DNA of 64,000 nt, taken from assembly GCA_041661385.1 (NCBI GenBank), contig JBAZUP010000001.1, positions 7,382-71,381 on the forward strand, written 5' to 3'. How positions within the stretch are numbered: position 1 is the stretch's first letter; every line of letters begins with the position of its first letter. The notes below the pieces were generated by a model. The model searched no databases. It was given only the letters and a program-made list of their open reading frames with translations, and was not told the origin of the DNA. Below, piece by piece: positions 1 to 64,000 of this stretch. The stretch comes from Patescibacteria group bacterium (GTDB taxonomy: Bacteria; Patescibacteriota; Patescibacteriia; Magasanikbacterales; GWA2-37-8). Made by a program: the position numbers and the translations under genes.

Positions 1-1
1 C

Positions 2-751
2 GGCACTCAAGGTCAGGCACCAGGGTTATCCGCTACTTATAATTCTGGATATGCATATGGGAACAGCAATTTAAGTAAAATATTTTTAGGCAGCGGTGGC
101 GGTGGTGTCGGCGGGGCCGGCAGTGGTATTGTGTATATTAATGGTAATTCAATAATCGTTTCGAGTGGAGGATATATATATAATTACGGTCAGTCTGCTG
201 TTTATGGATGGGGAGGGGCCGGTGGTGCGGGTGGGTCAATTTATCTGAAAGGAAATACAGTAAATCTTGCTAATGGTTTTGTGACGGCTTATTCCGGCTC
301 CGCCGATAGTTTCCCTTGGTTCACCGACGAGTGTAGTTCCTTATATCCAGGCAATGGGGGTGTGGGTCGAATAAAAATTGAATCGAATTCTGTAACCGGC
401 GTAACAAATCCAGCCGCGACAGTTGTTTCATCTATAAATTATTATAGTTCTGGTAATTATACTTCCGGACCAGTTCAGGTCGGTCCGTCAGTTACTAGTT
501 GGGGCGCCATTTCTTGGCTTTCGACTTTGACTGCAGGACAAAGCGTAGCCATGCAAGTTAGATCAGCAAATAATTCAGCAATGACTGGGGCTTCCAGCTG
601 GTGCTCGGTTGCAAGTGGTAATACCGCCGCATGTTTGCGTGCGGGGGATACCTATTTACAATATCAAGCCTCTTTAGCAAATGGCTCAAATCTTACACTA
701 ACTCCTTCCCTTGATAGTATTACAATCAATTATTTCGGTTATTCACCTTGA
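2..751 (+). CDS. glycine-rich secreted/surface protein, 5'-partial (reading frame open to window edge)
   Basis: Frame stays open from base 2 with no stop before 751. Gly-rich GGAGGAGG/GSGGGGVGGAGSG runs and S/T/N-rich composition suggest a beta-helix-like fold. The listed M at 131 is probably internal. Confidence 0.5.
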   Translation, partial: GTQGQAPGLSATYNSGYAYGNSNLSKIFLGSGGGGVGGAGSGIVYINGNSIIVSSGGYIYNYGQSAVYGWGGAGGAGGSIYLKGNTVNLANGFVTAYSGSADSFPWFTDECSSLYPGNGGVGRIKIESNSVTGVTNPAATVVSSINYYSSGNYTSGPVQVGPSVTSWGAISWLSTLTAGQSVAMQVRSANNSAMTGASSWCSVASGNTAACLRAGDTYLQYQASLANGSNLTLTPSLDSITINYFGYSP

Positions 752-830
752 TAACATTCTGTTAAAGTAGTAAAATTAGGGTAAGGTAAGCAAAAAATAA
801 TAAATAAAAGTAATTTTAATAGTTTGAGTT

Positions 831-1616
831 ATGTTTGAAGATCAAGTTCTAAATCATACACAACCGCCAGCAAATTTACCTTCTGAACCGGCAGATATTT
901 TTGAGGGAGTAGATAAGGCAGTGGCTCACTCGGCGGCTGTTTCAACGCCGGTTCCAAATGCTCTTAAGTCTGGATTGTTGAAAGCTAAACCGGCGCCAAC
1001 CATTTTACCGGATCCTGGTTATTCACCTCCTGCACAGCCGGAAACAATTATTGTACAGACTCATAAGCCGAGAGCTAGTTCAAATTTTTCAAGACTTCTG
1101 AAAGTAATAATTGGAATTGTTGGTTTTTTTAGTTTGATCGTTTTGGCTTATGGTGGTTACTTTTTATATCAAAAACTTCAAGTCGTTAAATCAGTAAAAA
1201 ATGATTTGTCAGAAACATCTGTCGAAAACACTCAAAATAATTCAGTGGTGCCGGTTGTGACTACTTCTTCGACGCCACTACCTTCGTCCGAAGTTTTGTT
1301 TGGTGATGCTGATACCGATAAAGATGGTTTAACAGACTCAGAAGAAAAAATGCTTGGTACTGATCCTAAAAAAGCTGATACCGATGGTGATGGCCTTAGT
1401 GATTCTGATGAAGTAAAAATTTGGCTTACTGATCCGCTTAAAGCTGATACTGATGGTGATGGTTATTTGGACGGATCAGAAATTTTAAACGGTTTTAATC
1501 CGCGTGGGCCAGGTAAATTTGCTCCGCCGATGCCGATTGTCCGTTTTGTTACAACTACCGTATCAAGTTCTGATTTGATTTATACCAATAATGTAATAAA
1601 AGCTGAAATTAAATAA
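831..1616 (+). CDS. membrane-anchored protein with thrombospondin type-3-like Ca-binding repeats (DxDxDGxxDxxE)
   Basis: One hydrophobic TM segment (IIGIVGFFSLIVLAYGGYFLY). Three repeats: DTDKDGLTDSEE, DTDGDGLSDSDE, DTDGDGYLDGSE. Confidence 0.6.
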   Translation: MFEDQVLNHTQPPANLPSEPADIFEGVDKAVAHSAAVSTPVPNALKSGLLKAKPAPTILPDPGYSPPAQPETIIVQTHKPRASSNFSRLLKVIIGIVGFFSLIVLAYGGYFLYQKLQVVKSVKNDLSETSVENTQNNSVVPVVTTSSTPLPSSEVLFGDADTDKDGLTDSEEKMLGTDPKKADTDGDGLSDSDEVKIWLTDPLKADTDGDGYLDGSEILNGFNPRGPGKFAPPMPIVRFVTTTVSSSDLIYTNNVIKAEIK

Positions 1617-1619
1617 ATT

Positions 1620-2783
1620 ATGTTTTGGAGCAAATCCAAAAAAACGGTTGAAGAATCTGAGATAGATCAAAAGTTGACCGTTTATACTATTCCGGATGAG
1701 TTTTATGGTGGCGGAAATCCGGTCATCAAATTTCGTAATGTCGAAAAAAGTTTTGGTCCGGCACCTGCAGCAGCAGTTGTTCCGCCAAGTAAGGTTTTGT
1801 CATTAGCGCCAAAACCAATTATGCCAAGTGTGGCTGTATCAGCAAAAACAGCTGTCGGTTTTTTTGGTAATTGGAAATTAATGGCACTCGCGGCGGCTTC
1901 GTTATTTATCTTATTTTTGGGAGGTTCTGGTTTTTATTATTGGCGAACGATGCGGGCAGTGCCGCCCAAGGTTCCGGCAAAACAGGTAGAAACTGTAAAA
2001 CAAAATCCTGTACCAATAGTTGTACCGGAGTTAATTCCTACAACCACACCAGAAGTCGCGAGTTCAACTGAGCAGGAGCCGGCAGTTTCTTCGACAACTA
2101 CCCAAGCTTTGGACGGTGGAGCGCTAGAATTTCCTTCTATTTTGCTCGGTAATAGTGCGGATTTAGACCAAGACGGGCTAACTGACACAGAGGAAGAATT
2201 ATTTAAAACTGACCCAAGTAAAGCTGATTCAGACGCTGATGGCTACGAAGATGGTACGGAAATATTTTATCTATATAGTCCGTCAGTTGTTGCGCCAACT
2301 CGACTCATTACAACCGATGCAGTAAAGGAATTTTTGAATCCTCGATTTAATTATAAAATATATTATCCGACCTCTTGGGCGATCGGCAATGTTGATCCAG
2401 ATTATCGTGATGTTCTATTTAGTACGATTACCGGTGAAAACGTAGAGGTGCGGGTGTTTGATAAAAAAATCGGAGAAACTTTTGATAGTTGGTTTGCGAA
2501 TTGGGCAAAGGGTGAACAGCTTGGTTCTCTTAAAGATTTCATGACAGTTTTTAAAGGCCCCGGCCGCGCTCGAAATGATAATTTGGTTTATTATTTTGAA
2601 GATCGAGAAAAGATTTACGTGCTGATTTATCATGTCATCGGTTCCGGCAGTGTTAATTATCGCGATGTGATAAATATGATGGCAAGAAGTTTTAGATTGC
2701 CAAGTGAGAGTGGAGCAGTTTTACCGGAACAAAAAGTTATTCGCGAAACAGCACCCGGTGCGGAAGTTCCGCTGGTACCATAA
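1620..2783 (+). CDS. paralogous membrane-anchored TSP3-repeat protein
   Basis: TM helix (LMALAAASLFILFLGGSGFYYW). Repeats DLDQDGLTDTEEE and DSDADGYEDGTE. Same architecture as the upstream gene. Confidence 0.6.
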   Translation: MFWSKSKKTVEESEIDQKLTVYTIPDEFYGGGNPVIKFRNVEKSFGPAPAAAVVPPSKVLSLAPKPIMPSVAVSAKTAVGFFGNWKLMALAAASLFILFLGGSGFYYWRTMRAVPPKVPAKQVETVKQNPVPIVVPELIPTTTPEVASSTEQEPAVSSTTTQALDGGALEFPSILLGNSADLDQDGLTDTEEELFKTDPSKADSDADGYEDGTEIFYLYSPSVVAPTRLITTDAVKEFLNPRFNYKIYYPTSWAIGNVDPDYRDVLFSTITGENVEVRVFDKKIGETFDSWFANWAKGEQLGSLKDFMTVFKGPGRARNDNLVYYFEDREKIYVLIYHVIGSGSVNYRDVINMMARSFRLPSESGAVLPEQKVIRETAPGAEVPLVP

Positions 2784-2785
2784 GT

Positions 2786-3232
2786 ATGGCTGAGATTCTT
2801 TATTATAAAAAAGTTTCGTGTCCGGTTAGTAAAGGGCAAGTAGAAAAAATTGTAGATTTGGCCGCAAGTTTTGAGAAAAAAATTTGTGGTATAACAGAAG
2901 TATCAATCGTTTCGGAAAATATTATAAAAAAGTTAAACAAAAAATTTCGAGGAAAAGATAAAGTTACCGATGTGCTTTCTTTCTCCTTGAGAAAAGGGGG
3001 GATAGTGGCGGGCCCTTTTTTTGGCGAACTTTATATTTGTTATCCACAAATTGTAAGGCAAGCAAAAGAATTTGGTGTTTCAGTTAATGAGGAATTTTCA
3101 AGAATGTTAGTGCATGGCTTGTTGCATCTCGCGGATCATGATCATCAAAAAAAAGCTGAATCAGATAAAATGTTTAAATTACAGGAAAAAATAATTACAG
3201 TTGCAAAAAAGAATAGAGTAATTAAAATATGA
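2786..3232 (+). CDS. ybeY: rRNA maturation endoribonuclease YbeY
   Basis: 148 aa with the metal-binding motif HGLLHLADHDH (HxxxHxxxxxH) near the C-terminus. Typical size. Confidence 0.85.
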   Translation: MAEILYYKKVSCPVSKGQVEKIVDLAASFEKKICGITEVSIVSENIIKKLNKKFRGKDKVTDVLSFSLRKGGIVAGPFFGELYICYPQIVRQAKEFGVSVNEEFSRMLVHGLLHLADHDHQKKAESDKMFKLQEKIITVAKKNRVIKI

Positions 3233-3597
3233 CAACTGTCGAAAGATTATTGAGGAGTTTTGCAGATGCCGGGCGAGGCGTTGTGTATGTTTTTAAAAAA
3301 GAACAAAATTTTCGCTTGCAGATTTTTGCTGGTCTAATAGTTTTTGTTACGATTTTCGTTTTACCTCTTCGCTCTTGGGAAACTATTGTTCTTATTTTAA
3401 TGGTGGTTATGGTTCTAACTATGGAACTTTTAAATACTGCTCTAGAAAATTTTACGGATTTGTTTAAACCCCGCATTCATCCGTATGTCGGCATTATTAA
3501 GGATATTATGGCGGCAGCGGTTCTCATTACTGCTCTTGGTGCTTTAGTTATTGGTAGCATTATTATTTATCCTCACTTTATCGGTTTGCTAAAATAG
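3229..3597 (+). CDS. dgkA: diacylglycerol/undecaprenol kinase family (DgkA-like)
   Basis: 122 aa, three TM segments, conserved ELLNTALE motif of the DAGK_prokar family. 4-bp overlap with ybeY. Confidence 0.7.
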   Translation: MTTVERLLRSFADAGRGVVYVFKKEQNFRLQIFAGLIVFVTIFVLPLRSWETIVLILMVVMVLTMELLNTALENFTDLFKPRIHPYVGIIKDIMAAAVLITALGALVIGSIIIYPHFIGLLK

Positions 3598-4895
3598 TGT
3601 ATAATATAGTCAGTCTGAAATGTTTTATGAGGAAAGGTTCGCAAAACTTGATTACCGGTATAGATATCGGTTCATCGGCGGTTAGACTAGCAGTTGGACA
3701 ATTTGTCCGACGTGACGGATCCGACGAAGAACTCGAATTGCAGATTTTGGGTGCAGTAGAAGCCCCGTCTTCCGGTGTAAAAAACGGCACTATCAACAGC
3801 ATCGACGATGTTGTTTCTTCGGTTTCCGCTTGTCTTGAAGAAGCTGAGCGAGTAGTAGGGAGTCCGATTAAAAGTGCTTGGGTAGGTGTTTCTGGTCACA
3901 ATATTATTTCACAGCCCAGCCGCGCCTATGTTGCGGTTTCAAAAGGTGATAACGAAATTACCAGAGAAGATGTACTTAGAGTAATAGAATCATCAAAATC
4001 GGTCGCCACACCGCTTAACTTTGAAGTTTTACACGTCTTACCAAAGAGCTTTAGTATTGACGGGCAAAGTAATATCAAAGATCCGATCGGTATGACGGGC
4101 ATGCGTCTCGAGGTTGATTCGCAAATAATTTTAGGTCCGACACCGCAAATTAAAAATTTGACCAGAGCAATCTTTCGCACCGGCCTAGAAATAGATGGAT
4201 TAGTTTTAAATATTATTGCCGCTTCAGACGCTGTTCTTACTGATCAACAAAAAGAAATTGGGGTAGTAGTTGTGAATATTGGTGTTTCAACCACCAGTCT
4301 CGTGGTTTTTGAAGAAGGGGAGATCATTCACACTGCAGTTCTCAAGGTAGGCAGTGGACACGTGACCAACGATCTTGCACTTGGTTTGCGCACGAATGTC
4401 GATGTTGCTGAGGCAATTAAAATCGAATTTGGTGATTGTGTATCGAGTAATATTAATCGCCGCGACGAAATCGACCTTCAAACTCTTGGAGCTCCGGAGC
4501 AAGAATTTGTCCGCAAGCAAATGGTGGGTGAAATTGTCGAAATGCGCATGGAAGAAATATTACAAATGATTGATGCTGATTTACGCAAAATAAATCGTAA
4601 CGGTAATTTACCGGCTGGTGCCGTATTTATTGGCGGGGGAGCGAAAATTCCACATTTGGTCGATTTAGCTCGTAAGAAATTACGATTACCAGCAATGCTT
4701 GGTTATCCGCTTGATATGATAGGTGTTTCCGATCGTATCAGTGATTTATCCTTTACTACCGCAATTGGACTGGTAAAAAATGGTGCAATGGAAAGCGTTA
4801 CCGGACCGGCTAATTCAGTTATGGGTGCGTCGCGTCGTAAAGCCGGCGGGTGGTTAAAAAAATTTGGACAGTGGTTTAAGATTTTGATTCCATGA
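3597..4895 (+). CDS. ftsA: cell division protein FtsA (actin-like ATPase)
   Basis: ITGIDIGSSAVRLAVG phosphate-1 motif and actin-fold ATPase segments. Sits immediately upstream of ftsZ. True start may be the internal M at 3627. Confidence 0.9.
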   Translation: MYNIVSLKCFMRKGSQNLITGIDIGSSAVRLAVGQFVRRDGSDEELELQILGAVEAPSSGVKNGTINSIDDVVSSVSACLEEAERVVGSPIKSAWVGVSGHNIISQPSRAYVAVSKGDNEITREDVLRVIESSKSVATPLNFEVLHVLPKSFSIDGQSNIKDPIGMTGMRLEVDSQIILGPTPQIKNLTRAIFRTGLEIDGLVLNIIAASDAVLTDQQKEIGVVVVNIGVSTTSLVVFEEGEIIHTAVLKVGSGHVTNDLALGLRTNVDVAEAIKIEFGDCVSSNINRRDEIDLQTLGAPEQEFVRKQMVGEIVEMRMEEILQMIDADLRKINRNGNLPAGAVFIGGGAKIPHLVDLARKKLRLPAMLGYPLDMIGVSDRISDLSFTTAIGLVKNGAMESVTGPANSVMGASRRKAGGWLKKFGQWFKILIP

Positions 4896-4900
4896 AAATC

Positions 4901-4929
4901 TTGACAGTAAATTGACTACCAGTTACACT
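4901..4929 (+). promoter_or_regulatory. sigma70-like promoter upstream of ftsZ (TTGACA-17 nt-TACACT)
   Basis: TTGACA at 4901-4906, 17-nt spacer, TACACT at 4924-4929, in the ftsA-ftsZ intergenic region. Confidence 0.45.
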
Positions 4930-4982
4930 ATACTGCGAAGACTTGTCTTCGTTATTTTATTAATAGGGGTTGAATACCAAAT

Positions 4983-6206
4983 TTGTTCAATCCACTGAAT
5001 TCAAAATTTATGCCGCAAGTTAAACCGGAGATGGAGGCATTTGCCAAAATAAAAGTTGTGGGTGTGGGTGGATCCGGTGGGTCAGCCATAAACCGCATGA
5101 TGGCTACCAAAATACGTGGTGTAGATTTTATTGCTATGAACACGGATGTTCAGGCTCTTCATTATAACAGCGCTCCTCACAAAATTCATATTGGTAAATC
5201 TGTTACGCGCGGACTTGGCGCTGGTATGGATCCTGAAATTGGCAGACGCGCGGCTGAAGAATCACAAAATGAAATTCGTGAAGCGCTTAAAGATACCGAC
5301 ATGGTTTTTATTACGTGTGGTATGGGTGGCGGAACTGGTTCCGGGGCTTCATCTTTAGTTGCTCAAATTGCCAAAGAAATGGGTGCATTAACAATTGCCG
5401 TGGTAACTAAACCGTTTAGTTGGGAAGGTCCTCAGCGCTGCGCGATTGCGGAAAAAGCCTGGGAGGAGCTCGCAAAAAATGTTGATTCGATTATAACGAT
5501 ACCCAACGATCGAATATTACAGGTTGTTGAAAAGAAAACTGGTCTGCTTGAAGCGTTTAAAATTGCTGATGATGTGTTGCGCCAAGGTGTTCAAGGTATT
5601 TCTGAGCTTATTACTATTCCAGGTTTAATCAATGTTGATTTTGCCGATGTCAAAGCCATTATGCGCGACACCGGTTCAGCGCTTATGGGAATTGGTTCCA
5701 GTACCGGTGAAAATCGCGCAATTGAAGCAGCGCGAGGCGCTATTTCGAGTCCGCTTCTTGAGTTATCAATTGACGGTGCTCATGGCATACTATTTACTAT
5801 CACCGGCGGACCGGACCTTGCAATGTCCGAAGTTAGTGAAGCGGCCAAAATTATTACTAGTTCCGCCGCGCCAGACGCCAAGATTATTTTTGGAGCGATC
5901 ATTGATGAATCAATGACTGGCAGTATGCGTATTTCGGTAGTTGCTACCGGTTTCGATGGTCGTCGTCCAAGCTCTAATCGCGAAGAGGAATCCAATGCTG
6001 GTTTTTTGGGTGGTAAATACGTTCCAAGTAACTTCTTACGCAAAACTCAAAAAGAAGAGGAAGAAAAAGAAAAAATGTTTAAAACTATAGTTCAAAAATC
6101 ACCAGTTACACCAGTAGCCACTCCGGATAAAAATAAAACCCCGGTTCAAACTCCTGAAGAAGAATTAGAAATTCCTACTTTTATTCGTCGCAAAATGGGT
6201 TTGTAA
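4983..6206 (+). CDS. ftsZ: cell division GTPase FtsZ
   Basis: Tubulin signature GGGTGSG, VGVGGSGGSAINRM N-terminus, charged C-terminal tail with conserved IPTFIRRK peptide. Confidence 0.95.
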   Translation: MFNPLNSKFMPQVKPEMEAFAKIKVVGVGGSGGSAINRMMATKIRGVDFIAMNTDVQALHYNSAPHKIHIGKSVTRGLGAGMDPEIGRRAAEESQNEIREALKDTDMVFITCGMGGGTGSGASSLVAQIAKEMGALTIAVVTKPFSWEGPQRCAIAEKAWEELAKNVDSIITIPNDRILQVVEKKTGLLEAFKIADDVLRQGVQGISELITIPGLINVDFADVKAIMRDTGSALMGIGSSTGENRAIEAARGAISSPLLELSIDGAHGILFTITGGPDLAMSEVSEAAKIITSSAAPDAKIIFGAIIDESMTGSMRISVVATGFDGRRPSSNREEESNAGFLGGKYVPSNFLRKTQKEEEEKEKMFKTIVQKSPVTPVATPDKNKTPVQTPEEELEIPTFIRRKMGL

Positions 6207-6220
6207 ACTAGAGAAATCAC

Positions 6221-6673
6221 ATGCGTTGTCCGGTTTGCAATTATAAAGAATTAAGCGTACTCGACACCCGCTCTTCTGAGGATGGTCTTTCGGTGCGTCG
6301 CCGGCGTGAGTGCGACAAATGTCATTATCGGTTTTCCACTGTGGAAGAAACAGAATTACTCGACATTATAGTCGTAAAACAAAATGGCGAACGCCAAAGT
6401 TACATGCGTGAAAAAATCGAAAGCGGCATTCGTCGTTCGCTTACCAAGCGTCCTTATACACAGGAAAAATTTCATCAACTCGTTCACCTCATTGAAAGAG
6501 ATATTCAAAAAAAGAAACGCCGTGAAATTGCGAGTAAAGAAATAGGTGAGAGTGTCATGAAGCATCTTCACAGTTTCGATAAAATCGCGTATATTAGGTT
6601 TGCGAGTGTTTACCGAGATTTTAAAGATGTAAAAACTTTTGAAAAAGAACTCAAAAAGTTGAAAATGAAATAA
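6221..6673 (+). CDS. nrdR: transcriptional repressor NrdR (zinc ribbon + ATP-cone)
   Basis: MRCPVCNY...CDKC zinc ribbon at the N-terminus. 150 aa. ATP-cone-like remainder. Confidence 0.9.
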   Translation: MRCPVCNYKELSVLDTRSSEDGLSVRRRRECDKCHYRFSTVEETELLDIIVVKQNGERQSYMREKIESGIRRSLTKRPYTQEKFHQLVHLIERDIQKKKRREIASKEIGESVMKHLHSFDKIAYIRFASVYRDFKDVKTFEKELKKLKMK

Positions 6674-6677
6674 TGTT

Positions 6678-7142
6678 ATGCTGTTTAAGCATGCGGACGA
6701 AAAAACAGAGCCAAAAAAAACCGAACTGGCCATTCCGCCGGTGGTTGATGCTGCCTCCGCAGTTAGTGTCGAACCAGTCAAAGTTGAAAAAGATGTGAGT
6801 CCGGCCGCTCTACGCGAATTACTTGAAAAGAATCTCAAGTGGTCACAGATCATTTATGAACAAAACCGCAAAATTAACGGCAAGCTTTTTTGGACCGCTT
6901 TTGCCAATTGGGTTCGTCTTATTATTCTAGTTGGCACCTTTGCGGCAGCAGCATGGTTTTTGCCGCCGTTAGTTGGAAATGTTTTTAATCAGTATAACTC
7001 TATTATGACCGGCATTACTGATCCTTCATCGGCTATCAAGGGTGGTTCGGCCGCAGATTTGTGTAAACTTCTTCCGGCTAATTTACAAGATGGTTGCAAA
7101 AATATTACGAGCAATCCTTCAACAAATATTCCTAAACAATAA
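6678..7142 (+). CDS. hypothetical membrane protein
   Basis: 154 aa with one hydrophobic segment (LIILVGTFAAAAWFLPPLV). No recognisable family. Confidence 0.4.
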   Translation: MLFKHADEKTEPKKTELAIPPVVDAASAVSVEPVKVEKDVSPAALRELLEKNLKWSQIIYEQNRKINGKLFWTAFANWVRLIILVGTFAAAAWFLPPLVGNVFNQYNSIMTGITDPSSAIKGGSAADLCKLLPANLQDGCKNITSNPSTNIPKQ

Positions 7143-7146
7143 AAAA

Positions 7147-7177
7147 CCCGCCACATCGGCGGGCTTTTTCTTTTTTA
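7147..7177. terminator. bidirectional rho-independent terminator between convergent genes
   Basis: Hairpin cccgcc-acatc-ggcggg followed by a T-run (ctttttctttttt). A-run on the other side. Confidence 0.7.
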
Positions 7178-8425
7178 TTATTTTAAAGTCGGGTAAAGTG
7201 GAAATTTTTTGGTCAGGTTTTTAACCTGATTTTTTATTTCGGCTAGTTTAGTGTCGTCTTTATGATTTAAAATTACTTCTTCAATCCAGGCAGCCACTTG
7301 CTTCATTTCAATTTCTTTCATACCTCTCGTGGTTAGGGCAGGTGTGCCTAGGCGAATGCCAGACGGATCCATAGGTGAGCGCGGATCATCAGGAATCATG
7401 TTTTTATTCACCGTGATGCCGGCTTTGTCGAGCGCAATTTGTGCTTCTTTGCCGGATAATCCTTTTGGTGTTACATCCATGAGAAGGAGGTGATTGTCGG
7501 TGCCGCCAAAACAAAGTTTATAGCCAAGTTTGTTAAATTCTGTTTCTAGCACTTTGGCATTCTTTTTAATTTGTTTTGCATATTCCTTAAATTCCGGCAG
7601 TAGTGCTTCTTTAAATGCGACCGCTTTCGCGGCAATATTATTTTCGTGTGGTCCGCCCTGCATGCCGGGGAATACCGCTTTATCAATTTGTTTAGCAAAT
7701 TTTTCTTTACACATTATCATGCCGCCGCGTGGTCCACGTAAAGTTTTGTGAGTTGTGGTGGTCACAATATCAAAAACCGGTACTGGGTTATTCATTTGTC
7801 CGCCGGCAATGAGACCGGCAATGTGAGCGATGTCCGCCATTGTTATCGCTCCGACCTCATCGGCGATAGCTTTTATTTTTTCATATTCAATTTCACGTGA
7901 ATAAGCTGAATAACCGACCAAAATTAGTTTTGGTTTGTGTTCTAGTGCCATTTGGCGCAGATTATCAAGATCAATTTTACCGCTCGCATCGGTTTTATAT
8001 CGGACAAAATTATAGATTTGCGCGGAAAAGGTCACTGGGTGCCCGTGGGTAAGGTGCCCGCCATGTGAGAGGTCCATGCCAAGCACGGTGTCCCCAGGCT
8101 TTAATATGGCTGAGTAGGCGATCATGTTGGCCGGCGCTCCGGAGAGCGGCTGAACATTTACATGTTCAGCGCCAAAAAGCATTTTGGCCCGGTCAATGGC
8201 GAGTTGCTCTACTTCATCAATAAATTCACATCCGCCATAGTAGCGTTTGCCAGGGTAGCCTTCTGAATATTTATTTGTTAATACGGAGCCGAGCGCTTCA
8301 AGTACCGCAGGGGAGACAAAATTTTCCGATGGAATCATTTCGAGGCCCTCTTCTTCGCGGTTCTGCTCGCGGCCAATGCTGGCTTTTATTTCCGGGTCAA
8401 ACTCCTTTAGCGTTTGAATGTGCAT
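7178..8425 (-). CDS. glyA: serine hydroxymethyltransferase
   Basis: 415 aa SHMT with conserved GGHLTHGHP and PLP-lysine region ([14 protein letters not shown]). Confidence 0.95.
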
Positions 8426-8426
8426 A

Positions 8427-9314
8427 TTATTTAAATATTTTCTTTAAGATTGAATTTATAAAATCAAATGATCCATCATTCAGAATAAGAGCGTCATAAT
8501 GCCGTTCAAAATGTACTATATTTTCATCGGTTACATCAACATTCAGAAAACCAATTTTTAAAAGATTATTGCATACAAATCCTTCAATCATGCCAATGTC
8601 GCCAAAATTATCACCTAGCAATATGACATTCTTCCGGTTTTTTATCGTTTCATACACTGGAAAATTTTGTAGCATGGTTTCGTCTTTGTTCACGCCGGTT
8701 ATTATTGGTTTTTTAATATCCACTGCGTTTCCGTTTTCATCCCAGACAAATTCATTGCTAATAATGTGAATATTCGAAAAAAATAATTTTTCATGTTCAA
8801 AAAACTTTCGAATTGCTTCACTGCCGAGACCACTTGCCGACATTATGACCAGGGGAATATTATTTTTATGCAAAGTTTTTAGAAATTCTGCAACGCCAGG
8901 TCGAAATTTTACGACTCCCGATGTCATGGCTTTTTCAATGTCTTTACGGTGTAGTCCACATTCACGAAGAAGTTTGAAATGAGCGGTCCACCATTCTTCC
9001 ATTATGTCTTTCTTTTTTTCTTTTGTTACAGCAGGGTCTCGTTCGATTGTTCCATAGTGCGCATAGAGGGCTTTGGCGCGAGGCGCGTAATCGGGAGTGA
9101 GATAATTGTGATCGCGAAGGATAGCGGTAATCGATGGCGTTGGTACTCCGTTTACAAAGGCGAGGGTGAGGGTGCGGTCAAAATCGGCAATAATATGAAG
9201 GTTCTTTGCTCCGCCGTTTGCAATTTCGTGTTCGATTTTTTCAAACAATACCTCGTTAGAAATTCTGATTTTGTCGGTAATCATAAGCCTCAAATAGTGG
9301 CTCCATGATATCAT
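8427..9314 (-). CDS. HAD-superfamily pyrimidine 5'-nucleotidase (UMPH-1/NT5C3-like)
   Basis: HAD motif [11 protein letters not shown]. Overall resemblance to the cytosolic pyrimidine 5'-nucleotidase family. Confidence 0.65.
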
Positions 9315-9335
9315 TTAGAAGAGTTGATTGCAAAC

Positions 9336-10964
9336 CTATTTCCAGCGCTTTACCAGGTAGGTTCTGTCCGGTTTGTAGCCTAATTTTTTATAGTAATCCT
9401 TCACGCCCACTCCTGAAATAACCGCCAGATTTTTAATTTTATTTTTTTTACAGATTTTTTCCGCTTCAATAATCAGTTTCTTGCCAAGACCTTGGTGCTG
9501 GCTTGATTGGCTGCCTTTTTTACCGATTCGAATTAACTGTCCGTAAGTATGAAGCTCGCGGATATAGGCTGGGAAAGGTGCAGTTTTATTTTTTAAGCTT
9601 ACAATTCGGAGACGACAAAAAGCAAAAACAACTTGGCGTTTTTTATCTTCAAAACTTAAAAAATATTCCGTACCGCCGGCAGTTTGGTATTTTTCTAAAA
9701 ATAATTTCGGTGTCAGGTCTTTAATCTGCGTTAAATCAACATGGCCGGCTTCACGACAACGAAGGCATCTGCAAACCAGTCCTTCGTTTTTCATTTCCTC
9801 ATGAATCACTTGGCGCAAGTTTGTTACTCGGTTACCTTCTTCAATGTGTTGACCAGGAATGTCGCGGATTAATCGTGAGATTCGCACATAGCGGGGGACT
9901 TCGCTTTTGAAAGTTTTTATAATATTTACCAAATCTTTGGTTGGATAAGCATGATACTTTCCTTGTTGAAGCCAATCATATAGTTCCGAACCTTTTACTA
10001 CAGTGCAAGGGTAAATTTTTATCATGTCAGGCCGAAGTCCGGGGTCGGAAAAAACTTCTCGCAGCATTTTTAGATCGCTTTTTGGTGTTGCACCCGGTAG
10101 TTGAGGCATTAAATGGAAATCAGTTTTAAAACCAAAATTTCTCGCGAGTTCAGTTGCCTTTTTTGCTTGTTCAATAGTATGACCGCGTTTAATTATTTTA
10201 AGTATTTTATCGTCGGTGTGTTGAACACCGATTTCAAGACGAGTGCAGCCTTGCTCGCGCATTTGCCAAAGAGTTTTTTCTGAAATACTATCCGGGCGAG
10301 TTTCAAGTGTGAGTCCAATTATTCGATGTTTGGATTTTTCGTTTATTTTTTGTTGTTTAACCAGCTCGGTTTTTATTTTTTCAAATGGAGAAGTTTCTTT
10401 TAATTTAATTTTTGTACCGTTTGCCGCCGCAAAAGATTGTAAAATAAACCAATATTGATAAGGAAGCGCATAGGCGTTCCAGGTTCCTCCTTTGACAATT
10501 AACTCTATTTTATCGGTTGGGTGGCCGTTGCGCTCAATTGATTCCAGGCGGCGTGCCATTTGTTCGTAGGGGTTAAATTTTAACGAAAGGGCGCGGCTGG
10601 CAGCTGGTTCATCGGCCAGGTAACTTTTAGGCATTCGAACGTCTAGCGGGCAATAAATGCATTCTCCGGGGCAAGGATAAGGCTTAACAAGCGACGTAAC
10701 AATGGTGACGCCGGAAAGAGTTCGAACCGAACGACGCGTTAAAAGTTTTTCCATTGCAGGGCTGGTTTTGATGCTTTTCTTTCGCAATAAGCTGTGGTAT
10801 GCTTTAAGCAAATCAGTTTTATCAGGAGTGCCTTTTGAGGTCGGAAATTGTTTTACTAAAGCTCGTTTTAACACGCTAAACTCAAGCTCATTTTTAGGGA
10901 GTTTTTTTAGAGCGGAAAATACAATTTTTTCTGCCAAATTCATAGTAAAGTTGAGTATGGACAT
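9336..10964 (-). CDS. elp3: Elp3-like radical SAM + GNAT protein (tRNA wobble-uridine carboxymethylation)
   Basis: Radical SAM cysteine motif CPGECIYCP. C-terminal GNAT acetyltransferase motif (QHQGLGKKLIEEAE). 542 aa. Start may be the M at 10943. Confidence 0.8.
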   Translation of the reverse strand: MSILNFTMNLAEKIVFSALKKLPKNELEFSVLKRALVKQFPTSKGTPDKTDLLKAYHSLLRKKSIKTSPAMEKLLTRRSVRTLSGVTIVTSLVKPYPCPGECIYCPLDVRMPKSYLADEPAASRALSLKFNPYEQMARRLESIERNGHPTDKIELIVKGGTWNAYALPYQYWFILQSFAAANGTKIKLKETSPFEKIKTELVKQQKINEKSKHRIIGLTLETRPDSISEKTLWQMREQGCTRLEIGVQHTDDKILKIIKRGHTIEQAKKATELARNFGFKTDFHLMPQLPGATPKSDLKMLREVFSDPGLRPDMIKIYPCTVVKGSELYDWLQQGKYHAYPTKDLVNIIKTFKSEVPRYVRISRLIRDIPGQHIEEGNRVTNLRQVIHEEMKNEGLVCRCLRCREAGHVDLTQIKDLTPKLFLEKYQTAGGTEYFLSFEDKKRQVVFAFCRLRIVSLKNKTAPFPAYIRELHTYGQLIRIGKKGSQSSQHQGLGKKLIIEAEKICKKNKIKNLAVISGVGVKDYYKKLGYKPDRTYLVKRWK

Positions 10965-11649
10965 TATACAGAAGACCCGCGACGATTACAATAAAATTGC
11001 CTCTTTTTTTGCAGAAACCCGCAGTCATCCGGGTGAGCTGGTACAGTTTAAACCTTTTATCGCGGACGGTCAACAGATTCTGGATTGGGGTTGCGGGAAT
11101 GGCCGGCTGCTTTACATGCTTGAAAAATTTAAAATTAATTATTTTGGCCTTGACCAAAGCAAGGGCCTTTTAAATCAAGCTGAAGCGGAACACCTCAAAC
11201 TGATAAAAAATAAAACTGCCGCATTTTTTTGCACTGCGCATCGTGAAAAAAAATTCCCGCCGGAAACTTTTGATCTAATTTTTTTAATTGCGTCATTTCA
11301 TCATTTGCCGGACAAAAAAAGCCGGCTCAAATTATTAAAAAAATTATATCAGGAATGCAAGACAGGCGGTAAAATGGTCATGACCAATTGGAATTTGGAT
11401 AGCGTCTGGGCAAAAAATAAATTAAAAATTGACTGGGAAAAAACTGGTGACGATGATTTTCTTATTCCCTGGAAAGACAAGAGCGGCAAGGTTTTAGTTA
11501 AACGGTATTATCATAATTTTCAAAGAGATGAAATTAAGGAACTCGCTGTTAAAGCTGGCTGGAAAGTGTTAAAATTATATTATTCAGATGGTCCGGGGGA
11601 GGCAAATAAAAAAACCGGTAAAAATTTGGTGTTAATCGCTGAGAAGTAA
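10957..11649 (+). CDS. class I SAM-dependent methyltransferase (Trm9/Methyltransf_11-like)
   Basis: SAM motif ILDWGCGNGRL. The ORF track's start at 10702 overlaps elp3 on the opposite strand, so the first internal ATG at 10957 (MDIIQK) is taken. Confidence 0.65.
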   Translation: MDIIQKTRDDYNKIASFFAETRSHPGELVQFKPFIADGQQILDWGCGNGRLLYMLEKFKINYFGLDQSKGLLNQAEAEHLKLIKNKTAAFFCTAHREKKFPPETFDLIFLIASFHHLPDKKSRLKLLKKLYQECKTGGKMVMTNWNLDSVWAKNKLKIDWEKTGDDDFLIPWKDKSGKVLVKRYYHNFQRDEIKELAVKAGWKVLKLYYSDGPGEANKKTGKNLVLIAEK

Positions 11650-11650
11650 T

Positions 11651-12868
11651 ATGCGTATTCTGCAAATTGAAAAATTTTTTTATAACCGAGGCGGCTCAAG
11701 TCGTGTATTTTTTGACACGATTGAAGGTTTGCGCCGCAGGGGTAATGAAGTCGCAGAATTTTCTATGCAAGACGGACGTAATTATCCGTCTAAATATGAA
11801 AAATATTTCGCTCCATCTTTGCCGGAATTAAAAAGCCGCTTAAGTTTTAGAGAACAATTTCAGGTTTTTAAGCGGTTATTTAAATCGGAAATAATTGAAA
11901 CCAAACTAACAAATTTAATTGATGATTTTAAACCAGAAGTCGCGCACATTCATAATGCCTATCATCACTTATCTGCCAGCACGTTTATTACTCTTCAGAA
12001 AAAAAATGTTCCGGTAGTTTTAACATTGCACGATGTTTTTCCGCTCTGTCCGAATCACAGCTTATTAATAGGGGAAACACTTGGCGAAAAAGAGCTAAAA
12101 AATAATTTATTCAATTGTCTTCGTTATAAATGCGTCGACGGAAAATTTTTACCAAGCCTCGCCGGGGTATTTGAGGCGCTTTATTATCGGTATCATGGGG
12201 TTTGGAAAAATATTAAAATTTTTATTTGCCCAAGTCAGTTTATGGCCGATAAAATGGTGGAGTATGGTTTTGCGCGTGAAAAGATGCGCGTCATTCGTAA
12301 TCCATTTGTGGTTACACCGTCAGTTTTGCCATTGGGAGATAAAGTTGTCTATCTTGGCCGTTTACATCATGAAAAGGGGATAAAAGTATTTCTTCGTGCC
12401 GCGGAAAAACTTCGAGATTTGCAGCTCGTTGTAGCTGGCAGCGGACAAGATGAAAATTGGGTGAATAATTTTTTGAAGGAAAAAAAATTAAATAATGTTG
12501 AAAGAGTTGGTTGGGTCAGCGGGGAAAAATGGAAACAAATAATGAACGAAGCACGGGTGGTGGTAGTACCGTCGGTATTTTTAGAAAATTGTTCAGTAAG
12601 TATTTTAGAAGCGTTAAGCCACGGCCGATTGGTAGTTGCTAGTGACCGAGGGGGAAATCCGGAAATGATTATTAACGGCAAGACCGGATTTTTATGTCGC
12701 CCAGAAGATCCAGATGACCTTGCTCGCGCAATTCGTGAGGCGATAGAATTACCCGATGCGGAAGCGCAAAGAATGATTGCTTTTGGTCGAGAATTAGTTG
12801 AAACAAATCATAATCCTACAAATTATTTTACGAAATTAAAAGGGGTTTATAATGAAGTAATTAAATAA
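11651..12868 (+). CDS. glycosyltransferase family 4
   Basis: GT-B fold with C-terminal EX7E-type motif region (EALSHGRLVVASDRGGNPEMI). Confidence 0.8.
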   Translation: MRILQIEKFFYNRGGSSRVFFDTIEGLRRRGNEVAEFSMQDGRNYPSKYEKYFAPSLPELKSRLSFREQFQVFKRLFKSEIIETKLTNLIDDFKPEVAHIHNAYHHLSASTFITLQKKNVPVVLTLHDVFPLCPNHSLLIGETLGEKELKNNLFNCLRYKCVDGKFLPSLAGVFEALYYRYHGVWKNIKIFICPSQFMADKMVEYGFAREKMRVIRNPFVVTPSVLPLGDKVVYLGRLHHEKGIKVFLRAAEKLRDLQLVVAGSGQDENWVNNFLKEKKLNNVERVGWVSGEKWKQIMNEARVVVVPSVFLENCSVSILEALSHGRLVVASDRGGNPEMIINGKTGFLCRPEDPDDLARAIREAIELPDAEAQRMIAFGRELVETNHNPTNYFTKLKGVYNEVIK

Positions 12869-13090
12869 AGGGACTTGTTTTACGACTCAATATCCCTGTG
12901 GATAACCCTTTGACCGTTTTTTCCATTCAGCGTATAGTTAATCTCAGTATAAAAATATGAACTTAAATTACACCCGAAATAATGTAGCAATTAAGTTGGC
13001 AGTCGCTGCTGCCTTGCTTCAAGCTATTTGTTTTATCTCGGGTGAACATAGTTCAAATCTTGCCTAAAAGATTATATCGAACCAAATTCA

Positions 13091-13116
13091 CCCGAGATAA
13101 TATCTCGGGTTTTTTT
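13091..13116 (+). terminator. rho-independent terminator (also the 3' arm of an attenuator-like structure)
   Basis: Hairpin cccgagata-a-tatctcggg followed by TTTTTTT. Confidence 0.6.
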
Positions 13117-13225
13117 ATAACGTAAGAATCGGCCAGAAAGGATAATTTTGCATTTTGGCCGGTCCTTAAGTTAATAGGGCCAAAACCTACCCCAGTGGCG
13201 GGGTAAACCAGGGAGGTAGTACGTA

Positions 13226-13618
13226 ATGTGCGAAAATTCTGTTGAGGCAACTCTTCACCGTACGCTGCTGAGCAGGCACACCGCTCAGTCGAGACTCTCG
13301 CATTACGAGGGTTCACCCGAAGAGCTCAGGGAGCTCGCGCGGGTCGCCTGGCTGTTCGCCGGGTCAAGGCCGGGCAAGTTGCCCGACACGGTCGTTCTTT
13401 CCGGCGGCATTCCGCCGACCGGTTTCTTCAGTAAGGATGGTGCGACTCGCACCACCCACGGGATGCTGAAGCCCGAGGCGGTACGCGTGGACATCATCGT
13501 GCTCATCACGAAGCGGGGCGCCTGCAAGGGCGCTGCCGAGATCCAGGTCATCGATTTCCAGGCCTGGGATTCCGAGGTCTGGGAGACGCAGAAGGCACGC
13601 AGTGCCGTAGCCGCCTAA
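13226..13618 (+). CDS. hypothetical protein encoded in GC-rich island 1 (foreign-looking)
   Basis: ~60% GC with strong GC3 periodicity in this frame only. Strong SD GGGAGG 9 nt upstream of the ATG. No family recognised. Confidence 0.45.
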   Translation: MCENSVEATLHRTLLSRHTAQSRLSHYEGSPEELRELARVAWLFAGSRPGKLPDTVVLSGGIPPTGFFSKDGATRTTHGMLKPEAVRVDIIVLITKRGACKGAAEIQVIDFQAWDSEVWETQKARSAVAA

Positions 13619-13790
13619 GGGCGGCAAAAAAAGGTCTGGCGAAGCCTTGTCCGGTTCTTAATAAAAGAACTGACCAAATTCGCCGCATCATTGGCTACCG
13701 ATATTATTATCGATATCCATCGTGCAAACAAGGTTTCTAAATGGTGACGGTTTGCTTTTTTTTTGCTATAATAGGCGTATTAGAAACTCT

Positions 13791-14714
13791 ATGTGGCTTT
13801 CCGTTGCGTTTATTGGCTATGCGTGTCTCGCTGTAGTCTCCATTCTTGATAAATTCATTCTCTCCAAAGAGAAAATTCTTCCGTCCGTTTTTGTATTTTA
13901 TTCTACAATTTTTCTTTTACCGCTCAACTTTGCGGTATTTTTTCTGTCTGCTCGTCCATCGATTTATGTTTCTGGCGTGATAATTTTGTCTGCGGCGGCT
14001 TTTTCGTTTGGACTTTGGACAATGTACCGCGCTTTTGAAAAAAGTGAAGTTAGCCACATGGGTCCTTTTATCGGCGGGCTTATTCCGTTGTTTATTCTCG
14101 TTTTAGGACAGATTTTTTTACCAGAATTCATTACTACCAAACAAGTTATTGGGATCTTGCTCCTCAGTTTTGGCACGATTACCATTTCAATTCAAAAAAA
14201 CATGGGGCGATATTGGAAAAATAGTATTATCTGGGCGTTGGTTGCAGCGGTCTCATTTTCTATTTCTCACATTTCATCCAAATATGTTTATTCCGCAGTC
14301 GGTTTTGGAGCGGGCTTTACCTATATTTGGGGTGCAATGGGTTTTGTCGGGTTAGCGCTGTTATTTACAAAAAATGTTCAGTCAGCAGTTTTTCCTCATC
14401 GCAATATAATTATTTCATTAAAAAACAAAATTTCTTTTCAACATAATAAATCTAAACATCAGGTGGTCGTGGTTGCATCCGACAAGGTGCTTAGCGCGGT
14501 TGGTTCGCTTTCAATTCAATATGCAGTATCGCTTGGCAGTGTTACCAAGGTGTATGCGCTGAGTGGCGCGCAGTATGCTTTTCTAATTTTATTAGTATTT
14601 ATTTTGTCTAGATTTTTTCCGAAAATTTTTCGAGAAAAATATGACGATGGTGAAGTTTATCGTGAATTGATAGCAGTAATTATTATTGCTGTTGGTCTAG
14701 CTTTTTTGGTTTAA
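13791..14714 (+). CDS. polytopic membrane protein, DMT/EamA-like transporter
   Basis: ~10 hydrophobic segments, ~300 aa. Extended -10 (TGcTATAAT at 13764-13772) 19 nt upstream of the ATG at 13791. The track's upstream start at 13722 is a GTG. Confidence 0.5.
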   Translation: MWLSVAFIGYACLAVVSILDKFILSKEKILPSVFVFYSTIFLLPLNFAVFFLSARPSIYVSGVIILSAAAFSFGLWTMYRAFEKSEVSHMGPFIGGLIPLFILVLGQIFLPEFITTKQVIGILLLSFGTITISIQKNMGRYWKNSIIWALVAAVSFSISHISSKYVYSAVGFGAGFTYIWGAMGFVGLALLFTKNVQSAVFPHRNIIISLKNKISFQHNKSKHQVVVVASDKVLSAVGSLSIQYAVSLGSVTKVYALSGAQYAFLILLVFILSRFFPKIFREKYDDGEVYRELIAVIIIAVGLAFLV

Positions 14715-14718
14715 TATT

Positions 14719-15723
14719 ATGAATCACTCCAGGTTTCAGCATCCGAAATTAATGTTGGTTACGGTGTTATTGGCTTTTATTACTATCGCTTGGGCGTGGT
14801 TTATATTTTTTGACAGTATTCACAACAAAAATATGTCTTATGGTTTTTCGTTTGATCCAGAATACGCCGGTTCTTTGAAACTAGATCCCCAAGAGGCGTT
14901 TAAAACAATTATCAATGATTGGAATTTTAAGTATGTTCGTTTGCCGGCTCATTGGGAAAAAATTGAAGCTACCAAAGGCGTTTTTAATTTTAATGAAATA
15001 GATGGATATATTTCTGAAGCAGATAAATCTGGTGTAAAAGTAATTTTGGCCATTGGTAATAAAACACCGCGTTGGCCAGAGTGCCATGCTCCGGCTTGGG
15101 CAAATGCTTTGCCTCGTGAAGAATATATGGTTGAGCTTCGAAAATACATGAGTCAGGTTGTTGAGCATTATAAAAATCATCCTTCAATCGAAATGTGGCA
15201 AGTGGAAAACGAACCGTTTTTACCATTTGGTGAATGTTTGCTTTTGACTCATGCCGAATTAAAAGAAGAAATTAATTTGGTAAAGAAAATTGATGGTAAT
15301 CATCCGGTACTCGTTGCTGACAGCGGCGAACTTAGCACATGGTATTTTACCAGTAAAGCAGCCGATTATTTTGGTACTACATTATATCGGGTTGTTTGGA
15401 ACAAGGTTCTTGGTTATTGGAATTATGATTGGGTGCCGGCGGTTATATATCGTTGGAAAATGTTTTTAGTTGGCAGACCGCTCGATAAAGCGTTTGTGGT
15501 GGAGCTGCAGGCCGAGCCGTGGTCACCAAATCAACCCCTCATGGAGTTGCCGATTGCGGAACAAAATCGATCCATGAATATAACTCGTTTAAAAAAGAAC
15601 ATTGATTTTGCGCAGCGTATTGGAGTCGCTCGTACTTATCTTTGGGGTGCTGAATGGTGGGTTTGGTTGCGTAAAAGTGGTTATAACGAAATTCCAGATT
15701 TTATCAGCACGCTTAATAAATAA
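14719..15723 (+). CDS. membrane-anchored glycoside hydrolase, clan GH-A (GH5-like)
   Basis: N-terminal TM. Conserved W-x-x-ENEP catalytic acid/base motif (WQVENEP) typical of GH5/GH-A (beta/alpha)8 hydrolases. Confidence 0.55.
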   Translation: MNHSRFQHPKLMLVTVLLAFITIAWAWFIFFDSIHNKNMSYGFSFDPEYAGSLKLDPQEAFKTIINDWNFKYVRLPAHWEKIEATKGVFNFNEIDGYISEADKSGVKVILAIGNKTPRWPECHAPAWANALPREEYMVELRKYMSQVVEHYKNHPSIEMWQVENEPFLPFGECLLLTHAELKEEINLVKKIDGNHPVLVADSGELSTWYFTSKAADYFGTTLYRVVWNKVLGYWNYDWVPAVIYRWKMFLVGRPLDKAFVVELQAEPWSPNQPLMELPIAEQNRSMNITRLKKNIDFAQRIGVARTYLWGAEWWVWLRKSGYNEIPDFISTLNK

Positions 15724-15749
15724 AAAACAATCCAATTTGGATTGTTTTG

Positions 15750-15823
15750 TGCGCGCTGGGGGATTCGAACCCTCGACCCCCTCGGTGTAAACGAGGTGCT
15801 CTAACCAACTGAGCTAAGCGCGC
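15750..15823 (-). tRNA. tRNA-Val (anticodon TAC)
   Basis: Reverse complement folds as a cloverleaf. Acceptor stem GCGCGCT/AGCGCGC. Anticodon stem CCTCG/CGAGG with loop TTTACAC. TTCGAAT T-loop. No encoded CCA. Confidence 0.85.
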
Positions 15824-15893
15824 AAGGCACAAACATTCTATACTAAAATTAAAAAAAAGTCCAGAGTAGAGATGTAGATCACATTAAAATTAC

Positions 15894-17072
15894 ATGCGTT
15901 CAGAAAAACAAGTATTTTTACATCGCGGCATTTATAAACCTTCTGCTACACTTTCAGAGGCGGTGTTTATGATTACCGGCATGACCATTGGTGCGGGAGT
16001 TCTCGCCATTCCTTATGCTGTAGCACAGGTCGGACTTCTCACCGGCATTGCTTATATTGCCGCTCTTGGTTTAATTATAATGTTTTTAAATTTAATGATC
16101 GGGGAGATCGCCAGCCGCACAAAAGAGCCGATGCAACTGGCTGGTTTTGCCGGAAAATATCTTGGGAGTTGGGCAAAATATTTTCTTTCTTTTATTTTCT
16201 TATTTAGCGCTTTTGGAACTTTGCTCGTTTATGTTATCGGTGAAGGAACTTCGCTCGCTGCAGTTTTTGGCGGTTCACCCACGCTTTGGAGTGTGGTTTT
16301 TTGGTCAGTCGGTAGTTTTCTTATCTGGGGTGGTTTAAAGCGAATTAAAAGCATTGATAAATTATTCGGTATCATAATTATGGGAATAATTACCGGATTA
16401 TCACTTTATCTTTTACCGCGTTTTAATTTTGCGGAATTATCATATTTTGACGGCTCACAGATATTTTTTCCGCTAGGTGTAATTCTTTTCGCTCTTCATG
16501 CCTCACCGGCAATTTCCGAAGCCCATGCTCTTTTGCCGAATCGAGCTCGTGATTTTCGTCGAGCTTTAATTCTTGGAACTATCATACCAATTCTATTGTA
16601 TATTATCTTTACGATTGCGGTGGTTGGTTTTACTGGAGCCGAAACGTCCGAAATAGCGACCATTGGGCTTGGCGTGGCTCTAGGGCCGTTTATTGGGGTT
16701 ATGGCGAATGTTTTTGCTGTCTTAGCCATGAGCACGGGTTTTATTGGCCTTGGCACAGCTTTGCGTGAGACATTATCATGGGATTTAAAGGTGCCAGATA
16801 AAGGATCGCTTTTTTTGGTTGTTTCAGTACCTTTAATTCTATTTCTATTTGGAATTCGTAGTTTTATTTCGGTTTTGGATGTTGTTGGTACAGTTGGTAT
16901 TGCTTTTGAAGGTATTATTATGGGGTGGGTATATCTGCGGGCGCGCAAGGGCTCAGATGCATTGCCGGAAAGTTACTTATCTCCGCGTCATCCATTACTT
17001 ATTTCTTTTCCGGTTATCGCGTTCTTCGGTTCACTGCTTCTCTTTAGTTTCTATCGTTTTTTTGTAAAATAA
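15894..17072 (+). CDS. amino acid permease (APC/HAAAP superfamily)
   Basis: 392 aa, ~11 TM segments. N-terminal GMTIGAGVLAIPYA motif typical of amino-acid transporter families. Confidence 0.65.
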   Translation: MRSEKQVFLHRGIYKPSATLSEAVFMITGMTIGAGVLAIPYAVAQVGLLTGIAYIAALGLIIMFLNLMIGEIASRTKEPMQLAGFAGKYLGSWAKYFLSFIFLFSAFGTLLVYVIGEGTSLAAVFGGSPTLWSVVFWSVGSFLIWGGLKRIKSIDKLFGIIIMGIITGLSLYLLPRFNFAELSYFDGSQIFFPLGVILFALHASPAISEAHALLPNRARDFRRALILGTIIPILLYIIFTIAVVGFTGAETSEIATIGLGVALGPFIGVMANVFAVLAMSTGFIGLGTALRETLSWDLKVPDKGSLFLVVSVPLILFLFGIRSFISVLDVVGTVGIAFEGIIMGWVYLRARKGSDALPESYLSPRHPLLISFPVIAFFGSLLLFSFYRFFVK

Positions 17073-17090
17073 AAAAATATATTTAATAAC

Positions 17091-17717
17091 AATAGCGCGG
17101 CCTCAGCCGCGCTTTTTTTGTTTTTATTTTATAATAAATATCGCCTTGTCGGGCGGATGTTCGCTACCCCATTTGTGCAAACAAACGGGGTAGCACCCCA
17201 AAATTGCCGAGCTAGCTGTTCGGCTCCGCAACTCACATCAGCTCAACGAGCTGTGGCGCAGAACTCGTCGCTTGACACTCCTCAAACAGCTGCACCACCC
17301 ACGCTCGTTTTCACTGTGTCGAGTTGTGTCACCTCACATGCGCTCGGAACCGAACGTTGGCTAATTACCAACTGGTGACCGAGCCTATACGTAGTGAGTT
17401 GCAAACTACCCGAGGAAATTAGATTTTTTCAATGTGATTATGCTGATTTGAAAAAATCTAATTTCGCCGGCCATTTATTCTCGTTCCACAAAGGCTCGGA
17501 GGTGAATTGTTGGTAATTGGCCAACAACGGGGGTTTGGGGAAGTCGATATCCCGAGTTCTCGCGAACGAGTGGTTATATCGACGATCTCCCCAAAACCTT
17601 TGGTTACTTTCAGTTATGAAAGTAACATTGAGAATAATTTAAGAGAAAATAGAGTAAACATCGCGATAGCGATAAGATGTATTTAAATATAAATAGCGAG
17701 GCTGAGGCCGCGCTATT
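17091..17717 (+). repeat. intergenic modular repeat, copy A (~627 bp, flanked by 22-bp terminal inverted repeats)
   Basis: Left end aatagcgcggcctcagccgcgc, right end gcgaggctgaggccgcgctatt (reverse complement, 1 mismatch). Shares modules M1-M4 with copies B and C. Confidence 0.6.
17095..17119 (+). terminator. terminator hairpin gcgcgg-cctcag-ccgcgc + T7; also the left terminal inverted repeat of repeat copy A
   Basis: Perfect 6-bp GC stem followed by TTTTTTT directly after the permease stop. Confidence 0.6.
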
Positions 17718-17738
17718 ATAATAATTAATTAAATTTGT

Positions 17739-19505
17739 TTATGGTGTGACGATTGCTCCGTTCTTAAATCCTTTATCTGTATTCGGAAGAATGTTTGAAG
17801 TATTATTCAGTTTAATATTAAATTCTTTACCAACCTCATCATCAATTCCGTAATAGGTTGTTGCCGAAATTAAGTTTAAAATATATCCGGCCTGTTCAGC
17901 TTTGGGGGTCACAGACACTTCAAAATAGAATCCGCTTTCACTGTCCGCAGGTACAGCGCTGTCATAAGTCCAGCTCATAGTTCGGTTTGCCTGGTTAAAA
18001 ATCAATTCAGGCCCGATTGTTACGCTTTGTTTCCCGGTAAAGGTGACTCCGGGAGCTAGGGTAAAAATTAAGCGATTGCCACGCAGGGAATTTATTTTGT
18101 CAAAAAGGGTAGTGAATATCCAATATTTGGTTGTTTTGCCAACCTGTGGGGGTAGAAGTCCGCGGCCTAACTGGTCACCTTCATCGGTATAATATCTCGC
18201 CACACTGCGTAGAAATACTTCGGCGGAAAGGGAAATGCTCGTTGCGGATCCGTCGGTTGTAAAAGCTTGCCCCGGCATATCGGCTGCTTCGGCTTCAAAT
18301 ACAGGTTTGATTGTTAGGGTCTTTATTCCGGATGCTTTTTTGTCGAAGTTTGGAAGCAAATATATTTTTATATCAAATTGATCGCCCGAATTTGGTTTGC
18401 CATCGGACAGGGTTGTGCGAGTTTTTTCATTAATTATCAGGTTGTTGCCATCTTTGGTTAGGTGGTTTTCGGTGGCAGTAAGAGCGAGGTCGACTACGCC
18501 AGGTGTGGTTTGGATAATAATCTTTTGGTTTTTTAATGAAAACTGGCTATCATTTTTCCACATTATTCTCACTGGTAAAATTGAAAGCGGTTCCGCATAG
18601 GGTGGAGCTTCTTGCAGTCTGGTCGAAAGAGTAATTCGCGGACTAAACAATTCTAGCCGGTTTTTTTGAGTGCTTTGAATAAAAGTTTTTCCATTAATAA
18701 TCACTCTGGTGTCTGCAGTAAATAGATAATTTCCTCCTTTGGTCGGAGTAAAGAATGTTTCTGAGTAGGAAGTGGTGGCATTTGGAGGTAGTTCAAATAC
18801 CTTATCTATCATTTTTCCGTTAATGTTTAATCGGATATCAGACAGGGTAATATTTCCGGTATTTATTAAATCTACTGAATAGGGTATTTTTTGATTAGAA
18901 AAAGTTTTTGATGGTGAGTTGAGGGTCGCGTGCAAAACGCTGTCTGTAAGAGTGAGTAAATAAATACCAGAAGATTGATCAATATTTGTATTTCCTTCGG
19001 GCTTAAATGAAAGAGTTGCAATTAATTTTTCTGTTTCATTAATATTAGACCAAAGCGTTCCATAGATATCGGCAGAACCGTGGCTTCCGGGCGGAAGGGA
19101 GCCGATTGTAATGGTGTGGTTTTTGAGATCAAGATTAGAAGTGAGTTTTTCGTCAACAATAAACCCCTGAGGTAATCGCAAGGCAAGAATCGCGTTATTA
19201 AGATTTTGTTTGCTGTTGTTTGTATAGTCGATAGAAAGATGTACCGGACTGCCGCTTTTTATTCGTTCTGATCCAAGTGATATAGAAATAGCTACTTCAC
19301 TTCCAATACTGGGTTTCCATGTGAAAAAGAAAGCGCTGCTGCCGAACATTAAAATGGCAAATCCAAGTAGAAACATGTCAAACACAAATAGTTGTTTGGC
19401 GTGTTCATAAACACCGTGATACTTGCGGTGGTAATGGTTATGAAAGAAATTGTAGATAGCTTTAATCATTTGATTGATATTATACCTTACTCCTCGTGCA
19501 AACAA
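17739..19505 (-). CDS. membrane-anchored large extracellular protein (hypothetical, beta-rich)
   Basis: N-terminal TM (LLGFAILMFGSSAFFFTW) then ~520 aa of S/T/N-rich domain. Same operon as the HTH gene. Confidence 0.5.
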   Translation of the reverse strand: MFARGVRYNINQMIKAIYNFFHNHYHRKYHGVYEHAKQLFVFDMFLLGFAILMFGSSAFFFTWKPSIGSEVAISISLGSERIKSGSPVHLSIDYTNNSKQNLNNAILALRLPQGFIVDEKLTSNLDLKNHTITIGSLPPGSHGSADIYGTLWSNINETEKLIATLSFKPEGNTNIDQSSGIYLLTLTDSVLHATLNSPSKTFSNQKIPYSVDLINTGNITLSDIRLNINGKMIDKVFELPPNATTSYSETFFTPTKGGNYLFTADTRVIINGKTFIQSTQKNRLELFSPRITLSTRLQEAPPYAEPLSILPVRIMWKNDSQFSLKNQKIIIQTTPGVVDLALTATENHLTKDGNNLIINEKTRTTLSDGKPNSGDQFDIKIYLLPNFDKKASGIKTLTIKPVFEAEAADMPGQAFTTDGSATSISLSAEVFLRSVARYYTDEGDQLGRGLLPPQVGKTTKYWIFTTLFDKINSLRGNRLIFTLAPGVTFTGKQSVTIGPELIFNQANRTMSWTYDSAVPADSESGFYFEVSVTPKAEQAGYILNLISATTYYGIDDEVGKEFNIKLNNTSNILPNTDKGFKNGAIVTP

Positions 19506-19514
19506 AAACTCCCC

Positions 19515-19895
19515 TTATTGAAGTGGGGGAGTTGGTTTGTTGTTTAAAACTGGGGGAACAGCCGGTTTGTTTGTTTCACCGGTTTCAGTCGGTAATTTTG
19601 GTTTTATAGACTTTGGGTTGGGGGAGTAGAGTGGGTTCTTTATTTTCCACTTATCCACATATTGTCCAATACCTTTTTTAAGCAATTTGTTTTTTACGGT
19701 GGTATGTCGTTGTGACCATTTAACTAAGCTTTCAAAATTAAGTTTATATCGTCCGGAAACTACCACATAAGTTACTTCCTGAGATCGTATTGCACGACGG
19801 ATTGTTTGCGAATTAACACCAAAAAGCCGGGCTGCCTCGGATATAGATACCCGAATTAGCTCTTTCTGCTCTTTGTTATTTATGTCTTCGGCCAT
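19515..19895 (-). CDS. helix-turn-helix DNA-binding protein (excisionase/MerR-like HTH) with Pro-rich tail
   Basis: HTH segment ISEAARLFGVNSQTIRRAI. Start taken at the ATG at 19895 (MAEDINN); the track's start at 19940 would overlap the operator. Confidence 0.55.
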   Translation of the reverse strand: MAEDINNKEQKELIRVSISEAARLFGVNSQTIRRAIRSQEVTYVVVSGRYKLNFESLVKWSQRHTTVKNKLLKKGIGQYVDKWKIKNPLYSPNPKSIKPKLPTETGETNKPAVPPVLNNKPTPPLQ

Positions 19896-19901
19896 AGTAT
19901 T

Positions 19902-19930
19902 TGTACACGGTTGTATACGATAGTGTATAC
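19902..19930. promoter_or_regulatory. operator-like palindrome array: tgtacacggttgtatacgatagtgtataca
   Basis: Three TGTAYACR half-site palindromes directly upstream of the HTH gene start. Confidence 0.45.
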
Positions 19931-19988
19931 ATCCTAGCATAAAATCGATTATTTGTCAAGGGGTAAGGCATTAAAAATATTTTATGTT

Positions 19989-20008
19989 TGTATACAATAT
20001 TGTATACA
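19989..20008. promoter_or_regulatory. operator-like site tgtatacaatattgtataca
   Basis: Two TGTATACA palindromes 4 bp apart. Confidence 0.45.
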
Positions 20009-20069
20009 AACTTTAATACAAAATGGCTAAAATAAGCGATTCACATTTGAAAAAATATGGCATTTTTTT

Positions 20070-20089
20070 TGTATACAATAGCGTATACA
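20070..20089. promoter_or_regulatory. operator-like site tgtatacaatagcgtataca
   Basis: Near-identical copy of the 19989 site. Confidence 0.45.
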
Positions 20090-20097
20090 AATATCAA

Positions 20098-20470
20098 ATA
20101 TGCGCGGCCTCAGCCGCGCTATTTTTTTATATCGCCCTGTCGGGCGGATGTTCGCTACCCCATTTGTGCAAACAAACGGGGTAGCACCCCAAAATTGCCT
20201 CGCAGTTGTTTCACTCGACAAATGTCACGTCGAAATCAAAACGATTTTTTCAAAGGTGCATAGTCGCATTGAAAAAATCTAATTTCGCCGGCCATTTGCT
20301 CTCGTTCCACAAAGGCTCGGGGGGACATTTGTTGGCCAACCAGTGGGGGTTTGGGGGCCGCCAGCTGTTTGAGGAGCTCGCGCGACGAGTTCTGCCGGCC
20401 CCCAGAACCTTTTGATTACTTTTCAGTTATGAAAAGTGATGCCGCCGGCAGGGCTAAGGAAATAAGTATT
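20098..20470 (+). repeat. intergenic modular repeat, copy B
   Basis: Starts with the same gcgcggcctcagccgcgc hairpin + T-run. ~95% identity to copy A over module M1. Shares M2-M4 with compensatory stem differences. Confidence 0.6.
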
Positions 20471-20665
20471 ATAGAGAAATGATTGAATTGATTGAGCCTG
20501 CCCGCAATGCTACGCATAGCGTTGCAGGCGGGCGACAGCGAGAAAGGGTTCCTCGACTACGCTCGGAATGACATTTTGTCCAGTTTAATTGTCAGAGATG
20601 CATATATATGAGCGAATATGCAAAAATCCGCTAAAATACGCCATTTCCCCAAAATATCCCAATGT

Positions 20666-20694
20666 TTGACTATTCACCCATATTTTGATACTAT
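20666..20694 (+). promoter_or_regulatory. sigma70-like promoter (TTGACT-17 nt-TACTAT) upstream of the ECF sigma gene
   Basis: TTGACT at 20666-20671, TACTAT at 20689-20694. Confidence 0.4.
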
Positions 20695-20795
20695 ATGCCT
20701 TAATTATGTCAGCATTCGGAACCGTTATATATAATAGATAAAGGGAGGTTAAAGTGGCCTAGTGTAACACTTTTATTTTTTTTGCGTCTACTATA

Positions 20796-21350
20796 ATGTC
20801 AGGTAAATTCTCAGAGAAAATTCTACTGTACCGATTGAAGACGAAGAACGATCCAGAGAGCTACGCGAAACTCTACGACACATACGTGGAACAGATTTAT
20901 CGTTTCGTATATTTTAAAGTGTCCGGTAGAGAAGAAGCAGAAGACATCACCTCGGATGTTTTTTTAAAAGCTTGGCACTATGTACAAGAGGGGCGCGATA
21001 TCAAAAATTTTAAAGCTTTGCTTTATAAAATTGCCCGCAACTGCGTCATAGATTTATATCGAAAAAAATCCTCAAAACCAGAAAGTTATTTAGAAGATCA
21101 GTTGGCAAAAGGTTTTGAAGCTGGCGATCGTGGCGCCTGGTTAAAAAAAGAAACTACCGCGATTGATTCCGAACAAATTTTAAAAGCGTTAAAAAAATTA
21201 AAACAAGAATATCAGGAAGTGATTACGCTCCGGTATGTGGATGAACTTGAAGTAAGTGAGATAGCCGAAATAGTTGGTAAGGGGCCGGTGGCCGTGCGGG
21301 TCACGATTCATCGGGCGATTACAAAACTTAAAACATTTTTGGAAGAATAA
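20796..21350 (+). CDS. RNA polymerase sigma factor, ECF (sigma-70 family group 4)
   Basis: Region 2 (IYRFVYFKVSG...DITSDVFLKAWH) and region 4 HTH (ITLRYVDELEVSEIAEIVG...AVRVTIHRAITKLK). 184 aa. Confidence 0.85.
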   Translation: MSGKFSEKILLYRLKTKNDPESYAKLYDTYVEQIYRFVYFKVSGREEAEDITSDVFLKAWHYVQEGRDIKNFKALLYKIARNCVIDLYRKKSSKPESYLEDQLAKGFEAGDRGAWLKKETTAIDSEQILKALKKLKQEYQEVITLRYVDELEVSEIAEIVGKGPVAVRVTIHRAITKLKTFLEE

Positions 21351-21356
21351 ACACTT

Positions 21357-22724
21357 ATGAGTCGCGAACTCAAGCGACAACTGAATTCAATGAAGCATGA
21401 GGCTGTAAAGCCAAATGCTGAATGGGTGGCTAAAAACCGCTCGCTTTTGCTTTCTCAAATAAAAAATACTATTCCTCAAAAAGTAAAGGTATCTTTTAAT
21501 ACTCGTTTTGAAGCGGTACTTGCCATCCTTATGCCAGAATCTTTGGTATCCGGCACAGTACGTTTTGTAGCTATCTCACTCATTGTGGTTATGGTTGCTC
21601 CTTCTTTGTATTACGGTACAGTCATGGCTTCGCAAGAATCTTTGCCAGGTGAAAATCTTTATGGCGCCAAACGTTATGCAGAAAAAATTCAGGTTACAGT
21701 AGTTGGTCTTATCGGTAACACCTCAGATGAAACCAAATTGCATGTTGAGCTCGCCAAAAAACGCGCCGATGAAACTAGTAAAATTATTAATGATCCTTCA
21801 AAAATGTCCAATGTTGCTAATACCGTTGCGGACTTACGAAGTGAAATGAATACGATTAGTGATAAATTAGACCAGAGTAAAAATTCCGGCACCATGTCAG
21901 CAGGGGACGCTCAAAATATCAAACAAAACACCGATCAAATTAAGGAAGTTTTACAGGTTGCCAAAAATGATTTAATGGCTGTTTCCGCTGGAAATGATCG
22001 TACTTTAAATGAAGTAAAACAAACCAAAGATTTAGTTCAAGATGTTTCAATGCAGGCCGTAGAAGTTATGGTTACCAAACACCTTGAAGGTGATACCTCA
22101 GTTTCTAAAGCAGAAGTAAAAGCTGCTATTGATTCCACTGTTCAAACCTCAGTTGGTGAAGTTGCTCAATCCAGAGAAAATATTGCCGGCATGCAGACGA
22201 TTTTACAAACTGCCAAATCTGATGTTGGCGGTTTGGTAAATGATTTTAAAGGTTCCGCCATGTCCAGCACCACTCAAGAAATAACAAATAAAATTGCCGT
22301 CGTTTATGACAAAGCCAACCAAGCCGTGCAAGTTACCGATACGATTAGCGAGGAAGCTGGTCGAAAGGCGGTAGAGGTTAAGGCTTTACTTGGTTCCGAT
22401 AATTTAGCTGGAGCAGTAGATCGAATGAAAGAATTGTCACAGGCCTCAAAAGATATTGAAACCATTTCTGATAAAACTATTGAACAAACTCAACCGCTCA
22501 TTCCTATTGTGCAGGTTGTAAAAGATGTTGTCGCAAGTGGCACCACTTCTAGTATCGATATTGTTTCGAGTTCAGTAAAATTATTAACAATTGATGCAAT
22601 TATTTCGACTGGTACCATTAATACCACCAGTCTCACTACTTTACCGCTACCGAAATATCCGACCAGTACTATTAGTACTACACCGAAAGTTCAGTCCAGC
22701 ACGCCGCCAATTAGTACACATTAA
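21357..22724 (+). CDS. putative membrane-bound anti-sigma factor / extracytoplasmic sensor
   Basis: 6 bp downstream of the ECF sigma gene. Single TM (FVAISLIVVMVAPSLYY). Long extracytoplasmic, probably coiled-coil region, and a T/S/P-rich tail. Confidence 0.45.
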   Translation: MSRELKRQLNSMKHEAVKPNAEWVAKNRSLLLSQIKNTIPQKVKVSFNTRFEAVLAILMPESLVSGTVRFVAISLIVVMVAPSLYYGTVMASQESLPGENLYGAKRYAEKIQVTVVGLIGNTSDETKLHVELAKKRADETSKIINDPSKMSNVANTVADLRSEMNTISDKLDQSKNSGTMSAGDAQNIKQNTDQIKEVLQVAKNDLMAVSAGNDRTLNEVKQTKDLVQDVSMQAVEVMVTKHLEGDTSVSKAEVKAAIDSTVQTSVGEVAQSRENIAGMQTILQTAKSDVGGLVNDFKGSAMSSTTQEITNKIAVVYDKANQAVQVTDTISEEAGRKAVEVKALLGSDNLAGAVDRMKELSQASKDIETISDKTIEQTQPLIPIVQVVKDVVASGTTSSIDIVSSSVKLLTIDAIISTGTINTTSLTTLPLPKYPTSTISTTPKVQSSTPPISTH

Positions 22725-22954
22725 TTTATTTATTCAGGTATCCTCTCCCTCCCTGCAACAAAAAGATTTGTTACAGAGAGGGGAGGGAATACGTTATAAA
22801 CCCGAATCAGTTATAAATGTCGAGAGGTGAATAGTCACCTTGGCTGGTTCATTAGTAGTGGATATCGAAGGTCGCAAGGTTTTCGAGTCCGCTCCGCCCT
22901 AAATCGCGATTCCGTCCGGAAAAGCGGTTTGGAGTGATAATATTTATATTTATT

Positions 22955-25900
22955 ATGCAGAATGTATTAAAATTAGGCCGTAAAGTCCTAACCGTTAGTA
23001 CCGTCTTCAGTACCATTTTGTGGTCTGTAGGTGTCTCAGCTTTGGTACCAGCAATGGCCCAAGCCGAAACCTGCCCAACTTTCAAGTCGGGTGACCTCAT
23101 TAAAGTAACTGGCCGACCAGCCATTTACGCTGTTGATTCTAACGGCAAAGTTCTTTATTTCCCAAGTGGAGATGAATTCAAGAGTTGGAATTCCAATGAT
23201 TCCTACGGTGGTTATACCGCCATTTCACAAGCATGTTACGACGCGCTTCCAGTGCCAAGTATGGCCCCAATGGGTGTCAACTTCCGCCCTGGTTCATATG
23301 TTGTCAAGCGCATTTCCTCAGATCAATTATATGTAATAGAACCAAACAACACTTTGGCCAAAGTTACCTCTGAGGTAGCCAAAGCATTGTATGGAACTAC
23401 CTACAAAGCAAGAACAGTAGCCGATGTATTCTGGAACAGTTACACCAACCGTGCAGCTGATCTTACAGAAGCAAAAGCTCACCCAGGCATGCTCATCAGC
23501 AATGGTGGCAAAACCTATTTTGTGAACACCGACGGCTCACTTTCACAAGTTTCAGCCACTGGTTTCACAGCCAACCGCTTCAAACAAGCCTTCGTTCGCC
23601 CGGTCGCCAGCATCGCTGGTTTCACCATGGGTGCCGAAATTGCTGCTGAAGACGGAAAGACTTCTGACCGAACTCAAACTGGCGGCGTAGTTGCAACCAT
23701 TCCTGGTGGCACCGTTTCCGGCGGTTCTGTTTCAGTTGGTCTCGCAATCGATAACCCAGCAGCCGGTTTATTGGCTTCTGGTACCGCTTTCAATAAAGTA
23801 TTGAAAGTTACTTTGACTGCCGGTTCCGCTGATGTTGCTGTTACTGGTTTAACCCTCAAGAAGAGCGGTTTTGCTGCTAACTCAGCTATCAACGGCGCTG
23901 ATGTTGTAGATGCTTCTGGAGTTCGCCACGGCAACGTGTCCGGATCCATTGACACCGACAACAACCTCACCCTATTGTTCTCTGGCTCTCCAATTGTTGT
24001 AAAAGCCAATTCCAGCCAGACTGTAACAGTTCGCGTGAATATTGCCGCATCTGGTACCACCGGTACCATGCAGTTCAGCTTAGCTGGTTCAGGTTCTGTC
24101 ACCACCAACGGTGGTTCAGTATCCGGCAGCTTCCCTGTCACTGGTAACGTTTTCACCTTACAAGATGGTTCAAACGCTATTGCCGCAGTAGCATTGAATG
24201 AACAACCAGTTAACGCCTCTGGCGCTACCTTGAACGTTGATTCAAACAATGAACAAGAAATTGCGAAGTTCTCAATCAATGAAACATCCAGCCGTGAAAA
24301 TGTTCAATTAAGCAGCCTTACCCTTTACAACAATGGTACTTCTGCTGACACTGACATCCAAGATGTTCAATTGGTTGGACAAGACGGCACCGTTCTTGCC
24401 ACAGCTCAACAGCTCAACAAGACCGTTGTCTTCAGCCTCGTCCCTGCTTATAACATCGACAAAGGCGTCACCAAGAACTTTACCGTTCGCGCTAAAATCG
24501 TAAATGGTGCAGCTCGTACCATTCAATTCGTAGTTTACAATGACTATGATGCGATTTTGGTCGGTGGTAACACTGGTGCAAACATCTTACCAACAACCAC
24601 CTCTGGTGGAACTGCTGGTACAGGTACAACTTTCCCAGTAGGTAACAAGACCAGTTATAACCTTGTAACTATTGGTTCAGGTTCTATCAGCTTTAACAAG
24701 GACACCTCTTCACCTTCATCCGCTATTTCCCCAGGAACTAACGGTGTTGTAATCGCGAAATTCTTCGCGAAGCCAACTGGTGAAAACATGGAACTCCGCC
24801 AAATTTCCTTGAACATCGTCACTTCGACCCCGTCATTATTGACTGGTTCAGTAGTTGTCAAGGTTAATGGCGCTTCCGTATGGAGTGGTTCGCCAGCATT
24901 ATTTGCCGGTGCCGCATTAACAGAAACCCTTTCTTCCTATCCTGTCTTGACTGCTGGTCAGAACAGCTACATTACGGTTGAAAGCAATGTTATGAGTGGT
25001 GCTGCTAGTGGCGAAACAGTTTACGCCGCTATGGACCTCGTCCAAGTTAAACGCTTAGTAACCAACGACATTGTTGACCCAGGCACAAACAGCTCACAAG
25101 GCAACACCTTGGCTGTGCAAGCTGCCGCACTGAAGGTAACCACCATGGCTACCCCAGTTGCGCAGAGTGTAGTTGCCGGTTCAGCCGGTGTAGTACTTGC
25201 CAACATTGAATTAAATGCTGGTACAGTATCTTCTGGTGAAGACGTCCGAGTTTCCAAAATTGTCATTTCTGACGTTTGGTCAGGAACTTTGACTGATATT
25301 GGAAACCTCGCATTGTATGATGCTAATGGTAATCAGATTGTGACTACCGCAAGCACCGCTACTAATGCCGCTTCATCTTCGTTCAACCTTGCCAACCCAA
25401 TCACTGTGCCAAAAGCCGGTGCTGTTACTCTCACTCTAAAAGGTGATGTATTAACTGGTACCACTTCAACCCACAAATTCTCCGTTGCTAGCATTGCGGA
25501 CGTTACTGCTACTGGCATTTCAACTGGTAACTCTTTGAGTTCAACCATTACGGGTGGCGTTGGTTCTGGTCAGTTATTGTCCGTTACTGGCTCTGGCACA
25601 TTGTCATTGTCCACAGTTTCTGGTGGTTCAGCCTCACCTTCGAACGACCAAACAGTCCTCGTTGGTCAGACTGCCGTTCCAGTATTCGCAGTTAAATTAA
25701 CTGCACAAAATGAACCAATTAAGATCACCAGCTTCAAGATTACCGCTACTGGTACTATTGGTACATCTAACGACATTGTGAACTTGAAACTTTATCGTGA
25801 CAACGATACAGCTCCGTTCGCATCTGCTGGTCAAATGAACTACGTCAGTGCAAACAACTACACATACACTTGGACTGCTACCGATAACCTGCTCCCAGCA

Positions 25901-26623
25901 GCGGTACAACCAGGCACCCCAGTAACCATCTACGTCAAAGCTGACGTAGGTGCACAGGGAAATGTAGTTATCGGTGACAGCTTCCGCTTCGCATTCGCCA
26001 CCAACACCGACATCGGTGCCAAGGGCGCTTCCAGCGGTCAGACTTTGGTCAATGCTTCTATAGTTGGTACTCCAGCTGTAACTGCATTCACTTCCATTGT
26101 TCCGTTCAGCGTTTCACTCGCTGCACAGGCTCCAACTGGCAACCAGACTCAATCAATTGTGGCTGGCACTCAGTTAGCAATTGTTAAAATCACCAACAAT
26201 GGTGGTTCAAAGATTACTGTTACCGGTGTTAAATTCACTGATAATGGTACTCACTCTGGTTCAACCACAACTTACAAGTTGTATTACTCAGATTTGAACT
26301 CTGTTAATTTCGTTGGTAACACAGCTTCTAGTACTTGGACTAGCGTAGATTTCTCGAATCTTACTGCTTCAAGCACAGGCACCGGTCCCTTCACCATTGA
26401 TGGTGGAGCCTACCGCTACGTCACTGTTGCTATCAATACACTTGGTTCCGCTGTTTCTGGAGATAACTTCCAATTGTCAATTGCATCACTTGGTGATGTG
26501 AAATACTCAGTTGTTGGTTCAGATCTCGGTTATAGCGTAGATGCCAGTGGTAATTTGGCAACTGTTGCAACCGGTCTCAAAGCTGATGGAAAACCATCCT
26601 TAGCCACTCTTTCCAAGCAATAA
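22955..26623 (+). CDS. giant secreted surface protein (S-layer/adhesin-like, T/S/G/V-rich beta repeats)
   Basis: Sec signal peptide MQNVLKLGRKVLTVSTVFSTILWSVGVSALVPAMA|QA. ~1220 aa rich in Thr/Ser/Gly/Val/Ala with repeated Ig-like segments. First ATG at 22955; the track's GTG is at 22934. Confidence 0.6.
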   Translation: MQNVLKLGRKVLTVSTVFSTILWSVGVSALVPAMAQAETCPTFKSGDLIKVTGRPAIYAVDSNGKVLYFPSGDEFKSWNSNDSYGGYTAISQACYDALPVPSMAPMGVNFRPGSYVVKRISSDQLYVIEPNNTLAKVTSEVAKALYGTTYKARTVADVFWNSYTNRAADLTEAKAHPGMLISNGGKTYFVNTDGSLSQVSATGFTANRFKQAFVRPVASIAGFTMGAEIAAEDGKTSDRTQTGGVVATIPGGTVSGGSVSVGLAIDNPAAGLLASGTAFNKVLKVTLTAGSADVAVTGLTLKKSGFAANSAINGADVVDASGVRHGNVSGSIDTDNNLTLLFSGSPIVVKANSSQTVTVRVNIAASGTTGTMQFSLAGSGSVTTNGGSVSGSFPVTGNVFTLQDGSNAIAAVALNEQPVNASGATLNVDSNNEQEIAKFSINETSSRENVQLSSLTLYNNGTSADTDIQDVQLVGQDGTVLATAQQLNKTVVFSLVPAYNIDKGVTKNFTVRAKIVNGAARTIQFVVYNDYDAILVGGNTGANILPTTTSGGTAGTGTTFPVGNKTSYNLVTIGSGSISFNKDTSSPSSAISPGTNGVVIAKFFAKPTGENMELRQISLNIVTSTPSLLTGSVVVKVNGASVWSGSPALFAGAALTETLSSYPVLTAGQNSYITVESNVMSGAASGETVYAAMDLVQVKRLVTNDIVDPGTNSSQGNTLAVQAAALKVTTMATPVAQSVVAGSAGVVLANIELNAGTVSSGEDVRVSKIVISDVWSGTLTDIGNLALYDANGNQIVTTASTATNAASSSFNLANPITVPKAGAVTLTLKGDVLTGTTSTHKFSVASIADVTATGISTGNSLSSTITGGVGSGQLLSVTGSGTLSLSTVSGGSASPSNDQTVLVGQTAVPVFAVKLTAQNEPIKITSFKITATGTIGTSNDIVNLKLYRDNDTAPFASAGQMNYVSANNYTYTWTATDNLLPAAVQPGTPVTIYVKADVGAQGNVVIGDSFRFAFATNTDIGAKGASSGQTLVNASIVGTPAVTAFTSIVPFSVSLAAQAPTGNQTQSIVAGTQLAIVKITNNGGSKITVTGVKFTDNGTHSGSTTTYKLYYSDLNSVNFVGNTASSTWTSVDFSNLTASSTGTGPFTIDGGAYRYVTVAINTLGSAVSGDNFQLSIASLGDVKYSVVGSDLGYSVDASGNLATVATGLKADGKPSLATLSKQ

Positions 26624-26676
26624 TCCGCTTGAGTTAGAAACTAAGCACAGTTTCTCGATAGCTCACAATCGTCAAA

Positions 26677-26708
26677 ACCACCTGCCTTCGGGCAGGTGGT
26701 TTTTGTTT
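26677..26708 (+). terminator. rho-independent terminator after the surface-protein gene
   Basis: accacctgcc-ttcg-ggcaggtggt followed by TTTTGTTT. Confidence 0.75.
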
Positions 26709-26734
26709 CCTTGGTTTTATTTTAAAACGTTTTT

Positions 26735-27190
26735 CCACCCATTTTGTGCGCCCAAAACGGGTGGATCCCAAAAGGCGCCGAGCTGATACTTAGCTCGGCA
26801 AATGCCTCGGCGAAATCAAAACGATTTTTTCAAAAGTGCAAGGTCGCATTGAAAAAATCTAATTTCGTCGGGCAGTTTGCGGCTCGCTTCATATAGGCTC
26901 GGTCACGAATTGTTACCAATTGGCGAGTCCGAGTCTTTTGTGAAGCGATGCCACTTGTCTGGGCGAGGTGAACGTGGGTGGCGCAGTTGTTTGAGCCCAC
27001 AGGCGAGTTCTGCGCCACAGTGAGACGAGCCCTAGAAAGTGGCGAAGTGGAACAACCGACTCGGAGCCTTTTTGGTTTCTTTTTGGGCGAACAAAAAGAA
27101 ACCGCTCGCCGCGCAGGCGTGGCAGCCAGTCCGGCGAGGACTGTTGTTTGAGTAACAGCCAGATTGGTGACTATCTTTGACAAAGACCCG
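26735..27190 (+). repeat. intergenic modular repeat, copy C
   Basis: Shares the loop-ttgtgc hairpin, module M2 (gattttttcaa...ttgaaaaaatc palindrome, ~90% identical to copy B) and a cagaactcg/ctcaaacagctg segment in inverted orientation. Confidence 0.55.
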
Positions 27191-27252
27191 TTATTTAACT
27201 ATAATAAGCGAAGCTTCAACCCCTTAATGAAGTCCCTTTTTTATAATTTATT

Positions 27253-29316
27253 ATGTCAAAAAAGCACATCGAAACGATAATAAAATGGTTAATTTTCGCC
27301 ACCTTTTTTGTCCCGCTCGTCGTCGCGCCGAGTTCATTTATCTTTCCTTTCATTGTTCCTAAAATTCTTCTTTTCCGTTCGCTTACTACCCTTATTATTG
27401 CGCTATACGCCATTCTTTTATATATCAACCCCGCTCAATATCGCCCCCGCGCTTCTTGGTTAAATTGGGCAGTACTCGGTTTTCTAGTTAGTTTTACCCT
27501 TTCTACTTTTTTTGGTTCTGATCCGTATCACAGTTTTTGGGATAACCACGAACGCATGCTTGGTCTTTTTACCATTATTCATTATATTGCTTATTTTTTT
27601 ATATGCGCCCAGGTATTTCGTACCTGGGAGGATTGGAAATTGGCATTGCAAATCTTTTTAGTTGCCGGATCTTGTGTAATGTTTGTCGGATTGCTCCAAG
27701 TATTTAATCCAAATTTTCTTCTTAATGGCGGAAGTGGGCGTGTTATAGCGACAGTTGGCAATGCTATTTATGTCGGTGGTTATGGTTTATTTTTGTTTGC
27801 GGTTGCTAGTTTGTTATTTTTGAAAGAAAAAAATATTTGGTTAAAAGTAATATACGTTTTACTTGCGATTTTGGCGCTCATCGGCATTATTTTCAGCGGC
27901 ACCCGTGGTTCTTTACTTGGTTTAATATTTGGTATTGGCCTTGCGATGATAAGTTATGCTTTTACTTTAAAAGGAAAATCAAAAGTAAAAAATTATTTAT
28001 TAGGAGCTATAATTTTGGGCGTAGCGGTTTTGGGGCTCGCTTATGTAAATCGCCAGTCCAAATTTGTTACCGATATTCCGGCGCTTTCTCGCGTTCTAAA
28101 TACTTCTGTAAAAGAATTACAAGAGGGTGCCCGTGTCATTGCTTGGGGGGCGGCGTTTCAGGGCTGGAAAGACCGACCGATTCTCGGTTGGGGTCCAAAT
28201 AACTTTTTCTATGCATTTAATGCCCATTATGACGCTCGTTCGCTAGAATACGGCTATGGTGAAACCTGGTTCGATAATGCCCACAACATTTTGGTAAATA
28301 CGCTTGCAGTACAAGGGGTAGTTGGCATTATTACTTATCTTGCTATTTTTGCCGCCGCAATTTATATGTTAGTTTCGGCTTACCGAGGTGGTCGGGTCGA
28401 TCGGCACATTGCAGTTATTGGCGCAGCTTATCTCATGGCCCATTTACTTGAAAATGTTACAGTATTTGAAAATCCGACTTCATATTTATATTTTGTATTC
28501 TGGCTCGCCATGATCAACAGTTTGTCTAAAGTTGTTTTTGTAATTAGTGCGGAAAAAAATAAAGTAGTTTTAGATCAAAAAGCCGGTAACGGAATATTGC
28601 TTGGAGCCGGGCTTACCGCGGCGTTATTTATTTTTGTTCTCAATATTCAACCTGCCCGCGCGAATATGAAAACTTTGGACGCGCTTCAAATGATTAATGG
28701 AGATGTGACTCAATCTGTACCGCTTATTGAATCTGCGCTTGATTTTAATTCGCCTCACATTGATGATATCAGAAGTGATATTAGTAGAACACTCGTTGGT
28801 TCGCTTGGTGACACTAGCAGCAAGCTCGATGTTAGTTTAAAAAAACAGCTTTATAATATAGTTGAATCTTCAATGCTTGCGAATATTGAATTACACCCCT
28901 ACGACATTCGCAATCACTTAACTCTTGCGCAACTTTATCAAACTTTTGCGATTCAAAATAATGACGCGAGCGAAATGATAAAAGCCGAAAAATATTTGAC
29001 GGACACGATGGCTCTTTCACCTCGTCGCCAGCAGGTTATATATAATCTAGCAATTGTAAAACTTCAACTCGGTAAGGTGGCAGAAGCTGAAACATTATTT
29101 AAGCAAACTATTACCGATGATCCAAAGATCGCCGAAGGATATTTCCGCCTTGCTTATATGTTTGCGGCAATCGGCCAACCCGAAAAGGCTCTCGCGGTAA
29201 TAAAACAAGCCAGCGACAATAATGTTACCCTTGGCGAAGATCAATTAAATGCTATTAATCAAGTAATCATACAGGCTGCCAAAGCTGCCGGAGCGTCAAC
29301 TAAAACTAAGAAATAA
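27253..29316 (+). CDS. Wzy_C / O-antigen-ligase-family membrane protein with C-terminal TPR domain (candidate O-oligosaccharyltransferase or polymerase)
   Basis: ~10 TM N-terminal domain with a Wzy_C-like loop (FSGTRGSLLGLIFGIGLAM). C-terminal soluble region of TPR-like repeats (LAQLYQTF..., YNLAIVKLQLGKVAEAE, YFRLAYMFAAIGQPEKA). Confidence 0.7.
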   Translation: MSKKHIETIIKWLIFATFFVPLVVAPSSFIFPFIVPKILLFRSLTTLIIALYAILLYINPAQYRPRASWLNWAVLGFLVSFTLSTFFGSDPYHSFWDNHERMLGLFTIIHYIAYFFICAQVFRTWEDWKLALQIFLVAGSCVMFVGLLQVFNPNFLLNGGSGRVIATVGNAIYVGGYGLFLFAVASLLFLKEKNIWLKVIYVLLAILALIGIIFSGTRGSLLGLIFGIGLAMISYAFTLKGKSKVKNYLLGAIILGVAVLGLAYVNRQSKFVTDIPALSRVLNTSVKELQEGARVIAWGAAFQGWKDRPILGWGPNNFFYAFNAHYDARSLEYGYGETWFDNAHNILVNTLAVQGVVGIITYLAIFAAAIYMLVSAYRGGRVDRHIAVIGAAYLMAHLLENVTVFENPTSYLYFVFWLAMINSLSKVVFVISAEKNKVVLDQKAGNGILLGAGLTAALFIFVLNIQPARANMKTLDALQMINGDVTQSVPLIESALDFNSPHIDDIRSDISRTLVGSLGDTSSKLDVSLKKQLYNIVESSMLANIELHPYDIRNHLTLAQLYQTFAIQNNDASEMIKAEKYLTDTMALSPRRQQVIYNLAIVKLQLGKVAEAETLFKQTITDDPKIAEGYFRLAYMFAAIGQPEKALAVIKQASDNNVTLGEDQLNAINQVIIQAAKAAGASTKTKK

Positions 29317-29321
29317 TCAAT

Positions 29322-29396
29322 TATATGGGTTTTGCCCATATAAGCTCACTCGCTCGAAAATGAAATAAATTTTCATTTTACTCACTTATTTCGCAT
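29322..29396 (+). promoter_or_regulatory. conserved inter-operon element, copy 1 (palindrome atatggg-ttttg-cccatat + conserved leader)
   Basis: ~80% identical to 50513-50591. Both sit between a stop codon and the first gene of a nucleotide-sugar operon. Confidence 0.4.
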
Positions 29397-30182
29397 ATGA
29401 AAACAATAATCCTTTGTGGTGGCACCGGTACCAGAATGAAAGAGGAAACTGAATTTAAACCAAAGCCCTTGGTTTTGGTCGGTGGAAAGCCAATTCTTTG
29501 GCATATTATGAAAACATACGCTCATTATGGATATAATGATTTTATTTTAGCGCTTGGGTATAAAGGAGACATGATTAAGCAGTATTTCTTAAACTGGCGG
29601 AATTATACTAATGATTTTACTTTGAGTACCAAAAATCATGAAATAACTTTTCATAATAATGATGTGGATGATTTTAAGATTACCTTCGTCGAAACCGGCG
29701 AGAATAGCTTGACCGGTGAGAGGGTCCGTCGTTGTGCGAAGTACCTTGGAACGGATGATTTCATGATTACTTATGGTGACGGTCTCGCTGATATTAATAT
29801 TAAACAACTGGTTGATTTTCATAAAACTCAAAATACTATTGGCACGACTACTGCCGTTCATCATATCAACCGGTTCGGATTATTGGATATTGATTTTAAA
29901 ACTAACAAATTAAAAGGTTTTTATCAGCACAAAGTAACTGAAGAAAACGATCGTCAGCAAGCCAAAGATTTCATCAATGGCGGTTTTATGGTTTTTAAAA
30001 ATGAAGTGTTGAAGCAAGTTGAAGCTGATAGTATGATAGAAAGCATTTTTGAGCCGCTTGCCGTGGCTGGTCAAATGTCAATTTTTGAACATAATGGCAA
30101 GTGGAAATGCATGGATACTTATAAGGAAGTCGAAGAAATGAATGAACTTTGGAAAAAGGATCCGTTTTGGAAAGTTTGGTAA
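29397..30182 (+). CDS. rfbF: glucose-1-phosphate cytidylyltransferase
   Basis: MKTIILCGGTGTRMKEETEFKPKPLVLVGGKPILWHIM. 261 aa, highly characteristic of RfbF/DdhA. Confidence 0.9.
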   Translation: MKTIILCGGTGTRMKEETEFKPKPLVLVGGKPILWHIMKTYAHYGYNDFILALGYKGDMIKQYFLNWRNYTNDFTLSTKNHEITFHNNDVDDFKITFVETGENSLTGERVRRCAKYLGTDDFMITYGDGLADINIKQLVDFHKTQNTIGTTTAVHHINRFGLLDIDFKTNKLKGFYQHKVTEENDRQQAKDFINGGFMVFKNEVLKQVEADSMIESIFEPLAVAGQMSIFEHNGKWKCMDTYKEVEEMNELWKKDPFWKVW

Positions 30183-30196
30183 TTAACCAATTTTTT

Positions 30197-31150
30197 ATGT
30201 CTCTAAAAGGAAAAAATGTTCTGGTTACCGGCGCAACTGGCCTCGTCGGTTCGCATTTAACCGAAAAACTTTTGTCTCTGGGCGCGCTAGTTACTGTTAC
30301 CAAACGCTCTAGTAATCCGCGTTCATATTTTGCTGGTAAAAATTTCGGTGAAAAGGTAATCATGGCCGATTGTGATCTTAAAGATTTTCAACGGGTTTTT
30401 GATGTGGTCACTCGCTATGAAATCGAATATATTTTTCATGTGGCCGCTCAGCCAATAGTTGAAACTGCATATTTTAACCCGCGTGAAACTCTGGAAGATA
30501 ACATTAACGGCACAATAAATATTTTGGAATCAGCTCGTCTTTATCCGCGGGTTAAGGGTGTTGTTGTTGCCTCAAGCGACAAAGCCTACGGTAAGAAATG
30601 CGACAATGCGACGGAGGACGCGCCAATGGCCGGTGATCATCCTTATGACGTTTCTAAGTCCTGTGCAGACCTTATTACGCGTACTTATGCGAAGACTTAT
30701 GGAATGCCGGTTGCAGTTAGTCGATTTGGTAATATTTATGGTCCTGGCGATCTAAATCTTAATCGTATTGTACCCGGCATTATGAAAGCTGCTATTTTGG
30801 GGGAGGAGCTTGTTATCCGTAGTGATGGTAAATTTATTCGGGATTATGTTTATATAAAAGATGTGGTAGATGGTTATTTAAAATTGATGAATAATATTGA
30901 AAAATATAAAGGTGAAGCCTTTAATTTCAGTACCGGTTATAATTATTCAGTTTTGGAAATGGTAGAAAAAATTGGCGCCGTCATGGGTAAAAAAGTTAAT
31001 TTCAAAATTGTAAATAATCAAAAAAATGAAATTCCGGAACAAAGCTTGAATTATGACAAAGCGGAAAAATTGTTAAATTGGAAATCTGCTTTTACTTTTG
31101 AAGAGGGGATAAAAGAAACCTTTGAGTGGTATAAAAATTATTTAAAATAA
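30197..31150 (+). CDS. rfbG: CDP-glucose 4,6-dehydratase (extended SDR)
   Basis: Rossmann motif VLVTGATGLVGSHL. Extended-SDR dehydratase directly after rfbF. ATG at 30197; the track's start at 30149 is a TTG. Confidence 0.8.
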   Translation: MSLKGKNVLVTGATGLVGSHLTEKLLSLGALVTVTKRSSNPRSYFAGKNFGEKVIMADCDLKDFQRVFDVVTRYEIEYIFHVAAQPIVETAYFNPRETLEDNINGTINILESARLYPRVKGVVVASSDKAYGKKCDNATEDAPMAGDHPYDVSKSCADLITRTYAKTYGMPVAVSRFGNIYGPGDLNLNRIVPGIMKAAILGEELVIRSDGKFIRDYVYIKDVVDGYLKLMNNIEKYKGEAFNFSTGYNYSVLEMVEKIGAVMGKKVNFKIVNNQKNEIPEQSLNYDKAEKLLNWKSAFTFEEGIKETFEWYKNYLK

Positions 31151-31156
31151 TTTTTT

Positions 31157-32929
31157 ATGGCGGTTATGACTGGCGCGGAGGTGGTAGCAAATTTTTTAAA
31201 GAAAAATAAAATTTCTCATGTTTTTGATGTCGCGGGCGGCATGATTGCCTATCTTGAAGATGCGATCAGCCGGACTCCGGAAATTCAATGCTTGCCCAGC
31301 CGGCACGAACAAGCCAGCGGTTTTGCCGCCGAGGGCTATGCCCGGATAAGCAAAAATTTTGGTGTTGCTACGGCTACCAGTGGCCCCGGTGCCACCAATC
31401 TTATTACCGCCATTGGCAGTTGTTTTTTTGATTCGGTGCCGACCATGTATATTACCGGTCAGGTAAACACCAAAGATATCAAAAAAAACGCCAATATTCG
31501 GCAAAATGGATTTCAGGAAACGGATATCGTTTCGGTGGTAAAAACGCTTACGAAATACGCAAAACAGGTATTAAAGGTGGGTGATGTTTTGTACGAGCTT
31601 GAAAAGGCGCATTTTTTTATGAAATCAGGCAGGCCCGGACCCGTCTTACTTGATATCCCGATTGATCTTCAGCGTACTTCGTTGGAAATATCGAAGTTTA
31701 GAAAATTTTATGGCTCCCCAGAGCATAAAAAACTCCTCAAGAAATCCGTTGAACCGGGTCTAAAAAATAAAATTAAAAAACTTGAAAAGCTAATTAAGGA
31801 ATCTAGTGCCCCGGTAATCTTAATCGGCGGCGGCATTCAAATCTCTAACACCCAAAAGGAATTAGAAAATTTTGTAAAAAGAAATAATCTTCCGGTTGTC
31901 AGCTCGCTGATGGGTTTAGATTCTTTTCCCGGTTCCTCAGATGATTTTGTCGGTTTTATCGGCAGTTACGGAAATCGCGAGGCCAATATTGTATTTGCTA
32001 ATGCCGACCTGATTATTTCGCTTGGTTCGCGTTTGGATGTGCGGCAAATAGGCAACCCGGCGCTGTTTGCAACGCATGCTAAGGTAGTTCAAGTGGATAT
32101 CGATCCGTATTCTATAAACAACATTGTAAAATCTCACCTGTCATTTGGAATGGATTTGAGAAGTTTTTTTAATCTGGCCAAGAATTTAAGGGCGAATCCA
32201 AAAAACGCCTGGCGGTTTTTTATTCGCAGGGTAAAAGAAAACTTTTCAAAAAAGAGCGTCAAATCTAAACAAATCGATCCCAATACTTTTATATCCAAAT
32301 TATCAGCCGTCTCCGGTAGAGATGTTTCGGTTGTTTCCGATGTCGGTAACCACCAGATGTGGCTGGCACAATCTTGGAAAACCAAGCCTGGTCAGCGCCT
32401 GTTATTTAGCGGTGGCATGGGTAGCATGGGGTTTGCTTTGCCGGCAGCAATCGGGGCACACTTTGCTGACACAAACAAAACCGTGGTCGTACTTTGCGGC
32501 GATGGCGGGTTTCAAATGAATATTCAGGAGTTAGAAACTGTTCGGCACCAAAAAGTACCGCTTAAGATATTTATATTAAACAACCAGTCGCTCGGCATGG
32601 TCAAAGATTTTCAAACCACATACCTGAAGAGTAATTTTCAATCTACCGTAATTGGTTATTCAAATCCCAGTTTTAGGAAGATTGCCTCCGCCTACGAGCT
32701 GGATTATGTTTCTATTGACAGCGGTTTGAAAGAAATTGAATTTTCCAAAATTTTAAATTCAAAAAAAGCAGTTTTAGTTGAAGTTAAAATACCGTTTAAC
32801 ACCACCCTTGAACCAAAAGTAACTTTTGGAAACGCTCTCGATAACCAATATCCGTTTTTAAGTGAGGAAAAAATGAAATTACTACGGGCAATCAAGGCGG
32901 AGTTTGAAGTAACAAAAAAATCGGCTTAG
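31157..32929 (+). CDS. thiamine-diphosphate-dependent acetolactate-synthase-like enzyme (YerE-like candidate branched-sugar synthase)
   Basis: 590 aa TPP enzyme fold. N-terminal Pyr domain, central domain, C-terminal GDGGFQMNIQELET TPP-binding motif. Located inside the CDP-sugar operon. Confidence 0.75.
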   Translation: MAVMTGAEVVANFLKKNKISHVFDVAGGMIAYLEDAISRTPEIQCLPSRHEQASGFAAEGYARISKNFGVATATSGPGATNLITAIGSCFFDSVPTMYITGQVNTKDIKKNANIRQNGFQETDIVSVVKTLTKYAKQVLKVGDVLYELEKAHFFMKSGRPGPVLLDIPIDLQRTSLEISKFRKFYGSPEHKKLLKKSVEPGLKNKIKKLEKLIKESSAPVILIGGGIQISNTQKELENFVKRNNLPVVSSLMGLDSFPGSSDDFVGFIGSYGNREANIVFANADLIISLGSRLDVRQIGNPALFATHAKVVQVDIDPYSINNIVKSHLSFGMDLRSFFNLAKNLRANPKNAWRFFIRRVKENFSKKSVKSKQIDPNTFISKLSAVSGRDVSVVSDVGNHQMWLAQSWKTKPGQRLLFSGGMGSMGFALPAAIGAHFADTNKTVVVLCGDGGFQMNIQELETVRHQKVPLKIFILNNQSLGMVKDFQTTYLKSNFQSTVIGYSNPSFRKIASAYELDYVSIDSGLKEIEFSKILNSKKAVLVEVKIPFNTTLEPKVTFGNALDNQYPFLSEEKMKLLRAIKAEFEVTKKSA

Positions 32930-32931
32930 AT

Positions 32932-33825
32932 ATGTCTTTAAAAACTACCGTTTTTCTGGCAGGCGGATCAGGATTTATCGGCAAAAATATATTGGAACAG
33001 TTAGGTGATAAATATAATATTATCGCTCCGGACCGCGCTGAGCTGAATCTATTAGATAGCGAGGCCGTGCTGGATTTTTTTAAAAAAAATCCGGTTGATA
33101 TTGTCGTTAATTCAGCTGCGGAAGGAGTGTATATAAAAAACCGGATTGACCCGATGATAACTCTGAATAATTTAAAAATATTTTATAATCTTGTAAGAGC
33201 AAAAAAATATTTTAATCGAATGGTAATGCTGGGTTCAGGGGCGGAATATGATAAAAAACAGAATCTTAAAAAGACCTCGGAAAATGACTTTGATCGGACA
33301 GTTCCAGCCGATGAGTATGGCCTTTATAAATATATCTGCGCGAAATTCGCGGGCGAGGTAGACTATATTACCCATCTTCGACTATTTGGAGTTTTTGGAA
33401 AATATGAAAATTATGAGATTCGATTTATTTCCAATGCTATTTGTAAGGTGCTTTTTAATTTGCCGATTACCATACGGCAAGACGTAAAATTTGATTACAT
33501 ATTTATTGATGATTTTGTAAAAATTTTAGATCAAATTATCAAAAAAAAACCGGTGGAGAAATTTATTAATATTGGTAGAGGTGAGGATGTTAGTTTGAAA
33601 ACTCTCGCGGAAATGATTATCAAGGAAGTAGGTGTTAAGGTTCCGATTAAAATTTCCGAACCAGGTTTAGGCAATGAGTATAGTTGCAATAATTCCCGGT
33701 TGCTAAATGAGATGGAAATGATTGATTTTACTCCTTTTAGTGTTTCTATTTCAAACTTGGTGGAGTATTATCGTAAGATTTTGCCGACATTGAACAAAAA
33801 ATCATTTATTGATTATGAGAGATAA
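32932..33825 (+). CDS. NAD(P)-dependent sugar epimerase/reductase (extended SDR)
   Basis: Rossmann motif FLAGGSGFIGKNI. ~300 aa. Confidence 0.7.
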   Translation: MSLKTTVFLAGGSGFIGKNILEQLGDKYNIIAPDRAELNLLDSEAVLDFFKKNPVDIVVNSAAEGVYIKNRIDPMITLNNLKIFYNLVRAKKYFNRMVMLGSGAEYDKKQNLKKTSENDFDRTVPADEYGLYKYICAKFAGEVDYITHLRLFGVFGKYENYEIRFISNAICKVLFNLPITIRQDVKFDYIFIDDFVKILDQIIKKKPVEKFINIGRGEDVSLKTLAEMIIKEVGVKVPIKISEPGLGNEYSCNNSRLLNEMEMIDFTPFSVSISNLVEYYRKILPTLNKKSFIDYER

Positions 33826-34870
33826 TTTTAATAAAATTATTGATGAAGATTTAGCCTATATAATGAAAGCCGATTTGCCATGGCATGAATTGGAAGGAAA
33901 AAATATTTTAATCGCCGGCGCCAACGGTGCACTGCCGGCTTACATGGTGGAAACAATTTTATATCTGAACAAAAATTTGTTAAAAAATAAAGCGAAAATT
34001 TTTGCTTTGGTTAGAAATATTGAAAAAGCTCAAAAAAAATTTGGACGTCACAAAGACGATAAAAATTTGGAGTTTGTTATCCAGGACGTTTGTGACAAGA
34101 TAAATTTATCGAATGATTTAGATTACATAATTCATGCGGCAAGCCAGGCGAGTCCTAAATATTATGGCAGCGATCCGGTTGGGACACTTTTGCCAAACGT
34201 ACTTGGCACTTACAATCTTTTGGAATTAGCAAGAGAAAAAAGTCTGAAAGGTTTTATCTTTTTCAGCTCGGGGGCTGTTTACGGCCCAATTGGGGATAAT
34301 CAGCAGGCAAATAACGAAAAAAAATTTGGCATACTAGATCCGTTTACCATTGAATCTTGTTATCCGGAAAGCAAACGAATGGGTGAAAACATGTGCCAGG
34401 CCTGGCTTAGCCAGTACAAAATTCCTATCAAGGTGGTCAGACCATTTCATACCTATGGTCCGGGTGTTGGACTTAATGATGGACGGGTTTTTGCAGATTT
34501 TGTCCGTAATATAGTCAATAATGAAGATATTACTATGAATAGTGATGGAAGCGCAAAAAGAACTTTTTGTTATCTTGCCGATGCCGCAATCGCATTTTTT
34601 ACCGTGTTATTAAAAGGAAATATCGGTGAGGCTTATAACGTCAGCGGTGACAAATTGGTAAGTATTAGCGAGTTAGCCGGTACTCTGGTAAATATGTTTC
34701 CGGAGAAAAATCTAAAAATAAAAAGAAATGAAATTTTAGATAAAAATTATCTTAAAACCGCCGCTTCCGGGCATCTTCCGGATATCAGCAAAATTGTCGG
34801 ATTGGGGTGGAAGCCAGTTTATTCAATCGAGGAAGGCTTCAGGAGGATGATTAAAAGCTTTGAGCAATAA
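33809..34870 (+). CDS. NAD-dependent epimerase/dehydratase family protein
   Basis: ILIAGANGALPAY glycine-rich motif and YxxxK region. 353 aa. Confidence 0.7.
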   Translation: MIMRDNFNKIIDEDLAYIMKADLPWHELEGKNILIAGANGALPAYMVETILYLNKNLLKNKAKIFALVRNIEKAQKKFGRHKDDKNLEFVIQDVCDKINLSNDLDYIIHAASQASPKYYGSDPVGTLLPNVLGTYNLLELAREKSLKGFIFFSSGAVYGPIGDNQQANNEKKFGILDPFTIESCYPESKRMGENMCQAWLSQYKIPIKVVRPFHTYGPGVGLNDGRVFADFVRNIVNNEDITMNSDGSAKRTFCYLADAAIAFFTVLLKGNIGEAYNVSGDKLVSISELAGTLVNMFPEKNLKIKRNEILDKNYLKTAASGHLPDISKIVGLGWKPVYSIEEGFRRMIKSFEQ

Positions 34871-34891
34871 GGATATTCATTATATATTCAT

Positions 34892-35818
34892 ATGAAAAAA
34901 TTAATAGAAAATAAATTGGACTATAAAAAAGGTGCTATTCCAAAGGCGGAGTACATTGATATTATGTATCAAAATCACGCCGTCTTATTTGAGTATGCGG
35001 ATTTTATCAAGGATACTGATATCGAAAAAATAGAAATTTCCAATGGAGAAGTAATAATGGTAACCAAAGACTCCGGTATTAAAATTCTTTGCGCGAAAGG
35101 GGATAAAAGAATTGCCCCAATTGAAATATTGAATTTTGACCATTATGAAAAAAGCGAGCTTGATTTTACCCTGAAACTAATTGATAAAAAAAGCACCGTT
35201 TTTGATATCGGTGCGAATTATGGATGGTATTCATTTAATATCGCTAAATCATTTCCAGATTGTAAAATATATGCGTTTGAGCCAATACCCAGGACCTATT
35301 CATATTTGAAAACCAACATTGAATTAAATAAATTTTCAAATATAAATATAAATAATTTCGGTTTTTCCGACGTGGAGAAGGAAATTCCATTTTATTATTA
35401 CCCCGAAGGGTCGGCAAATGCTTCTGCAGCGAATTTGACGAATACGGATTCAGTGGTAAAAATAAATTGTCCGGTAATAATGTTGGATAATTTTGTCGCG
35501 AAGAACAATGTCGGATTAGATTTTATAAAATGCGATATTGAGGGGGCCGAGCTGTTAGCTTTTAAGGGGGGATTGAAATCTATCGCTAAATATAAACCGG
35601 TTATTTTTACCGAGATGCTTAGAAAATGGTCGGAAAAATTTAACTATCATCCGAATGAAATTATTAAATTATTGACAGACATCGGTTATGGGTGTTTTGT
35701 GATCGACGGTGATTATTTGAAACCATTTTACAAAATGGACGAGCAAACCATAGAAACAAATTTTTTCTTTTTGCATTTAGACCATCATAAGAAAAAAATA
35801 AATATGTTTCTTAAATAA
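34892..35818 (+). CDS. FkbM-family methyltransferase
   Basis: Signature FDIGANYGWYS. Confidence 0.8.
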   Translation: MKKLIENKLDYKKGAIPKAEYIDIMYQNHAVLFEYADFIKDTDIEKIEISNGEVIMVTKDSGIKILCAKGDKRIAPIEILNFDHYEKSELDFTLKLIDKKSTVFDIGANYGWYSFNIAKSFPDCKIYAFEPIPRTYSYLKTNIELNKFSNININNFGFSDVEKEIPFYYYPEGSANASAANLTNTDSVVKINCPVIMLDNFVAKNNVGLDFIKCDIEGAELLAFKGGLKSIAKYKPVIFTEMLRKWSEKFNYHPNEIIKLLTDIGYGCFVIDGDYLKPFYKMDEQTIETNFFFLHLDHHKKKINMFLK

Positions 35819-35828
35819 CTACATTTTT

Positions 35829-36767
35829 ATGGATGAAAAAAAACTTATCAGCGTGGTAACGCCGACTTATAATGAGGAGTTGAATGTTGAGGAATTATAT
35901 AATCAAACGAAGGCGGTTTTTGCTGGCTTGCCGCAATATAATTACGAGCATATTTTTATTGATAACGCATCTAAGGATAAAACTGTCGGGATTTTGAAAA
36001 ATATTGCCGTGAAAGATAAGAATGTTAAAATCATTGTTAATTCTAAGAATTTTGGCCATATTCGTTCGCCATACCATGGTTTGTTACAGGCCCGCGGTCA
36101 GGCAATTATTCTTTTGGTCGCCGACCTTCAGGATCCCCCGCAGTTAATAAATGATTTTTTAAAAAAATGGGAAGAGGGTTATTCAATAGTGGTCGGAGTA
36201 AAGAATAAAAGCGAAGAAAACCCCCTTATGTTTGCTGTCCGGAAATTGTATTATTATTTGATTAATAAATTTTCAGAAGTGGAACAAATTAAAAATTTCA
36301 CCGGTTTTGGATTGTATGACCAAAAATTTATTGAAATTTTACGGACCATAGATGATCCGTATCCATATTTGAGGGGAATGGTCACGGAATTGGGTTGGAA
36401 TCGGTTCGAAGTACCATATGTTCAACCGTCGCGAAAAAAAGGTAAAACCAGTAATAATTTTTATTCGCTCTATGATGTGGCGATGTTGGGTTTTGTCAAT
36501 CACTCAAAAATTCCGCTTCGGTTGGCAAGTTTTATCGGATTTGGGATGTCGGTAATAAGTTTTGTGATTGGTATAATTTATTTTACCTTCAAATTGCTTT
36601 ATTGGGACCGTTTCCAGACCGGTTTAGCCCCTCTAATTATTGGAATTTTTCTATTTTCTTCGGTTCAATTATTTTTTATTGGTATTTTGGGCGAATATAT
36701 TAGTGCTATTTATACCCAGGTTCGCCACCGCCCCCTGTTGATTGAAAAAGAGCGGATAAATTTTTAG
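35829..36767 (+). CDS. GT2 polyprenyl-phosphate glycosyltransferase (GtrB/ArnC/DPM1-like) with C-terminal TM helices
   Basis: ISVVTPTYNEE N-terminus and DxD region (LVADLQD). Two C-terminal TM helices. Confidence 0.8.
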   Translation: MDEKKLISVVTPTYNEELNVEELYNQTKAVFAGLPQYNYEHIFIDNASKDKTVGILKNIAVKDKNVKIIVNSKNFGHIRSPYHGLLQARGQAIILLVADLQDPPQLINDFLKKWEEGYSIVVGVKNKSEENPLMFAVRKLYYYLINKFSEVEQIKNFTGFGLYDQKFIEILRTIDDPYPYLRGMVTELGWNRFEVPYVQPSRKKGKTSNNFYSLYDVAMLGFVNHSKIPLRLASFIGFGMSVISFVIGIIYFTFKLLYWDRFQTGLAPLIIGIFLFSSVQLFFIGILGEYISAIYTQVRHRPLLIEKERINF

Positions 36768-36777
36768 TTGTCATTCT

Positions 36778-37923
36778 GTGCCTGTCAAAGAACTCCTTAA
36801 TAGAAATAATGAATCTAGCTCAATTATGTCGCAATCTGGAGTATTAGTAAAAAATGGAAAATTGAAATTTTTGGATTTTGTCCGGGCGGCGGCAACCATC
36901 GCTGTATTTGTCTTTCATACCGGTTACCTTTTTGCGTTTTCCAGAACTAGTATTATCAATTGGGTAAAATTGGTAACCGATGGCGGTACGGTTGGTGTCA
37001 GTGTTTTTTTTGTTTTGAGTGGTTTTCTGCTTTTTTATCAGCTTTACAAAAACAAGGAGCAGCTAGATGGTCCTAAATTAAAAGCTTATATCAAAAAAAG
37101 ACTACTTAGAATTTTACCGTTGTATTATTTTTCTTTATTTTTTATTGTTATATTTTTGCGGCATGATATCCTTTTTGCTGCCGATGGCGTACGGTCGATT
37201 TTATATAATTTAATATTTACTCGCGGGATAAAAAGCGGTGGGGGAGGTGGCACTATTACTATTAATCCGGTTTATTGGTCGCTAGTGGTAGAAATGCATT
37301 TTTATATTTTGTTACCGATTTTTTATCATTTTTTTTATAAATTAAAAAATATATTACTATTTGTGGGAGTACTATTGTTGGGCGTTGCCTATCGTTTGGC
37401 GCTGGTTTATTTGGTTAAGACACCCAGTATGCAATTTATGCGGTTCACACCCGCAAATTTTGATTATTTCGCGCTCGGCATGCTTGGTGCGTATTTATAT
37501 GTAAATCACGCCAAGGTTTTGAATTATATCGGCAATCAGTATCTGCAAATTGCTTCGGTGGTCGTGTTTATATTGTTTGTGCATTATTACGATTTGAGTT
37601 TCTTGCCGACATTATCCTATGTTTTTGCTCCGGTTCTTCTTGGTTTTATTACCGTTTTTTGCATGTTGTCGTTTTTGATGAACGACCGGTCTCTATTATC
37701 AAAAATATTTACTTCCGCACCATTTTTGTATATAGCCAAAATTAGTTTTAGTATTTATATTTGGCACGCCATTATTATTAGTAAAGTAGACGTTCTCGCA
37801 CTTCCGAACGCTCAAAAAATTATTATCAACATCGTCTTAACTTTAGTTGTTTCGGCCACTACATATTATTTGGTAGAAGCACCCTTTTTAAGAGTAAAAA
37901 ATCGGAAAATTGCTTCGGTATAG
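36778..37923 (+). CDS. acyltransferase family 3 (OafA-like O-acetyltransferase)
   Basis: ~10 TM protein with FLDFVRAAATIAVFVFH motif. Confidence 0.8.
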   Translation: MPVKELLNRNNESSSIMSQSGVLVKNGKLKFLDFVRAAATIAVFVFHTGYLFAFSRTSIINWVKLVTDGGTVGVSVFFVLSGFLLFYQLYKNKEQLDGPKLKAYIKKRLLRILPLYYFSLFFIVIFLRHDILFAADGVRSILYNLIFTRGIKSGGGGGTITINPVYWSLVVEMHFYILLPIFYHFFYKLKNILLFVGVLLLGVAYRLALVYLVKTPSMQFMRFTPANFDYFALGMLGAYLYVNHAKVLNYIGNQYLQIASVVVFILFVHYYDLSFLPTLSYVFAPVLLGFITVFCMLSFLMNDRSLLSKIFTSAPFLYIAKISFSIYIWHAIIISKVDVLALPNAQKIIINIVLTLVVSATTYYLVEAPFLRVKNRKIASV

Positions 37924-38042
37924 TTGATTTTACGCATAAATTAGCTAAAAAGTCAGGTTTAACCTTGATTTTTTTGCTATTTTAGGGTATTATTATTGGT
38001 CTTTTGGCCACTCTCGGCCGAAAGCAAACCAGGAGAGAATCC

Positions 38043-38627
38043 GTGAATTCCGAATCGCTGAACCAGCAGGTGTGGGTCGCCGTGACCAGACTCACCGCCC
38101 TTTTCAAGGGCGATCCAAACGGCGAGGAAGCTGTGAAGAATGCTTTGGCTCAGTTGCTCCGACTGGTGGATCCCTCGAAGCCCTACGGCACGGTGCTGTT
38201 TGACAGTCTCTCCAGGCTCACTTGGAGCATCGCCTTCGAGGGCGTTGCTCTCCGGTTGAATCCGAAGACCAAGAAGCCCGAGGTCTTCCTCAGGAAGCGT
38301 GCCGACGATGACACGGCCTATCCTGGGGAGTGGCATGCCCCCGGTTCGGCCTTCCGTCCCCGGGAGAAGCCAAACCTCGTCGCGAGGCGTCTCTCTCGTG
38401 AGTTCGGGTCCGAGATCATGGACTTCAAGCTGGTGGGGCAGTACTTCTCCAACGAGCAGAGAGGCGACTTCTTGTCGCTCATCTACCTCGTGAAGTTCGA
38501 CGGCGAGCCCCGCGTCGACAACCGGCACATCTGGTGTCCGGTCGACAAGCTGCCGGAGAATACGGTCAACATTCACCGGGATCACCTCATCCCGGCTGCG
38601 GTCGCTGCATATCGCTCGTCTCACTAG
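38043..38627 (+). CDS. Nudix hydrolase resembling GDP-mannose mannosyl hydrolase (Gmm/NudD/WcaH), encoded in GC-rich island 2
   Basis: ~60% GC with GC3 periodicity on the + strand. AGGAGA SD 6 nt before GTG 38043; the track's TTG is at 38004. Modified Nudix box GEWHAPGSAFRPREKPNLVARRLSREFG aligns position-by-position with the Gmm box [29 protein letters not shown]. Confidence 0.5.
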   Translation: MNSESLNQQVWVAVTRLTALFKGDPNGEEAVKNALAQLLRLVDPSKPYGTVLFDSLSRLTWSIAFEGVALRLNPKTKKPEVFLRKRADDDTAYPGEWHAPGSAFRPREKPNLVARRLSREFGSEIMDFKLVGQYFSNEQRGDFLSLIYLVKFDGEPRVDNRHIWCPVDKLPENTVNIHRDHLIPAAVAAYRSSH

Positions 38628-38647
38628 GCTATCGTTCTTTTCCGGCC

Positions 38648-38694
38648 AAAGCGCCCTATCCCATACTCTTCGGAGTTAATAGATAGGGCGCTTC
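38648..38694 (+). terminator. long-stem hairpin after the Nudix gene (putative terminator)
   Basis: aaagcgccctatc ...21 nt... gatagggcgctt, a 12-bp stem. No strong T-run. Confidence 0.4.
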
Positions 38695-38711
38695 TTTAAT
38701 TACCCCAAAGT

Positions 38712-38740
38712 TTGCATTTTTACCTTAAAATTGGTAAAAT
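38712..38740 (+). promoter_or_regulatory. sigma70-like promoter for rfbH (TTGCAT-17 nt-TAAAAT)
   Basis: TTGCAT at 38712-38717, TAAAAT at 38735-38740. Confidence 0.45.
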
Positions 38741-38777
38741 TATCGCCTAATCATCGCAGAAAAAGTGCTAAATAAGT

Positions 38778-40085
38778 ATGGAAGAATCGCTAAAAAATGA
38801 GCTATTAAAGGCCTATAAAGCCAAATTTATCCGAAAGCCGTTTGTGCCCGGTGAATCATCGGTTCCGGTATCCGGTAAGGTTTTTGACGAAGAGGAAATT
38901 ATCCTGGCCACCGAAGCGGTTTTAGACGGTTGGTGGACTGAAGGACGGTTTACAACCCTTTTTGAACACAAAATTTCCAAGTGGCTCGGGGTAAATTATG
39001 CATCACTAGTAAATTCAGGATCATCTGCTAATTTGGTTGCTCTCATCGCCTTAACTTCTATAAAATTAGGCGACAAAAGACTCAAACCCGGTGATGAAGT
39101 GATTACCGTCGCGGCGGGTTTCCCGAGTACCGTAACACCCATTATTCAAAACGGACTCACTCCGGTTTTTGTAGACGTTGATTTAGGTACATACAACATC
39201 AATATTGAGGCGATGAAAAAGGCTCTGTCGGTAAAAACCCGGGCGGTTATGGTCGCACATACGCTCGGTAATCCATTTGATTTGAAAGAAGTAAAAAGTT
39301 TTTGCGAAAAAAATGATTTATGGTTGATTGAAGATGATTGCGACGCACTTGGGGCAAAATTTAGTGGAAAACACACCGGCACGTTTGGTCATATTGCTAC
39401 CTGCAGTTTTTATCCTGCCCACCATATTACCATGGGGGAGGGTGGTGCGGTTTTTACCAATGACCCGAAGCTTTTTAAAATTATTGAATCAGTCCGTGAT
39501 TGGGGGCGCGATTGTTGGTGCGAACCCGGCAATGATAATACTTGCCAAAAACGCTTCGGCTGGAAATTGGGTGAATTACCGGAAGGGTACGACCACAAAT
39601 ATATTTATTCGGAAATCGGTTATAATTTAAAGCTTACCGATATGCAGGCGGCGATTGGTCTTGCTCAATTTGATAAACTGGACAGTTTTATTGCAAAACG
39701 AAAAGAAAATTTTAAAATTCTTTACGAAGGATTAAAAAAATACGGCCAATATTTTATTTTGCCGGAGTGGTTGTCGGAATCCGACCCAAGCTGGTTTGGT
39801 TTTTTGCTCACCGTAAAAAACAATGCGCCATTTAAACGCGGGGAAATTGTTAAATTCCTTCAGGACAAAAAAATTGCCACCAGATATCTTTTTGCCGGTA
39901 ATTTACTTCGTCAACCCTCTTTTGTAGACCGGAAGCCGGATTATCGTGTAGTTGGTAACCTGGAAAATACCGATATTATTATGAATAATACTTTTTGGAT
40001 TGGGGTTTACCCTGGTCTGACAGCGGAAATGCTAAATTATGTGGTTAGTTGTTTTTCAGTGTTTATAGAGCAATTAAAGGGTTAG
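38778..40085 (+). CDS. rfbH: CDP-6-deoxy-D-xylo-4-hexulose-3-dehydrase (E1, PMP-dependent, DegT family)
   Basis: 435 aa. Active-site His replaces the usual Lys ([14 protein letters not shown]). Fe-S cysteine cluster [14 protein letters not shown]-terminus like RfbH. Confidence 0.85.
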
Positions 40086-40089
40086 TAGA

Positions 40090-41613
40090 TTGTATATGTT
40101 ACAGGTTAATAAATTTTACATAATATATTCATTAAACTGGCTGACGTTGGCGGTTATTTCTGTTTTTCAATATCCAATGTTATTTAGTAAATCCTGTTTT
40201 TTTCAAAAGAATTGGTTATTTTGCGCTGAAAATGTTACAGGCAGTAGCAAGTTTATCGATATTTTTATAATCTCGATATTTTTTATAAATTTATTTTTAA
40301 GCGGTATATTTTGTTGGAAGGTTTTTAAGAAAGAATATATTATTAAAAATAATATAAAATATTTAATAATTGGCTTGTCTTTGCTGTTGCCGATTTTTAT
40401 ATTTCCTTTCGGATCTGGTGATATGACCCACTATTTTAGCTCGGGTAAAGCAGCATCAGGGGGGATAAATTTATATTCCAGCCAGTGGAATTGGGAAAAG
40501 GATTATAACAATTCGCAAGTAGTTGAAATTTTGGCCGGGTATTCATACGGGCCAATTGTTTTGGATATATTAAATATATTTTATAAATTAAGTAATAATA
40601 AAATATATACATTCATATTGTTTTGGAAAATATTTATGGTCGGTGTAGTTGCGCTTTGCGGGTATTTAATAAAATATATAATAAAAATGATTGTCCCAAG
40701 CGCAAGCTTAAATAATTTTTATATTTTTTGGTTCACCCAACCAATTTTTTTATTTGAATGTTTGGTCGATGGTCATTTTGATATTTTGTGGCTTGTATTT
40801 CTTTTGTTAGCTATTATTTTTGCTCACCATAATAAATGGTGGTTAGTTTTTCCGCTTTTGGCAATAGGGGTTTGGATTAAATTTATACCAATTTTAGTTG
40901 CTCCCTGGTTTTTATTGTGGTGGTGGCAAAAAACAAACCGACTAAATTGGAAAAGCAACACAGTGAATTTGTTTGTTGGTTCAATTTTGACGATTTTATT
41001 AACAATCGGTGTTTGGTATAAATACTGGGTAGGATTTAGTGTTTTTAATTTTATTATATTGCAATCTAAGTGGGCTATTTCAAGTATATTTTCAGTAGTT
41101 TATTATAGTTTCCTGCCATTCTTCAAAAATATTTTTGGTACCAATTACCATTGGTATTTAACTCGGTTTGCCCACGCAGTTGTACTTGTTGCGTTTATAT
41201 ATTTATTAGTTCCTTTAATAAAAAATATTTTTAAAATATTTTTAAAAAAACAAACTTTTTCAACTTCACAATATATCGTTTCAATTTTTATAAGTTTATT
41301 TTCATATTTAGTAATCTGGCAAAAATCTATTTGGCCTTGGTATTTTGTATGGATTTTGCCGCTTGGTTTAATTGTTTATTTTATCAGTAGAAATTTATAT
41401 TTAGAAAAATTATTAATTTGGCTTGGAACGGCACCCCTAATTTCCTACATCGTTTGGTTTATAAATTGGCAATTAATTCATACAGACGCTTTTGGTGAAT
41501 ATTGGTATTTCTGTTTTACCGTTTTTTTTGTAACTGGGTATCCATTGTATAATTTTATTAAATGGCGTAAGCAAGGGTATTCAGATGTTTTAGATAATGT
41601 TAATAATATATGA
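40090..41613 (+). CDS. polytopic membrane protein, putative GT-C glycosyltransferase or Wzy-like polymerase
   Basis: 507 aa, >12 hydrophobic segments, Trp/Tyr-rich loops. No soluble domain. Confidence 0.4.
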
Positions 41614-42635
41614 AAAAAGCGCTAATCACCGGTATTACCGGACAAGACGGATCATATTTGGCGGAATTTCTTTTGTCAAAAGGTTACGAAGTCCATGGAA
41701 TTATCCGCCGTTCCAGCAGTTTTAATACGGGCCGGATTGACGGAATATTTCAGGATCCGCACGCCGAGCGGCCAAAAATGATTTTGCACTATGGCGATTT
41801 GACAGACGGCAGTAATTTGAACCGCATTCTCGAAAAGGTAAAGCCCGATGAGATATATAATCTGGGCGCACAGAGTCATGTGTTGGTCAGTTTTGAAATG
41901 CCGGAGTATACCGGAGAGGTGGATGGGTTAGGTACGCTGCGACTACTCGATGCAGTAAGAGAAACCGGTCTCAAGGTTAAATTTTATCAGGCCGGATCTT
42001 CGGAAATGTTTGGTAAGGTTTTGGAAACTCCTCAAAAAGAAACCACGCCCTTTTATCCGCGCAGCCCTTATGGCTGTGCCAAAGCCTACGCTCATTATTT
42101 GGCGGTTAATTATCGCGAGGCATACAACATGTTTATTTGTAACGGTATCTTATTCAATCACGAATCTCCCCGCCGCGGTGGAACTTTTGTCACCAAGAAA
42201 ACTGTAGCTGCCCTCGCAAAAATAAAAGCCGGCAAGCAGGACAAGCTTTACCTAGGAAATTTGGAGTCCAAACGCGATTGGGGTTATGCGAAGGAATATG
42301 TTGAAGCGATGTGGGCCATGCTTCAGCATACCAAGCCGGCTGATTATGTAATTGCGACCGGCGAAACCCACAGTGTGCGGGAGTTGGCAGAAATTGCGGC
42401 AAAATATTTTGGTTTCGAATTGGTCTGGAAAGGTGAAGGACTGAACGAAAAGGGGGTTGATAAAAAAACCGGTAAAACAATCATTGAAATTGACCCGCAT
42501 TATTTCCGTCCCACCGAAGTCGATTATTTGATTGGTGATGCTTCAAAAGCAAAGAAAGAATTAGGCTGGGAAGCCAAAGTTAAATTTAAAGAGTTAATAG
42601 AAATAATGTGCAGGGAAGAAATGGAAAAAGTATGA
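41610..42635 (+). CDS. gmd: GDP-mannose 4,6-dehydratase
   Basis: [46 protein letters not shown], near-canonical GMD N-terminus. 341 aa. Confidence 0.95.
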
Positions 42636-43798
42636 TCAAACTTATCAAATCAACCTTTTTTCACGAATCAGAAGTGAAAGAAAAATTGGTAGATTTTATC
42701 CGCAGCGCCGATGTGTTGAGCATGGGTGCGAATTGTTTTTTGTTTGAAAAACAATTTTCAGCGAAGCAACAGCGCCGTAACGCGGTTTTCGTGAGTAGTG
42801 GCAGTATGGCCAATCTGGTCTTGGTTCAGGCTTTACTTAATCTAGGCCGACTGAAAAAAGGGGACAGGGTGGGAGTTTCGGCGCTTACCTGGTCGACCAA
42901 CGTTATGCCTATTATTCAGCTTGGACTTGAACCGGTAATTTTGGATGTTGAACTAAACAACTTAAATACTTCCTTAAAGATTTTGAAGGAGACCCATAAA
43001 AAAACTAAACTCAAAGCTCTATTTTTAACTAATGCGCTTGGTTTTTCTGCCGACATTGATTCAATTAAGGAATTTTGCAATCAGGAAAAAATTATATTTT
43101 TGGAAGATAATTGTGAAGCACTCGGCTCAAAGGTAGATGGTAAATTGTTGGGTAATTTTGGTTTAGCTTCAACTTTTTCCAGTTTTGTTGGCCATCATTT
43201 TTCCACCATTGAAGGAGGTATGATTTGTACCGACGACGATGAATTGCACCAAATGTTGCTTATGGTTCGGGCGCACGGCTGGGACCGTAATTTAAACGAA
43301 GAACAACAAACAAAGTTAAGGAATGCGAATAAAGTCGACGATTTCTACGCCCGTTATACATTTTATGACTTGGCGTACAATGCGCGGCCGACCGAAATTC
43401 AAGGGTTTATCGGTCAAAGTCAGCTTGTTTATTGGGATGAAATTGTTTCAAAACGGGAGTCGAATTTTAAAAGTTTTACCGGAGCGGTAAAAAATAATAA
43501 AGATATTATTCCGTTGGAAATTTCTCACCTGGATTTAGTTTCAAATTTCGCCATGCCGCTGGTATTTAAAACCAATAAATTATTTTTAGAGTATAAAGAC
43601 AAATTTATTAAGTCAAATGTTGAAATCCGGCCAATCATCGCCGGCAATATCAGCAACCAGCCATTTTTTAAGAAATATATTAAACAAAGTTTTTCTTGTC
43701 CTAACGCCGAATATATTCACAAAAATGGCTTTTATTTTGGCAACAACCCGGAGATGACTGAAGCGGAAATGAGCGAGCTTTGTGGTTTAATCAGATAA
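42632..43798 (+). CDS. colD: GDP-4-keto-6-deoxy-D-mannose 3-dehydratase (ColD-like, DegT family with His in place of PLP-Lys)
   Basis: 388 aa, ATGA overlap with gmd. Active-site region [15 protein letters not shown] has His-His where aminotransferases have Lys. Confidence 0.7.
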
Positions 43799-43801
43799 CA
43801 T

Positions 43802-44749
43802 ATGGAAAAAAGTTCTAAAATTTATATTGCCGGACATCGAGGCATGGTGGGCTCAGCGATTGTCCGGAAGCTGCAAGTGGCCGGTTATACTAATTTAGTT
43901 TTAAAAACTCACCAGGAATTGGATTTACTGAATCAAACTGAAGTAAGAAAGTTTTTTGAAAAAGAAAAACCGGAATATGTGGTTGTGGCGGCGGCCCGGG
44001 TCGGCGGAATTGCAGCGAATATGGAAAAGCCGGCTGAATTTTTGTTTGAAAATCTGCAGATTCAAAATAATATTATCTGGTCAGCCCACGAAGCTGTAGT
44101 AACAAAATTATTATTTTTGGGTAGTAGTTGTATCTATCCGCGGGAATGCTTTCAGCCAATGAAGGAAGAGTACTTTATGACCGGCCCAGTTGAGCCCACC
44201 AACGAAGGGTATGCAATAGCCAAAATCGCCGGTATCGAATTGTGTCGTTCTATTTCGGCCGAGTTTAATCAGGATTTTATTTCTTGTCTACCAACCAATA
44301 TTTATGGCGAGAATGACAATTTTGATCCCGAATCTTCTCACGTTGTACCCGCCTTAATTAGAAAGATTCATGACGCGAAAGTTAATCAGCAGAATGAATT
44401 GGTTGTTTGGGGCACGGGTAAGGCAAGGAGAGAGTTTATGCACGTAGACGATTTAGCGGAGGCTTGCCTATTTTTGCTGGAAAATTTTTCTGCCAGAAAT
44501 CAGAAAGTGCCGTTTGTTAATATTGGTACCGGTGAGGATGTTTCTATAAAAGAACTTGTAGAAAAACTGTCAAAAGTTATTGGTTATGAAGGTAAAATAA
44601 TGTGGGATCATAGTAAACCCGATGGTATGCCGAGAAAACTACTTGAGGTTAGCAAGCTTAGTAAGCTTGGTTGGAAGTATAAAACCAATCTTGATGATGG
44701 ACTGTCGTTGATATATCAATGGTATTTAGAAAATATTTATGGAAAATAA
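43802..44749 (+). CDS. fcl: GDP-L-fucose synthase family (GDP-L-colitose synthase ColC candidate)
   Basis: IYIAGHRGMVGSAIVRKL N-terminus. 315 aa GDP-fucose-synthetase fold. Confidence 0.85.
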   Translation: MEKSSKIYIAGHRGMVGSAIVRKLQVAGYTNLVLKTHQELDLLNQTEVRKFFEKEKPEYVVVAAARVGGIAANMEKPAEFLFENLQIQNNIIWSAHEAVVTKLLFLGSSCIYPRECFQPMKEEYFMTGPVEPTNEGYAIAKIAGIELCRSISAEFNQDFISCLPTNIYGENDNFDPESSHVVPALIRKIHDAKVNQQNELVVWGTGKARREFMHVDDLAEACLFLLENFSARNQKVPFVNIGTGEDVSIKELVEKLSKVIGYEGKIMWDHSKPDGMPRKLLEVSKLSKLGWKYKTNLDDGLSLIYQWYLENIYGK

Positions 44750-45521
44750 ACCGTTAGTATCAGTAATAACTACCAGTTTTAATTCAGAAAAAACAATCAG
44801 ACAAACGATTGAGTCGGTTTTGCATCAAACTTATTCCAACATTGAGTATATTATTATTGATGGAAAATCATCGGATCATACAATTGATATTGTCAGGGAG
44901 TACGAGCCAAAGTTTAACGGCCGGATGAGAGTGATATCAGAGAAAGATGATGGAATATATTTTGCATTAAATAAGGGTTTGGGAGTAGCTAAAGGAGAAT
45001 TAGTAAGTTTCGCAAATAGTGATGATTGGTACGAACTAAATGCTGTAGAACAAGCCGTCCGGGTTCACCAAAAGGACCCCGAGGCATTTATCTACGGAAT
45101 TTTAAGATATATTCAAGATGGAAAAGTGTTACAAATATCTACTGGTAGTCATGAATTTTTACCTGGCGCGCTTATACCATATCCGACCTGGTTTGTGCCG
45201 ATGTATTTGTTTAAAAAGCACGGTCTTTTTGAAACTAAATATCGGATCGGTTCAGATGTTGATTTGGTTTTAAGATATTTTAAAAACGGCGTTAAATTTT
45301 ATCGCATTGATTCAATTTTATCAAACTTTAGAACCGGAGGAGAGTCTGACAAACATGTTAACTTATCACGAATTGAGGTTTTAAAATCAATGTGTGAATT
45401 AGGTTATATTTCTAAGAATAAATTATTGTACAACGTGACTTTATTAAAATTAACCACAATTAAAGAAAGAATGTTTAATAAAATCCGGTCATTTGTTGTT
45501 AAAATTGTTAAATATGATTAA
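44739..45521 (+). CDS. glycosyltransferase family 2
   Basis: LVSVITTSFNSEKTIRQTIESVLHQTY and DGKSSD/DxD motifs. Confidence 0.8.
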   Translation: MENKPLVSVITTSFNSEKTIRQTIESVLHQTYSNIEYIIIDGKSSDHTIDIVREYEPKFNGRMRVISEKDDGIYFALNKGLGVAKGELVSFANSDDWYELNAVEQAVRVHQKDPEAFIYGILRYIQDGKVLQISTGSHEFLPGALIPYPTWFVPMYLFKKHGLFETKYRIGSDVDLVLRYFKNGVKFYRIDSILSNFRTGGESDKHVNLSRIEVLKSMCELGYISKNKLLYNVTLLKLTTIKERMFNKIRSFVVKIVKYD

Positions 45522-45526
45522 GAAAT

Positions 45527-46825
45527 ATGAATATTTTTTCAGATATTAAAGATTTTTTAAAAACCAGAACCCTTCGAGAGAGTAGCTATGTTTTTGTTGG
45601 TTCGGCAATTAATGGTGTTTCACTGTTTGCTATTAATGTTTTTTTGGGGAACAGATTCTCCAAGGAATGGTTTGGTACGTTTTCACTCATTATTGTTGTT
45701 TTGGCTGTAGTTTCAGAATTATCAGATTTTGGTTTAAATGGGGGGATGATGAGGTTTGCTCCTTACTATATAGGTTCGGGGGAAAATGATAAATTTTTAA
45801 AATTAGTTAAGGTTGTTTGGGGGTGGCGTGTAAAAATTTCTTCAGTATTAACAATTGGCGGCATAATTTTTGCTTATCCGCTATCTCGATATGTTATTGG
45901 CCAGCCACAGATCGCAAGTTATTTAGCCTTTTCCTTTTTGGGTATCGGCGGCGTAATTTTACTTGGTTTCATTAGTTCATATTTACAAGTGCAGCAAAAA
46001 TTTTTACTCAATTCCTTTTTGCAAGTATTAAAAGGTGTTGGCAAGCTGGTCTTAATAGCTTGTTTAATGTTTTTCGGTTTTAGCAATCTCTATCCGTATA
46101 TATCTATTTATATAATAGTTCCTTGGTTTTTAGTTTTTTCTTTCTTTATTTTGAAACCTGACAGTTTTTTAAAAATACACACTACCAAAGAAGAAAAATC
46201 AGAGATAAATATTCGACTCGGTAAATTCGGCTTTTGGCTTGCTTTGAATTCCGTTTTTATGATTATTGCTGGCAAGGTTGATCAGATTATGGTAAGTCGG
46301 ATTTTAGATCTAGAAAAGCTTGCCACCTTCTCCATTGCAATGCAATTTTTATATTTTTATAGTTTAGTTCTTGGCTCAATAAGTTCAGTTATAACTCCCA
46401 AGATTAACTCCTTAAGGAATAAACTAGAATTGATAAGTTATATTAAAAAAAGTTATCGTATTTTAATTCCGGTATTTATTGTTGCGCTGTTTTTGATATT
46501 TCCTACAAAATACTTGATAATTTTATTTTTTGGACAAAAATATTTAGACGCGATTCCAATATATCTAATTTTAAGCTACAGCACACTCTCGAGCTTAATT
46601 TTTTTACCATTTAGCTTGGTACTGCTCGCTTATTCCAAGACAAAATTAATTGCTTTGTCCGGCTTTTTGCAGTTTATAATAAATTTGGCATTGAATTGGT
46701 TTTTTATTCGAACTTTTGGCCTGGTGGGTGCCGCCATATCATATGGTATATCTGTAATATTATTTAACTTGTATAACGTATTTTGGTCTTTATATTTGTT
46801 AAAATACAGAGAAATTATTGTTTAA
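45527..46825 (+). CDS. wzx: Wzx-like oligosaccharide flippase (MOP superfamily polysaccharide biosynthesis protein)
   Basis: 432 aa, ~12 TM. Architecture of polysaccharide biosynthesis protein/Wzx. Confidence 0.7.
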   Translation: MNIFSDIKDFLKTRTLRESSYVFVGSAINGVSLFAINVFLGNRFSKEWFGTFSLIIVVLAVVSELSDFGLNGGMMRFAPYYIGSGENDKFLKLVKVVWGWRVKISSVLTIGGIIFAYPLSRYVIGQPQIASYLAFSFLGIGGVILLGFISSYLQVQQKFLLNSFLQVLKGVGKLVLIACLMFFGFSNLYPYISIYIIVPWFLVFSFFILKPDSFLKIHTTKEEKSEINIRLGKFGFWLALNSVFMIIAGKVDQIMVSRILDLEKLATFSIAMQFLYFYSLVLGSISSVITPKINSLRNKLELISYIKKSYRILIPVFIVALFLIFPTKYLIILFFGQKYLDAIPIYLILSYSTLSSLIFLPFSLVLLAYSKTKLIALSGFLQFIINLALNWFFIRTFGLVGAAISYGISVILFNLYNVFWSLYLLKYREIIV

Positions 46826-46837
46826 TAGTATAAATTT

Positions 46838-47620
46838 ATGCCGGCTGTTACCGCGCACTGCATAATCAAAAATGAAGAAGATTTCGTCGGGTATGCCATC
46901 CGGTCTATTATTAATTTTGTGGATTTGGTTATTGTTTTTGATACTGGCTCGACCGACAAAACAGTACAAATTGTTCAAAATCTGATGAGGGAATATCCAA
47001 ATAAAATATTATTTGAAGAAAAAGGACTGTGTAATAAAAAACGTCATACCGAACTTCGCCAAGAAATGTTGAACAAAACTATCACCGATTGGTTTATGAT
47101 CTTGGACGGGGATGAGGTTTGGACCAATCAAGGTATGGAAGAAGCTTTGGGTCTCGTTAAGGGTGGCAAGGTTGACTACATTCAAAGTAATTTTTATGAA
47201 TGTGTTGGGGACATATTTCACACTCATCGTAAACCAGGCTATAAAACGGTGCGTTTTTTTAAAAGTGAAAATATCAAATGGCAGGGGGACTATTGCGGGG
47301 ATTTGGTAGTTTCAAAAGTAAGCAATCATCCTGTGGATATAGCTAAAACGGCTGTCTTATTAACTAATAAATTTTGGCATTTAACTCACCTAAGGCGGTC
47401 ATTTTGTGGAAATGATGATTATAGTTCCGGGGGCAGTAGGAAAGAAAAAAGAAGATTGACATATTTTATAATTGGTAGGAAAATCATAGAGCCGATTCCA
47501 GAAGTTTTTTCCAAAAATTCCGCAAATTTTAGAATGTCTTGGTCGGATTCGTTTATTAATTTTTTTAAATTAGTATTGTTTAAAAATAAATATTATATTT
47601 GGGTTAAAAAATCCGGTTAA
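46838..47620 (+). CDS. GT2-like glycosyltransferase
   Basis: N-terminal IIKNEEDFVGYAIRSI...VFDTGSTDKT and LDGDE (DxD). Confidence 0.55.
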   Translation: MPAVTAHCIIKNEEDFVGYAIRSIINFVDLVIVFDTGSTDKTVQIVQNLMREYPNKILFEEKGLCNKKRHTELRQEMLNKTITDWFMILDGDEVWTNQGMEEALGLVKGGKVDYIQSNFYECVGDIFHTHRKPGYKTVRFFKSENIKWQGDYCGDLVVSKVSNHPVDIAKTAVLLTNKFWHLTHLRRSFCGNDDYSSGGSRKEKRRLTYFIIGRKIIEPIPEVFSKNSANFRMSWSDSFINFFKLVLFKNKYYIWVKKSG

Positions 47621-47692
47621 AGAGGGCAGTTTGTTGCTAAACCGCGTTTGCAGTAGTATAATTATGAATTATTTAGTATTAATATTATAACT

Positions 47693-48433
47693 ATGGAAAA
47701 AATAAAAAATAAAGTTATGAAGTGGCTTGGTACCAACCCGACCATATTTTCTCTCAGAAAAAAAGTTGGAGAAATTTTGGTTGAGTATTATGGGACAAAG
47801 AATGGATTTATATCTTTTTTTGATGATCCGCTCAGTAACAAAGGTCTTATTTTGGTAAGGCAAGTTAGAAAAGAAACTGAGTCTAGTATGAAAGATCAAG
47901 AAGCGCTTTTTATATACACCACAGTTGTAAAAACCGAAAAAATTCCTGGGGACGTTGCCGAAGTCGGGGTCTATAAAGGCGGTTCAATTAAACTCATTTG
48001 TGAAGCCACAAAAAAGCCAATACACGCATTTGATACTTTTGAGGGTTTGCCGGATTTATCCGAGCACGATAATCCGCAACAATTCCATAGGGGTGACTTT
48101 TCTTTTTCATTAGAAAGTGTTAAAAAATATCTAAAAGATTACACAAATATTTCTTTTTATAAGGGGCTTTTTCCTTTTACTGCCGAACCTGTAAAAAACA
48201 AAATGTTTTCGTTTGTTCATTTTGATGTGGATATTTATGAATCCACTTTGGAGTGCCTGAAATTTTTTTACCCTAGGATGAATAAGGGAGGTGCTATTAT
48301 AAGTCATGATTATTTTGGTGCACCCGGTGTAACAAAAGCATTCGATGAGTTTTTTGCGGATAAGCCAGAAATAATAATTACACCATTTGGCACGGGTCGT
48401 GCCACTGGTCAGTGTCTAGTTATTAAAGTGTAA
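47693..48433 (+). CDS. TylF/MycF-family sugar O-methyltransferase (class I SAM-dependent)
   Basis: AEVGVYKGGS SAM-binding motif and HFDVDIYEST typical of macrocin-O-methyltransferase-like proteins. Confidence 0.6.
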   Translation: MEKIKNKVMKWLGTNPTIFSLRKKVGEILVEYYGTKNGFISFFDDPLSNKGLILVRQVRKETESSMKDQEALFIYTTVVKTEKIPGDVAEVGVYKGGSIKLICEATKKPIHAFDTFEGLPDLSEHDNPQQFHRGDFSFSLESVKKYLKDYTNISFYKGLFPFTAEPVKNKMFSFVHFDVDIYESTLECLKFFYPRMNKGGAIISHDYFGAPGVTKAFDEFFADKPEIIITPFGTGRATGQCLVIKV

Positions 48434-48463
48434 TATTGCATACTTATTACTTAAATTAATAGA

Positions 48464-49801
48464 ATGATTGATAAAATTAGCGTTGCTTCCCTCGCCAGCG
48501 ATATGGGTATAGGGGGAGTCGCGAGAGAAATAGTTACAATAAACAAGAATCTGAATAAGGAATTCTTTAATCATTTTGTAATTTCAATGGGACCAAGAGA
48601 CGATGTCCGGTCGAAATATATTGATGAAGATAAAATTTTTTTTATTTCTAATCCCAAAGAAATAAGCCAAATATTGGAAGAAAATAAGATTAATGTTTTG
48701 TATGCGCACAGACATGGCAGAAACGAGGCAATCTACGACGCAATTGCCAAGGAAATTAGCGATAATGTAGCGCTTTTGGAAATGAATACCTTTAGTGTAT
48801 TGGACAAAGGATTTTTTGGCCAGCGATGTGAAAAACATGTTTTCGTTAGTCGGACTAATTTGTTAAAATATTGCGTCCAAAACAATATAAATTTTGATTT
48901 TAAAAAACTCAAGACGGTTTTTGGGTTGGTTGATTGTAATCGTTGGTTAGAAAATGTGCCTACAGAAACAGAGGTAAAAGAGTATAAAGAGAAACTGGGC
49001 CTGGAAGGAAATTTTGTGGTGGGTAGGGCGGCTAGACCGGTAATGGGAAAATGGGACGATGAGATGTTGGTAATGTGGAAAAGGCTTAGCAAGATGAACA
49101 ACAAAATTAAATTTTTAATTTATGGGGTTCCAGAGGAGCGAAAGCAATTGCTAATGGCTGCTGGCAAGGCCGAAAATTTGATAATGCTTGAACCAACATC
49201 TTCGGATAAAGAACTTAGACTTTTTTATTCTGCAATCGATGTCTTCGCTCATGATAGTAGGCTTGGGGAATGCGCCTGTGCAACAATTGCGGAGGCGATG
49301 CTTTTTAAAAAGCCGGTTGTAGTCAAATCTACTCCATTTCCTAGATTTACGTTGGGAAGAAGTCATACAAATGATAATGGTCAAATAGAGCAGATTAAAA
49401 ACGGAGAAAATGGCTATGTGGTTGTCGGTGGAGTTGCCATGGCCGAAGCGATTAACTATTTATATAACCACCAAGAAGAAGCCATACAGATGGGGGAAAA
49501 AAATAATAGAGAAGTTTTAGATAAATATAATGCCAAAATAGGCATAAAAACCTTTGAAAAAATATTTATTGATAGTGTTTTAGATAAAAAAATTGACGTA
49601 GCGTCTAATATTTTCGCCTATTACAATTCCAATAATTTTTTTCCGGACGAACACAGTACGAGAGACTGGTTTAAGGAATATTATAGGCGGCTTGAAGATA
49701 TCTTCGGTAAGGAGTATTCTAGTTCTGTCTCGGAAAAATGTTTGTTGTATTATTTGAAATATAAGAGAAAATTTGAAACATTGCTAAAAAAAGTACTATG
49801 A
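48464..49801 (+). CDS. putative glycosyltransferase (GT4-like GT-B fold)
   Basis: C-terminal region ATIAEAMLFKKPVVVKSTPFP resembles the GT4 nucleotide-sugar binding motif. 445 aa. Confidence 0.45.
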   Translation: MIDKISVASLASDMGIGGVAREIVTINKNLNKEFFNHFVISMGPRDDVRSKYIDEDKIFFISNPKEISQILEENKINVLYAHRHGRNEAIYDAIAKEISDNVALLEMNTFSVLDKGFFGQRCEKHVFVSRTNLLKYCVQNNINFDFKKLKTVFGLVDCNRWLENVPTETEVKEYKEKLGLEGNFVVGRAARPVMGKWDDEMLVMWKRLSKMNNKIKFLIYGVPEERKQLLMAAGKAENLIMLEPTSSDKELRLFYSAIDVFAHDSRLGECACATIAEAMLFKKPVVVKSTPFPRFTLGRSHTNDNGQIEQIKNGENGYVVVGGVAMAEAINYLYNHQEEAIQMGEKNNREVLDKYNAKIGIKTFEKIFIDSVLDKKIDVASNIFAYYNSNNFFPDEHSTRDWFKEYYRRLEDIFGKEYSSSVSEKCLLYYLKYKRKFETLLKKVL

Positions 49802-50517
49802 AAGCGATGATTTTGGCTGCGGGCGAGGGGGTCCGACTTCGCCCCCTTACAAACAATATTCCTAAAGTAATGGTCAAAATTGATGGTAAACCTCTTTTGG
49901 AACACAATGTGAATTTAGTCCGTAGTTATGGGGTGCGGGAGATAATTACCAATGTTCATTACAAGCCAGAAATTATAAGTAATTATTTTCAAGACGGAGA
50001 CAAGTTTGGCGTATCTATTTTCTATTCTAAAGAAAAAGAACTCCTGGGCAGTGCCGGCGGAATAAAAAAGGTTGCCAACAAATTAAATAAAACGTTTTTT
50101 GTTTTGTATGGTGACAACTTAAGCAACTGCAACCTAAAAGATCTTCTCACAACTCACAAGAAGAATAAAACTATTTGTACCCTAGTAATTTTTGATAAGA
50201 TTAAGAATAAAAACACTGGTAAAGGTGGAGGTAGAATTTTGTTAAATAAGGATAAAACAGTTAGACAATTTATTGAGAATGGAGAAGAAATCAGTAATTT
50301 TTGCAATGCGGGAATCTATGTGCTTGAACCGGAAATATTTAAGTATATTCCTAATGGAAAAAAATTTGATTTTGGTAATGATGTTTTCCCTTTGCTTCTG
50401 AAGCGCAATATTAAAATAGGTACCTACAAATTAGGTAAAAAAGGGTATCTTTATGCGTGTGATACTATGAAGTACTACCGACAAACACAAGATTTTTTTA
50501 AACATAATGTATTATAG
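49798..50517 (+). CDS. sugar-1-phosphate nucleotidyl(guanylyl)transferase
   Basis: MILAAGEGVRLRPLTNNIPKVMV NTP-transferase motif. Paralog of 55356-56078. Confidence 0.8.
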   Translation: MKAMILAAGEGVRLRPLTNNIPKVMVKIDGKPLLEHNVNLVRSYGVREIITNVHYKPEIISNYFQDGDKFGVSIFYSKEKELLGSAGGIKKVANKLNKTFFVLYGDNLSNCNLKDLLTTHKKNKTICTLVIFDKIKNKNTGKGGGRILLNKDKTVRQFIENGEEISNFCNAGIYVLEPEIFKYIPNGKKFDFGNDVFPLLLKRNIKIGTYKLGKKGYLYACDTMKYYRQTQDFFKHNVL

Positions 50518-50591
50518 GGGCTTTGCCCATATAAACTCATTCGTTTGAAAATATTTCAGCAAGCTAAATATTTTACTCACTCATTTCGTTT
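50513..50591 (+). promoter_or_regulatory. conserved inter-operon element, copy 2
   Basis: tataggggctttgcccatata palindrome + ttttactcactcatttcgtttATG leader, matching 29322-29396. Confidence 0.4.
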
Positions 50592-51584
50592 ATGATTTTA
50601 ACCAGAACGCCACTGAGAATTCCTCTCGGCGGAGGGGGGACCGACCTTCCGACTTTTTATCAACAGCACGGTGGATTTGTGTTTAGTGCAGCTATTGATA
50701 AGTATATGTACATAAGCATTGTTCGGCCAATTTTGGATTCGTTAGTTCGTATCAAATATTCGCGCACCGAGGTTGTAGAAAATGTGACACAGGTGAAGAA
50801 TCAGTTGGCACAAGCAGCTTTGGAATATTATGGAATCAAAGATAAAATTGAAATTACATCAACGGCCGATGTGCCGGCGGGGACGGGAATGGGTTCGTCT
50901 GGGTCATATTTGGTTGGGCTTTTAAAAGGACTCCAAGCATTAACGCGCCAGAGTTCCAGTGTTCAAGAGTTGGCGGAATTGGCTTGCCATATTGAAATTG
51001 ATTTATTGCGCAAACCCGTCGGTAAACAGGATCAATATTTAGCTGCGTATGGTGGTTTTACGGTACTGAATATAGATAAAAATGGGTTAGTGCAGGTCTC
51101 GGAGGCAGCCGTATCTCATGAAATAGCCGAAGAATTGCAGAGTAAATTATTATTATTTTTTACCGGCATAACTCGTGATGCTATGGTTATTCTGAGCGAG
51201 CAAGGTGTTGCGGTAGAAAAAAAAGAAAGCGATGTTACAAAATCTTTGTTGCGGATTAAGGAAATTGGTCTGGAAATAAAAAGCTCCATCGAAGCTGGAA
51301 ATTTGGATAATTTTGGCAGATTAATGGATGAGCATTGGAAGGTGAAAAAAACCATGTCCACAAAAATGTCTGATCCAAACATGGATAGGCTTTATGAATT
51401 AGCCAAAGAGCGAGGAGCTTTGGGTGGTAAAATTATGGGGGCGGGCGGCGGCGGATTTTTTGTATTTTATTGTCCAGGAGAAAAAGAGAAAAAAGGTGTA
51501 CGTGATATTATGAAGTTAAATGGTCTGGTGGAAATGCCGTTTAGTTTTGAAAAAGAGGGGGCAAAAACGCTGGTCGGTTTTTAA
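50592..51584 (+). CDS. hddA: GHMP-family sugar kinase (D-glycero-alpha-D-manno-heptose 7-phosphate kinase HddA-like)
   Basis: PLRIPLGGGGTDLPTFY N-terminus and GMGSSGS ATP motif. Neighbourhood with gmhA/gmhB/hddC. Confidence 0.7.
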   Translation: MILTRTPLRIPLGGGGTDLPTFYQQHGGFVFSAAIDKYMYISIVRPILDSLVRIKYSRTEVVENVTQVKNQLAQAALEYYGIKDKIEITSTADVPAGTGMGSSGSYLVGLLKGLQALTRQSSSVQELAELACHIEIDLLRKPVGKQDQYLAAYGGFTVLNIDKNGLVQVSEAAVSHEIAEELQSKLLLFFTGITRDAMVILSEQGVAVEKKESDVTKSLLRIKEIGLEIKSSIEAGNLDNFGRLMDEHWKVKKTMSTKMSDPNMDRLYELAKERGALGGKIMGAGGGGFFVFYCPGEKEKKGVRDIMKLNGLVEMPFSFEKEGAKTLVGF

Positions 51585-51607
51585 TTTAATCCTAGTAGTT
51601 TTGTTAT

Positions 51608-52357
51608 ATGAAAGAGAATAAACCTTATTCTGCGGAATACGCAAACAACATGGAGCTTCGCCGGTATTTCTCTGACCTTGCCTTGAGTCATTTAAGTTTA
51701 ATTAGATTACATAGCGAAAGCGGGCATTTGCCTAGCCTGAAAAATTTAACGCCGGAACAGATAGTGGCAAATATTGAATCAAGCGGACAAGAAGATTGGT
51801 CAAATGTGGTACGGCATTGCTTGGCTGAAGCTGGCGCGGCAGACGCCTTGGCAAATTTATTAGGTTTGTCTGAAGAAGAAAAAGAAGATTTGGTTCAGGC
51901 GGCTATTTTGCATGATTTTGATAAAAGAATTGAAATAGAAACTCTAAGTGGTACTCAGGGAAAATATACGCAGGCCGCGGCAGAGTTTAAATTGGTAAGC
52001 AAGGAAACTTTGCAAAAGAAAGGAATAAAACCGGAAATTATTAATATTATTAACGTGATTGGCGATGTTGATGGTATTCAAAACGAAAATACAAATTTGT
52101 CGCAGAAAATCATGTTTTACATTGACAATATTACCGATGAGACTAATTTGGTAGGTGTAAAAGTTAAGCGTGGCCGCCTAGTTAAACGCTATCCAAAATT
52201 TGCTGAAGAAAATGAATATATGGATAAATGGGTGAGCAGCACCGAAGCGGTGCAGAAAGAGCTTGCCGAGAAGATAGGTTTACCCAACCCAGAAGAATTA
52301 CCCGATTTTATTTTAACAAAAATCAAGCAGTTGGCCGCAGAACAATCTCATAAATAA
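51608..52357 (+). CDS. HD-domain protein (putative metal-dependent phosphohydrolase)
   Basis: H...HD metal motif (VVRHCLAEAG ... AAILHDFDK). Confidence 0.4.
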   Translation: MKENKPYSAEYANNMELRRYFSDLALSHLSLIRLHSESGHLPSLKNLTPEQIVANIESSGQEDWSNVVRHCLAEAGAADALANLLGLSEEEKEDLVQAAILHDFDKRIEIETLSGTQGKYTQAAAEFKLVSKETLQKKGIKPEIINIINVIGDVDGIQNENTNLSQKIMFYIDNITDETNLVGVKVKRGRLVKRYPKFAEENEYMDKWVSSTEAVQKELAEKIGLPNPEELPDFILTKIKQLAAEQSHK

Positions 52358-52372
52358 GCTTGATAATAAAAG

Positions 52373-52399
52373 CGCGAGATAGGGAGGACCTATCTCGCG
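52373..52399. terminator. bidirectional terminator hairpin between convergent genes
   Basis: cgcgagatagg-gagga-cctatctcgcg, an 11-bp stem. Confidence 0.6.
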
Positions 52400-52407
52400 T
52401 ACTACAT

Positions 52408-53943
52408 TTATTTTGCAAGGCGTTGATCGCCAATCTCTCTTTCTTTACGTCGCCGTTTGTAGTCTTCGGTATTCACCGTTTCCCACGCCCAATCGCGCAG
52501 TATGACCACTTCCTCCGGCGGCACTATTGTATTTTTCATTACAGCATTTTTCCAATTCATCGTGTCCGGATCGAAATCCGGCGATAAATGGCCTCCTTTT
52601 ATTGCAATGCTGTAAAGTTTGCTCCCAGGGAACGGGATGGGAATGAAGAATGTTACGTGTCTCGCGCCAGCGTCGATGAGTTTTTTTGCGAGCTCAACAG
52701 TCTCATTCATTTCAGCTTTCGTTTCATCGGGGAACCCAATCATCATATTGACGGGGCAGTTGATCCCGATTTTCACGGCTTCGCGCACTAGTTCAAGCAC
52801 GTTGAGCTTGTCATGACGAAGTTTGGACGAGGCGTATTTGTCCAGAATGCGTTGATTTCCAGATTCAACCGGAAAGACGATTTCATTAAATCCGGCCGCA
52901 CTCAGGATTTCCAAATATTCCACGTCTGGCTTTAGTCGCCCAGTTGAGGTCGGGATACCAAAGTGGACGAGGTTTACGCCGTTTATACCGCTAATCTTCA
53001 GTCCGAGACCCGCGAGGCGATGAAAAAGGTCTTTGATTCGAGCTTTTTTGGCGAGGAGACTATCATCCTCAATGTAGAGGTGGGTTACTCCAAGCGCCAA
53101 CAGTATCTTTAGTTCCTCCATAACGCGGTCGATGGATTTGAAACGCAACGAACCAGTACCACCAGTGAGGGAGTCCGTCTCACGCTCTTCACTGATATGA
53201 CAGTAAGCGCAATGAAATGGACAGCCACGGGAGGTCATGATTGAGGCGTAACGCTCTCGTTGATCGGTCATGGGGACGCTGCTGTGGGGGCTGTTGATCT
53301 CGTCATACTTGGCAAATGGCAGCAGATCCCATGCAGGAATCGGCAGCTCATCAAGATTACTCGAGATCAAATTCGGCGTCACCGGACGAGTTATGACGGA
53401 TCCCTTGTGAAGATACTTAATTCCGTCAACTTTGTCGAACGAGGAATTTTGCTGCCAGGCGCGGACGAGATTAACGATAATTTTTTCACCCTCGGTAAGG
53501 ACTACAACGTCCACCAAGCGGCTTGCAAAGAATCGTTCTGACAGCGCGCGGGCATTAACACCACCTGCGATAACCAAGGTATTTGGGTTTACTTCCTTAG
53601 CAATTTTGGCCACCTCCAGAGCCATATTGGTCTGGGGCGTAAAGTTGTTGCTGATGCCCACTATATCGTAGCTACCTTTGGTAAAATATTCCCGCAAGCG
53701 ATCCGCGGTCATACCAATACGCGTAAGGCCGTTTGGCAGAAGAACACGGTTGTGGAATGTATTACTAAGGTAGTCTTCATTTGTTCCAACTGAAGCGTCC
53801 AACAAATCAACTTCAAATCCTGCTCGACGAAGGGCGCCGGCAAGGTACAATGGGCCGAGCGAGCCATCCGGTCGTGGCATTTCAATTGCCATTAGTTGAT
53901 TGGGTGGATAGACCAAAAGAATCTTCGGTTGAAGCTTTGACAT
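52408..53943 (-). CDS. B12-binding (class B) radical SAM enzyme
   Basis: N-terminal cobalamin-binding Rossmann-like domain, then radical SAM core with CPFHCAYCH (CxxxCxxC). Confidence 0.85.
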   Translation of the reverse strand: MSKLQPKILLVYPPNQLMAIEMPRPDGSLGPLYLAGALRRAGFEVDLLDASVGTNEDYLSNTFHNRVLLPNGLTRIGMTADRLREYFTKGSYDIVGISNNFTPQTNMALEVAKIAKEVNPNTLVIAGGVNARALSERFFASRLVDVVVLTEGEKIIVNLVRAWQQNSSFDKVDGIKYLHKGSVITRPVTPNLISSNLDELPIPAWDLLPFAKYDEINSPHSSVPMTDQRERYASIMTSRGCPFHCAYCHISEERETDSLTGGTGSLRFKSIDRVMEELKILLALGVTHLYIEDDSLLAKKARIKDLFHRLAGLGLKISGINGVNLVHFGIPTSTGRLKPDVEYLEILSAAGFNEIVFPVESGNQRILDKYASSKLRHDKLNVLELVREAVKIGINCPVNMMIGFPDETKAEMNETVELAKKLIDAGARHVTFFIPIPFPGSKLYSIAIKGGHLSPDFDPDTMNWKNAVMKNTIVPPEEVVILRDWAWETVNTEDYKRRRKEREIGDQRLAK

Positions 53944-54104
53944 GGCTATCTCCTTGTTGTGAAGGTTGTTTCGATTGTATGTTGGTTTTTAGTAAAAGTC
54001 AAGGGTAATACCCCGCCTGAATTTAAATTCCAAATTGTCAAATTTAGGGTCAGTTTTTAGCTTATTTATCAGAAAAGACAATTTATTGGTACAAGTATTT
54101 TTTA

Positions 54105-54133
54105 TTGACTTTTTTGACTAAAAAAGTTATATT
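54105..54133 (+). promoter_or_regulatory. sigma70 promoter for the gmhA operon (TTGACT-17 nt-TATATT)
   Basis: TTGACT at 54105-54110, TATATT at 54128-54133, ~40 nt upstream of the gmhA ATG. Confidence 0.5.
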
Positions 54134-54173
54134 AGTATTGATTAAAATAGTTGTATTTTCTTTAAAGAAGCTT

Positions 54174-54779
54174 ATGACAAGTATAGATTATATATCAACT
54201 TATCTATCTGGGGTTAGCGAAATTGCAAAGAAAATTGATAAGGATGCGATCGAAAGGGCCGTCAGTTTGATTTTTGAGACCAGAAAACGCAGTGGCAGGT
54301 TATTTATTCTCGGAGTCGGTGGAAGCGCCGGAAATGCGGGTCATGCGGTTAATGATTTCAGAAAATTAGTTGGTATTGAAAGCTATGCCCCAACGGACAA
54401 TGTTTCGGAGTTAACAGCCAGAACAAATGATGATGGTTGGGATACGGTTTTTGTAAACTGGTTAAGAGGCAGTAGGTTGAAATCGGAGGATTGTATTTTG
54501 GTATTGTCGGTAGGTGGTGGAAATGAGGAGAAAAATATTAGTGGTAATATTGTTAAAGCATTGAAATTCGCTAAAGAAGTGGGTTGCAGTGTTTTGGGTA
54601 TTGTTGGTCGTGACGGAGGTTATACTGCTAAAGTTGCGAATGTTACGGTTCTCATTCCGATTTATAGCCCTGAAACCGTTACTCCTCTCTCAGAGGCATA
54701 TCAGGCGGTGGTGTGGCATCTGCTTGTTTCAAGTCCAGCCTTGAAGGTTCAAGAAGCAAAGTGGGAGTCAGTGAAATAG
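54174..54779 (+). CDS. gmhA: phosphoheptose isomerase (SIS domain)
   Basis: LGVGGSAGNAGHAVNDF SIS motif. ~200 aa. ATG at 54174; the track's start at 54105 is a TTG inside the promoter. Confidence 0.85.
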   Translation: MTSIDYISTYLSGVSEIAKKIDKDAIERAVSLIFETRKRSGRLFILGVGGSAGNAGHAVNDFRKLVGIESYAPTDNVSELTARTNDDGWDTVFVNWLRGSRLKSEDCILVLSVGGGNEEKNISGNIVKALKFAKEVGCSVLGIVGRDGGYTAKVANVTVLIPIYSPETVTPLSEAYQAVVWHLLVSSPALKVQEAKWESVK

Positions 54780-54781
54780 TT

Positions 54782-55351
54782 ATGAGTAATAAGGCAATAT
54801 TTTTAGATAGAGATGGCACAATTATAAAGCATGTCGAGCTAATGCACTCCGTTGACGATTTGCGTTTATTGCCTGGTTCCGCAAGTGCAATCAATACGTT
54901 TAATCGATTGGGGTATTTGGTGATTATCGTTACTAACCAGCCAGTAGTGGCGCGAGGTATAGTCGAACCAAAGGAGATTGATAAAATACACGAAGTCTTA
55001 ATAGAAAGATTGCACGGTAGGGGGGCGCACATTGATCGAGTATATTTTTGTCCGCACCACCCAGAAGCGACTGTTTCGGAATATCGATTGCGGTGTCTGT
55101 GTCGTAAACCTGAACCCGGTATGATTTTGGAAGGTTTAAAAAGTCTAAATATAAATCCTGATCAAAGTTTCATGATTGGTGACGCCTTGATTGATGTGGT
55201 CTCTGGGAAAAAAGCCGGTTTAAAAACAATTTTAGTAAAATCCGGTCCTGGACATGCGCGTTTGGACGAAAAATTTAATGATATAAAATCCGATTTTACC
55301 GTTAATACTTTGCTTCAAGCGGCGAAAATAGTAATGGCTAATACTATTTAA
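54782..55351 (+). CDS. gmhB: D,D-heptose 1,7-bisphosphate phosphatase (HAD)
   Basis: AIFLDRDGTII HAD motif I. Cys-rich zinc site (CPHHPEA...CLCRKP). 189 aa. Confidence 0.8.
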   Translation: MSNKAIFLDRDGTIIKHVELMHSVDDLRLLPGSASAINTFNRLGYLVIIVTNQPVVARGIVEPKEIDKIHEVLIERLHGRGAHIDRVYFCPHHPEATVSEYRLRCLCRKPEPGMILEGLKSLNINPDQSFMIGDALIDVVSGKKAGLKTILVKSGPGHARLDEKFNDIKSDFTVNTLLQAAKIVMANTI

Positions 55352-55355
55352 TTTT

Positions 55356-56078
55356 ATGGCGAGCATAAAACAAGCCGTTATATTATGCGCCGGCCTAGGA
55401 ACTCGTTTGCGACCGCTTACTGACACCCTGCCAAAACCCATGATACCATTTTTGGATAAACCGCTTTTGGAATGGAATATCGAAAAGTTTAAGAAGCACG
55501 GAGTAAGAGAATTTTTTATAAATCTATTTTACTTGCCGGATGTTATCCGGGATTATTTTGGAGATGGCGCAAAGTGGGGTGTTAAAATAAATTATTTTCA
55601 AGAGAAAAAAATCTTGGGGACTGCTGGGGGGGTAAAAAACTTCGCTAGTAAGTTGAATCAAAATTTTTTTTTAATTTACGGTGATATACTAAGCTTGGTG
55701 GATTATTCCAAAATGGCCGGCCGATTTTCTGAATACTCAGACGCCATCGGTATGCAGATAATGCAGAGAACAGATAATTATGTTGATGCTGATGTGGCCG
55801 AACTGGCAAAAGATGGCAGCTTTACGAAAATACATCCAAAACCGCACAGCGAGAAGTATTCAAATGCGTATCGCATGAAAGGAGTGTTTATTTTGAGTAA
55901 AGAAATTCTAGATTATATTCCAGTAGATACTTTTTACGAAATTGGAAAGCAACTTTTGCCCAATGTGGTAAGTGCTGGAAAAAGATTTTATAGTTACGAG
56001 TGTGCAGATTATACTAAGGGTATTGATACGATGGATAAGTACCGGGAAGTGGAAGAGTACTTAAGGAAAAGTATTTAA
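55356..56078 (+). CDS. sugar-1-phosphate nucleotidyltransferase (heptose/mannose-1-P guanylyltransferase-like, HddC candidate)
   Basis: AVILCAGLGTRLRPLTDTLPKPMI. Confidence 0.8.
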   Translation: MASIKQAVILCAGLGTRLRPLTDTLPKPMIPFLDKPLLEWNIEKFKKHGVREFFINLFYLPDVIRDYFGDGAKWGVKINYFQEKKILGTAGGVKNFASKLNQNFFLIYGDILSLVDYSKMAGRFSEYSDAIGMQIMQRTDNYVDADVAELAKDGSFTKIHPKPHSEKYSNAYRMKGVFILSKEILDYIPVDTFYEIGKQLLPNVVSAGKRFYSYECADYTKGIDTMDKYREVEEYLRKSI

Positions 56079-56088
56079 TTGAAATTTC

Positions 56089-57054
56089 ATGAAGTTGTCA
56101 AAAATAAACAAACCAAGAATTCTTTTGGTCGGAGCCGGAAAATTTGGCTGGAAACACCTGCTTGTTTGGCAAAAGCTCGCTAGTCGTGGTTTGGTTACTT
56201 TTGTTGGTGTGGTTGTGAGGGATCCGGTTATAAGAAAGAAAGTCGGCGCTCTTAAAGTGCCGGTATTCTCGAAATTAACTGATGAAATTTTAAAGACTGT
56301 TGACGCTGTTGATATTGTGACTCCAGCGGGCACCCATTTTGATTTGGCAAAAGAATGTTTGATTCATACCAATGTTTTTTTGGAGAAACCGATGACTTTA
56401 TCAGCTCAGGAAGCCCGGGAACTCAACCAGATTGCGGCAGAAAAAAACCGTTATCTGGCACTCGGCCATATATATCGTTTCAATGGTGCTATTCAAAAAT
56501 TAAAAAAAATAATGGCCGCGAGTCCCACCAAACCATTTTTTATAGAATCTACCTTCGTCGATATACCGTCAAAGTTGCCTAACGATTGCGGCATCCTATT
56601 TTCCGATTTACACGGTTTTGATATTTTAGATTATCTGTTGGAATCGTCGCCAGAGTTAATTTACGCAATCGGCAGTCGTCGAAGTGCAACTGAGCGCTTT
56701 GAAAACAACGCAACTGTTTTACTTCGTTATCCAAATCATGTTGATGCCGTGGTAAAACTCAGTTGGACCGCAGTACCCAAAACTCGTTCAATGACGATTC
56801 TGTTTCCCGATAAGAGAATTTTTGTTGATCTTGCGGATCAAATCATTACAGTTACCACGTTGCGAGGTATAAAGAAGATTGGCTGCTTTAAAACCATGCC
56901 ACTTGAGGCCGAACTCGCAAATTTTGTGGAAGTTTTAAAAAATAAGCCGGTAGTATATGCAGATGGAACGGTAGGACTCAGGCTCGTCCATCTCACCAAG
57001 GAGATAGAACGTTCATATCGGGAAAACCGGCCAATTTCATTTCATTCTTTGTAA
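56089..57054 (+). CDS. Gfo/Idh/MocA-family NAD(P) oxidoreductase
   Basis: N-terminal Rossmann ILLVGAGKFGWKHL and EKP motif (FLEKPM). Confidence 0.7.
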   Translation: MKLSKINKPRILLVGAGKFGWKHLLVWQKLASRGLVTFVGVVVRDPVIRKKVGALKVPVFSKLTDEILKTVDAVDIVTPAGTHFDLAKECLIHTNVFLEKPMTLSAQEARELNQIAAEKNRYLALGHIYRFNGAIQKLKKIMAASPTKPFFIESTFVDIPSKLPNDCGILFSDLHGFDILDYLLESSPELIYAIGSRRSATERFENNATVLLRYPNHVDAVVKLSWTAVPKTRSMTILFPDKRIFVDLADQIITVTTLRGIKKIGCFKTMPLEAELANFVEVLKNKPVVYADGTVGLRLVHLTKEIERSYRENRPISFHSL

Positions 57055-57071
57055 TCTATGTTATATATAAT

Positions 57072-58169
57072 ATGCAGCGACCACGAGTAGCCATTATAGG
57101 TGCTGGAATTTTCGGGATTAGTTGCGCTCTAGAGCTTGGAGAAACTTGCCAAGTTACCGTATATGAGCAAAACAGTGAAATTATGCGCGGAGGAACTTAT
57201 GGTAACCAGTATCGGCATCACTTTGGCTATCACTATCCGCGTAGCCCCGAAACCGTACGGCAATGCCAAGAAGCCGAAAAAGATTTTGTTGATCTCTGGG
57301 GCGAAGCGATTATTGGTGACTTTCCCGCCTACTATGCTATTGCTACTGAAGGTTCTAAAATAACGGCAGAGCAGTTCTTTGCTTTTTGTGAATCTCAAAA
57401 ACTTCCGTATGAAATAAGCTATCCGAGTCGGGATTTTTTGGATCGTAGTCATGTGGAGACTTGTGTTAAAACAAAAGAGCCAGTATATAATTATTCCCGT
57501 TTGTGTAAACTGGCTAGTGATAAAATCTTGTCTAATCCGCATATTCAGGTTAAAACGGGGAATACAGTAGTCGGTTGTGAGTTTAGTAAAGTGGATGATA
57601 CAAAGATTGTATTTGTAAAAACGGCGCAAGGAGATACATATCATGACTCGTTTGATTTTGTGATTAATGCAACCTACGCGAATCATAATCAGTTTTGCAA
57701 CTGGCTTGGTTTCGCCGTGCCTCCGATTGAGTTTAGGTTGAAGGAGCTTGTTGTTGTTGAGCTTCCTAAGCCAAAATTTCTTGCGGTAACGGTTATGGAC
57801 GGACCATTTGTGACGCTTGTTCCTATGGGGAAAGAGGGGAGGTATACCTTAGGAGACGTAGCGCGTTCTCTTCATGATGTAAAAATTTCTAATGATGGCC
57901 CGCCTTGGTCAAAAGCGGATATTGCCGGGCGAGTTTCCCGATTTCCTGAAATGCAAGAGAATGATCCGTTTTTTATCCCTGCCATCAAAGACGCTAAGTA
58001 TATCCAATCGATTTATTCAATTTTACCTATTCGCCCTAATTCCGACGCCACAGATGAGCGTATCACCTCGGTTACCAATCATGGACGAGGATGTTGGTCG
58101 GTGTTTGAAGGAAAAATTATTACATGCGTTACCGCCGCAAAAACAATTAAGCGAAATCTGCAAATGTAG
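57072..58169 (+). CDS. FAD-dependent oxidoreductase
   Basis: RVAIIGAGIFGISCALEL dinucleotide-binding motif. 365 aa. Confidence 0.65.
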   Translation: MQRPRVAIIGAGIFGISCALELGETCQVTVYEQNSEIMRGGTYGNQYRHHFGYHYPRSPETVRQCQEAEKDFVDLWGEAIIGDFPAYYAIATEGSKITAEQFFAFCESQKLPYEISYPSRDFLDRSHVETCVKTKEPVYNYSRLCKLASDKILSNPHIQVKTGNTVVGCEFSKVDDTKIVFVKTAQGDTYHDSFDFVINATYANHNQFCNWLGFAVPPIEFRLKELVVVELPKPKFLAVTVMDGPFVTLVPMGKEGRYTLGDVARSLHDVKISNDGPPWSKADIAGRVSRFPEMQENDPFFIPAIKDAKYIQSIYSILPIRPNSDATDERITSVTNHGRGCWSVFEGKIITCVTAAKTIKRNLQM

Positions 58170-58321
58170 TGGTCGGTGGTTCATTTGCAAAAGCTGGGAG
58201 TTCTGCTAGAATTCATTCCAAAGGACAAACCGAAAAAAACTAAAATGTTGAATCTTGCGAAAAGTGTATTAATTATTAGTAATAGGAATACCTTAGAAAA
58301 ATATTTAATTAATAATTTTGT

Positions 58322-59044
58322 ATGAAAATATTTATCGACAGCGCAGAGGTAAAAGAGGTTGAGAAGTATCTCAGCTGGGGAATCTGTGATGGTGTAACTA
58401 CCAATCCAAGTATTTGTCTGAAATCTGGCGTAAAAGGTGGTGAAGAGGGTATGAAGAAAAGGGCAATCGAGATTGCAAAATTAATTTCACCAAATCCCTT
58501 GAGCGTTGAGGTGACTACCGATAATGAAGCAGAAATACTTGTTCAAGCCAGAAAATATAATGCCTGGGCTGAAAATATTTCCGTGAAGGTGACCATAACT
58601 GATAAAAATGGTGTTGGACTACTTCCTGTGATTTATAAGCTGGTCAGCGAGGGTGTTTCGGTAAATGTAACTGCGATGATGACTTTTAACCAGGCGATTT
58701 TGGCAGCCAAAGCAATTAACGCCGGACTCGCGGTTGCAAAAAATAAAAAGACCCACTTCATCAGTATTTTTGCCGGACGTGTTTCCGAGGAACATGGTGT
58801 AGAACAAGCTCAAAAAGTCCTTAAAGAAGTCAGAGAATGGTTAGATTTTCATAATTATAAAAATATTGAAATAATTGTCGGTTCGGTGCGCACTCCGGAG
58901 AACGTAGAATTATGGAGTAAGAGCGGTGCACACATTCTTACAATACCGCCGGAGGTTATCTCAAAATGTTTGATGTCGGCTCGTACTAAAGAGACTGTCG
59001 TGCAATTTTTAGGCGATGCCAGCAAAGCCCTGCAACAGTTATAA
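58322..59044 (+). CDS. tal: transaldolase / fructose-6-phosphate aldolase family
   Basis: MKIFIDSAEVKEV...GVTTNPS N-terminus and active-site lysine region. 240 aa. Confidence 0.85.
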   Translation: MKIFIDSAEVKEVEKYLSWGICDGVTTNPSICLKSGVKGGEEGMKKRAIEIAKLISPNPLSVEVTTDNEAEILVQARKYNAWAENISVKVTITDKNGVGLLPVIYKLVSEGVSVNVTAMMTFNQAILAAKAINAGLAVAKNKKTHFISIFAGRVSEEHGVEQAQKVLKEVREWLDFHNYKNIEIIVGSVRTPENVELWSKSGAHILTIPPEVISKCLMSARTKETVVQFLGDASKALQQL

Positions 59045-59192
59045 AATTTTGGGTTATTTAGCATATTTTTAAGTAAAATAACCTTTTTATAAAAAGGTTA
59101 TTTTGTTAATCCTTATATGAGAAAAGAGCTTGATTAAGTACGGAAAAAAGAGTAGTATTATCTTACATTTGATAATGAGTTGTTTATAAAAT

Positions 59193-60020
59193 ATGGGAAT
59201 CGGCAATCAAAAAATCTCGGCCTGTATTGTGGTTTATAACGAAGAAAAACTCATTGAACGCTGCCTGAAAAGTATTTATGGATTTGTTGATGAAATAATA
59301 TTGGTGCATGATGGGGAATGTTTAGATAAAACACTGGAAATCGCCAAAAAATATACGGATAAGATATTTATCAGGGAGCATATTGGTATTGCGGAGCCTC
59401 ACCGGAGCTTTAGCTATAGAGAAGCAAAGAACGAATGGATCTTGCAGGTTGATGCCGACGAATATTTTGCGAAAGAGGATCTGGAAAAAATATCGAATTT
59501 ATTGGAAACAGGTATAGCCGACGGCTACTGGATTAAGTGGGAAATGTGGAATGGTAAAGAAGCTGTTCGTATCGATGGTCTAAAGAAAATGGCTTTGTTT
59601 AAAAAAAGCAAAGCCTCAAATCTTGGCATCCCTCAAGTCGCAGTCGCCATTAATGGAAAAACAGAAAATGTTGACATTTTATTACATCACAAACCTCTTA
59701 CTGAAAATATTTCCTGGAAATTTTTTTTAAAAAAGATGAATTATTGGTTGGTATCTAATGTTAAATACTACTTCCCTGAATTGGTTGAATACGAATGTTT
59801 CAATGCCGATATTAATCCGTGGATTGAATATACAAAAAAAGTTCACAAATATCCGTTTTTTTACATATTTTTTTATCCATTGAAGAATTTTTTTGGACAG
59901 TTAAAAAATGGACTGTGGAAGACTCCACTCGGAATAAACATGGCGATACAACAATTTGTATATTATTTTTCTCTATATTCTAGAGTATGGAAAATGGACC
60001 GAAAGTTAAAATCGCACTAG
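59193..60020 (+). CDS. glycosyltransferase family 2
   Basis: ISACIVVYNEEKLIERCLKSI and VDADE (DxD). Confidence 0.75.
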   Translation: MGIGNQKISACIVVYNEEKLIERCLKSIYGFVDEIILVHDGECLDKTLEIAKKYTDKIFIREHIGIAEPHRSFSYREAKNEWILQVDADEYFAKEDLEKISNLLETGIADGYWIKWEMWNGKEAVRIDGLKKMALFKKSKASNLGIPQVAVAINGKTENVDILLHHKPLTENISWKFFLKKMNYWLVSNVKYYFPELVEYECFNADINPWIEYTKKVHKYPFFYIFFYPLKNFFGQLKNGLWKTPLGINMAIQQFVYYFSLYSRVWKMDRKLKSH

Positions 60021-61159
60021 TTAGAGGTGACAGTCTTAATGAATGGGAGGGTAAGTTGTGGGGAAAGCTACCCCGTAATTTCGACGTAACCGGATTTTGT
60101 TCGGCCAATAATTTGTATGATGCAAAAAGTTTATCATTTCCTGTCAAGACCTTGAGATCGACCGGAGATAATTTTTTTATAAATAATATTTGCAAATATG
60201 GACTGGGAGTCTTTCAAAAAATGTATGGTCTTGAAAATGAATTAAAGGACTTCGAAATAGCTCATACTGCGGAAATTTCGTATTTTTATACTTTACAAGC
60301 TGTCCGCGCCAAAAAAATAAATCCAAAACTAAAAGTTGTCACCACGGTATGGGATAATAGTTTTGGTAGATTTGAGTACAATTATATTTTCGGTTTGAAA
60401 GCACCTCAATTTTGGGTGCAGAAAATGCTGAGAAACATGCAAGAAATAGTCGAAGGCGTGGACATGTTTTTACCAGTAAGCAATTTAAGTGCTGCAACAC
60501 TCACCGATCTTGGTGTAGATCAAAAAAAGATCACGATTCTGACGCCTGCTGTAGATTCTGCCGGCGAACCAAAAAAGAAAATCTCAGATTATGCGCCTCA
60601 CTTGGAAGGAAAACAACCATATTTTATGGTTTGTAGGCTGGTGAAAGAAAAGGGCGTTTACGACGTTTTATATGCATGGAAAATGTTAAAGAAAGAAAAT
60701 AAGGCAGAAGACAAAGTATTATTGATCGTAGGTAAAGGACCAGAAGAACAAAATATGCGTCGTTTGGTTGCGGAATGGCATTTAGAAAAATTGATTATAT
60801 TTTTGGGTTTGATTCCGAACAGTGATCTGAAGTTTTTTTATCGTGATGCTAAGGCGTTGATATTGGCAAGCCTGCCGGGTCCGCTATGGCAAGAGCAATT
60901 TGGTTATGTTATAGCAGAAGCAATCAATCAGGGGTGTCCGGTTGTCAGTACTTATTCGGGAGCTATTCCTGAAGTCATTGGAAACGCTGGTTTGCTTTTT
61001 TCTCCAGGAAATCCAGTGGAGTTAAAAAATTGCTTGAAAAAATTAGATGATGTGAATGTGTACAGACAATTGCAAACGAATTGTGAAACAGTAAAAGAAA
61101 AATTTTTAACTGAAAAATTCGTTTCTAGATTAATAGAAATATATACAAATTTAAAATAA
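59987..61159 (+). CDS. glycosyltransferase family 4 (GT-B)
   Basis: C-terminal motif EQFGYVIAEAINQGCPVVSTYSGAIPEVI. Confidence 0.8.
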   Translation: MENGPKVKIALVRGDSLNEWEGKLWGKLPRNFDVTGFCSANNLYDAKSLSFPVKTLRSTGDNFFINNICKYGLGVFQKMYGLENELKDFEIAHTAEISYFYTLQAVRAKKINPKLKVVTTVWDNSFGRFEYNYIFGLKAPQFWVQKMLRNMQEIVEGVDMFLPVSNLSAATLTDLGVDQKKITILTPAVDSAGEPKKKISDYAPHLEGKQPYFMVCRLVKEKGVYDVLYAWKMLKKENKAEDKVLLIVGKGPEEQNMRRLVAEWHLEKLIIFLGLIPNSDLKFFYRDAKALILASLPGPLWQEQFGYVIAEAINQGCPVVSTYSGAIPEVIGNAGLLFSPGNPVELKNCLKKLDDVNVYRQLQTNCETVKEKFLTEKFVSRLIEIYTNLK

Positions 61160-61163
61160 ACAA

Positions 61164-61841
61164 ATGAAAAATTTCTTAAAATTTTTATCAATATTGAGCC
61201 AAACTGGTCTAAGAACCATATATTTTAATTTTAAATATTTGTCTTTTAATCAGGCAATCCATTTTCCAATTTTGGTTTCACGGAACGCGTTGATGAATAA
61301 AGCAGGCGGAAGAGTTGTTATTAATTGTCCAATTCGTCCCGGGTTAATAAAGATTGGTTATAGCGGTGTTACAATTTTCGATTATAAAAGATCAAAATCG
61401 GTTTGGGATGTTTCTGGGCTTGTGACATTCGGTGGCAAGGCTAATATCGGTCACGGAGCAAAAATATCAGTGGGAGAAAATGGCGAGGTTTATTTTGGGG
61501 AGAATTTTATTTTATCGGCCGAAAGTTCAATCGTCGTAAGTAACAAGAGAGTCGTGTTTGGAAATGACACTCTTCTTTCATGGAATATTCTTGTTATGGA
61601 TACAGATTTTCATGTTATAAGAGATTCCGCAGGCAAAGTTATAAATGAACCAAAGGATATAATATTAGGCTCGCATGTTTGGGTTGGTTGTGGATCTGTT
61701 ATTTTGAAAGGTAGTATCATTCCAAATGATTCCATAATTGCAGCGAACAGCCTTGTATCCGGAGTATTAACTGGAGAAAAGAAAATATTTGGTGGCCAGC
61801 CGGCTAAAGAGCTTAAAAGTGAAGTAATTTGGGAATTATAA
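61164..61841 (+). CDS. hexapeptide-repeat (LbH) acetyltransferase
   Basis: Repeated [LIV]GxxxxI hexapeptides (IGHGAKISVGENGEVYFGENFIL...ILGSHVWVGCGSVILKGSIIPNDSII). Confidence 0.75.
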   Translation: MKNFLKFLSILSQTGLRTIYFNFKYLSFNQAIHFPILVSRNALMNKAGGRVVINCPIRPGLIKIGYSGVTIFDYKRSKSVWDVSGLVTFGGKANIGHGAKISVGENGEVYFGENFILSAESSIVVSNKRVVFGNDTLLSWNILVMDTDFHVIRDSAGKVINEPKDIILGSHVWVGCGSVILKGSIIPNDSIIAANSLVSGVLTGEKKIFGGQPAKELKSEVIWEL

Positions 61842-61842
61842 T

Positions 61843-62508
61843 ATGTCAGTTGAGCAGCTTAAGTACAATTTTTCCGACGACCAAACCGGAGTGCATCGAC
61901 TGATTTTGGATAGGATTCCACCAAACAGTCGGGTTCTTGATGTTGGTTGTGCCACTGGTTATCTTGGTCAACGGTTAGTGCTGTCAGGCTGCGAGGTATG
62001 GGGTATTGAGCCGGATAAAACCAGCTATGAACATGCTCTTAATAAAGGATATAAAAATATTATCAATCTCTCTGTTGAAGCCGCGCTGGAAAGTGATATC
62101 ATAAAGAATGAGAAATTCGATAGAATAATCGTTGCTGATGTTTTAGAACACCTAGTTAATCCGATCTTGGTCCTAAATTCGCTGAAGATACATAGTAAAC
62201 CGGACGGAAAAATTTTAGTATCTTTACCAAATATAGCTCATTATTCAATTCGTTTGGCATTATTATTTGGAAAATTTGATATGGTTGACACTGGAATTTT
62301 AGACAAGACCCACCTGCATTTCTACACACTTAAAGCAATGTATAAATTATTGGAAGACGGAGGTTGGAAAATCGAGGAGGTGCGGCCGCGCGGTGATCTT
62401 GAACGCTGGTTCAGGAAGATCGGACTAGAGAAAGTGGGAAAATTTTTTCAATTTATATTTCAAAAAATATTTGCGTACCAATTTATTATTATCGCACGTC
62501 CCTTGTAA
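61843..62508 (+). CDS. class I SAM-dependent methyltransferase
   Basis: RVLDVGCATGYLG motif I and DRIIVADVLEHL motif II/III. Confidence 0.7.
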   Translation: MSVEQLKYNFSDDQTGVHRLILDRIPPNSRVLDVGCATGYLGQRLVLSGCEVWGIEPDKTSYEHALNKGYKNIINLSVEAALESDIIKNEKFDRIIVADVLEHLVNPILVLNSLKIHSKPDGKILVSLPNIAHYSIRLALLFGKFDMVDTGILDKTHLHFYTLKAMYKLLEDGGWKIEEVRPRGDLERWFRKIGLEKVGKFFQFIFQKIFAYQFIIIARPL

Positions 62509-62517
62509 AATTATATT

Positions 62518-63096
62518 ATGAAAAAATTTTTGAGTAATTTATATTATAAATATTTAAATCGCACTGAGTCGCATAATATTGGCTGTGATTATACAAAAAG
62601 AGTTTTAAAGAACAGATTTTTTGAGATTGGTGAATATACTTATGGTATTCCCAAAGTTATCGGTTTTGGTTCAGAAAAAAATCGGTTGGTTATCGGTAAG
62701 TTTTGCTCATTTGGTTCCGATATTCAGATTTTTTTATGTGCAGATCACAGAATTGATTGGGTTACGAGCTACCCGCTTGGTTTATTAAAAGGCGTTATTT
62801 CCAAAGCCGGAGGCAATATCGGCAAGGGTGATATATTGATTGGGAATGATGTTTGGGTGGGAAATAATGCGCTAATTATGTCTGGCGTTAAGATCGGCAA
62901 TGGAGCAGTCATTGGTGCTGGTTCAATTATAACAAAAGATGTTTTGCCATATGAAGTTGTCGCTGGAAATCCGGCTCGGCACATCAAGTTTAGATTCTCA
63001 GAGGAAAAAATTCAGAAATTACTGGAAATGAAGTGGTGGGATTGGTCAATCAAGGAGATAATTTCTAAATCTGATTTTTTAAGTTCTCCTTTCTAA
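62518..63096 (+). CDS. xenobiotic-acetyltransferase-family (XAT) hexapeptide acetyltransferase
   Basis: [51 protein letters not shown]. Confidence 0.8.
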
Positions 63097-63116
63097 GTTT
63101 TAGTGATTGATTTTGT

Positions 63117-63809
63117 ATGCTTCATGTTTCGATTATCATCCCAACTTATAATGAAGCCGACAACTTGGAGCCGCTGCTGCAAGAAATTTTTTCGTCAGTT
63201 GATAAAAATCGATTCGATGTCGAGGTTATTATAGTGGATGATAATTCACCCGATGGTACCGGTAGGATTGCCGACCAGCTTTCGGTTCGTTTTCCTCTTC
63301 AGATTATACATCGTTCCAGTAAACTCGGTCTCGGTAGCGCTGTGCGTGAAGGGTTTGCAAAGTCAAAAAGAGATGTTGTTGGAGTAATGGATGCCGATTT
63401 AAGCCATGATCCAAATATAGTTAATAAACTTCTCGGCGAATTGGAAAATGGCGCTGACCTGGTGATCGGGAGTCGTTTTGAAGAGGGAAGCGTGGTAGAA
63501 AAATGGAAATGGTGGCGGAAGGTTATTTCTAAAACGGGTGTTTTTATTACTAAATTTATCACTGGTGTAAATGATCCGCTCAGTGGATATTTTTTTCTGA
63601 GAAAAAAAGTCATTGACGGCGTTGATCTGACAGCGACTGGTTATAAAATTTTGTTGGAAATATTAGTTAAAGGAAATCACGGACCAGTGAAGGAGGTTCC
63701 GTTCCGCTTTAGAATTCGACTTCATAGTACAAGTAAGCTTAGCGCGGTCGAATACTGGCTATTTTTTCAGCAGATTATTGCTTATGGTTGGTATAAGTTA
63801 TTTAGATAG
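63117..63809 (+). CDS. GT2 dolichol/polyprenol-phosphate mannose(hexose) synthase-like
   Basis: VSIIIPTYNEADNLEPLLQEI...VIIVDDNSPDGTG and DADLSH. Soluble, 230 aa. Confidence 0.8.
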   Translation: MLHVSIIIPTYNEADNLEPLLQEIFSSVDKNRFDVEVIIVDDNSPDGTGRIADQLSVRFPLQIIHRSSKLGLGSAVREGFAKSKRDVVGVMDADLSHDPNIVNKLLGELENGADLVIGSRFEEGSVVEKWKWWRKVISKTGVFITKFITGVNDPLSGYFFLRKKVIDGVDLTATGYKILLEILVKGNHGPVKEVPFRFRIRLHSTSKLSAVEYWLFFQQIIAYGWYKLFR

Positions 63810-63810
63810 T

Positions 63811-64000
63811 ATGTTGAAATTAAAAAAAATTATCCAAAATAACTGGCAGCTGTCGTCGGTTTTTTTTGTTTCTGTGATTTTATTATTATGGAATATTTCC
63901 GGACGCACCTTCTGGATGGATGAAACGGCGGTTTTGTTATATTTGAAGTATCCAGTAATCGACTTCATTAAATATTATTGGACCATCCCAGATAATCATC
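63811..64000 (+). CDS. 3'-truncated membrane protein (possible polyprenol-P-sugar-dependent GT-C glycosyltransferase)
   Basis: ATG at 63811. Hydrophobic segment SSVFFVSVILLLW. Runs off the window edge. Confidence 0.3.
   Translation, partial: MLKLKKIIQNNWQLSSVFFVSVILLLWNISGRTFWMDETAVLLYLKYPVIDFIKYYWTIPDNH

Follow-up and report, generated by a model that had tools for sequence, protein, structure and literature searches.

A Magasanikbacteria cell-surface locus with a giant secreted protein, a WaaL/PglL-type enzyme and a sugar cluster: a candidate surface-protein O-glycosylation system

Results

Organization of the locus

The window, the whole 64-kb stretch of DNA analysed here, belongs to Patescibacteria/CPR and, by the names of related database records, to Magasanikbacteria. 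Domain and profile searches of its open reading frames showed that the coordinates and gene content that an earlier note had given for 22955–63809 are real (Table 1; proteins are named below by their first coordinate). Nearly all genes are on the plus strand, but the glycan cluster is not strictly single-stranded, as had been claimed, because the B12-binding radical SAM gene is on the minus strand. The gene classes previously listed are present; the list had, however, omitted the TPP enzyme, NUDIX, GFO/IDH, DAO and transaldolase genes and a syntenic HTH/ECF-sigma/DUF5667 module (19515–22724). Among 80 related loci the HTH_17 regulator is syntenic in 20 (64–87% identity), the ECF sigma gene lies 5' of the giant gene in 27, and the DUF5667 gene, which occupies an anti-sigma-like position, is syntenic in 30.

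Table 1 Features of the locus and the basis of their assignment.
Feature	Position	Strand	Basis
HTH_17 regulator	19515–19940	-	Pfam HTH_17; divergent from ECF sigma gene
ECF-type sigma factor	20796–21350	+	Pfam Sigma70_r2 and r4_2
DUF5667 single-pass membrane protein, S/T/P-rich C-terminal tail	21357–22724	+	Pfam DUF5667, translation
Secreted surface protein, 1222 aa, S-layer-like	22955–26623	+	Signal peptide, wall-anchor module, variable body
Intrinsic terminator	26674–26703	+	13-bp stem, 7 GC pairs, T-run; 3' of surface-protein gene
Sigma-70 promoter, perfect consensus TTGACA-17-TATAAT	27177–27205	+	12/12 matches
Wzy_C/WaaL-fold glycan ligase, TM13 + extracytoplasmic TPR domain; candidate oligosaccharyl:surface-protein O-transferase	27253–29316	+	
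Glucose-1-phosphate cytidylyltransferase-like	29397–30182	+	NCBIfam TIGR02623, 266.7 bits (cut-off 300)
CDP-glucose 4,6-dehydratase-like SDR	30149–31150	+	TIGR02622, 199 bits (cut-off 278)
Acetolactate-synthase-like TPP enzyme	31157–32929	+	Pfam TPP_enzyme N, M, C; TIGR00118, 458 bits (cut-off 538)
Two SDR epimerase/reductase genes	32932–33825, 33809–34870	+	Pfam Epimerase
FkbM-family methyltransferase	34892–35818	+	Pfam Methyltransf_21
Polyprenyl-phosphate GT2, PgfS/ArnC-like	35829–36767	+	NCBIfam PgfS 184.6, ArnC 112 bits, both below cut-off
Acyltransferase-3 (O-acetyltransferase)	36778–37923	+	Pfam Acyl_transf_3, 110.6 bits
NUDIX hydrolase	38004–38627	+	Pfam NUDIX
RfbH/DdhC (E1) CDP-6-deoxy-4-hexulose 3-dehydrase, 3,6-dideoxyhexose step	38778–40085	+	NF011936, 706.5 bits (cut-off 423)
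GT-C-fold membrane glycosyltransferase, PimE/PIG-M-like	40090–41613	+	Predicted structure, Foldseek
GDP-mannose 4,6-dehydratase (Gmd)	41610–42635	+	TIGR01472, 564 bits (cut-off 415)
DegT-family enzyme, RfbH-like (ColD-type 3-dehydrase or aminotransferase)	42608–43798	+	Pfam DegT; NF011936 194.7 bits, below cut-off
GDP-L-fucose-synthase-like SDR (Fcl/ColC-type)	43802–44749	+	NF047922, 462 bits (cut-off 500)
GT2 glycosyltransferase	44739–45521	+	Domain search
Wzx/MOP-family flippase	45527–46825	+	Pfam Polysacc_synt, Polysacc_synt_3; weak MOP flippase match
GT2 glycosyltransferase	46838–47620	+	Domain search
TylF-family O-methyltransferase	47693–48433	+	Domain search
GT4 glycosyltransferase	48464–49801	+	Domain search
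Sugar-1-phosphate nucleotidylyltransferase	49798–50517	+	Domain search
HddA-like GHMP heptose kinase	50592–51584	+	HddA 171.6 bits, below cut-off
HD-domain protein	51608–52357	+	Weak match (E 9e-4)
B12-binding radical SAM, methyltransferase-type	52408–53943	-	Sole minus-strand cluster gene; GC-rich patch
GmhA-like SIS isomerase (54105), GmhB-like phosphatase (54713), NTP-transferase	54105–56078	+	Heptose activation
GFO/IDH/MocA oxidoreductase, DAO-family FAD oxidoreductase, transaldolase (58322)	56089–59044	+	
GT2 (59193–60020), GT4 (59987–61159) glycosyltransferases	59193–61159	+	Domain search
Hexapeptide transferase, class-I methyltransferase, second hexapeptide transferase	61164–63096	+	Domain search
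Short GT2, polyprenyl-phosphate-sugar synthase type, AglJ/PpgS-like	63117–63809	+	Profile search

The giant protein is, as the earlier note had proposed, a Sec-secreted T/S-rich protein of about 1.2 kaa: it carries a signal peptide (MQNVLKLGRK...VPAMAQA/ETC) and contains 23% S+T and two Cys. Searches of Pfam gave no match and no relatives were found in the PDB. The protein consists of a conserved N-terminal module of ~200–250 aa followed by a variable T/S/G/A/V-rich body, and in its family the top-residue frequency is 0.56–0.65 in the anchor module versus 0.31–0.45 in the body. In homologues from other CPR lineages the N-terminus is swapped for PG_binding_1. The surface-protein gene appears to form its own transcription unit, since a terminator lies behind it and a new promoter, 48 bp 5' of the start codon, precedes the Wzy_C-TPR gene; this layout is consistent with a structural gene transcribed on its own and a dedicated glycan operon behind it.

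Sugar pathways, glycosyltransferases and tailoring enzymes

All three nucleotide-sugar pathways claimed for the cluster are present. The CDP-hexose branch comprises 29397, 30149, the RfbH/E1 protein 38778, the TPP enzyme 31157 and the two SDRs, the GDP-mannose branch Gmd (41610), the RfbH-like DegT enzyme (42608), the Fcl-like SDR (43802) and the NUDIX hydrolase (38004), and the heptose branch 54105, 54713, 50592, two NTP-transferases and the transaldolase 58322. The TPP enzyme probably puts a two-carbon branch onto a 4-keto sugar in a YerE-like manner, while the transaldolase may supply sedoheptulose-7-P. Neither an E3 partner for RfbH nor an initiating phosphoglycosyltransferase was found within the 64-kb window.

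The Wzx flippase and the tailoring set (FkbM, TylF and class-I methyltransferases, two hexapeptide transferases, acyltransferase-3 and the B12-radical SAM enzyme) were found as described earlier. We counted five GT2 (35829, 44739, 46838, 59193, 63117) and two GT4 enzymes (48464, 59987); these seven include both polyprenyl-phosphate-type GT2s and thus fall short of the "at least eight" plus two previously listed. The 40090 protein, put forward as a second polytopic candidate polymerase or GT-C, has no match in Pfam or NCBIfam, and its homologues carry PF26314. Its AF2 model (pLDDT 87) is closest in Foldseek to PimE (9dm5, E 1.4e-4) and GPI-mannosyltransferase I (GPI-MT-I, 9wno); the protein thus has a GT-C fold and is not a Wzy. 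Because 40090 is a GT-C, the cluster has a Wzx without a second Wzy-like protein. The 40090 enzyme may act on the outer side of the membrane, with a polyprenyl-phosphate sugar as its donor. Against an O-oligosaccharyltransferase (O-OTase) reading of the locus, the GT-C/GT2 pair could be the protein glycosyltransferase instead.

The Wzy_C-TPR enzyme

The 27253 protein is a Wzy_C membrane protein with a TPR tail, as had been noted: Pfam places Wzy_C at aa 204–363 (70.4 bits against a cut-off of 31.7), with TPR around aa 570–660. It has 13 TM helices, and the K/R-rich loops KEKN, KGKSKVK, YRGGRVDRH and EKNK fall on alternate sides of the membrane, an arrangement in which the catalytic loop and the TPR domain face the exterior. 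The profile of the TM domain matched WaaL (7tpg, 1.4e-12), which is the best fold match, and a solved chain named "Oligosaccharyltransferase" (9rmk, 4.2e-12), and the motifs GTRG/R218, pRxxxW/R294 and AHN/H344 align with both. Residues H344, G355 and G358 are invariant; H344-N-X9-G355-X-X-G358 corresponds to the ligase/OTase His motif of the WaaL literature. Because the enzyme is equally close to WaaL and 9rmk, its sequence and fold accommodate a protein and another acceptor alike. The PglL-class markers PglL_A and Wzy_C_2 are absent at E<=0.001 in Pfam, which counts against the PglL/WsaB-type O-OTase that had been proposed.

The architecture speaks for that proposal. Whereas plain WaaL has 12 TM helices, the 27253 enzyme adds a thirteenth and an extracytoplasmic TPR domain. 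A review reports the combination of Wzy_C with a TPR region at the C-terminus for WsfB, a predicted S-layer O-OTase, and for PglL (PMC2943079). WsaB is without TPR and its adjoining gene encodes the TPR protein WsaA (PMC2943079). Jorgensenbacteria loci likewise encode a 450-aa Wzy_C protein and then a separate 186-aa protein that aligns to aa 493–617 of the 27253 protein (E 1e-6), so that the alternation of fused and split forms seen between WsfB and WsaA/WsaB recurs here.

Conservation and linkage

Across 80 species genomes carrying the Wzy_C-TPR enzyme, its identity is 44–65%, while the glycan genes 3' of it vary widely. Its identity correlates with that of the ECF sigma factor (r=0.70), DUF5667 (r 0.67) and the giant protein (r 0.52), and not with that of the sugar genes (Gmd r -0.06, Fcl r -0.43, GT-C r 0.15). 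This pattern fits a glycan-tolerant enzyme tied to a conserved acceptor.

A giant-family gene lies 5' of Wzy_C in 37/80 loci, and the linkage of surface-protein and Wzy_C genes is kept in three CPR lineages. Where the upstream sequence extended for 4.5 kb or more, the first tblastn pass matched 33/60 loci, and in this first search no such gene was found beside Wzy_C in 25/56 loci with at least 6 kb upstream. A later profile search added a few loci. In one genome (L020) both genes share a scaffold but are widely separated (locus tags _94 and _439), and one giant-family locus (L087) has a free TPR protein only and no Wzy_C within 8 kb. Common descent partly explains the synteny within the class. 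In Jorgensen- and Brennerbacteria-type loci the pairing is kept even though the anchor is a different domain, PG_binding_1, and the other neighbours (ClpB, HtrA, SIMPL) are not those seen here; the common part is thus the giant-protein body plus Wzy_C. Genes of known O-OTases such as TfpO, TfpM and PglS typically adjoin the substrate gene (PMC12645811), as the 27253 gene adjoins that of its candidate substrate.

Discussion

The best explanation of our data is a cell-surface locus of an uncultured, ultra-small Magasanikbacteria cell, in which the gene of a giant wall-anchored surface protein, a conserved WaaL/PglL-type enzyme and a 34-kb sugar cluster that varies between strains most likely constitute a surface-protein O-glycosylation system. 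Such a system, if true, would be so far undescribed for the phylum Patescibacteria. We tentatively favour, at somewhat short of even confidence, the 27253 enzyme as an O-OTase of WsfB or WsaA/WsaB architecture that acts on the neighbouring surface protein.

Unlikely yet credible is a ligase that transfers to a non-protein acceptor (peptidoglycan, a lipid anchor or another wall polymer) and so makes a capsule or a secondary polymer of the cell wall; the surface protein would then be linked only as a fellow envelope component or as a polymer binder. The equally WaaL-like fold and catalytic residues suit this, as does the sizeable minority of loci in which the enzyme is away from a giant-family gene. 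The window contains no LCP ligase, and some enzyme must attach wall glycans. In Firmicutes, genes for the S-layer-anchoring polymer often adjoin S-layer genes. TPR domains also double as polysaccharide-export scaffolds, to judge from the title of a reference cited in PMC2943079. An anchoring ligand should be constant, yet the adjacent glycan genes are hypervariable while the anchor module is the most conserved part of the surface protein, and the Wzy_C linkage persists where the anchor is PG_binding_1, which needs no special polymer.

An improbable reading makes the enzyme a Wzy-type polymerase of a Wzx/Wzy pathway, producing an S-layer glycan or capsule that an enzyme encoded elsewhere attaches. 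It is the sole Wzy_C-family protein beside the Wzx flippase in the window, Pfam Wzy_C includes polymerases too, and NCBIfam "oligosaccharide repeat unit polymerase" matches weakly (19 bits, cut-off 40). But polymerases are repeat-unit specific and usually move with their cluster, whereas this enzyme is conserved across loci with unrelated glycan sets and its divergence does not follow the sugar genes; the S-layer glycan polymerase offered in the earlier note is accordingly disfavoured. The retained His motif, aligned with WaaL and 9rmk, and the lack of a Wzz/PCP co-polymerase in the 64-kb window also argue against it.

We hold it very doubtful that the protein is glycosylated stepwise by the 40090 GT-C with polyprenyl-phosphate monosaccharides from 35829 and 63117, as in PMT/Ppm1 or the streptococcal Pgf system, with the Wzy_C-TPR enzyme serving a different glycoconjugate. 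The PimE- and GPI-mannosyltransferase I-like fold is consistent with this, as are the best NCBIfam match of 35829 (PgfS, of S. mutans adhesin glycosylation), the resemblance of 63117 to AglJ/PpgS-type synthases and six loci (L002, L004, L015, L033, L044, L061) in which a 63117-like GT2 immediately follows Wzy_C-TPR and precedes a 40090-like GT-C. However, 40090 homologues occur in only 10/80 loci, indicating an accessory, cluster-specific GT-C rather than the surface protein's conserved partner, and its nearest structural relatives act on lipid-linked glycans, not proteins.

A classical WaaL of a diderm cell, joining O-antigen to lipid A-core, is scarcely conceivable despite the fold match and the database name "O-antigen ligase family protein". 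The wall is monoderm in the few CPR cells described to date (PMC8871954), in keeping with the monoderm, CPR-like host on which the earlier note had made its proposal conditional, and CPR fall within Terrabacteria (10.1101/2020.07.15.205187). The 64-kb window contains no lpx, waa or lpt genes, and TM13 and the TPR domain are foreign to WaaL.

Under the O-OTase reading, the N-terminal module of the exported surface protein would hold it on the wall and leave the variable, hydroxy-amino-acid-rich body exposed. The promoter before Wzy_C-TPR would drive the transferase and about 35 glycan genes, whose cytoplasmic products may be a CDP-3,6-dideoxy (possibly branched) hexose, a GDP-6-deoxy or 3,6-dideoxy hexose and an NDP-heptose. 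An initiating transferase encoded outside the window, followed by the GT2 and GT4 enzymes, would build an oligosaccharide on undecaprenyl diphosphate, with methyl and acetyl groups added, and Wzx would flip it outward. The conserved R218, R294 and H344 could then bind the Und-PP donor, and the enzyme would pass the glycan on en bloc, to an acceptor outside the cytoplasm that the outward-facing TPR domain holds. This acceptor would most likely be a Ser, Thr or Tyr residue in the surface protein encoded alongside, the candidate O-glycosylated substrate, which would make the enzyme an O-oligosaccharyltransferase. The glycan may then be decorated outside the membrane, both by the acyltransferase-3 and by the 40090 GT-C, for which the polyprenyl-phosphate GT2s would supply the substrate.

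Gene content of the locus

ORF listing combined with Pfam and NCBIfam scans confirmed the gene map of the earlier note, and the locus is a real, well delimited and uncharacterised system. Housekeeping genes (ybeY, dgkA, ftsA, ftsZ, nrdR and SHMT) lie upstream of it, and 35 further genes follow the gene for the Wzy_C-TPR protein (hereafter the enzyme). The sequence comes from an ENA metagenome contig, and exact and close homologues are annotated as Patescibacteria or Candidatus Magasanikbacteria. Among the papers searched, on CPR O-antigen ligases, S-layer glycosylation, protein glycosylation in Patescibacteria and Magasanikbacteria, none treated the enzyme family, the system or any other Patescibacteria protein-glycosylation system.

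Coordinates of the features discussed, in window positions
Feature	Start	End	Strand
Two proteins with TSP3 repeats	831	2783	
UMPH-1 gene adjoining Elp3-like gene	8427	10964	-
tRNA-Val	15749	15823	
588-aa surface-type protein	17739	19505	-
HTH protein	19515	19940	-
ECF sigma factor	20796	21350	+
DUF5667 membrane protein	21357	22724	+
Giant surface protein	22955	26623	
Non-coding spacer	26704	27176	
57-nt piece of the spacer (approximate)	26973	27029	
Wzy_C-TPR enzyme	27253	29316	
Acetolactate-synthase-like TPP enzyme	31157	32929	
PgfS/ArnC-like GT2	35829		
Acyltransferase-3	36778		
RfbH	38778	40085	
GT-C gene	40090		
B12-radical-SAM enzyme	52408	53943	-
AglJ/PpgS-like GT2	63117		
End of the glycan cluster		63809	

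The giant surface protein

The giant protein was translated as a 1222-residue product with a Sec signal peptide (…VPAMAQA/ETC). It is dominated by small and hydroxylated residues (T 11.8, S 11.4, A 11.0, V 10.9, G 10.2 and N 6.9%) and contains two cysteines. A Pfam search relaxed to E<=10 returned nothing for the protein, a PDB profile search found no relatives and self-BLAST revealed no internal repeats. Within the family the N-terminal ~200 residues, which are anchor-like, are the most conserved, and variability of the body rises toward the C-terminus. A search for this N-terminal module among the other proteins of the 80 related loci that we compared found none, and in other CPR lineages a homologous body (about 79% coverage) carries PG_binding_1 at the N-terminus in place of the anchor module. 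The signal peptide, the large and almost Cys-free chain, the hydroxy- and small-residue-rich composition and the conserved anchor joined to a variable exposed part are those of a wall-anchored surface protein. It is a candidate S-layer protein; a 2024 preprint describes predicted S-layer proteins in Patescibacteria, with no details that could be matched to this family.

Upstream, the DUF5667 membrane protein is encoded just behind the ECF sigma factor, where an anti-sigma gene usually lies, and ends in a low-complexity tail rich in S, T and P (…TTSLTTLPLPKYPTSTISTTPKVQSSTPPISTH). As general O-oligosaccharyltransferases (O-OTases) target regions of this type, the tail is a possible second substrate of the enzyme. 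Between the giant gene and the enzyme gene, a consensus terminator lies 3' of the former and a perfect TTGACA-17-TATAAT promoter 5' of the latter. No gene remnant was found in the 630-bp gap, and the 470-bp non-coding spacer from terminator to promoter likewise contains no gene remnant and no Rfam match. A 57-nt piece of this spacer has ~80% identity to other positions in two related loci, L025 and L058. The Rfam scan found nothing in the locus, its sole match in the window being the tRNA-Val.

Linkage of the surface protein and the enzyme

To compare loci we used 80 related loci with 10-kb flanks, drawn from other genomes. By iterative profile search, 37 of them have a member of the giant-protein family encoded upstream of the enzyme. 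Sixty loci offered >=4.5 kb of sequence on that side, and in 33 of these a first tblastn pass had already given a match. The family is mostly accompanied by HTH, ECF-sigma and DUF5667 genes. An adjacent giant-family gene is missing in a sizeable minority of loci, and in one genome the giant-family and enzyme genes lie on the same scaffold but far apart.

The linkage was also traced from the protein side, using six giant homologues of the PG_binding_1 type. For five of them Wzy_C is encoded no more than about 3 kb downstream. The enzyme is split at three Jorgensenbacteria-type loci, where a 444-450-aa Wzy_C protein precedes one of 186-188 aa; the single short protein that was compared aligned with the TPR region of the window enzyme (E 1e-6). 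Brennerbacteria carry a collinear 647-aa Wzy_C-TPR fusion (28% identity, E 9e-51). In L089 (12014-19849) two Wzy_C-TPR paralogues and a free 227-aa TPR protein follow the giant gene, and in L087, the sixth locus, a free 239-aa TPR protein alone follows it (11772-12491), Wzy_C being absent within 8 kb. The flanking genes differ by lineage (ClpB, HtrA and SIMPL versus ECF and DUF5667), and the pairing of giant gene and Wzy_C is thus not merely inherited gene order.

Other arrangements were also seen. A second, unrelated family of ~1000-1226-aa proteins with an N-terminal membrane anchor takes the place of the giant protein directly upstream of Wzy_C-TPR in six further loci (L022, L029, L030, L037, L062 and L070), and in L034, L046 and L068 a T/S-rich protein of 641-1057 aa with a signal peptide lies a few kb upstream instead. 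In the closest relatives (L002, L003, L018 and L075) a homologue of the window acyltransferase-3 (51-60% identical) directly precedes Wzy_C-TPR. In L002 this gene stands between the giant gene and Wzy_C-TPR; in the window it is inside the cluster.

Fold and conserved residues of the enzyme

The 687-aa enzyme scores 70.4 bits for Pfam Wzy_C (PF04932; cut-off 31.7) over residues 204-363, and has TPR repeats at its C-terminus. An AlphaFold model (pLDDT 82) consists of 12 TM helices arranged as in WaaL, with the large external loop of that fold between TM9 and TM10, followed by a cytoplasmic linker, a 13th TM helix (residues 446-483) and a helical-repeat domain corresponding to the TPRs (residues ~489-680). 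Judged by the alternation of K/R-rich loops, the catalytic loop lies on the outer side of the membrane, as does the TPR domain. The top structural matches of the TPRs are OGT and SPY. A single-sequence PDB search retrieved TPR proteins only, and profiles were required for matches to the membrane domain. A profile restricted to the membrane domain matched WaaL (7tpg, E 1.4e-12) and a solved 610-aa "Oligosaccharyltransferase" (9rmk, E 4.2e-12). Profile A4 scored 9rmk at 48.8 bits versus 50.5 for WaaL, and the full-length profile A1 scored them at 32.5 versus 25.9 bits.

Three residues, R218 (in GTRG), R294 and H344 (in AHN), are invariant in 24-25 sequences. They align with the GTRG, vRLKIW and HAHN motifs of WaaL and with PRQIEW and HSHN of 9rmk. 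We take them to be the Und-PP-binding residues, that is, the Arg at the TM7/8 boundary, the Arg at the start of the external loop and the His of the H-N/S motif. Homologues of the enzyme number over 700, with lengths of about 680-700 aa and 45-64% identity, and a pattern scan found it in at least 203 species-level genomes.

Neither PglL_A (IPR031726) nor Wzy_C_2 (IPR021797) was detected in the enzyme; Pfam at E<=0.001 returned Wzy_C and TPR families only. These two domains, beside Wzy_C, mark O-OTases of the PglL/PglS class, and Wzy_C alone does not separate O-OTases from WaaL (PMC12645811). Judged by marker domains, assignment to the PglL class thus fails for the predicted protein; TfpO and TfpM likewise have neither domain (PMC12645811).

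The glycan cluster

The cluster encodes five GT2 and two GT4 glycosyltransferases, fewer than the eight or more of the earlier note. Its description as a single-strand cluster holds but for one gene, that of the B12-radical-SAM enzyme, the sole one on the minus strand. The three nucleotide-sugar routes proposed are real. The CDP-hexose route comprises cytidylyltransferase-like and CDP-glucose-dehydratase-like proteins, RfbH (706 bits, above cut-off) and an acetolactate-synthase-like TPP enzyme; the GDP-mannose route comprises Gmd (above cut-off), an RfbH-like DegT protein and an Fcl-like SDR; and the heptose route comprises GmhA-like, HddA-like and GmhB-like proteins, nucleotidyltransferases and a transaldolase. 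The setting of the TPP enzyme amid CDP-sugar genes is reminiscent of YerE-type branched-chain sugar synthesis, and its presence in the CDP route suggests that the product is a branched dideoxy sugar. The partner reductase of RfbH, E3 (RfbI/DdhD), is absent from the window, as are an initiating phosphoglycosyltransferase, Wzz and an LCP ligase.

The B12-radical-SAM and RfbH genes form GC-rich patches (0.46-0.47, with 0.32-0.40 around them). Together with the minus-strand orientation of the former, these patches suggest that the cluster is a mosaic assembled horizontally.

Gene 40090, earlier listed as a second polytopic candidate polymerase or GT-C, matched no PDB chain, Pfam or NCBIfam entry at the sequence level, and its identity was resolved by fold search alone. 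PF26314, the family found on its homologues, could not be identified in the Pfam copy searched or in the literature. The top fold matches of its model (pLDDT 87) are PimE (9dm5; Foldseek E 1.4e-4, TM 0.62), GPI-mannosyltransferase I (9wno), PIG-U, EmbB and ALG12. On these matches we rejected a second Wzy polymerase. The modelled fold identifies 40090 as a predicted GT-C enzyme, which resembles PimE and GPI-mannosyltransferase I in its membrane fold and in its pairing with polyprenyl-phosphate sugar synthases, here the PgfS/ArnC-like and AglJ/PpgS-like GT2s.

Comparison with known glycosylation systems

The closest parallels are the slg S-layer glycosylation loci, in which WsfB (Paenibacillus alvei) and WsaA/WsaB (Geobacillus stearothermophilus) are predicted oligosaccharyl:S-layer-protein O-transferases. 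WsfB and PglL combine Wzy_C with C-terminal TPRs, whereas WsaB lacks TPRs and the TPR protein WsaA is encoded just upstream (PMC2943079). The CPR family shows both states, as a fusion in the window enzyme and that of Brennerbacteria and as two proteins in the Jorgensenbacteria type, a likeness judged by published domain architecture. As in slg loci, the enzyme is encoded among nucleotide-sugar, glycosyltransferase and methyltransferase genes in a cell that is probably monoderm. In G. stearothermophilus the glycan cluster is one polycistronic unit of a single direction and export is by a Wzm/Wzt ABC transporter (PMC2943079), in place of the Wzx export predicted for the window. The window locus differs further in its predicted extra GT-C decoration step, its unrelated surface-protein family with a different anchor, its reduced-genome CPR host, and a far bigger glycan gene set that changes from one species to the next. 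The S-layer gene sgsE adjoins the G. stearothermophilus cluster.

With PglL, PglS and TfpO the enzyme shares a Wzy_C core that matches 9rmk_A, the aligned Arg/Arg/His (HSHN/AHN) motifs and, as predicted, en bloc transfer from an Und-PP-glycan at the outer face. It differs from them in its marker domains, in a C-terminal region made of a TM helix and a TPR domain, and in its candidate substrate, a 1222-aa wall protein rather than a pilin or periplasmic protein. The genes for TfpO, TfpM and PglS adjoin those of their substrates (PMC12645811). From this adjacency and the WsfB and WsaA/WsaB architectures, the window locus would, by analogy, function most like an slg-type S-layer O-glycosylation locus.

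In the eukaryotic TMTC1-4 and OGT/SPY proteins, a catalytic glycosyltransferase module is fused to TPRs that select protein acceptors. TMTC1-4 are GT-C enzymes using Dol-P-Man and OGT/SPY are GT-B enzymes using UDP or GDP sugars, unrelated in fold and donor to the catalytic part of the CPR enzyme; with non-homologous catalytic parts, the resemblance is a functional analogy only.

Function of the enzyme and its alternatives

Conserved linkage and a WsfB/WsaAB-like architecture favour the main idea of the earlier note, surface-protein O-glycosylation. We infer that the enzyme would glycosylate the giant protein, the best-supported reading of these sequences.

A serious alternative, which we rate below the O-OTase reading, is that the enzyme is a wall-polymer ligase. 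Two observations lower its standing: the giant protein keeps a conserved anchor beside variable glycan genes, and the linkage persists where PG_binding_1 replaces the anchor. On the same grounds, it is unlikely that the variable glycan serves as the ligand of that anchor.

The earlier note also offered an S-layer glycan polymerase. A Wzy specific for its repeat unit should co-vary with the cluster, and the enzyme does not. It is 44-65% identical over the 80 loci despite widely differing downstream genes: Gmd occurs in 46 loci, an Fcl-like SDR in 38, the CDP/TPP gene set in 5-6 and a short GT2 with a 40090-like GT-C and Wzx in 6, with GT-C homologues in 10 overall and other combinations elsewhere. 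Identity to the window enzyme rises with that of the genes upstream, at r 0.70 for the ECF sigma, 0.67 for DUF5667 and 0.52 for the giant protein. The sugar genes show no such correlation, with r -0.06 for Gmd, -0.43 for Fcl and 0.15 for the GT-C. No Wzz or GNVR domain was found among the scanned window proteins. A polymerase is therefore disfavoured by the sequence comparisons, whereas a ligase or OTase tied to a conserved acceptor should not travel with the glycan cluster.

Finally, we rejected a classical WaaL. The enzyme fails on architecture, with its TM13 and ~200-aa external TPR domain added to what in WaaL (7TPG/7TPJ, Cupriavidus metallidurans) is a ~400-aa, 12-TM protein with no extra domain. 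It very probably fails on acceptor too, as the envelope type of a host not known to make LPS renders lipid A-core implausible: the walls of those CPR cells that have been described are monoderm (PMC8871954), CPR are placed within Terrabacteria (10.1101/2020.07.15.205187) and the 64-kb window holds no lpx, waa or lpt genes.

Beyond O-glycosylation of the giant protein itself, we propose tentatively, at rather less than even confidence, that Patescibacteria may possess a lineage-wide, dedicated surface-protein O-glycosylation machine, the first CPR protein-glycosylation system, in which a vertically inherited enzyme with a WaaL fold and external acceptor-binding TPRs, fused or split, would load whichever glycan comes from the neighbouring, horizontally shuffled cassette onto the main wall-anchored protein. 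This would provide the first assigned CPR surface-layer glycoprotein and give episymbionts a plug-in means of surface variation for host attachment and phage evasion. CPR bacteria make up a large share of bacterial diversity, are mostly uncultured and live attached to or dependent on other cells, and their surface chemistry is largely uncharted. The locus makes this surface glycobiology directly testable, through a trio of conserved surface protein, conserved WaaL-fold/TPR transferase and hypervariable cassette for rare sugars, namely 3,6-dideoxyhexoses, heptose and possibly a branched sugar, together with methyl and acetyl decorations. An O-OTase of relaxed glycan specificity would explain how reduced genomes diversify their surfaces, would extend S-layer-type O-glycosylation beyond Firmicutes and, with acceptor recognition in a separable TPR module, could serve glyco-engineering.

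Other features of the window

Among the MAGs that match, many bear the title "uncultured Gammaproteobacteria bacterium" (TPA assemblies) and a few others "Candidatus Udaeobacter". They carry the Patescibacteria-specific enzyme gene at 45-55% identity and in the same synteny, and these titles are therefore probably wrong. Elsewhere in the window, two further surface-type proteins contain bacterial TSP3 repeats, the second as a weak match only. A eukaryote-type pyrimidine 5'-nucleotidase (UMPH-1) adjoins an Elp3-like radical-SAM and GNAT protein, both of which are unusual in bacteria. The 588-aa surface-type protein has weak DUF11/CARDB-like matches and is present in 13 related loci.

Follow-up and report, generated by a model that had tools for sequence, protein, structure and literature searches.

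Organization of the locus

The DNA analysed here is a 64-kb stretch (the window) from a member of the Patescibacteria (CPR). ORF calls and profile searches show that the genes at 29397–40085 all lie on the + strand, at the positions given in the original prediction (Table 1). The series opens with RfbF, an RfbG-type dehydratase and a three-domain ThDP enzyme; next come two SDRs, an FkbM methyltransferase and a GtrB/ArnC-like GT2, then a membrane acyltransferase and a NUDIX-like protein, and RfbH closes it. The E-values of the pathway-gene matches lie far beyond chance. The locus starts further upstream with a Wzy_C gene, the first of a co-directional glycan operon, which is preceded by a promoter-like site. 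Wzy_C homologues with 51–52% identity are located at the equivalent position in two related loci (L004 and L092), and the protein may act as a glycan ligase, a polymerase or an O-oligosaccharyltransferase.

Table 1. Features of the locus, with positions in the window
Feature	Position	Strand	Basis
Promoter-like site TTGACA-17-TATAAT (putative)	27177..27205	+	12/12 consensus positions; consensus match only
Wzy_C (O-antigen ligase/polymerase-like) membrane protein	27253..29316	+	Pfam Wzy_C 70 bits; C-terminal TPR repeats
RfbF/DdhA-type glucose-1-phosphate cytidylyltransferase (makes CDP-D-glucose)	29397..30182	+	TIGR02623, 1TZF
RfbG/DdhB-type NDP-glucose 4,6-dehydratase	30167..31150	+	TIGR02622, motifs
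YerE-like ThDP-dependent carboligase (candidate sugar C-branching enzyme)	31157..32929	+	three TPP_enzyme domains, tree, linkage
SDR1	32932..33825	+	Pfam Epimerase; weakly similar to GDP-fucose synthase and RmlD
SDR2, extended SDR, reductase/epimerase type	33815..34870	+	Pfam Epimerase 138 bits
FkbM-family SAM methyltransferase	34892..35818	+	Pfam Methyltransf_21 66.5 bits; TIGR01444 94.7 bits (cut-off 37.7)
GtrB/ArnC/PgfS-like GT2	35829..36767	+	PDB GtrB (sll0501) 160 bits, ArnC 96 bits
Acyl_transf_3 integral-membrane acyltransferase	36778..37923	+	Pfam PF01757 110.6 bits
NUDIX-fold protein, 194 aa, degenerate Nudix box	38043..38627	+	NCBI annotation NUDIX domain protein
RfbH/DdhC (E1), PMP- and [2Fe-2S]-dependent CDP-4-keto-6-deoxyglucose 3-dehydrase	38778..40085	+	NF011936, 3BCX
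Polytopic membrane protein, 505 aa	40096..41613	+	precomputed Pfam PF26314 MptA_B_family; about 11 hydrophobic segments

The CDP-sugar core and its presumed electron supply

The original prediction of an rfbF/rfbG/rfbH set for CDP-3,6-dideoxyhexose synthesis was confirmed at the gene level, with RfbH scoring above its NCBIfam cut-off and RfbF and RfbG below theirs. RfbF was identified by the glucose-1-phosphate cytidylyltransferase model TIGR02623 (1.9e-79, 266.7 bits; cut-off 300.25) and by 1TZF, an enzyme of the same function and its sole PDB match at E ≤ 1e-15 (208 bits). For RfbG, the best NCBIfam match was CDP-glucose 4,6-dehydratase (TIGR02622, 199 bits; cut-off 278), and the PDB scores were ambiguous between the CDP and dTDP types (126 bits for 1RKX versus 132 bits for the dTDP-type 6BI4). 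The protein carries the motifs SSDKAYG and YDVSK, and we take its Asp-Lys pair to mark a CDP-type dehydratase, RmlB having Asp-Glu; RfbG is thus probably specific for CDP-glucose.

RfbH gave 706.5 bits with NF011936 (cut-off 423) and 570 bits with Yersinia pseudotuberculosis E1 (PDB 3BCX). The predicted His-for-Lys exchange and Fe-S cysteines were both found: within residues 210–223 ([14 protein letters not shown]) the aminotransferase Lys is replaced by His215/His216, and the four cysteines are arranged as Cys188-X57-Cys246-X1-Cys248-X7-Cys256. Every catalytic and cluster residue of E1 is retained, and homologues with 65–70% identity are encoded in three CPR-like loci (L013, L089 and L092). 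Judged by its sequence, the protein is a bona fide E1 dehydrase.

An E3 partner had been reported missing from the window, and the present searches agree. No FNR/2Fe-2S ORF was detected in the 64 kb by tblastn with an E3-like query (E ≤ 1), Pfam scans of the 67 window ORFs of at least 120 aa revealed neither E3 nor ferredoxin nor flavodoxin, and a ferredoxin Cys-motif scan of window ORFs of at least 40 aa gave no credible match. Three incidental Cys-motif matches were rejected: one is a stretch inside an NrdR zinc-ribbon ORF, and the other two are ORFs that overlap a 1229-aa gene. As neither E3, ferredoxin nor flavodoxin turned up in the window, turnover of E1 is putative. RfbH could consequently be idle, with branching on CDP-4-keto-6-deoxyglucose to yield a 4-C-branched 6-deoxyhexose, or with a defective pathway. 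Among CPR bacteria, the nearest relatives of the ThDP enzyme (L005–L012) are paired with an Fe-S-free, His-containing DegT homologue instead of canonical E1, which suggests that reductase supply constrains this phylum. Still, we regard an idle E1 as very unlikely given the intact residues and the close homologues described above. Moreover, an E3-like gene is linked in only 8/80 related loci and canonical E1 in 55, so unlinked reductases are the rule, and two radical-SAM enzymes encoded in the window also require a low-potential electron donor. Presumably, RfbH draws on a general ferredoxin or flavodoxin system. A precedent is SpnQ, the spinosyn TDP-sugar 3-dehydratase, likewise a PMP/[2Fe-2S] enzyme of E1 type without a dedicated E3 gene, which functions with general ferredoxin or flavodoxin reductase pairs (PMC8987622), although RfbH resembles Yersinia E1 far more closely and its gene lies among CDP-sugar genes.

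A YerE-like ThDP enzyme distinct from acetolactate synthase

The acetolactate-synthase-like TPP enzyme of the original prediction contains all three TPP_enzyme Pfam domains. Its top PDB match is 5AHK (382 bits, versus 314 bits for AHAS), which we take to be the Pseudomonas protegens YerE (PpYerE) of Hampel et al. 2018, a study cited in PMC12247030. Identity to 5AHK is a mere 37.6% over the full length, no higher than the approximately 37% to plant AHAS over the aligned part; consequently, the YerE-like assignment rests on the tree, an indel and gene context.

"Acetolactate synthase large subunit" is the top NCBIfam and JGI name of the protein, and AHAS (IlvB/IlvG/IlvI and the plant enzyme) shares with it the three-domain fold, the catalytic Glu (Glu51), GDG-X24-NN and about 32–37% identity. 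An ordinary AHAS of branched-chain amino-acid synthesis that lies in a sugar cluster by chance is nevertheless extremely improbable. The TIGR00118 (AHAS) score of 458 bits is under the 538.35 cut-off, and the enzyme falls below every other AHAS equivalog cut-off as well. It has a 6-residue insertion (TxxxKxxxxIRQxGFQE) that AHAS lacks, RLDVR in place of RFDDR, and Phe in place of AHAS Trp574. The insertion, the motifs RQxGFQE and RxDxRQxG (RxDVRQxG in the window enzyme and 5AHK) and the Phe are common to 5AHK and all or most of 81 genomic relatives. Phylogeny against IlvB-type AHAS had been set beforehand as the refutation test: the window enzyme, 5AHK and the 81 relatives form a clade, with 5AHK nested inside, that separated from E. 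coli IlvB and IlvI, Arabidopsis AHAS, Gcl and PoxB in 200/200 NJ bootstraps. The ingroup was gathered by similarity to the query enzyme, and 5AHK was its sole structurally solved member. Within the clade, the window enzyme falls into a subclade made up mainly of CPR sequences (L003–L013), whereas 5AHK groups with other loci.

Gene neighbourhoods point in the same direction. Among the 68 ThDP relatives with enough flank, E1 lies within 10 kb in 55, rfbF in 60 and an rfbG-like SDR in 64, and this sugar-gene operon is conserved across phyla. In a check for ilv neighbours, neither the window nor any of 83 loci was found to contain an AHAS small subunit. These comparisons argue that the enzyme does not belong to the biosynthetic acetolactate synthases, and the assignment to the YerE class stands.

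Likely donor of the proposed branch

YerE transfers a pyruvate-derived C2 unit onto CDP-4-keto-3,6-dideoxyglucose, and the product is then reduced by YerF (PMC9306805, PMC12247030). Donor range varies widely among characterised family members, and ErwE rejects pyruvate (PMC9306805). With ErwE, MMAR_2332 and MyGE as precedents, and with no residue-level rule known for donor choice, the window enzyme might use a longer or functionalised 2-oxo acid, giving an acyl-branched sugar other than a yersiniose-type octose. SDR2 and the FkbM methyltransferase, which indicate tailoring beyond yersiniose, would fit such a product, as would a transaldolase/FSA-family aldolase encoded 18 kb downstream (58322–59044). 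However, this aldolase gene adjoins heptose genes, and FSA-type aldolases are not known to make 2-oxo acids.

The syntenic sister locus L092 is informative in this respect (rfbF 72%, rfbG 63%, SDR1 59%, GT2 78% and rfbH 68% identity). In the slot of the window ThDP gene it encodes another type of ThDP enzyme, accompanied by a DmpG-type aldolase and an acetaldehyde dehydrogenase, matching the published erwiniose arrangement ErwJ/ErwI/ErwE/ErwF (PMC9306805), and this equivalent position supports a branching role for the window enzyme. L090 likewise has an aldolase/acetaldehyde dehydrogenase cassette, and the ThDP subfamily of both loci is 31–34% identical to the window enzyme (31% for L092). Since the window lacks such a cassette, pyruvate is the most likely donor, as the comparison with L092 also suggests. 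The window enzyme moreover shares its clade with 5AHK; YpYerE prefers pyruvate, and PpYerE is described as its homologue (PMC12247030). A non-pyruvate donor is therefore unlikely, although less so than an idle E1.

Putative tailoring and delivery genes

Both SDR genes expected after the TPP gene are present and encode Pfam Epimerase proteins. An SDR1 homologue lies directly 3' of the ThDP gene in nine genome loci, and in L092 the SDR1 homologue directly follows the Erw-type ThDP gene; from this position SDR1 is a candidate side-chain ketoreductase of YerF/ErwF type. SDR2 has SSGAVYG, lacks the Asp/Glu dehydratase pair and finds UDP-glucuronate decarboxylase as its top PDB match (130 bits), and is predicted to be a tailoring enzyme. 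The SDR2 and FkbM genes co-occur in six loci (L033, L042, L050, L056, L066 and L069), and the FkbM protein is a probable sugar O-methyltransferase. The Yersinia pathway needs one SDR and the window has two, which counts against a yersiniose-type route.

The GT2 scores 184.6 bits with NCBIfam PgfS, below the cut-off, and has two C-terminal TM segments (residues 228–289). Its homologues (55–78% identity) reside in rfbH/ThDP clusters of several phyla, and in 22 of 40 metagenome loci of at least 9 kb, seeded with the GT2, E1 lies within 10 kb. GT2 is probably a polyprenyl-phosphate glycosyltransferase that loads the branched sugar on polyprenyl phosphate. The 505-aa membrane protein has a 37% homologue in L092 and is a weak candidate for a GT-C (MptA/B-family) glycosyltransferase using the polyprenyl-P-sugar; it gave no match in fresh sequence searches of Pfam, NCBIfam and PDB, which did not reproduce PF26314. 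The arrangement resembles the GtrB/GtrA/Gtr*, ArnC/ArnT and PgfS/PgfM systems in GT2 homology, the two C-terminal TM helices and a large polytopic protein nearby. Unlike in GtrB/GtrA systems, a gene for a small flippase like GtrA was not seen, and GT2 would have to use a branched dideoxy sugar linked to CDP, a donor that to our knowledge has not been described for the GtrB/ArnC/PgfS class. Several Leloir-type GTs are encoded downstream and could use the CDP-sugar directly, which counts against a lipid carrier. The Acyl_transf_3 protein is polytopic, with many overlapping hydrophobic stretches in a crude hydropathy scan that gives no reliable helix number, and is a probable glycan O-acetyltransferase.

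The NUDIX-like gene forms a GC-rich island (GC 0.585 and GC3 0.756, with flanks at approximately 0.35) that has an RBS of its own, and a strong hairpin immediately follows its stop codon (38649–38693; −29.6 kcal/mol, z = −4.6). Approximately 30 homologues of the protein were found, those in L089, L090, L091 and L092 within CDP-sugar or C-branching clusters. Its AF2 model (pLDDT 93) has CDP-Chase as top PDB fold match, and the protein is a candidate for CDP-sugar binding or hydrolysis.

Proposed pathway and relation to known systems

Taken together, the locus is most likely (probability roughly 0.75) the core of a surface-glycan operon whose product is a CDP-activated 4-C-branched 3,6-dideoxyhexose of yersiniose type. 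RfbF would convert glucose-1-phosphate and CTP to CDP-glucose, which RfbG would oxidize and dehydrate to CDP-4-keto-6-deoxyglucose. RfbH would then remove the 3-OH via a PMP-glucoseen, its [2Fe-2S] cluster receiving two electrons from a reductase encoded outside the window, to give CDP-4-keto-3,6-dideoxyglucose. The YerE-like enzyme would decarboxylate a 2-oxo acid, most likely pyruvate, and attach the resulting acyl-anion equivalent at the C4 ketone, so that C4 becomes a tertiary alcohol bearing an acetyl branch; SDR1 would reduce the carbonyl of this branch. Following further tailoring by SDR2 and the FkbM methyltransferase, GT2 would probably load polyprenyl phosphate, the GT-C-like protein would transfer the sugar outside the membrane, and the acyltransferase would O-acetylate the glycan. 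Of this scheme, the sequence itself shows what RfbF and E1 are, that the ThDP enzyme falls in the YerE-like clade and that the linkage of the genes is conserved; the donor, the SDR roles, the source of electrons and the route over a lipid carrier are inferred.

The logic of a CDP-4-keto-3,6-dideoxyglucose acceptor, ThDP branching and side-chain reduction is shared with the erwiniose cluster of Pectobacterium atrosepticum (ErwE/ErwF/ErwI/ErwJ) and mycobacterial MMAR_2332/MyGE (PMC9306805). A close parallel is the yersiniose A pathway of Y. pseudotuberculosis O:6/O:12 (ddhD-ddhA-ddhB-ddhC with yerE and yerF), with its cytidylyltransferase, 4,6-dehydratase, E1, ThDP carboligase and adjacent NAD(P)H reductase (here a candidate) in a cell-surface polysaccharide locus. 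The window cluster adjoins a GDP-colitose pathway, and Yersinia O:6 likewise combines colitose and yersiniose (PMC5399914). The window differs in the missing ddhD/E3 and in gene order, with rfbH eight genes away from rfbF/G. It adds the second SDR, the methyltransferase, the acyltransferase, a probable polyprenyl-phosphate delivery route through GT2 and the GC-rich NUDIX-like gene, the last two being the extras of this cluster. Its host is a CPR bacterium, a group not known to have LPS. The chemistry is already known and the novelty is the host: a YerE-like cluster now extends to the Patescibacteria, making a tiny-genome CPR bacterium a probable new host for a known branched dideoxy-sugar pathway.

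Gene content of the cluster

The region 29397-40085 forms the first third of a ~35-kb surface-glycan locus, in which nearly all genes from 27253 to ~51.6 kb lie on the + strand and are separated by short gaps. A perfect sigma-70-like hexamer pair was found as a sequence match immediately before this stretch, and the G+C content of the window is ~39.5%. The gene order (rfbF-rfbG-TPP-SDR1...rfbH) was the same in independent ENA and Logan assemblies, and the ThDP protein showed 100% identity to the NCBI entry 'MAG: thiamine pyrophosphate-binding protein [Patescibacteria group bacterium]'. The window also carries the housekeeping genes FtsA, FtsZ, NrdR, YbeY and SHMT.

The original prediction had read rfbF, rfbG and rfbH as a CDP-3,6-dideoxyhexose set, and this reading held, with RfbH scoring above its family cut-off and RfbF and RfbG below theirs. 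The sole PDB relative of RfbF at E<=1e-15 was 1TZF, the Salmonella glucose-1-P cytidylyltransferase (208 bits). For the RfbG-type SDR, PDB scores do not separate CDP- from dTDP-glucose dehydratases; the protein contains SSDKAYG and YDVSK motifs, and the Asp-Lys pair of the former is presumably a CDP-type signature. RfbH is by its sequence unambiguously assignable as the E1 CDP-4-keto-6-deoxyglucose 3-dehydrase. Both features that had been described were found, namely the diagnostic His-for-Lys motif (residues 210-223; SFYPAHH, with His215 aligned with E1 His220 and replacing the aminotransferase Lys) and the Fe-S cysteine cluster, as Cys188-X57-Cys246-X1-Cys248-X7-Cys256. This exact spacing is reportedly that of the E1 cysteine motif in Agnihotri et al. 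2004. E1 and SpnQ share a His where aminotransferases have the Lys, together with a four-Cys [2Fe-2S] motif for which all four cysteines are required (PMC8987622).

Two SDR genes directly follow the ThDP gene, as had been noted, and the remainder of the region encodes an FkbM methyltransferase, a GT2 glycosyltransferase, an Acyl_transf_3 protein and a NUDIX-like ORF. SDR2 lacks the dehydratase acid/base pair (SSGAVYG) and travels together with the FkbM gene in six other loci; the two are putative tailoring enzymes. As an observation, the gene set at 29397-40085 is thus confirmed. A recent horizontal acquisition of rfbH was suspected from the GC content of the 38-40 kb bin (0.469) and rejected, as rfbH itself has a value of just 0.412 and the anomaly stems from a 650-bp NUDIX-like island at 0.585.

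Features of the window and of comparison loci
Feature	Location	Strand	Remarks
Elp3-like radical-SAM + GNAT protein	9336-10964	-	
ECF sigma factor, DUF5667 protein, 1229-aa protein	20796-26623		immediately upstream of glycan operon
Sigma-70-like hexamer pair	27177-27205		
Wzy	27253-29316		
RfbF	29397-30182	+	full-length TIGR02623 match, 266.7 bits, slightly under 300.25 cut-off
RfbG-type SDR	30167-31150	+	best NCBIfam model CDP-glucose 4,6-dehydratase TIGR02622, 199 bits vs 278 cut-off
ThDP enzyme	31157-32929	+	Pfam TPP_enzyme_N, _M and _C all present
SDR1	32932-33825		
SDR2	33815-34870		
FkbM methyltransferase	34892-35818		
GT2	35829-36767		
Acyl_transf_3 protein	36778-37923		
Rejected ORF	37977-38576	-	called by one gene caller
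NUDIX-like ORF, 194 aa	38043-38627	+	GC 0.585, GC3 0.756 amid ~0.35 flanks
Hairpin	38649-38693		-29.6 kcal/mol, z = -4.6
RfbH (E1)	38778-40085	+	NF011936 706.5 bits vs 423 cut-off; 570 bits to Y. pseudotuberculosis E1, PDB 3BCX
505-aa membrane protein	40096-41613		
Predicted GDP-L-colitose genes	41610-44749		
Heptose-type genes	49798-55351		
B12-binding radical-SAM gene	52408-53943	-	
Transaldolase/FSA gene	58322-59044		
Erwiniose-type cassette incl. SDR1, locus L092	5414-9976 of metagenome contig Ga0233424_10000458		
E3-like genes, loci L051, L054, L057, L061, L065, L073, L077, L078	~6.1-7.2 kb in each		directly upstream of rfbF

Classification of the ThDP enzyme

No AHAS equivalog model gave the ThDP enzyme a score that reached its cut-off (TIGR00118, 458 bits vs 538.35). 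Its best solved relative was 5AHK (382 bits, vs 314 for plant AHAS), a structure deposited under the name 'acetolactate synthase II', which we take to be the PpYerE of Hampel et al. 2018. Pairwise identity was tried as a discriminator between YerE and AHAS and rejected, since it is ~36-37% to both 5AHK and plant AHAS; with raw identity being uninformative, a tree and an indel were needed. In the tree, all 200/200 bootstraps split the window enzyme, 5AHK and 81 loci from Arabidopsis AHAS and from IlvI, IlvB, Gcl and PoxB of E. coli, and 5AHK fell inside the ingroup. This tree was built by neighbour-joining only, from 88 sequences with 5AHK as the one solved family member.

The alignment revealed a 6-residue insertion in the ThDP enzyme and 5AHK (GQVNTKDIKKNANIRQNGFQETD vs GQVTRRM------IGTDAFQET in AHAS), which was present in 81/81 ingroup sequences. 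Likewise, both proteins carry RLDVRQ where AHAS has RFDDRV, the Arg itself being retained, and a Phe occupies the position of Arabidopsis Trp574 in the window enzyme, in 5AHK and in 77/81 relatives. The functional meaning of the AHAS acceptor-site Trp (At W574) and of RFDDR comes from the AHAS literature. The catalytic Glu (Glu51) is invariant across the alignment, and the ThDP/Mg motif GDG-X24-NN begins at residue 448. A tblastn search for the AHAS small subunit (IlvH/IlvN) gave no match at E<=0.01, either in the window or across 83 loci, and Pfam scans of the window ORFs returned no ilv genes.

A scan of 185,579 species genomes, with the insertion motif among its patterns, yielded at least 548 relatives, from which 80 loci were kept. 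The relatives belong to many phyla, among them Elusimicrobiota, Omnitrophota, Campylobacterota, Bacteroidota, Bacillota, Desulfobacterota and methanogenic archaea. Within 10 kb, an E1 homologue (>=44% identity) occurred in 55, rfbF in 60 and an rfbG-like SDR in 64 of the 68 genome loci that have 8 kb or more of flanking sequence. The two His and the four Cys are all retained in 55 E1 homologues, and a further one carries Gln in the place of the second His.

In combination, the bootstrap split, the insertion, the sub-threshold AHAS scores and the linkage to rfbF and E1 support the proposal that the enzyme is YerE-like and not a biosynthetic acetolactate synthase. The phylogeny placed it with 5AHK and outside IlvB/IlvI, and clustering with AHAS or an AHAS small-subunit gene in the related loci, which would have spoken for amino-acid biosynthesis, was not seen. 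The assignment of a YerE-type branched dideoxy-sugar cluster is thereby supported, and a non-activated ketone, the CDP-4-keto sugar, is the predicted carboligation acceptor, a YerE-like trait.

Among genomes, the cluster as a whole has its nearest relative in an 8-kb contig (CAZXML010000013.1) labelled 'uncultured Gammaproteobacteria bacterium', with identities to the window of 52% (Wzy), 69% (rfbF), 60% (rfbG), 64% (TPP), 53% (SDR1) and 78% (GT2). Given this gene content and similarity, the contig may be mis-binned.

Electron supply to E1

The 64-kb window yielded no credible gene for an FNR-like or 2Fe-2S protein, a ferredoxin or a flavodoxin. The search comprised an FNR and 2Fe-2S motif scan, tblastn with the E3-like ORF of a Bacteroidota locus (L054) as query, Pfam on every ORF of at least 120 aa and Cys-motif scans of ORFs of at least 40 aa; the absence of a visible E3 reductase from the window, as originally described, was upheld by all four approaches. 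In 8/80 related loci, all from Bacteroidota, rfbF is preceded by a linked E3-like ORF that combines an FNR module with a 2Fe-2S motif at the C-terminus. Its ~345-aa product has RxYS close to the N-terminus and C-X4-C-X2-C...C in the C-terminal part, a domain order presumably opposite to that of AscD. As so few loci carry a linked E3-like ORF, its absence is typical of these clusters, and E1 dehydrases would therefore generally rely on unlinked reductases. Two radical-SAM enzymes are encoded in the window, and enzymes of this kind require a low-potential electron donor; the Elp3-like radical-SAM gene is evidence that the organism needs such a donor. The E1-type enzyme SpnQ functions with general ferredoxin or flavodoxin reductase pairs (PMC8987622).

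A different arrangement was seen in eight loci (L005-L012), from Paceibacterota, Saccharibacteria and Taylorbacteria MAGs, whose ThDP enzymes are those most closely related to the window enzyme within the CPR. Here the partner of the ThDP gene, on the minus strand 2-7 kb upstream, encodes a DegT homologue that shares 38-41% identity with RfbH and in which the catalytic His is retained and three of the four [2Fe-2S] cysteines are absent. Because of these missing cysteines the protein may be a ColD-like, presumably reductase-independent, CDP-hexose 3-dehydratase.

Variation of the branching cassette and predicted product

A metagenome scan seeded with GT2 recovered a close syntenic relative (L092), identical to the window at 51% (Wzy), 72% (rfbF), 63% (rfbG), 59% (SDR1), 78% (GT2), 68% (rfbH), 62% (ColD) and 78% (Gmd). 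In this sister locus, the slot between rfbG and SDR1 is filled by genes for an acetaldehyde dehydrogenase (AcetDehyd-dimer), for a 4-hydroxy-2-oxovalerate aldolase of the DmpG type and for a ThDP enzyme just 31% identical to that of the window; a similar cassette is present in L090, a further comparison locus. This content is the same as the published erwiniose arrangement, ErwJ/ErwI/ErwE/ErwF, in which the aldolase makes the donor 4-hydroxy-2-oxopentanoate and pyruvate is rejected by ErwE (PMC9306805). The window, in contrast, has no aldolase and encodes instead a clade mate of 5AHK, and on these grounds we infer that the window pathway would use pyruvate as donor and attach an acetyl (C2) branch.

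A homologue of SDR1 lies immediately downstream of the ThDP gene in nine genome loci, and in the sister locus SDR1 immediately follows the Erw-type ThDP enzyme. As this adjacency matches yerE-yerF and erwE-erwF, the position of SDR1 points to a role as the side-chain ketoreductase. The exchange of the branching cassette between sister lineages is a plausible route to surface-antigen diversity.

Adjacent sugar pathways

The cluster is followed directly by the genes of a second 3,6-dideoxyhexose pathway. They encode a GDP-mannose 4,6-dehydratase (564 bits to TIGR01472, which exceeds the cut-off), a ColD-like PMP 3-dehydratase (217 bits to PDB ColD, with His for Lys and no Fe-S motif) and a GDP-fucose-synthase/ColC-like SDR (462 bits, just under cut-off), which together predict GDP-L-colitose synthesis. 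Y. pseudotuberculosis O:6 combines colitose and yersiniose (PMC5399914), the same pairing as predicted for the window. Further downstream, an NDP-glycero-manno-heptose pathway is suggested by genes for an HddC-like nucleotidyltransferase, an HddA-like GHMP kinase, a GmhA-like SIS isomerase and a GmhB-like phosphatase. This stretch also holds a B12-binding radical-SAM gene and the gene of an HD-domain protein, and a transaldolase/FSA gene follows it.

Predicted delivery of the sugar

GT2 scored 160 bits to GtrB, 96 bits to ArnC and 184.6 bits to PgfS, and two TM helices come after its catalytic domain at the C-terminus; it is probably a polyprenyl-phosphate glycosyltransferase of the GtrB/ArnC/DPMS type. 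Homologues with 55-78% identity were found inside such clusters in Patescibacteria-like, Paenibacillus, Bacteroidota and Geobacter loci, and E1 was present in 22/40 GT2-seeded metagenome loci of at least 9 kb. One highly conserved GtrB-like GT2 is hence repeatedly embedded in these clusters across phyla. The 505-aa polytopic protein encoded after rfbH has about 11 hydrophobic segments. Our own Pfam, NCBIfam and PDB sequence searches gave no meaningful match for it; a precomputed match to PF26314 (MptA_B, GT-C) is listed for the identical gene in comparison locus L002. A polytopic neighbour occurs in 25/51 GT2 loci by a crude hydropathy test, in which GT-C is not separable from Wzx or Wzy. We propose a polyprenyl-phosphate route, after which the Acyl_transf_3 protein would carry out an O-acetylation. 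Alternatively, the sugar could be used by the Leloir GTs encoded further downstream in the window. As to the acceptor of the glycan, the 1229-aa protein encoded upstream of the operon (N-terminal signal peptide, 23% Ser+Thr, few charged residues, no Pfam match) is a candidate S-layer or surface glycoprotein.

The NUDIX-like ORF has an RBS-like AGGAG of its own upstream, and a hairpin follows its stop codon. It was preferred over an overlapping minus-strand ORF on account of its GC3, ~30 homologues, NCBI + strand annotation and an AF2 model with pLDDT 93. The ~30 homologues were found among 5.8 billion proteins, the named ones being from Patescibacteria. Homologues, too, are the GC-richest genes of their own loci (0.61 vs 0.44, 0.57 vs 0.41, 0.51 vs 0.37, 0.46 vs 0.39). 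They are usually part of CDP-sugar or C-branching clusters, as in loci L089, L090, L091 and L092. The ORF has a degenerate Nudix box, and its top-ranking fold match in the PDB is to the Nudix enzyme CDP-Chase, a match that is generic for the fold.

Returning to the polyprenyl-phosphate route, a joint reading can be proposed, to which we would give roughly a three-in-ten chance. No cytoplasmic Leloir transferase would be involved in Patescibacteria; the GtrB-like GT2 would load the YerE-made sugar from its CDP form onto polyprenyl phosphate, and the GT-C protein would transfer it outside the membrane to a surface glycan or S-layer-type protein. Related lineages would swap Yer- and Erw-type cassettes in the same slot, and the cluster-travelling, GC-rich NUDIX-fold protein would act on the CDP-sugar pool. 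If true, this would be, to our knowledge, the first CDP-sugar-dependent lipid-carrier glycosylation route.

Implications

Sugars of the yersiniose, erwiniose and caryophyllose type, with their branched 3,6-dideoxy skeleton, are known mainly from the LPS/LOS of a few Proteobacteria and mycobacteria, and CPR organisms have minimal genomes and an essentially uncharacterised surface chemistry. We know of no earlier discussion of a YerE-type cluster in this phylum. YerE-like enzymes are sought as biocatalysts for chiral tertiary alcohols, and the divergent CPR subclade would offer more sequence diversity for this toolbox. More than 200 further YerE-like enzymes have been predicted from gene clusters (review, PMC12247030, in which Hampel et al. 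2018 is cited). The present locus places a branched 3,6-dideoxy-sugar pathway in the candidate phyla radiation and yields a concrete, testable prediction, that of an unusual sugar on the CPR cell surface.

Follow-up and report, generated by a model that had tools for sequence, protein, structure and literature searches.

A likely GDP-L-colitose branch in a large surface-glycan locus of a Candidatus Magasanikbacteria genome

The 64-kb stretch of DNA analysed here (the window) comes from a Candidatus Magasanikbacteria MAG of the Patescibacteria/Parcubacteria group, in agreement with the initial annotation, which had called the host CPR-like. Within it lies a trio of genes encoding a Gmd, a DegT-family protein resembling ColD and an Fcl-like protein (Table 1). 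The gmd stop and the start of the ColD-like gene share an ATGA at 42632-42635, an overlap already reported in the initial annotation, while the ColD-like and fcl-like genes are separated by 3 nt and the latter overlaps a GT2 glycosyltransferase gene by 11 nt. Junctions this tight (-4, +3 and -11 nt) point to one operon. The gene upstream of gmd also overlaps it by 4 nt; its 507-aa product had no Pfam match of its own and has 52% and 37% identity to PF26314-bearing proteins of related loci (L022, L001 and L024). The GT2 and Wzx/MOP flippase genes are kept 3' of fcl in related loci L001 and L022.

Table 1. Features of the window that bear on the trio and the neighbouring CDP-sugar route.
Feature	Position	Strand	Remarks
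Glucose-1-phosphate cytidylyltransferase-like	29397-30182	+	TIGR02623, 267 bits (cut-off 300); best match but below cut-off
CDP-glucose 4,6-dehydratase-like	30149-31150	+	TIGR02622, 199 bits (cut-off 278); best match but below cut-off
Acetolactate-synthase-like ThDP enzyme, candidate YerE-type sugar C-branching	31157-32929	+	
Two extended SDRs, candidate YerF-like reductase or epimerase	32932-33825, 33809-34870	+	Pfam Epimerase, 86 and 138 bits
E1, RfbH/DdhC-type CDP-6-deoxy-L-threo-D-glycero-4-hexulose 3-dehydrase	38778-40085	+	
Membrane protein, MptA_B-like GT-C glycosyltransferase by homology	40090-41613	+	507 aa
gmd	41610-42635	+	341 aa, intact ORF
ColD-type PMP-dependent sugar 3-dehydratase, candidate GDP-4-keto-6-deoxy-D-mannose 3-dehydratase	42632-43798	+	388 aa from ATG, intact; DegT fold
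His188-His189 codons of the ColD-like gene	43193-43198	+	Site of the aminotransferase Schiff-base Lys
Fcl-family epimerase/4-reductase, functional ColC candidate	43802-44749	+	315 aa, intact
GT2 glycosyltransferase	44739-45521	+	Directly downstream of fcl
Wzx/MOP flippase	45527-46825	+	After the GT2 gene

The first protein of the trio scored 564 bits against TIGR01472, compared with a curated cut-off of 415, and has 59% identity to E. coli Gmd. Its score against solved Gmds was 475 bits versus 117 bits against the Campylobacter GDP-heptose 4,6-dehydratase (7us5), and we assign it as a canonical Gmd rather than a heptose-type enzyme.

The middle protein scored 189 bits against the Pfam DegT family (PF01041), and its top PDB match was E. 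coli ColD (217 bits, 3e-63), with lower scores for E1 (130 bits), a putative NDP-sugar 3-dehydratase (118), aminotransferases (no more than 81) and perosamine synthase (75). A similar ranking was obtained with an AF2 model (pLDDT 89), for which the top 12 Foldseek matches were all ColD chains (E of about 1e-34 to 1e-32, TM 0.86-0.89), followed by E1 (1e-28 to 1e-27) and then by transaminases and perosamine synthase. The sole low-confidence part of the model was the His loop, residues 187-192. The initial annotation had read the PLP-lysine position of this protein as His-His and proposed an alignment with ColD as a check. The translation does contain the motif ([15 protein letters not shown]), and in the HMMER alignment, in which the His188 column was anchored by the ColD mutant chains 3b8x (H188N) and 2r0t (H188K), its first His pairs with E. 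coli ColD His188. Both His residues occur in 120/120 retrieved homologues and are invariant in a 27-sequence alignment, and the pair is therefore neither a substitution by chance nor an artefact of sequencing. A conserved Lys or closer kinship to aminotransferases would have spoken against the reading as ColD; none of the 120 homologues and no alignment showed a Lys at the Schiff-base position, and ColD is the closest match, well above the aminotransferases in score.

The initial annotation had also taken the His as the hallmark of ColD. It does mark a dehydratase-type, ColD-like protein, but the Lys to His replacement is common to the sugar 3-dehydratases E1, SpnQ and ColD (PMC8987622) and occurs in the window's own E1 as well. 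E1 and SpnQ require an electron donor and ColD does not (PMC8987622). The E1/E3 systems (DdhC/DdhD, AscC/AscD) and SpnQ thus share their superfamily and this replacement with the ColD-like protein, but E1 and SpnQ have a [2Fe-2S] motif of four Cys, which it lacks: the three clustered cysteines of the E1-type DCxC...TC are missing, with the same 8-aa deletion there as in E. coli ColD, and a search of the 120 homologues revealed no CxC...C cluster. The protein keeps the equivalents of ColD Arg219, Asn248 and Arg331, the first of these being Cys in E1. Residue 187, which together with His188 is altered in the ColD double mutant of PDB 3gr9 (S187N/H188K), is Gly in this protein and its CPR relatives, Ser in E. 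coli ColD and Ala in E1; since it is Gly and not the aminotransferase Asn, it gives no pointer to transaminase activity.

Based on these features, the middle protein is very probably a ColD-type sugar 3-dehydratase and not an aminotransferase, and what places it with ColD rather than with E1 or SpnQ is that it lacks the Fe-S cysteines, is more similar to ColD and is linked to gmd and fcl. As its identity to authentic E. coli O55 ColD is 35%, and E. coli ColD falls outside the CPR clade holding it in a simple neighbor-joining tree without bootstraps and with few characterised references, orthology with the characterised ColDs is not demonstrated.

The third protein scored 462 bits against NF047922, which falls short of the curated equivalog threshold (500). 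E. coli Fcl is the closer relative, at 50% identity (340 bits), compared with 40% (237 bits) for authentic E. coli O55 ColC. Its motifs GSSCIYP, YAIAKIAG and SSHVVPA align with the matching motifs of both. We take these motifs to contain the catalytic Ser/Tyr/Lys triad and the Cys/His epimerisation residues, as placed from E. coli GDP-fucose synthase. In the neighbor-joining tree the ColD-linked Fcl-like proteins group beside E. coli Fcl, which sets the protein of the window, as judged from its sequence, outside the enterobacterial ColC clade. It may nevertheless work like ColC. The earlier proposal of a ColC candidate thus stands insofar as a member of the GDP-fucose-synthase family does follow the ColD-like gene, but the protein is nearer to Fcl than to ColC, and for this reason GDP-L-fucose might occur as an additional or alternative product.

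The linkage of these genes is not confined to the window. Among 13 distinct loci whose ColD-like protein has 49% or more identity to that of the window, gmd and/or an fcl-like gene adjoins the ColD-like gene in 12, with Peregrinibacteria, WWE3, Saccharimonadales, Moraniibacteriota, Ferruginibacter, Polyangiaceae and a proteobacterium among the hosts. In one relative (L024) a GT11 gene lies beside the trio; the E. coli O55 colitose cluster has a gene annotated as an alpha-1,2-fucosyltransferase. This conserved linkage, like the family assignments, the active-site residues and the lack of an Fe-S motif, is a direct observation, and the enzymes of the trio are ordinary members of known families.

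A second deoxysugar route lies upstream. The other DegT gene of the window encodes a true E1, kin of the E1/E3 system, with a score of 706 bits against NF011936 (cut-off 423), 62% identity (570 bits) to Yersinia E1, and both the His-His motif ([13 protein letters not shown]) and the DCWC...TC cysteines. The top PDB match of the ThDP enzyme was 5ahk (382 bits, compared with no more than 314 for genuine acetolactate synthases), which we take to be the Pseudomonas protegens YerE homologue; the enzyme is assigned by similarity and context alone, and its gene lies inside the CDP-sugar block, a placement kept in related loci L001 and L022. The second of the two SDRs has 77% identity to its counterpart in the syntenic locus L022. 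The chemistry of YerE has been described (PMC12247030, PMC9306805). For E3 (DdhD/AscD), a [2Fe-2S] flavoprotein reductase, no frame of the 64 kb contained a plant-type ferredoxin motif, family scans of most ORFs of at least 100 aa in the window revealed no FNR-like or Fer2 domain, and E3 was likewise not found in the examined parts of L001 and L022. The initial annotation had expected two 3,6-dideoxyhexoses from this locus. The CDP route is real, as the score of E1 attests, but the YerE-like ThDP enzyme in it makes a branched product more likely, and the route probably ends in a yersiniose-like, C4-branched 3,6-dideoxy sugar. Additional genes, for FkbM and TylF methyltransferases and for an acyltransferase, suggest further decoration.

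We consider it likely that, within a large surface-glycan locus, these three translationally coupled genes form the branch that makes GDP-L-colitose. Gmd would oxidise and dehydrate GDP-D-mannose to GDP-4-keto-6-deoxy-D-mannose. The ColD-type enzyme would then form a PMP-sugar Schiff base from which, with His188 as acid/base, the 3-OH leaves, and hydrolysis of the enamine would give GDP-4-keto-3,6-dideoxy-D-mannose and ammonia (mechanism after PMC8987622 and PMC10440746). L-glutamate would regenerate PMP, so that neither an Fe-S cluster nor a reductase partner would be needed. The Fcl-type SDR is expected to carry out C5 epimerisation and C4 reduction with NAD(P)H, yielding GDP-L-colitose (3-deoxy-L-fucose), which the GT2, Wzx and GT-C proteins encoded alongside could take as donor, and the CDP-glucose/E1 block with its YerE-like enzyme would supply a second sugar. 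For the trio, we infer the exact substrate (a hexose), the stereochemistry of the product and the dependence on glutamate. A point against this reading is that the 64-kb window showed no recognisable manB, manC or pmi, only two small nucleotidyltransferases.

E. coli O55/O111 and Y. pseudotuberculosis make GDP-L-colitose with the same three enzyme families, acting in the same chemical order (Gmd, ColD/ColA, ColC/ColB). With the E. coli system the window further shares the adjacency of dehydratase and reductase genes with an ATGA-type overlap, as well as a DegT fold with His at the Lys position and no Fe-S cysteines. In E. coli, however, the colitose genes are split around gnd, in contrast to the order gmd-colD-fcl found here, and, unlike in E. 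coli and Yersinia, the trio has no manB, manC or gmm alongside.

An alternative in which the trio acts on a heptose and, like the pathway of Campylobacter jejuni HS:5 and HS:11, makes a GDP-3,6-dideoxy-heptose appears quite improbable to us. The C. jejuni heptose C3-dehydratases, PLP and glutamate users that likewise act on a GDP-4-keto-6-deoxy sugar, are ColD homologues with 62-67% identity to ColD (PMC10440746), and the dehydratase sequence by itself is therefore compatible with a heptose substrate. GDP-heptose-type genes are also present in the window, 5-12 kb downstream of the trio, as a set encoding an HddA-like kinase (172 bits), a GmhA-like isomerase (55 bits) and GmhB (153 bits); every one of these matches is below its curated cut-off. 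The two small nucleotidyltransferases, a transaldolase-like gene and the lack of manB and manC in the window would fit the same reading. On the other hand, C. jejuni uses a distinct heptose 4,6-dehydratase, whereas the Gmd of the window is canonical and far closer to solved Gmds than to 7us5, and Campylobacter has a separate C5-epimerase and C4-reductase (PMC10440746) in place of the single, fused Fcl-type enzyme found here, family scans of the cluster having detected no separate epimerase. Most relatives have gmd-colD-fcl and no heptose genes in view, and the loci in which a ColD-like gene does lie among HddA, HddC and GmhA genes (L014-L017) encode a distant ColD-like protein (34% identity) and no canonical Gmd.

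Somewhat less doubtful, though still unlikely, is that the Fcl-type enzyme is a full GDP-L-fucose synthase. The main product of the operon would then be GDP-L-fucose, by itself or together with GDP-colitose, and the ColD-like protein would form only a partial branch. This would agree with the closer similarity of the reductase to Fcl in identity, model score and tree position, and with the GT11 "fucosyltransferase-family" gene in L024. The -4 and +3 nt junctions imply, however, stoichiometric co-expression with the ColD-like protein, which would be wasteful if fucose were intended; moreover, the Fcl score is under the equivalog cut-off and the E. coli O55 colitose cluster too has only an Fcl-family reductase beside ColD. 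It is highly improbable that the DegT homologue is a perosamine-synthase-like 4-aminotransferase or an inactive pseudo-enzyme, with a GDP-4-amino-4,6-dideoxy sugar or GDP-fucose as the product. Its DegT fold and its public annotation, only "DegT/DnrJ/EryC1/StrS aminotransferase", would allow an aminotransferase, but PGAP gives authentic E. coli ColD the identical name, which makes the name uninformative, and the absence of the Schiff-base Lys from all 120 homologues and the low score of perosamine synthase relative to ColD both argue against it. The mean column identity of 68% in the homologue alignment argues against a decaying gene.

A GDP-L-colitose branch beside heptose genes has a counterpart in Candidatus Organicella extenuata, a verrucomicrobial symbiont with a reduced genome, for which a MAG-based reconstruction includes ColD, ColC, GmhA, HddA and HddC. 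That host-dependent bacterium with its tiny genome likewise combines a colitose with a heptose module, but belongs to another phylum, is a diderm with LPS, and has no reported CDP/E1 route. The pairing of colitose with a CDP route, in turn, probably mirrors Yersinia pseudotuberculosis O:6. The O-antigen of O:6 joins L-colitose and yersiniose A, and is made with GDP-colitose and a branch of CDP-4-keto-3,6-dideoxyglucose that is extended by YerE (ThDP) and YerF (a reductase); the window has the same enzyme types, those of YerE and YerF as candidates, except that no E3 (DdhD/AscD) was found. The view that a locus with two such routes is rare and undescribed for CPR bacteria is weakened by O:6 and by how common the trio is in CPR. 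CPR bacteria are generally regarded as lacking an outer membrane, and the sugar of the window is therefore unlikely to be a component of an O-antigen. The trio is widespread in CPR lineages, where its annotation is only generic, and occurs outside them as well.

The middle gene of a three-gene cluster (gmd, a ColD-like DegT gene and an fcl-like gene) very probably encodes a ColD-type, Fe-S-independent sugar 3-dehydratase. The product has the DegT fold (PF01041, 189 bits) and its closest solved relatives are four E. coli O55 ColD entries (3e-63, 217 bits), with lower scores for E1, the CDP-sugar 3-dehydrase with [2Fe-2S] cysteines (130 bits), a putative NDP-sugar 3-dehydratase (118 bits), PseC-type transaminases (81 bits) and perosamine synthase (75 bits). 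The 12 best Foldseek matches of an AlphaFold2 model of the protein (pLDDT 89.4, pTM 0.89) were all ColD chains (TM 0.86-0.89), followed by E1 and then by aminotransferases. The initial annotation had read His-His at the position of the PLP-binding lysine ([15 protein letters not shown]) and taken this as the hallmark of ColD. The motif is indeed present and, with the catalytic column set by the ColD mutant chains 3b8x (H188N) and 2r0t (H188K), the first histidine of the pair falls on His188; the pair is kept in all 120 of the best homologues, drawn from thousands of relatives. However, E1, SpnQ and ColD all have the Lys to His substitution, which is, therefore, a hallmark of sugar 3-dehydratases in general, while ColD is set apart from E1 and SpnQ by the absence of the four-Cys [2Fe-2S] motif (PMC8987622). 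In a four-way alignment the ColD-like protein, as E. coli ColD, is without the three clustered cysteines, both have the same 8-residue deletion relative to E1, and an E1-type Cys cluster was found in none of the 120 homologues. ColD Arg219 is conserved where E1 has a cluster Cys, and the equivalents of Asn248 and Arg331 are conserved throughout; residue 187 is Gly, compared with Ser in E. coli ColD and Asn in aminotransferases. In ColD the aminohexoseen intermediate is resolved through hydrolysis and PMP is regenerated by glutamate, so that a reductase of the E3 type (DdhD/AscD, the partner of E1) is unnecessary (PMC8987622).

The first protein of the cluster is, as judged from its sequence, a canonical GDP-mannose 4,6-dehydratase, based on its scores with TIGR01472 (564 bits, cut-off 415) and with solved Gmds (475 bits; 59% identity to E. 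coli Gmd). As originally described, its stop codon and the start of the gene for the 388-aa protein have an ATGA in common. This overlap, the 3-nt gap before the fcl-like gene, the 11-nt overlap of the latter with the next GT2 gene and the 4-nt overlap of gmd with the preceding 507-aa gene fit one translationally coupled operon; scanning 37.5-47 kb for promoters and terminators gave no useful information in such AT-rich DNA.

Features of the gmd-colD-fcl region and of other parts of the window
Feature	Position	Strand	Remarks
Pyrimidine 5'-nucleotidase	8427-9314	-	Eukaryote-type, UMPH-1, 190 bits
Elp3-like protein	9336-10964	-	Radical_SAM, Radical_SAM_C and GNAT domains
1,229-aa protein	22934-26623		Signal-peptide-like N-terminus, 23% Thr+Ser
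Wzy_C (O-antigen-ligase-like) + TPR protein	27253-29316		687 aa
Glucose-1-phosphate cytidylyltransferase-like gene	Upstream of trio		267 bits, cut-off 300
CDP-glucose 4,6-dehydratase-like gene	Upstream of trio		199 bits, cut-off 278
Acetolactate-synthase-like ThDP enzyme, two SDRs, FkbM methyltransferase, PgfS-like GT2, acyltransferase	CDP block		
High-GC island ORF	38004-38627	+	Weak NUDIX match, 27.5 bits
High-GC island ORF	37977-38624	-	
E1 gene	38778-40085		CDP block; His-His ([13 protein letters not shown])
gmd	41610-42635	+	341 aa, intact ORF
ColD-like DegT gene	42632-43798	+	388 aa, intact ORF
fcl-like gene	43802-44749	+	315 aa, intact ORF
Small nucleotidyltransferase	49798-50517		
HddA-like kinase	50592-51584		
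B12-binding radical SAM gene	52408-53943	Opposite	49% GC
GmhA-like SIS protein (isomerase)	54105-54779		
GmhB	54713-55351		
Second small nucleotidyltransferase	55356-56078		
Gfo/Idh-type and DAO-type FAD oxidoreductases	Within 49798-59044		
Transaldolase/FSA-like gene	58322-59044		

The case for the Gmd product as the substrate of the ColD-like enzyme rests most firmly on the recurrent linkage of its gene to GDP-mannose-pathway genes. The source of the window is a Candidatus Magasanikbacteria MAG (Patescibacteria/Parcubacteria group), and the best 120 of the thousands of ColD-like relatives (58-100% identical) are mostly from Patescibacteria, Peregrinibacteria, WWE3, Microgenomates and Parcubacteria. 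A gmd and/or fcl-like gene directly adjoins the ColD-like gene in 12 of 13 distinct loci (at least 49% identity), a small sample, as the contig scan relied on exact peptide patterns and yielded only 13 loci. The linked loci are L001, L003, L005, L007, L008, L012, L022, L023, and L024 in CPR genomes and those of Ferruginibacter, Polyangiaceae and a proteobacterium, the sole exception being L018. The association recurs with or without a nearby E1 gene.

In L001 (4992-11069 of a 963-kb Patescibacteria contig) two genes interrupt the trio, one for a class-I methyltransferase (between gmd and colD) and one for a 654-aa B12-binding radical SAM enzyme (between colD and fcl); these insertions suggest that the 3,6-dideoxy sugar becomes C-methylated. 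In L024 the gmd-colD-fcl genes and an ABC transporter are followed by a GT11 gene (Glyco_transf_11, alpha-1,2-fucosyltransferase family; 14270-15142), which is consistent with an L-fucose-like sugar being transferred; an alpha-1,2-fucosyltransferase annotation is also found on a gene of the colitose cluster in E. coli O55.

The third protein belongs to the Fcl family of SDRs, with a score for the Fcl equivalog model (462 bits) just below the cut-off of 500. References were taken from E. coli O55:H7 CB9615, namely the true Fcl of the colanic-acid cluster and the ColC-ColD pair adjoining gnd. The initial annotation considered this protein a ColC candidate, but it is nearer to Fcl (50% identity, 340 bits) than to ColC (40% identity, 237 bits), these two being 39% identical to each other. 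In a neighbor-joining tree the ColD-linked Fcl-like proteins of CPR, Ferruginibacter and Polyangiaceae were placed beside E. coli Fcl, with E. coli ColC outside, and on these comparisons the third protein falls outside the enterobacterial ColC lineage. The proposed function is still plausible: since the catalytic motifs are identical in the third protein, Fcl and ColC, and the ColC reactions (C5 epimerisation and C4 reduction) are both among those of Fcl, the protein could act as ColC. It may also have retained GDP-fucose synthase activity.

We consider GDP-L-colitose, formed from GDP-mannose, to be the probable product of the trio. The alternative of a heptose substrate draws on the HddA-, GmhA- and GmhB-like genes downstream in the window and on a precedent in Campylobacter, whose heptose C3-dehydratases are 62-67% identical to ColD (PMC10440746), so that the 3-dehydratase alone cannot settle hexose versus heptose. 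We judge it improbable, as the window Gmd, canonical by its match to solved Gmds, scored only 117 bits with the Campylobacter GDP-heptose 4,6-dehydratase 7us5, and the Campylobacter route requires a separate epimerase and reductase (PMC10440746). In addition, no heptose genes are seen around the trio in most relatives, and the truly heptose-linked ColD-like genes (L014-L017, Rhodocyclales) encode a distant homolog (34% identity) in loci with a split transketolase and without a canonical Gmd. Against the hexose model, manB, manC and pmi were not found in the 64-kb window, and sequence comparisons of the two small nucleotidyltransferases did not separate ManC from HddC.

The genes at 49798-59044 are a possible GDP-heptose toolkit, although every heptose match is below its curated cut-off. 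The Rhodocyclales MAG loci (L014, 4187-13401; also L015-L017), in which the ColD-like gene keeps His-His, have the order ABC exporter, HddA, Fcl-like, split transketolase (N and C halves), ColD-like, HddC, GmhA and divergent SDR in L014. The L014-type gene set resembles a dideoxy pathway that is based on GDP-heptose and includes C-branching of the transketolase type; no characterised pathway matched it.

Beside the trio there is, as the initial annotation stated, a second route via CDP, and the second DegT gene of the window is predicted to encode a genuine E1, which keeps the cysteines (EDDCDALG and DCWC...TC). The whole arrangement of the two routes recurs in L022 (52-79% identity between corresponding genes) and L001. 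The expectation of two distinct 3,6-dideoxyhexoses stands only in part, since a yersiniose-like, branched sugar is the likelier second product, ahead of a simple 3,6-dideoxyhexose. CPR genomes are generally reported to be without branched-chain amino-acid synthesis, and the ThDP enzyme in a CDP-sugar block is, therefore, most simply YerE-like. Its top PDB match (382 bits) is 5ahk, which we take to be the Pseudomonas protegens YerE homolog, with true acetolactate synthases scoring no more than 314 bits. YerE adds an acetyl branch from pyruvate onto CDP-4-keto-3,6-dideoxyglucose and the YerF reductase follows (PMC12247030, PMC9306805). We put the chances that the neighboring route ends in a YerE-branched sugar at about even. 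No E3 reductase was found anywhere in the 64-kb window or in those parts of the syntenic loci that were retrieved (L001, L022), and E1 must therefore take electrons from an unlinked donor, as SpnQ does (PMC8987622). The window E1 is 62% identical to that of Yersinia pseudotuberculosis, a remarkably high value for a CPR bacterium and a gammaproteobacterium, which, together with the absent partner, implies either that the gene was acquired horizontally and its product uses a generic electron donor or that the enzyme works independently of E3.

A sharply bounded island of ~650 bp (37980-38650) lies between the acyltransferase gene and the E1 gene. It has ~60% GC (GC3 0.78), compared with 39.5% for the genome, its frames are open on both strands, and it may be a recent insertion of foreign DNA. 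The frame at 38004-38627 was considered as a Gmm-type GDP-mannose hydrolase, such as that encoded beside gmd in E. coli, and rejected because it has no similarity to E. coli Gmm; it had no NCBIfam match and no Rfam family. The pyrimidine 5'-nucleotidase and Elp3-like protein are unusual for bacteria.

Directly upstream of the glycan genes is the Wzy_C/TPR protein, preceded by the 1,229-aa Thr/Ser-rich protein, in which no Pfam domain was found. The pair is conserved beside gmd-colD-fcl in L024 (29-5956; 60% and 49% identity). In L023 (1322-7188) the Wzy_C/TPR protein is conserved (48% identity), and at the matching upstream position is a 1,226-aa LTD-domain protein for which similarity to the 1,229-aa protein was not detected. 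The two are possibly a glycoprotein substrate with its oligosaccharyltransferase. A broader scheme, which as a whole we regard as unlikely though conceivable, makes the trio one of the modules in a conserved island for the glycosylation of CPR surface proteins. Its glycan would contain L-colitose, a branched, yersiniose-like dideoxy sugar and possibly a heptose; assembly would take place on a polyprenyl carrier, and after flipping by Wzx the glycan would be attached to the ~1,230-aa Thr/Ser-rich secreted protein. If so, these ultra-small episymbionts would have a highly variable, deoxysugar-rich coat, and the L001 colitose branch would be elaborated by the B12-radical-SAM enzyme and methyltransferase, implying undescribed C-methylated 3,6-dideoxy sugars.

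The pairing of sugars is less rare than first supposed, as the O unit of Y. pseudotuberculosis O:6 combines L-colitose with a CDP-derived, ThDP-branched 3,6-dideoxy sugar (PMC5399914), exactly the pairing predicted for the window. A verrucomicrobial symbiont with a reduced genome, too, has been annotated with ColD, ColC and GDP-heptose genes (PMC8204192). No paper tying colitose to CPR/Patescibacteria was among the best-ranked full-text search matches, and the initial annotation is therefore probably right that the pathway is undescribed in CPR bacteria. Colitose-type genes are abundant in CPR MAGs and merely mis-named, the relatives of the ColD-like protein being called only "DegT aminotransferase" or, by JGI, CDP-sugar 3-dehydrase. 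Even in E. coli O55:H7 CB9615 (L021, 3702-5788) PGAP/RefSeq names the authentic ColD "DegT/DnrJ/EryC1/StrS family aminotransferase" and the authentic ColC "GDP-L-fucose synthase family protein," and there were no ColD- or ColC-specific models among the NCBIfam matches to window proteins. This annotation gap is why the colitose pathway is missed in MAGs.

The outcome is a correct and useful re-annotation with a testable prediction on CPR surface glycans; since the enzymology is well understood, it advances annotation and glycobiology in a little-studied group and brings no new chemistry. CPR/Patescibacteria cells live attached to hosts and, to our knowledge, their surface structures are almost uncharacterised. 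L-Colitose is otherwise known mainly from the O-antigens of enteric and marine Gram-negative bacteria, and the re-assignment of these "DegT aminotransferases" as ColD-type enzymes predicts that it is displayed by many CPR lineages.
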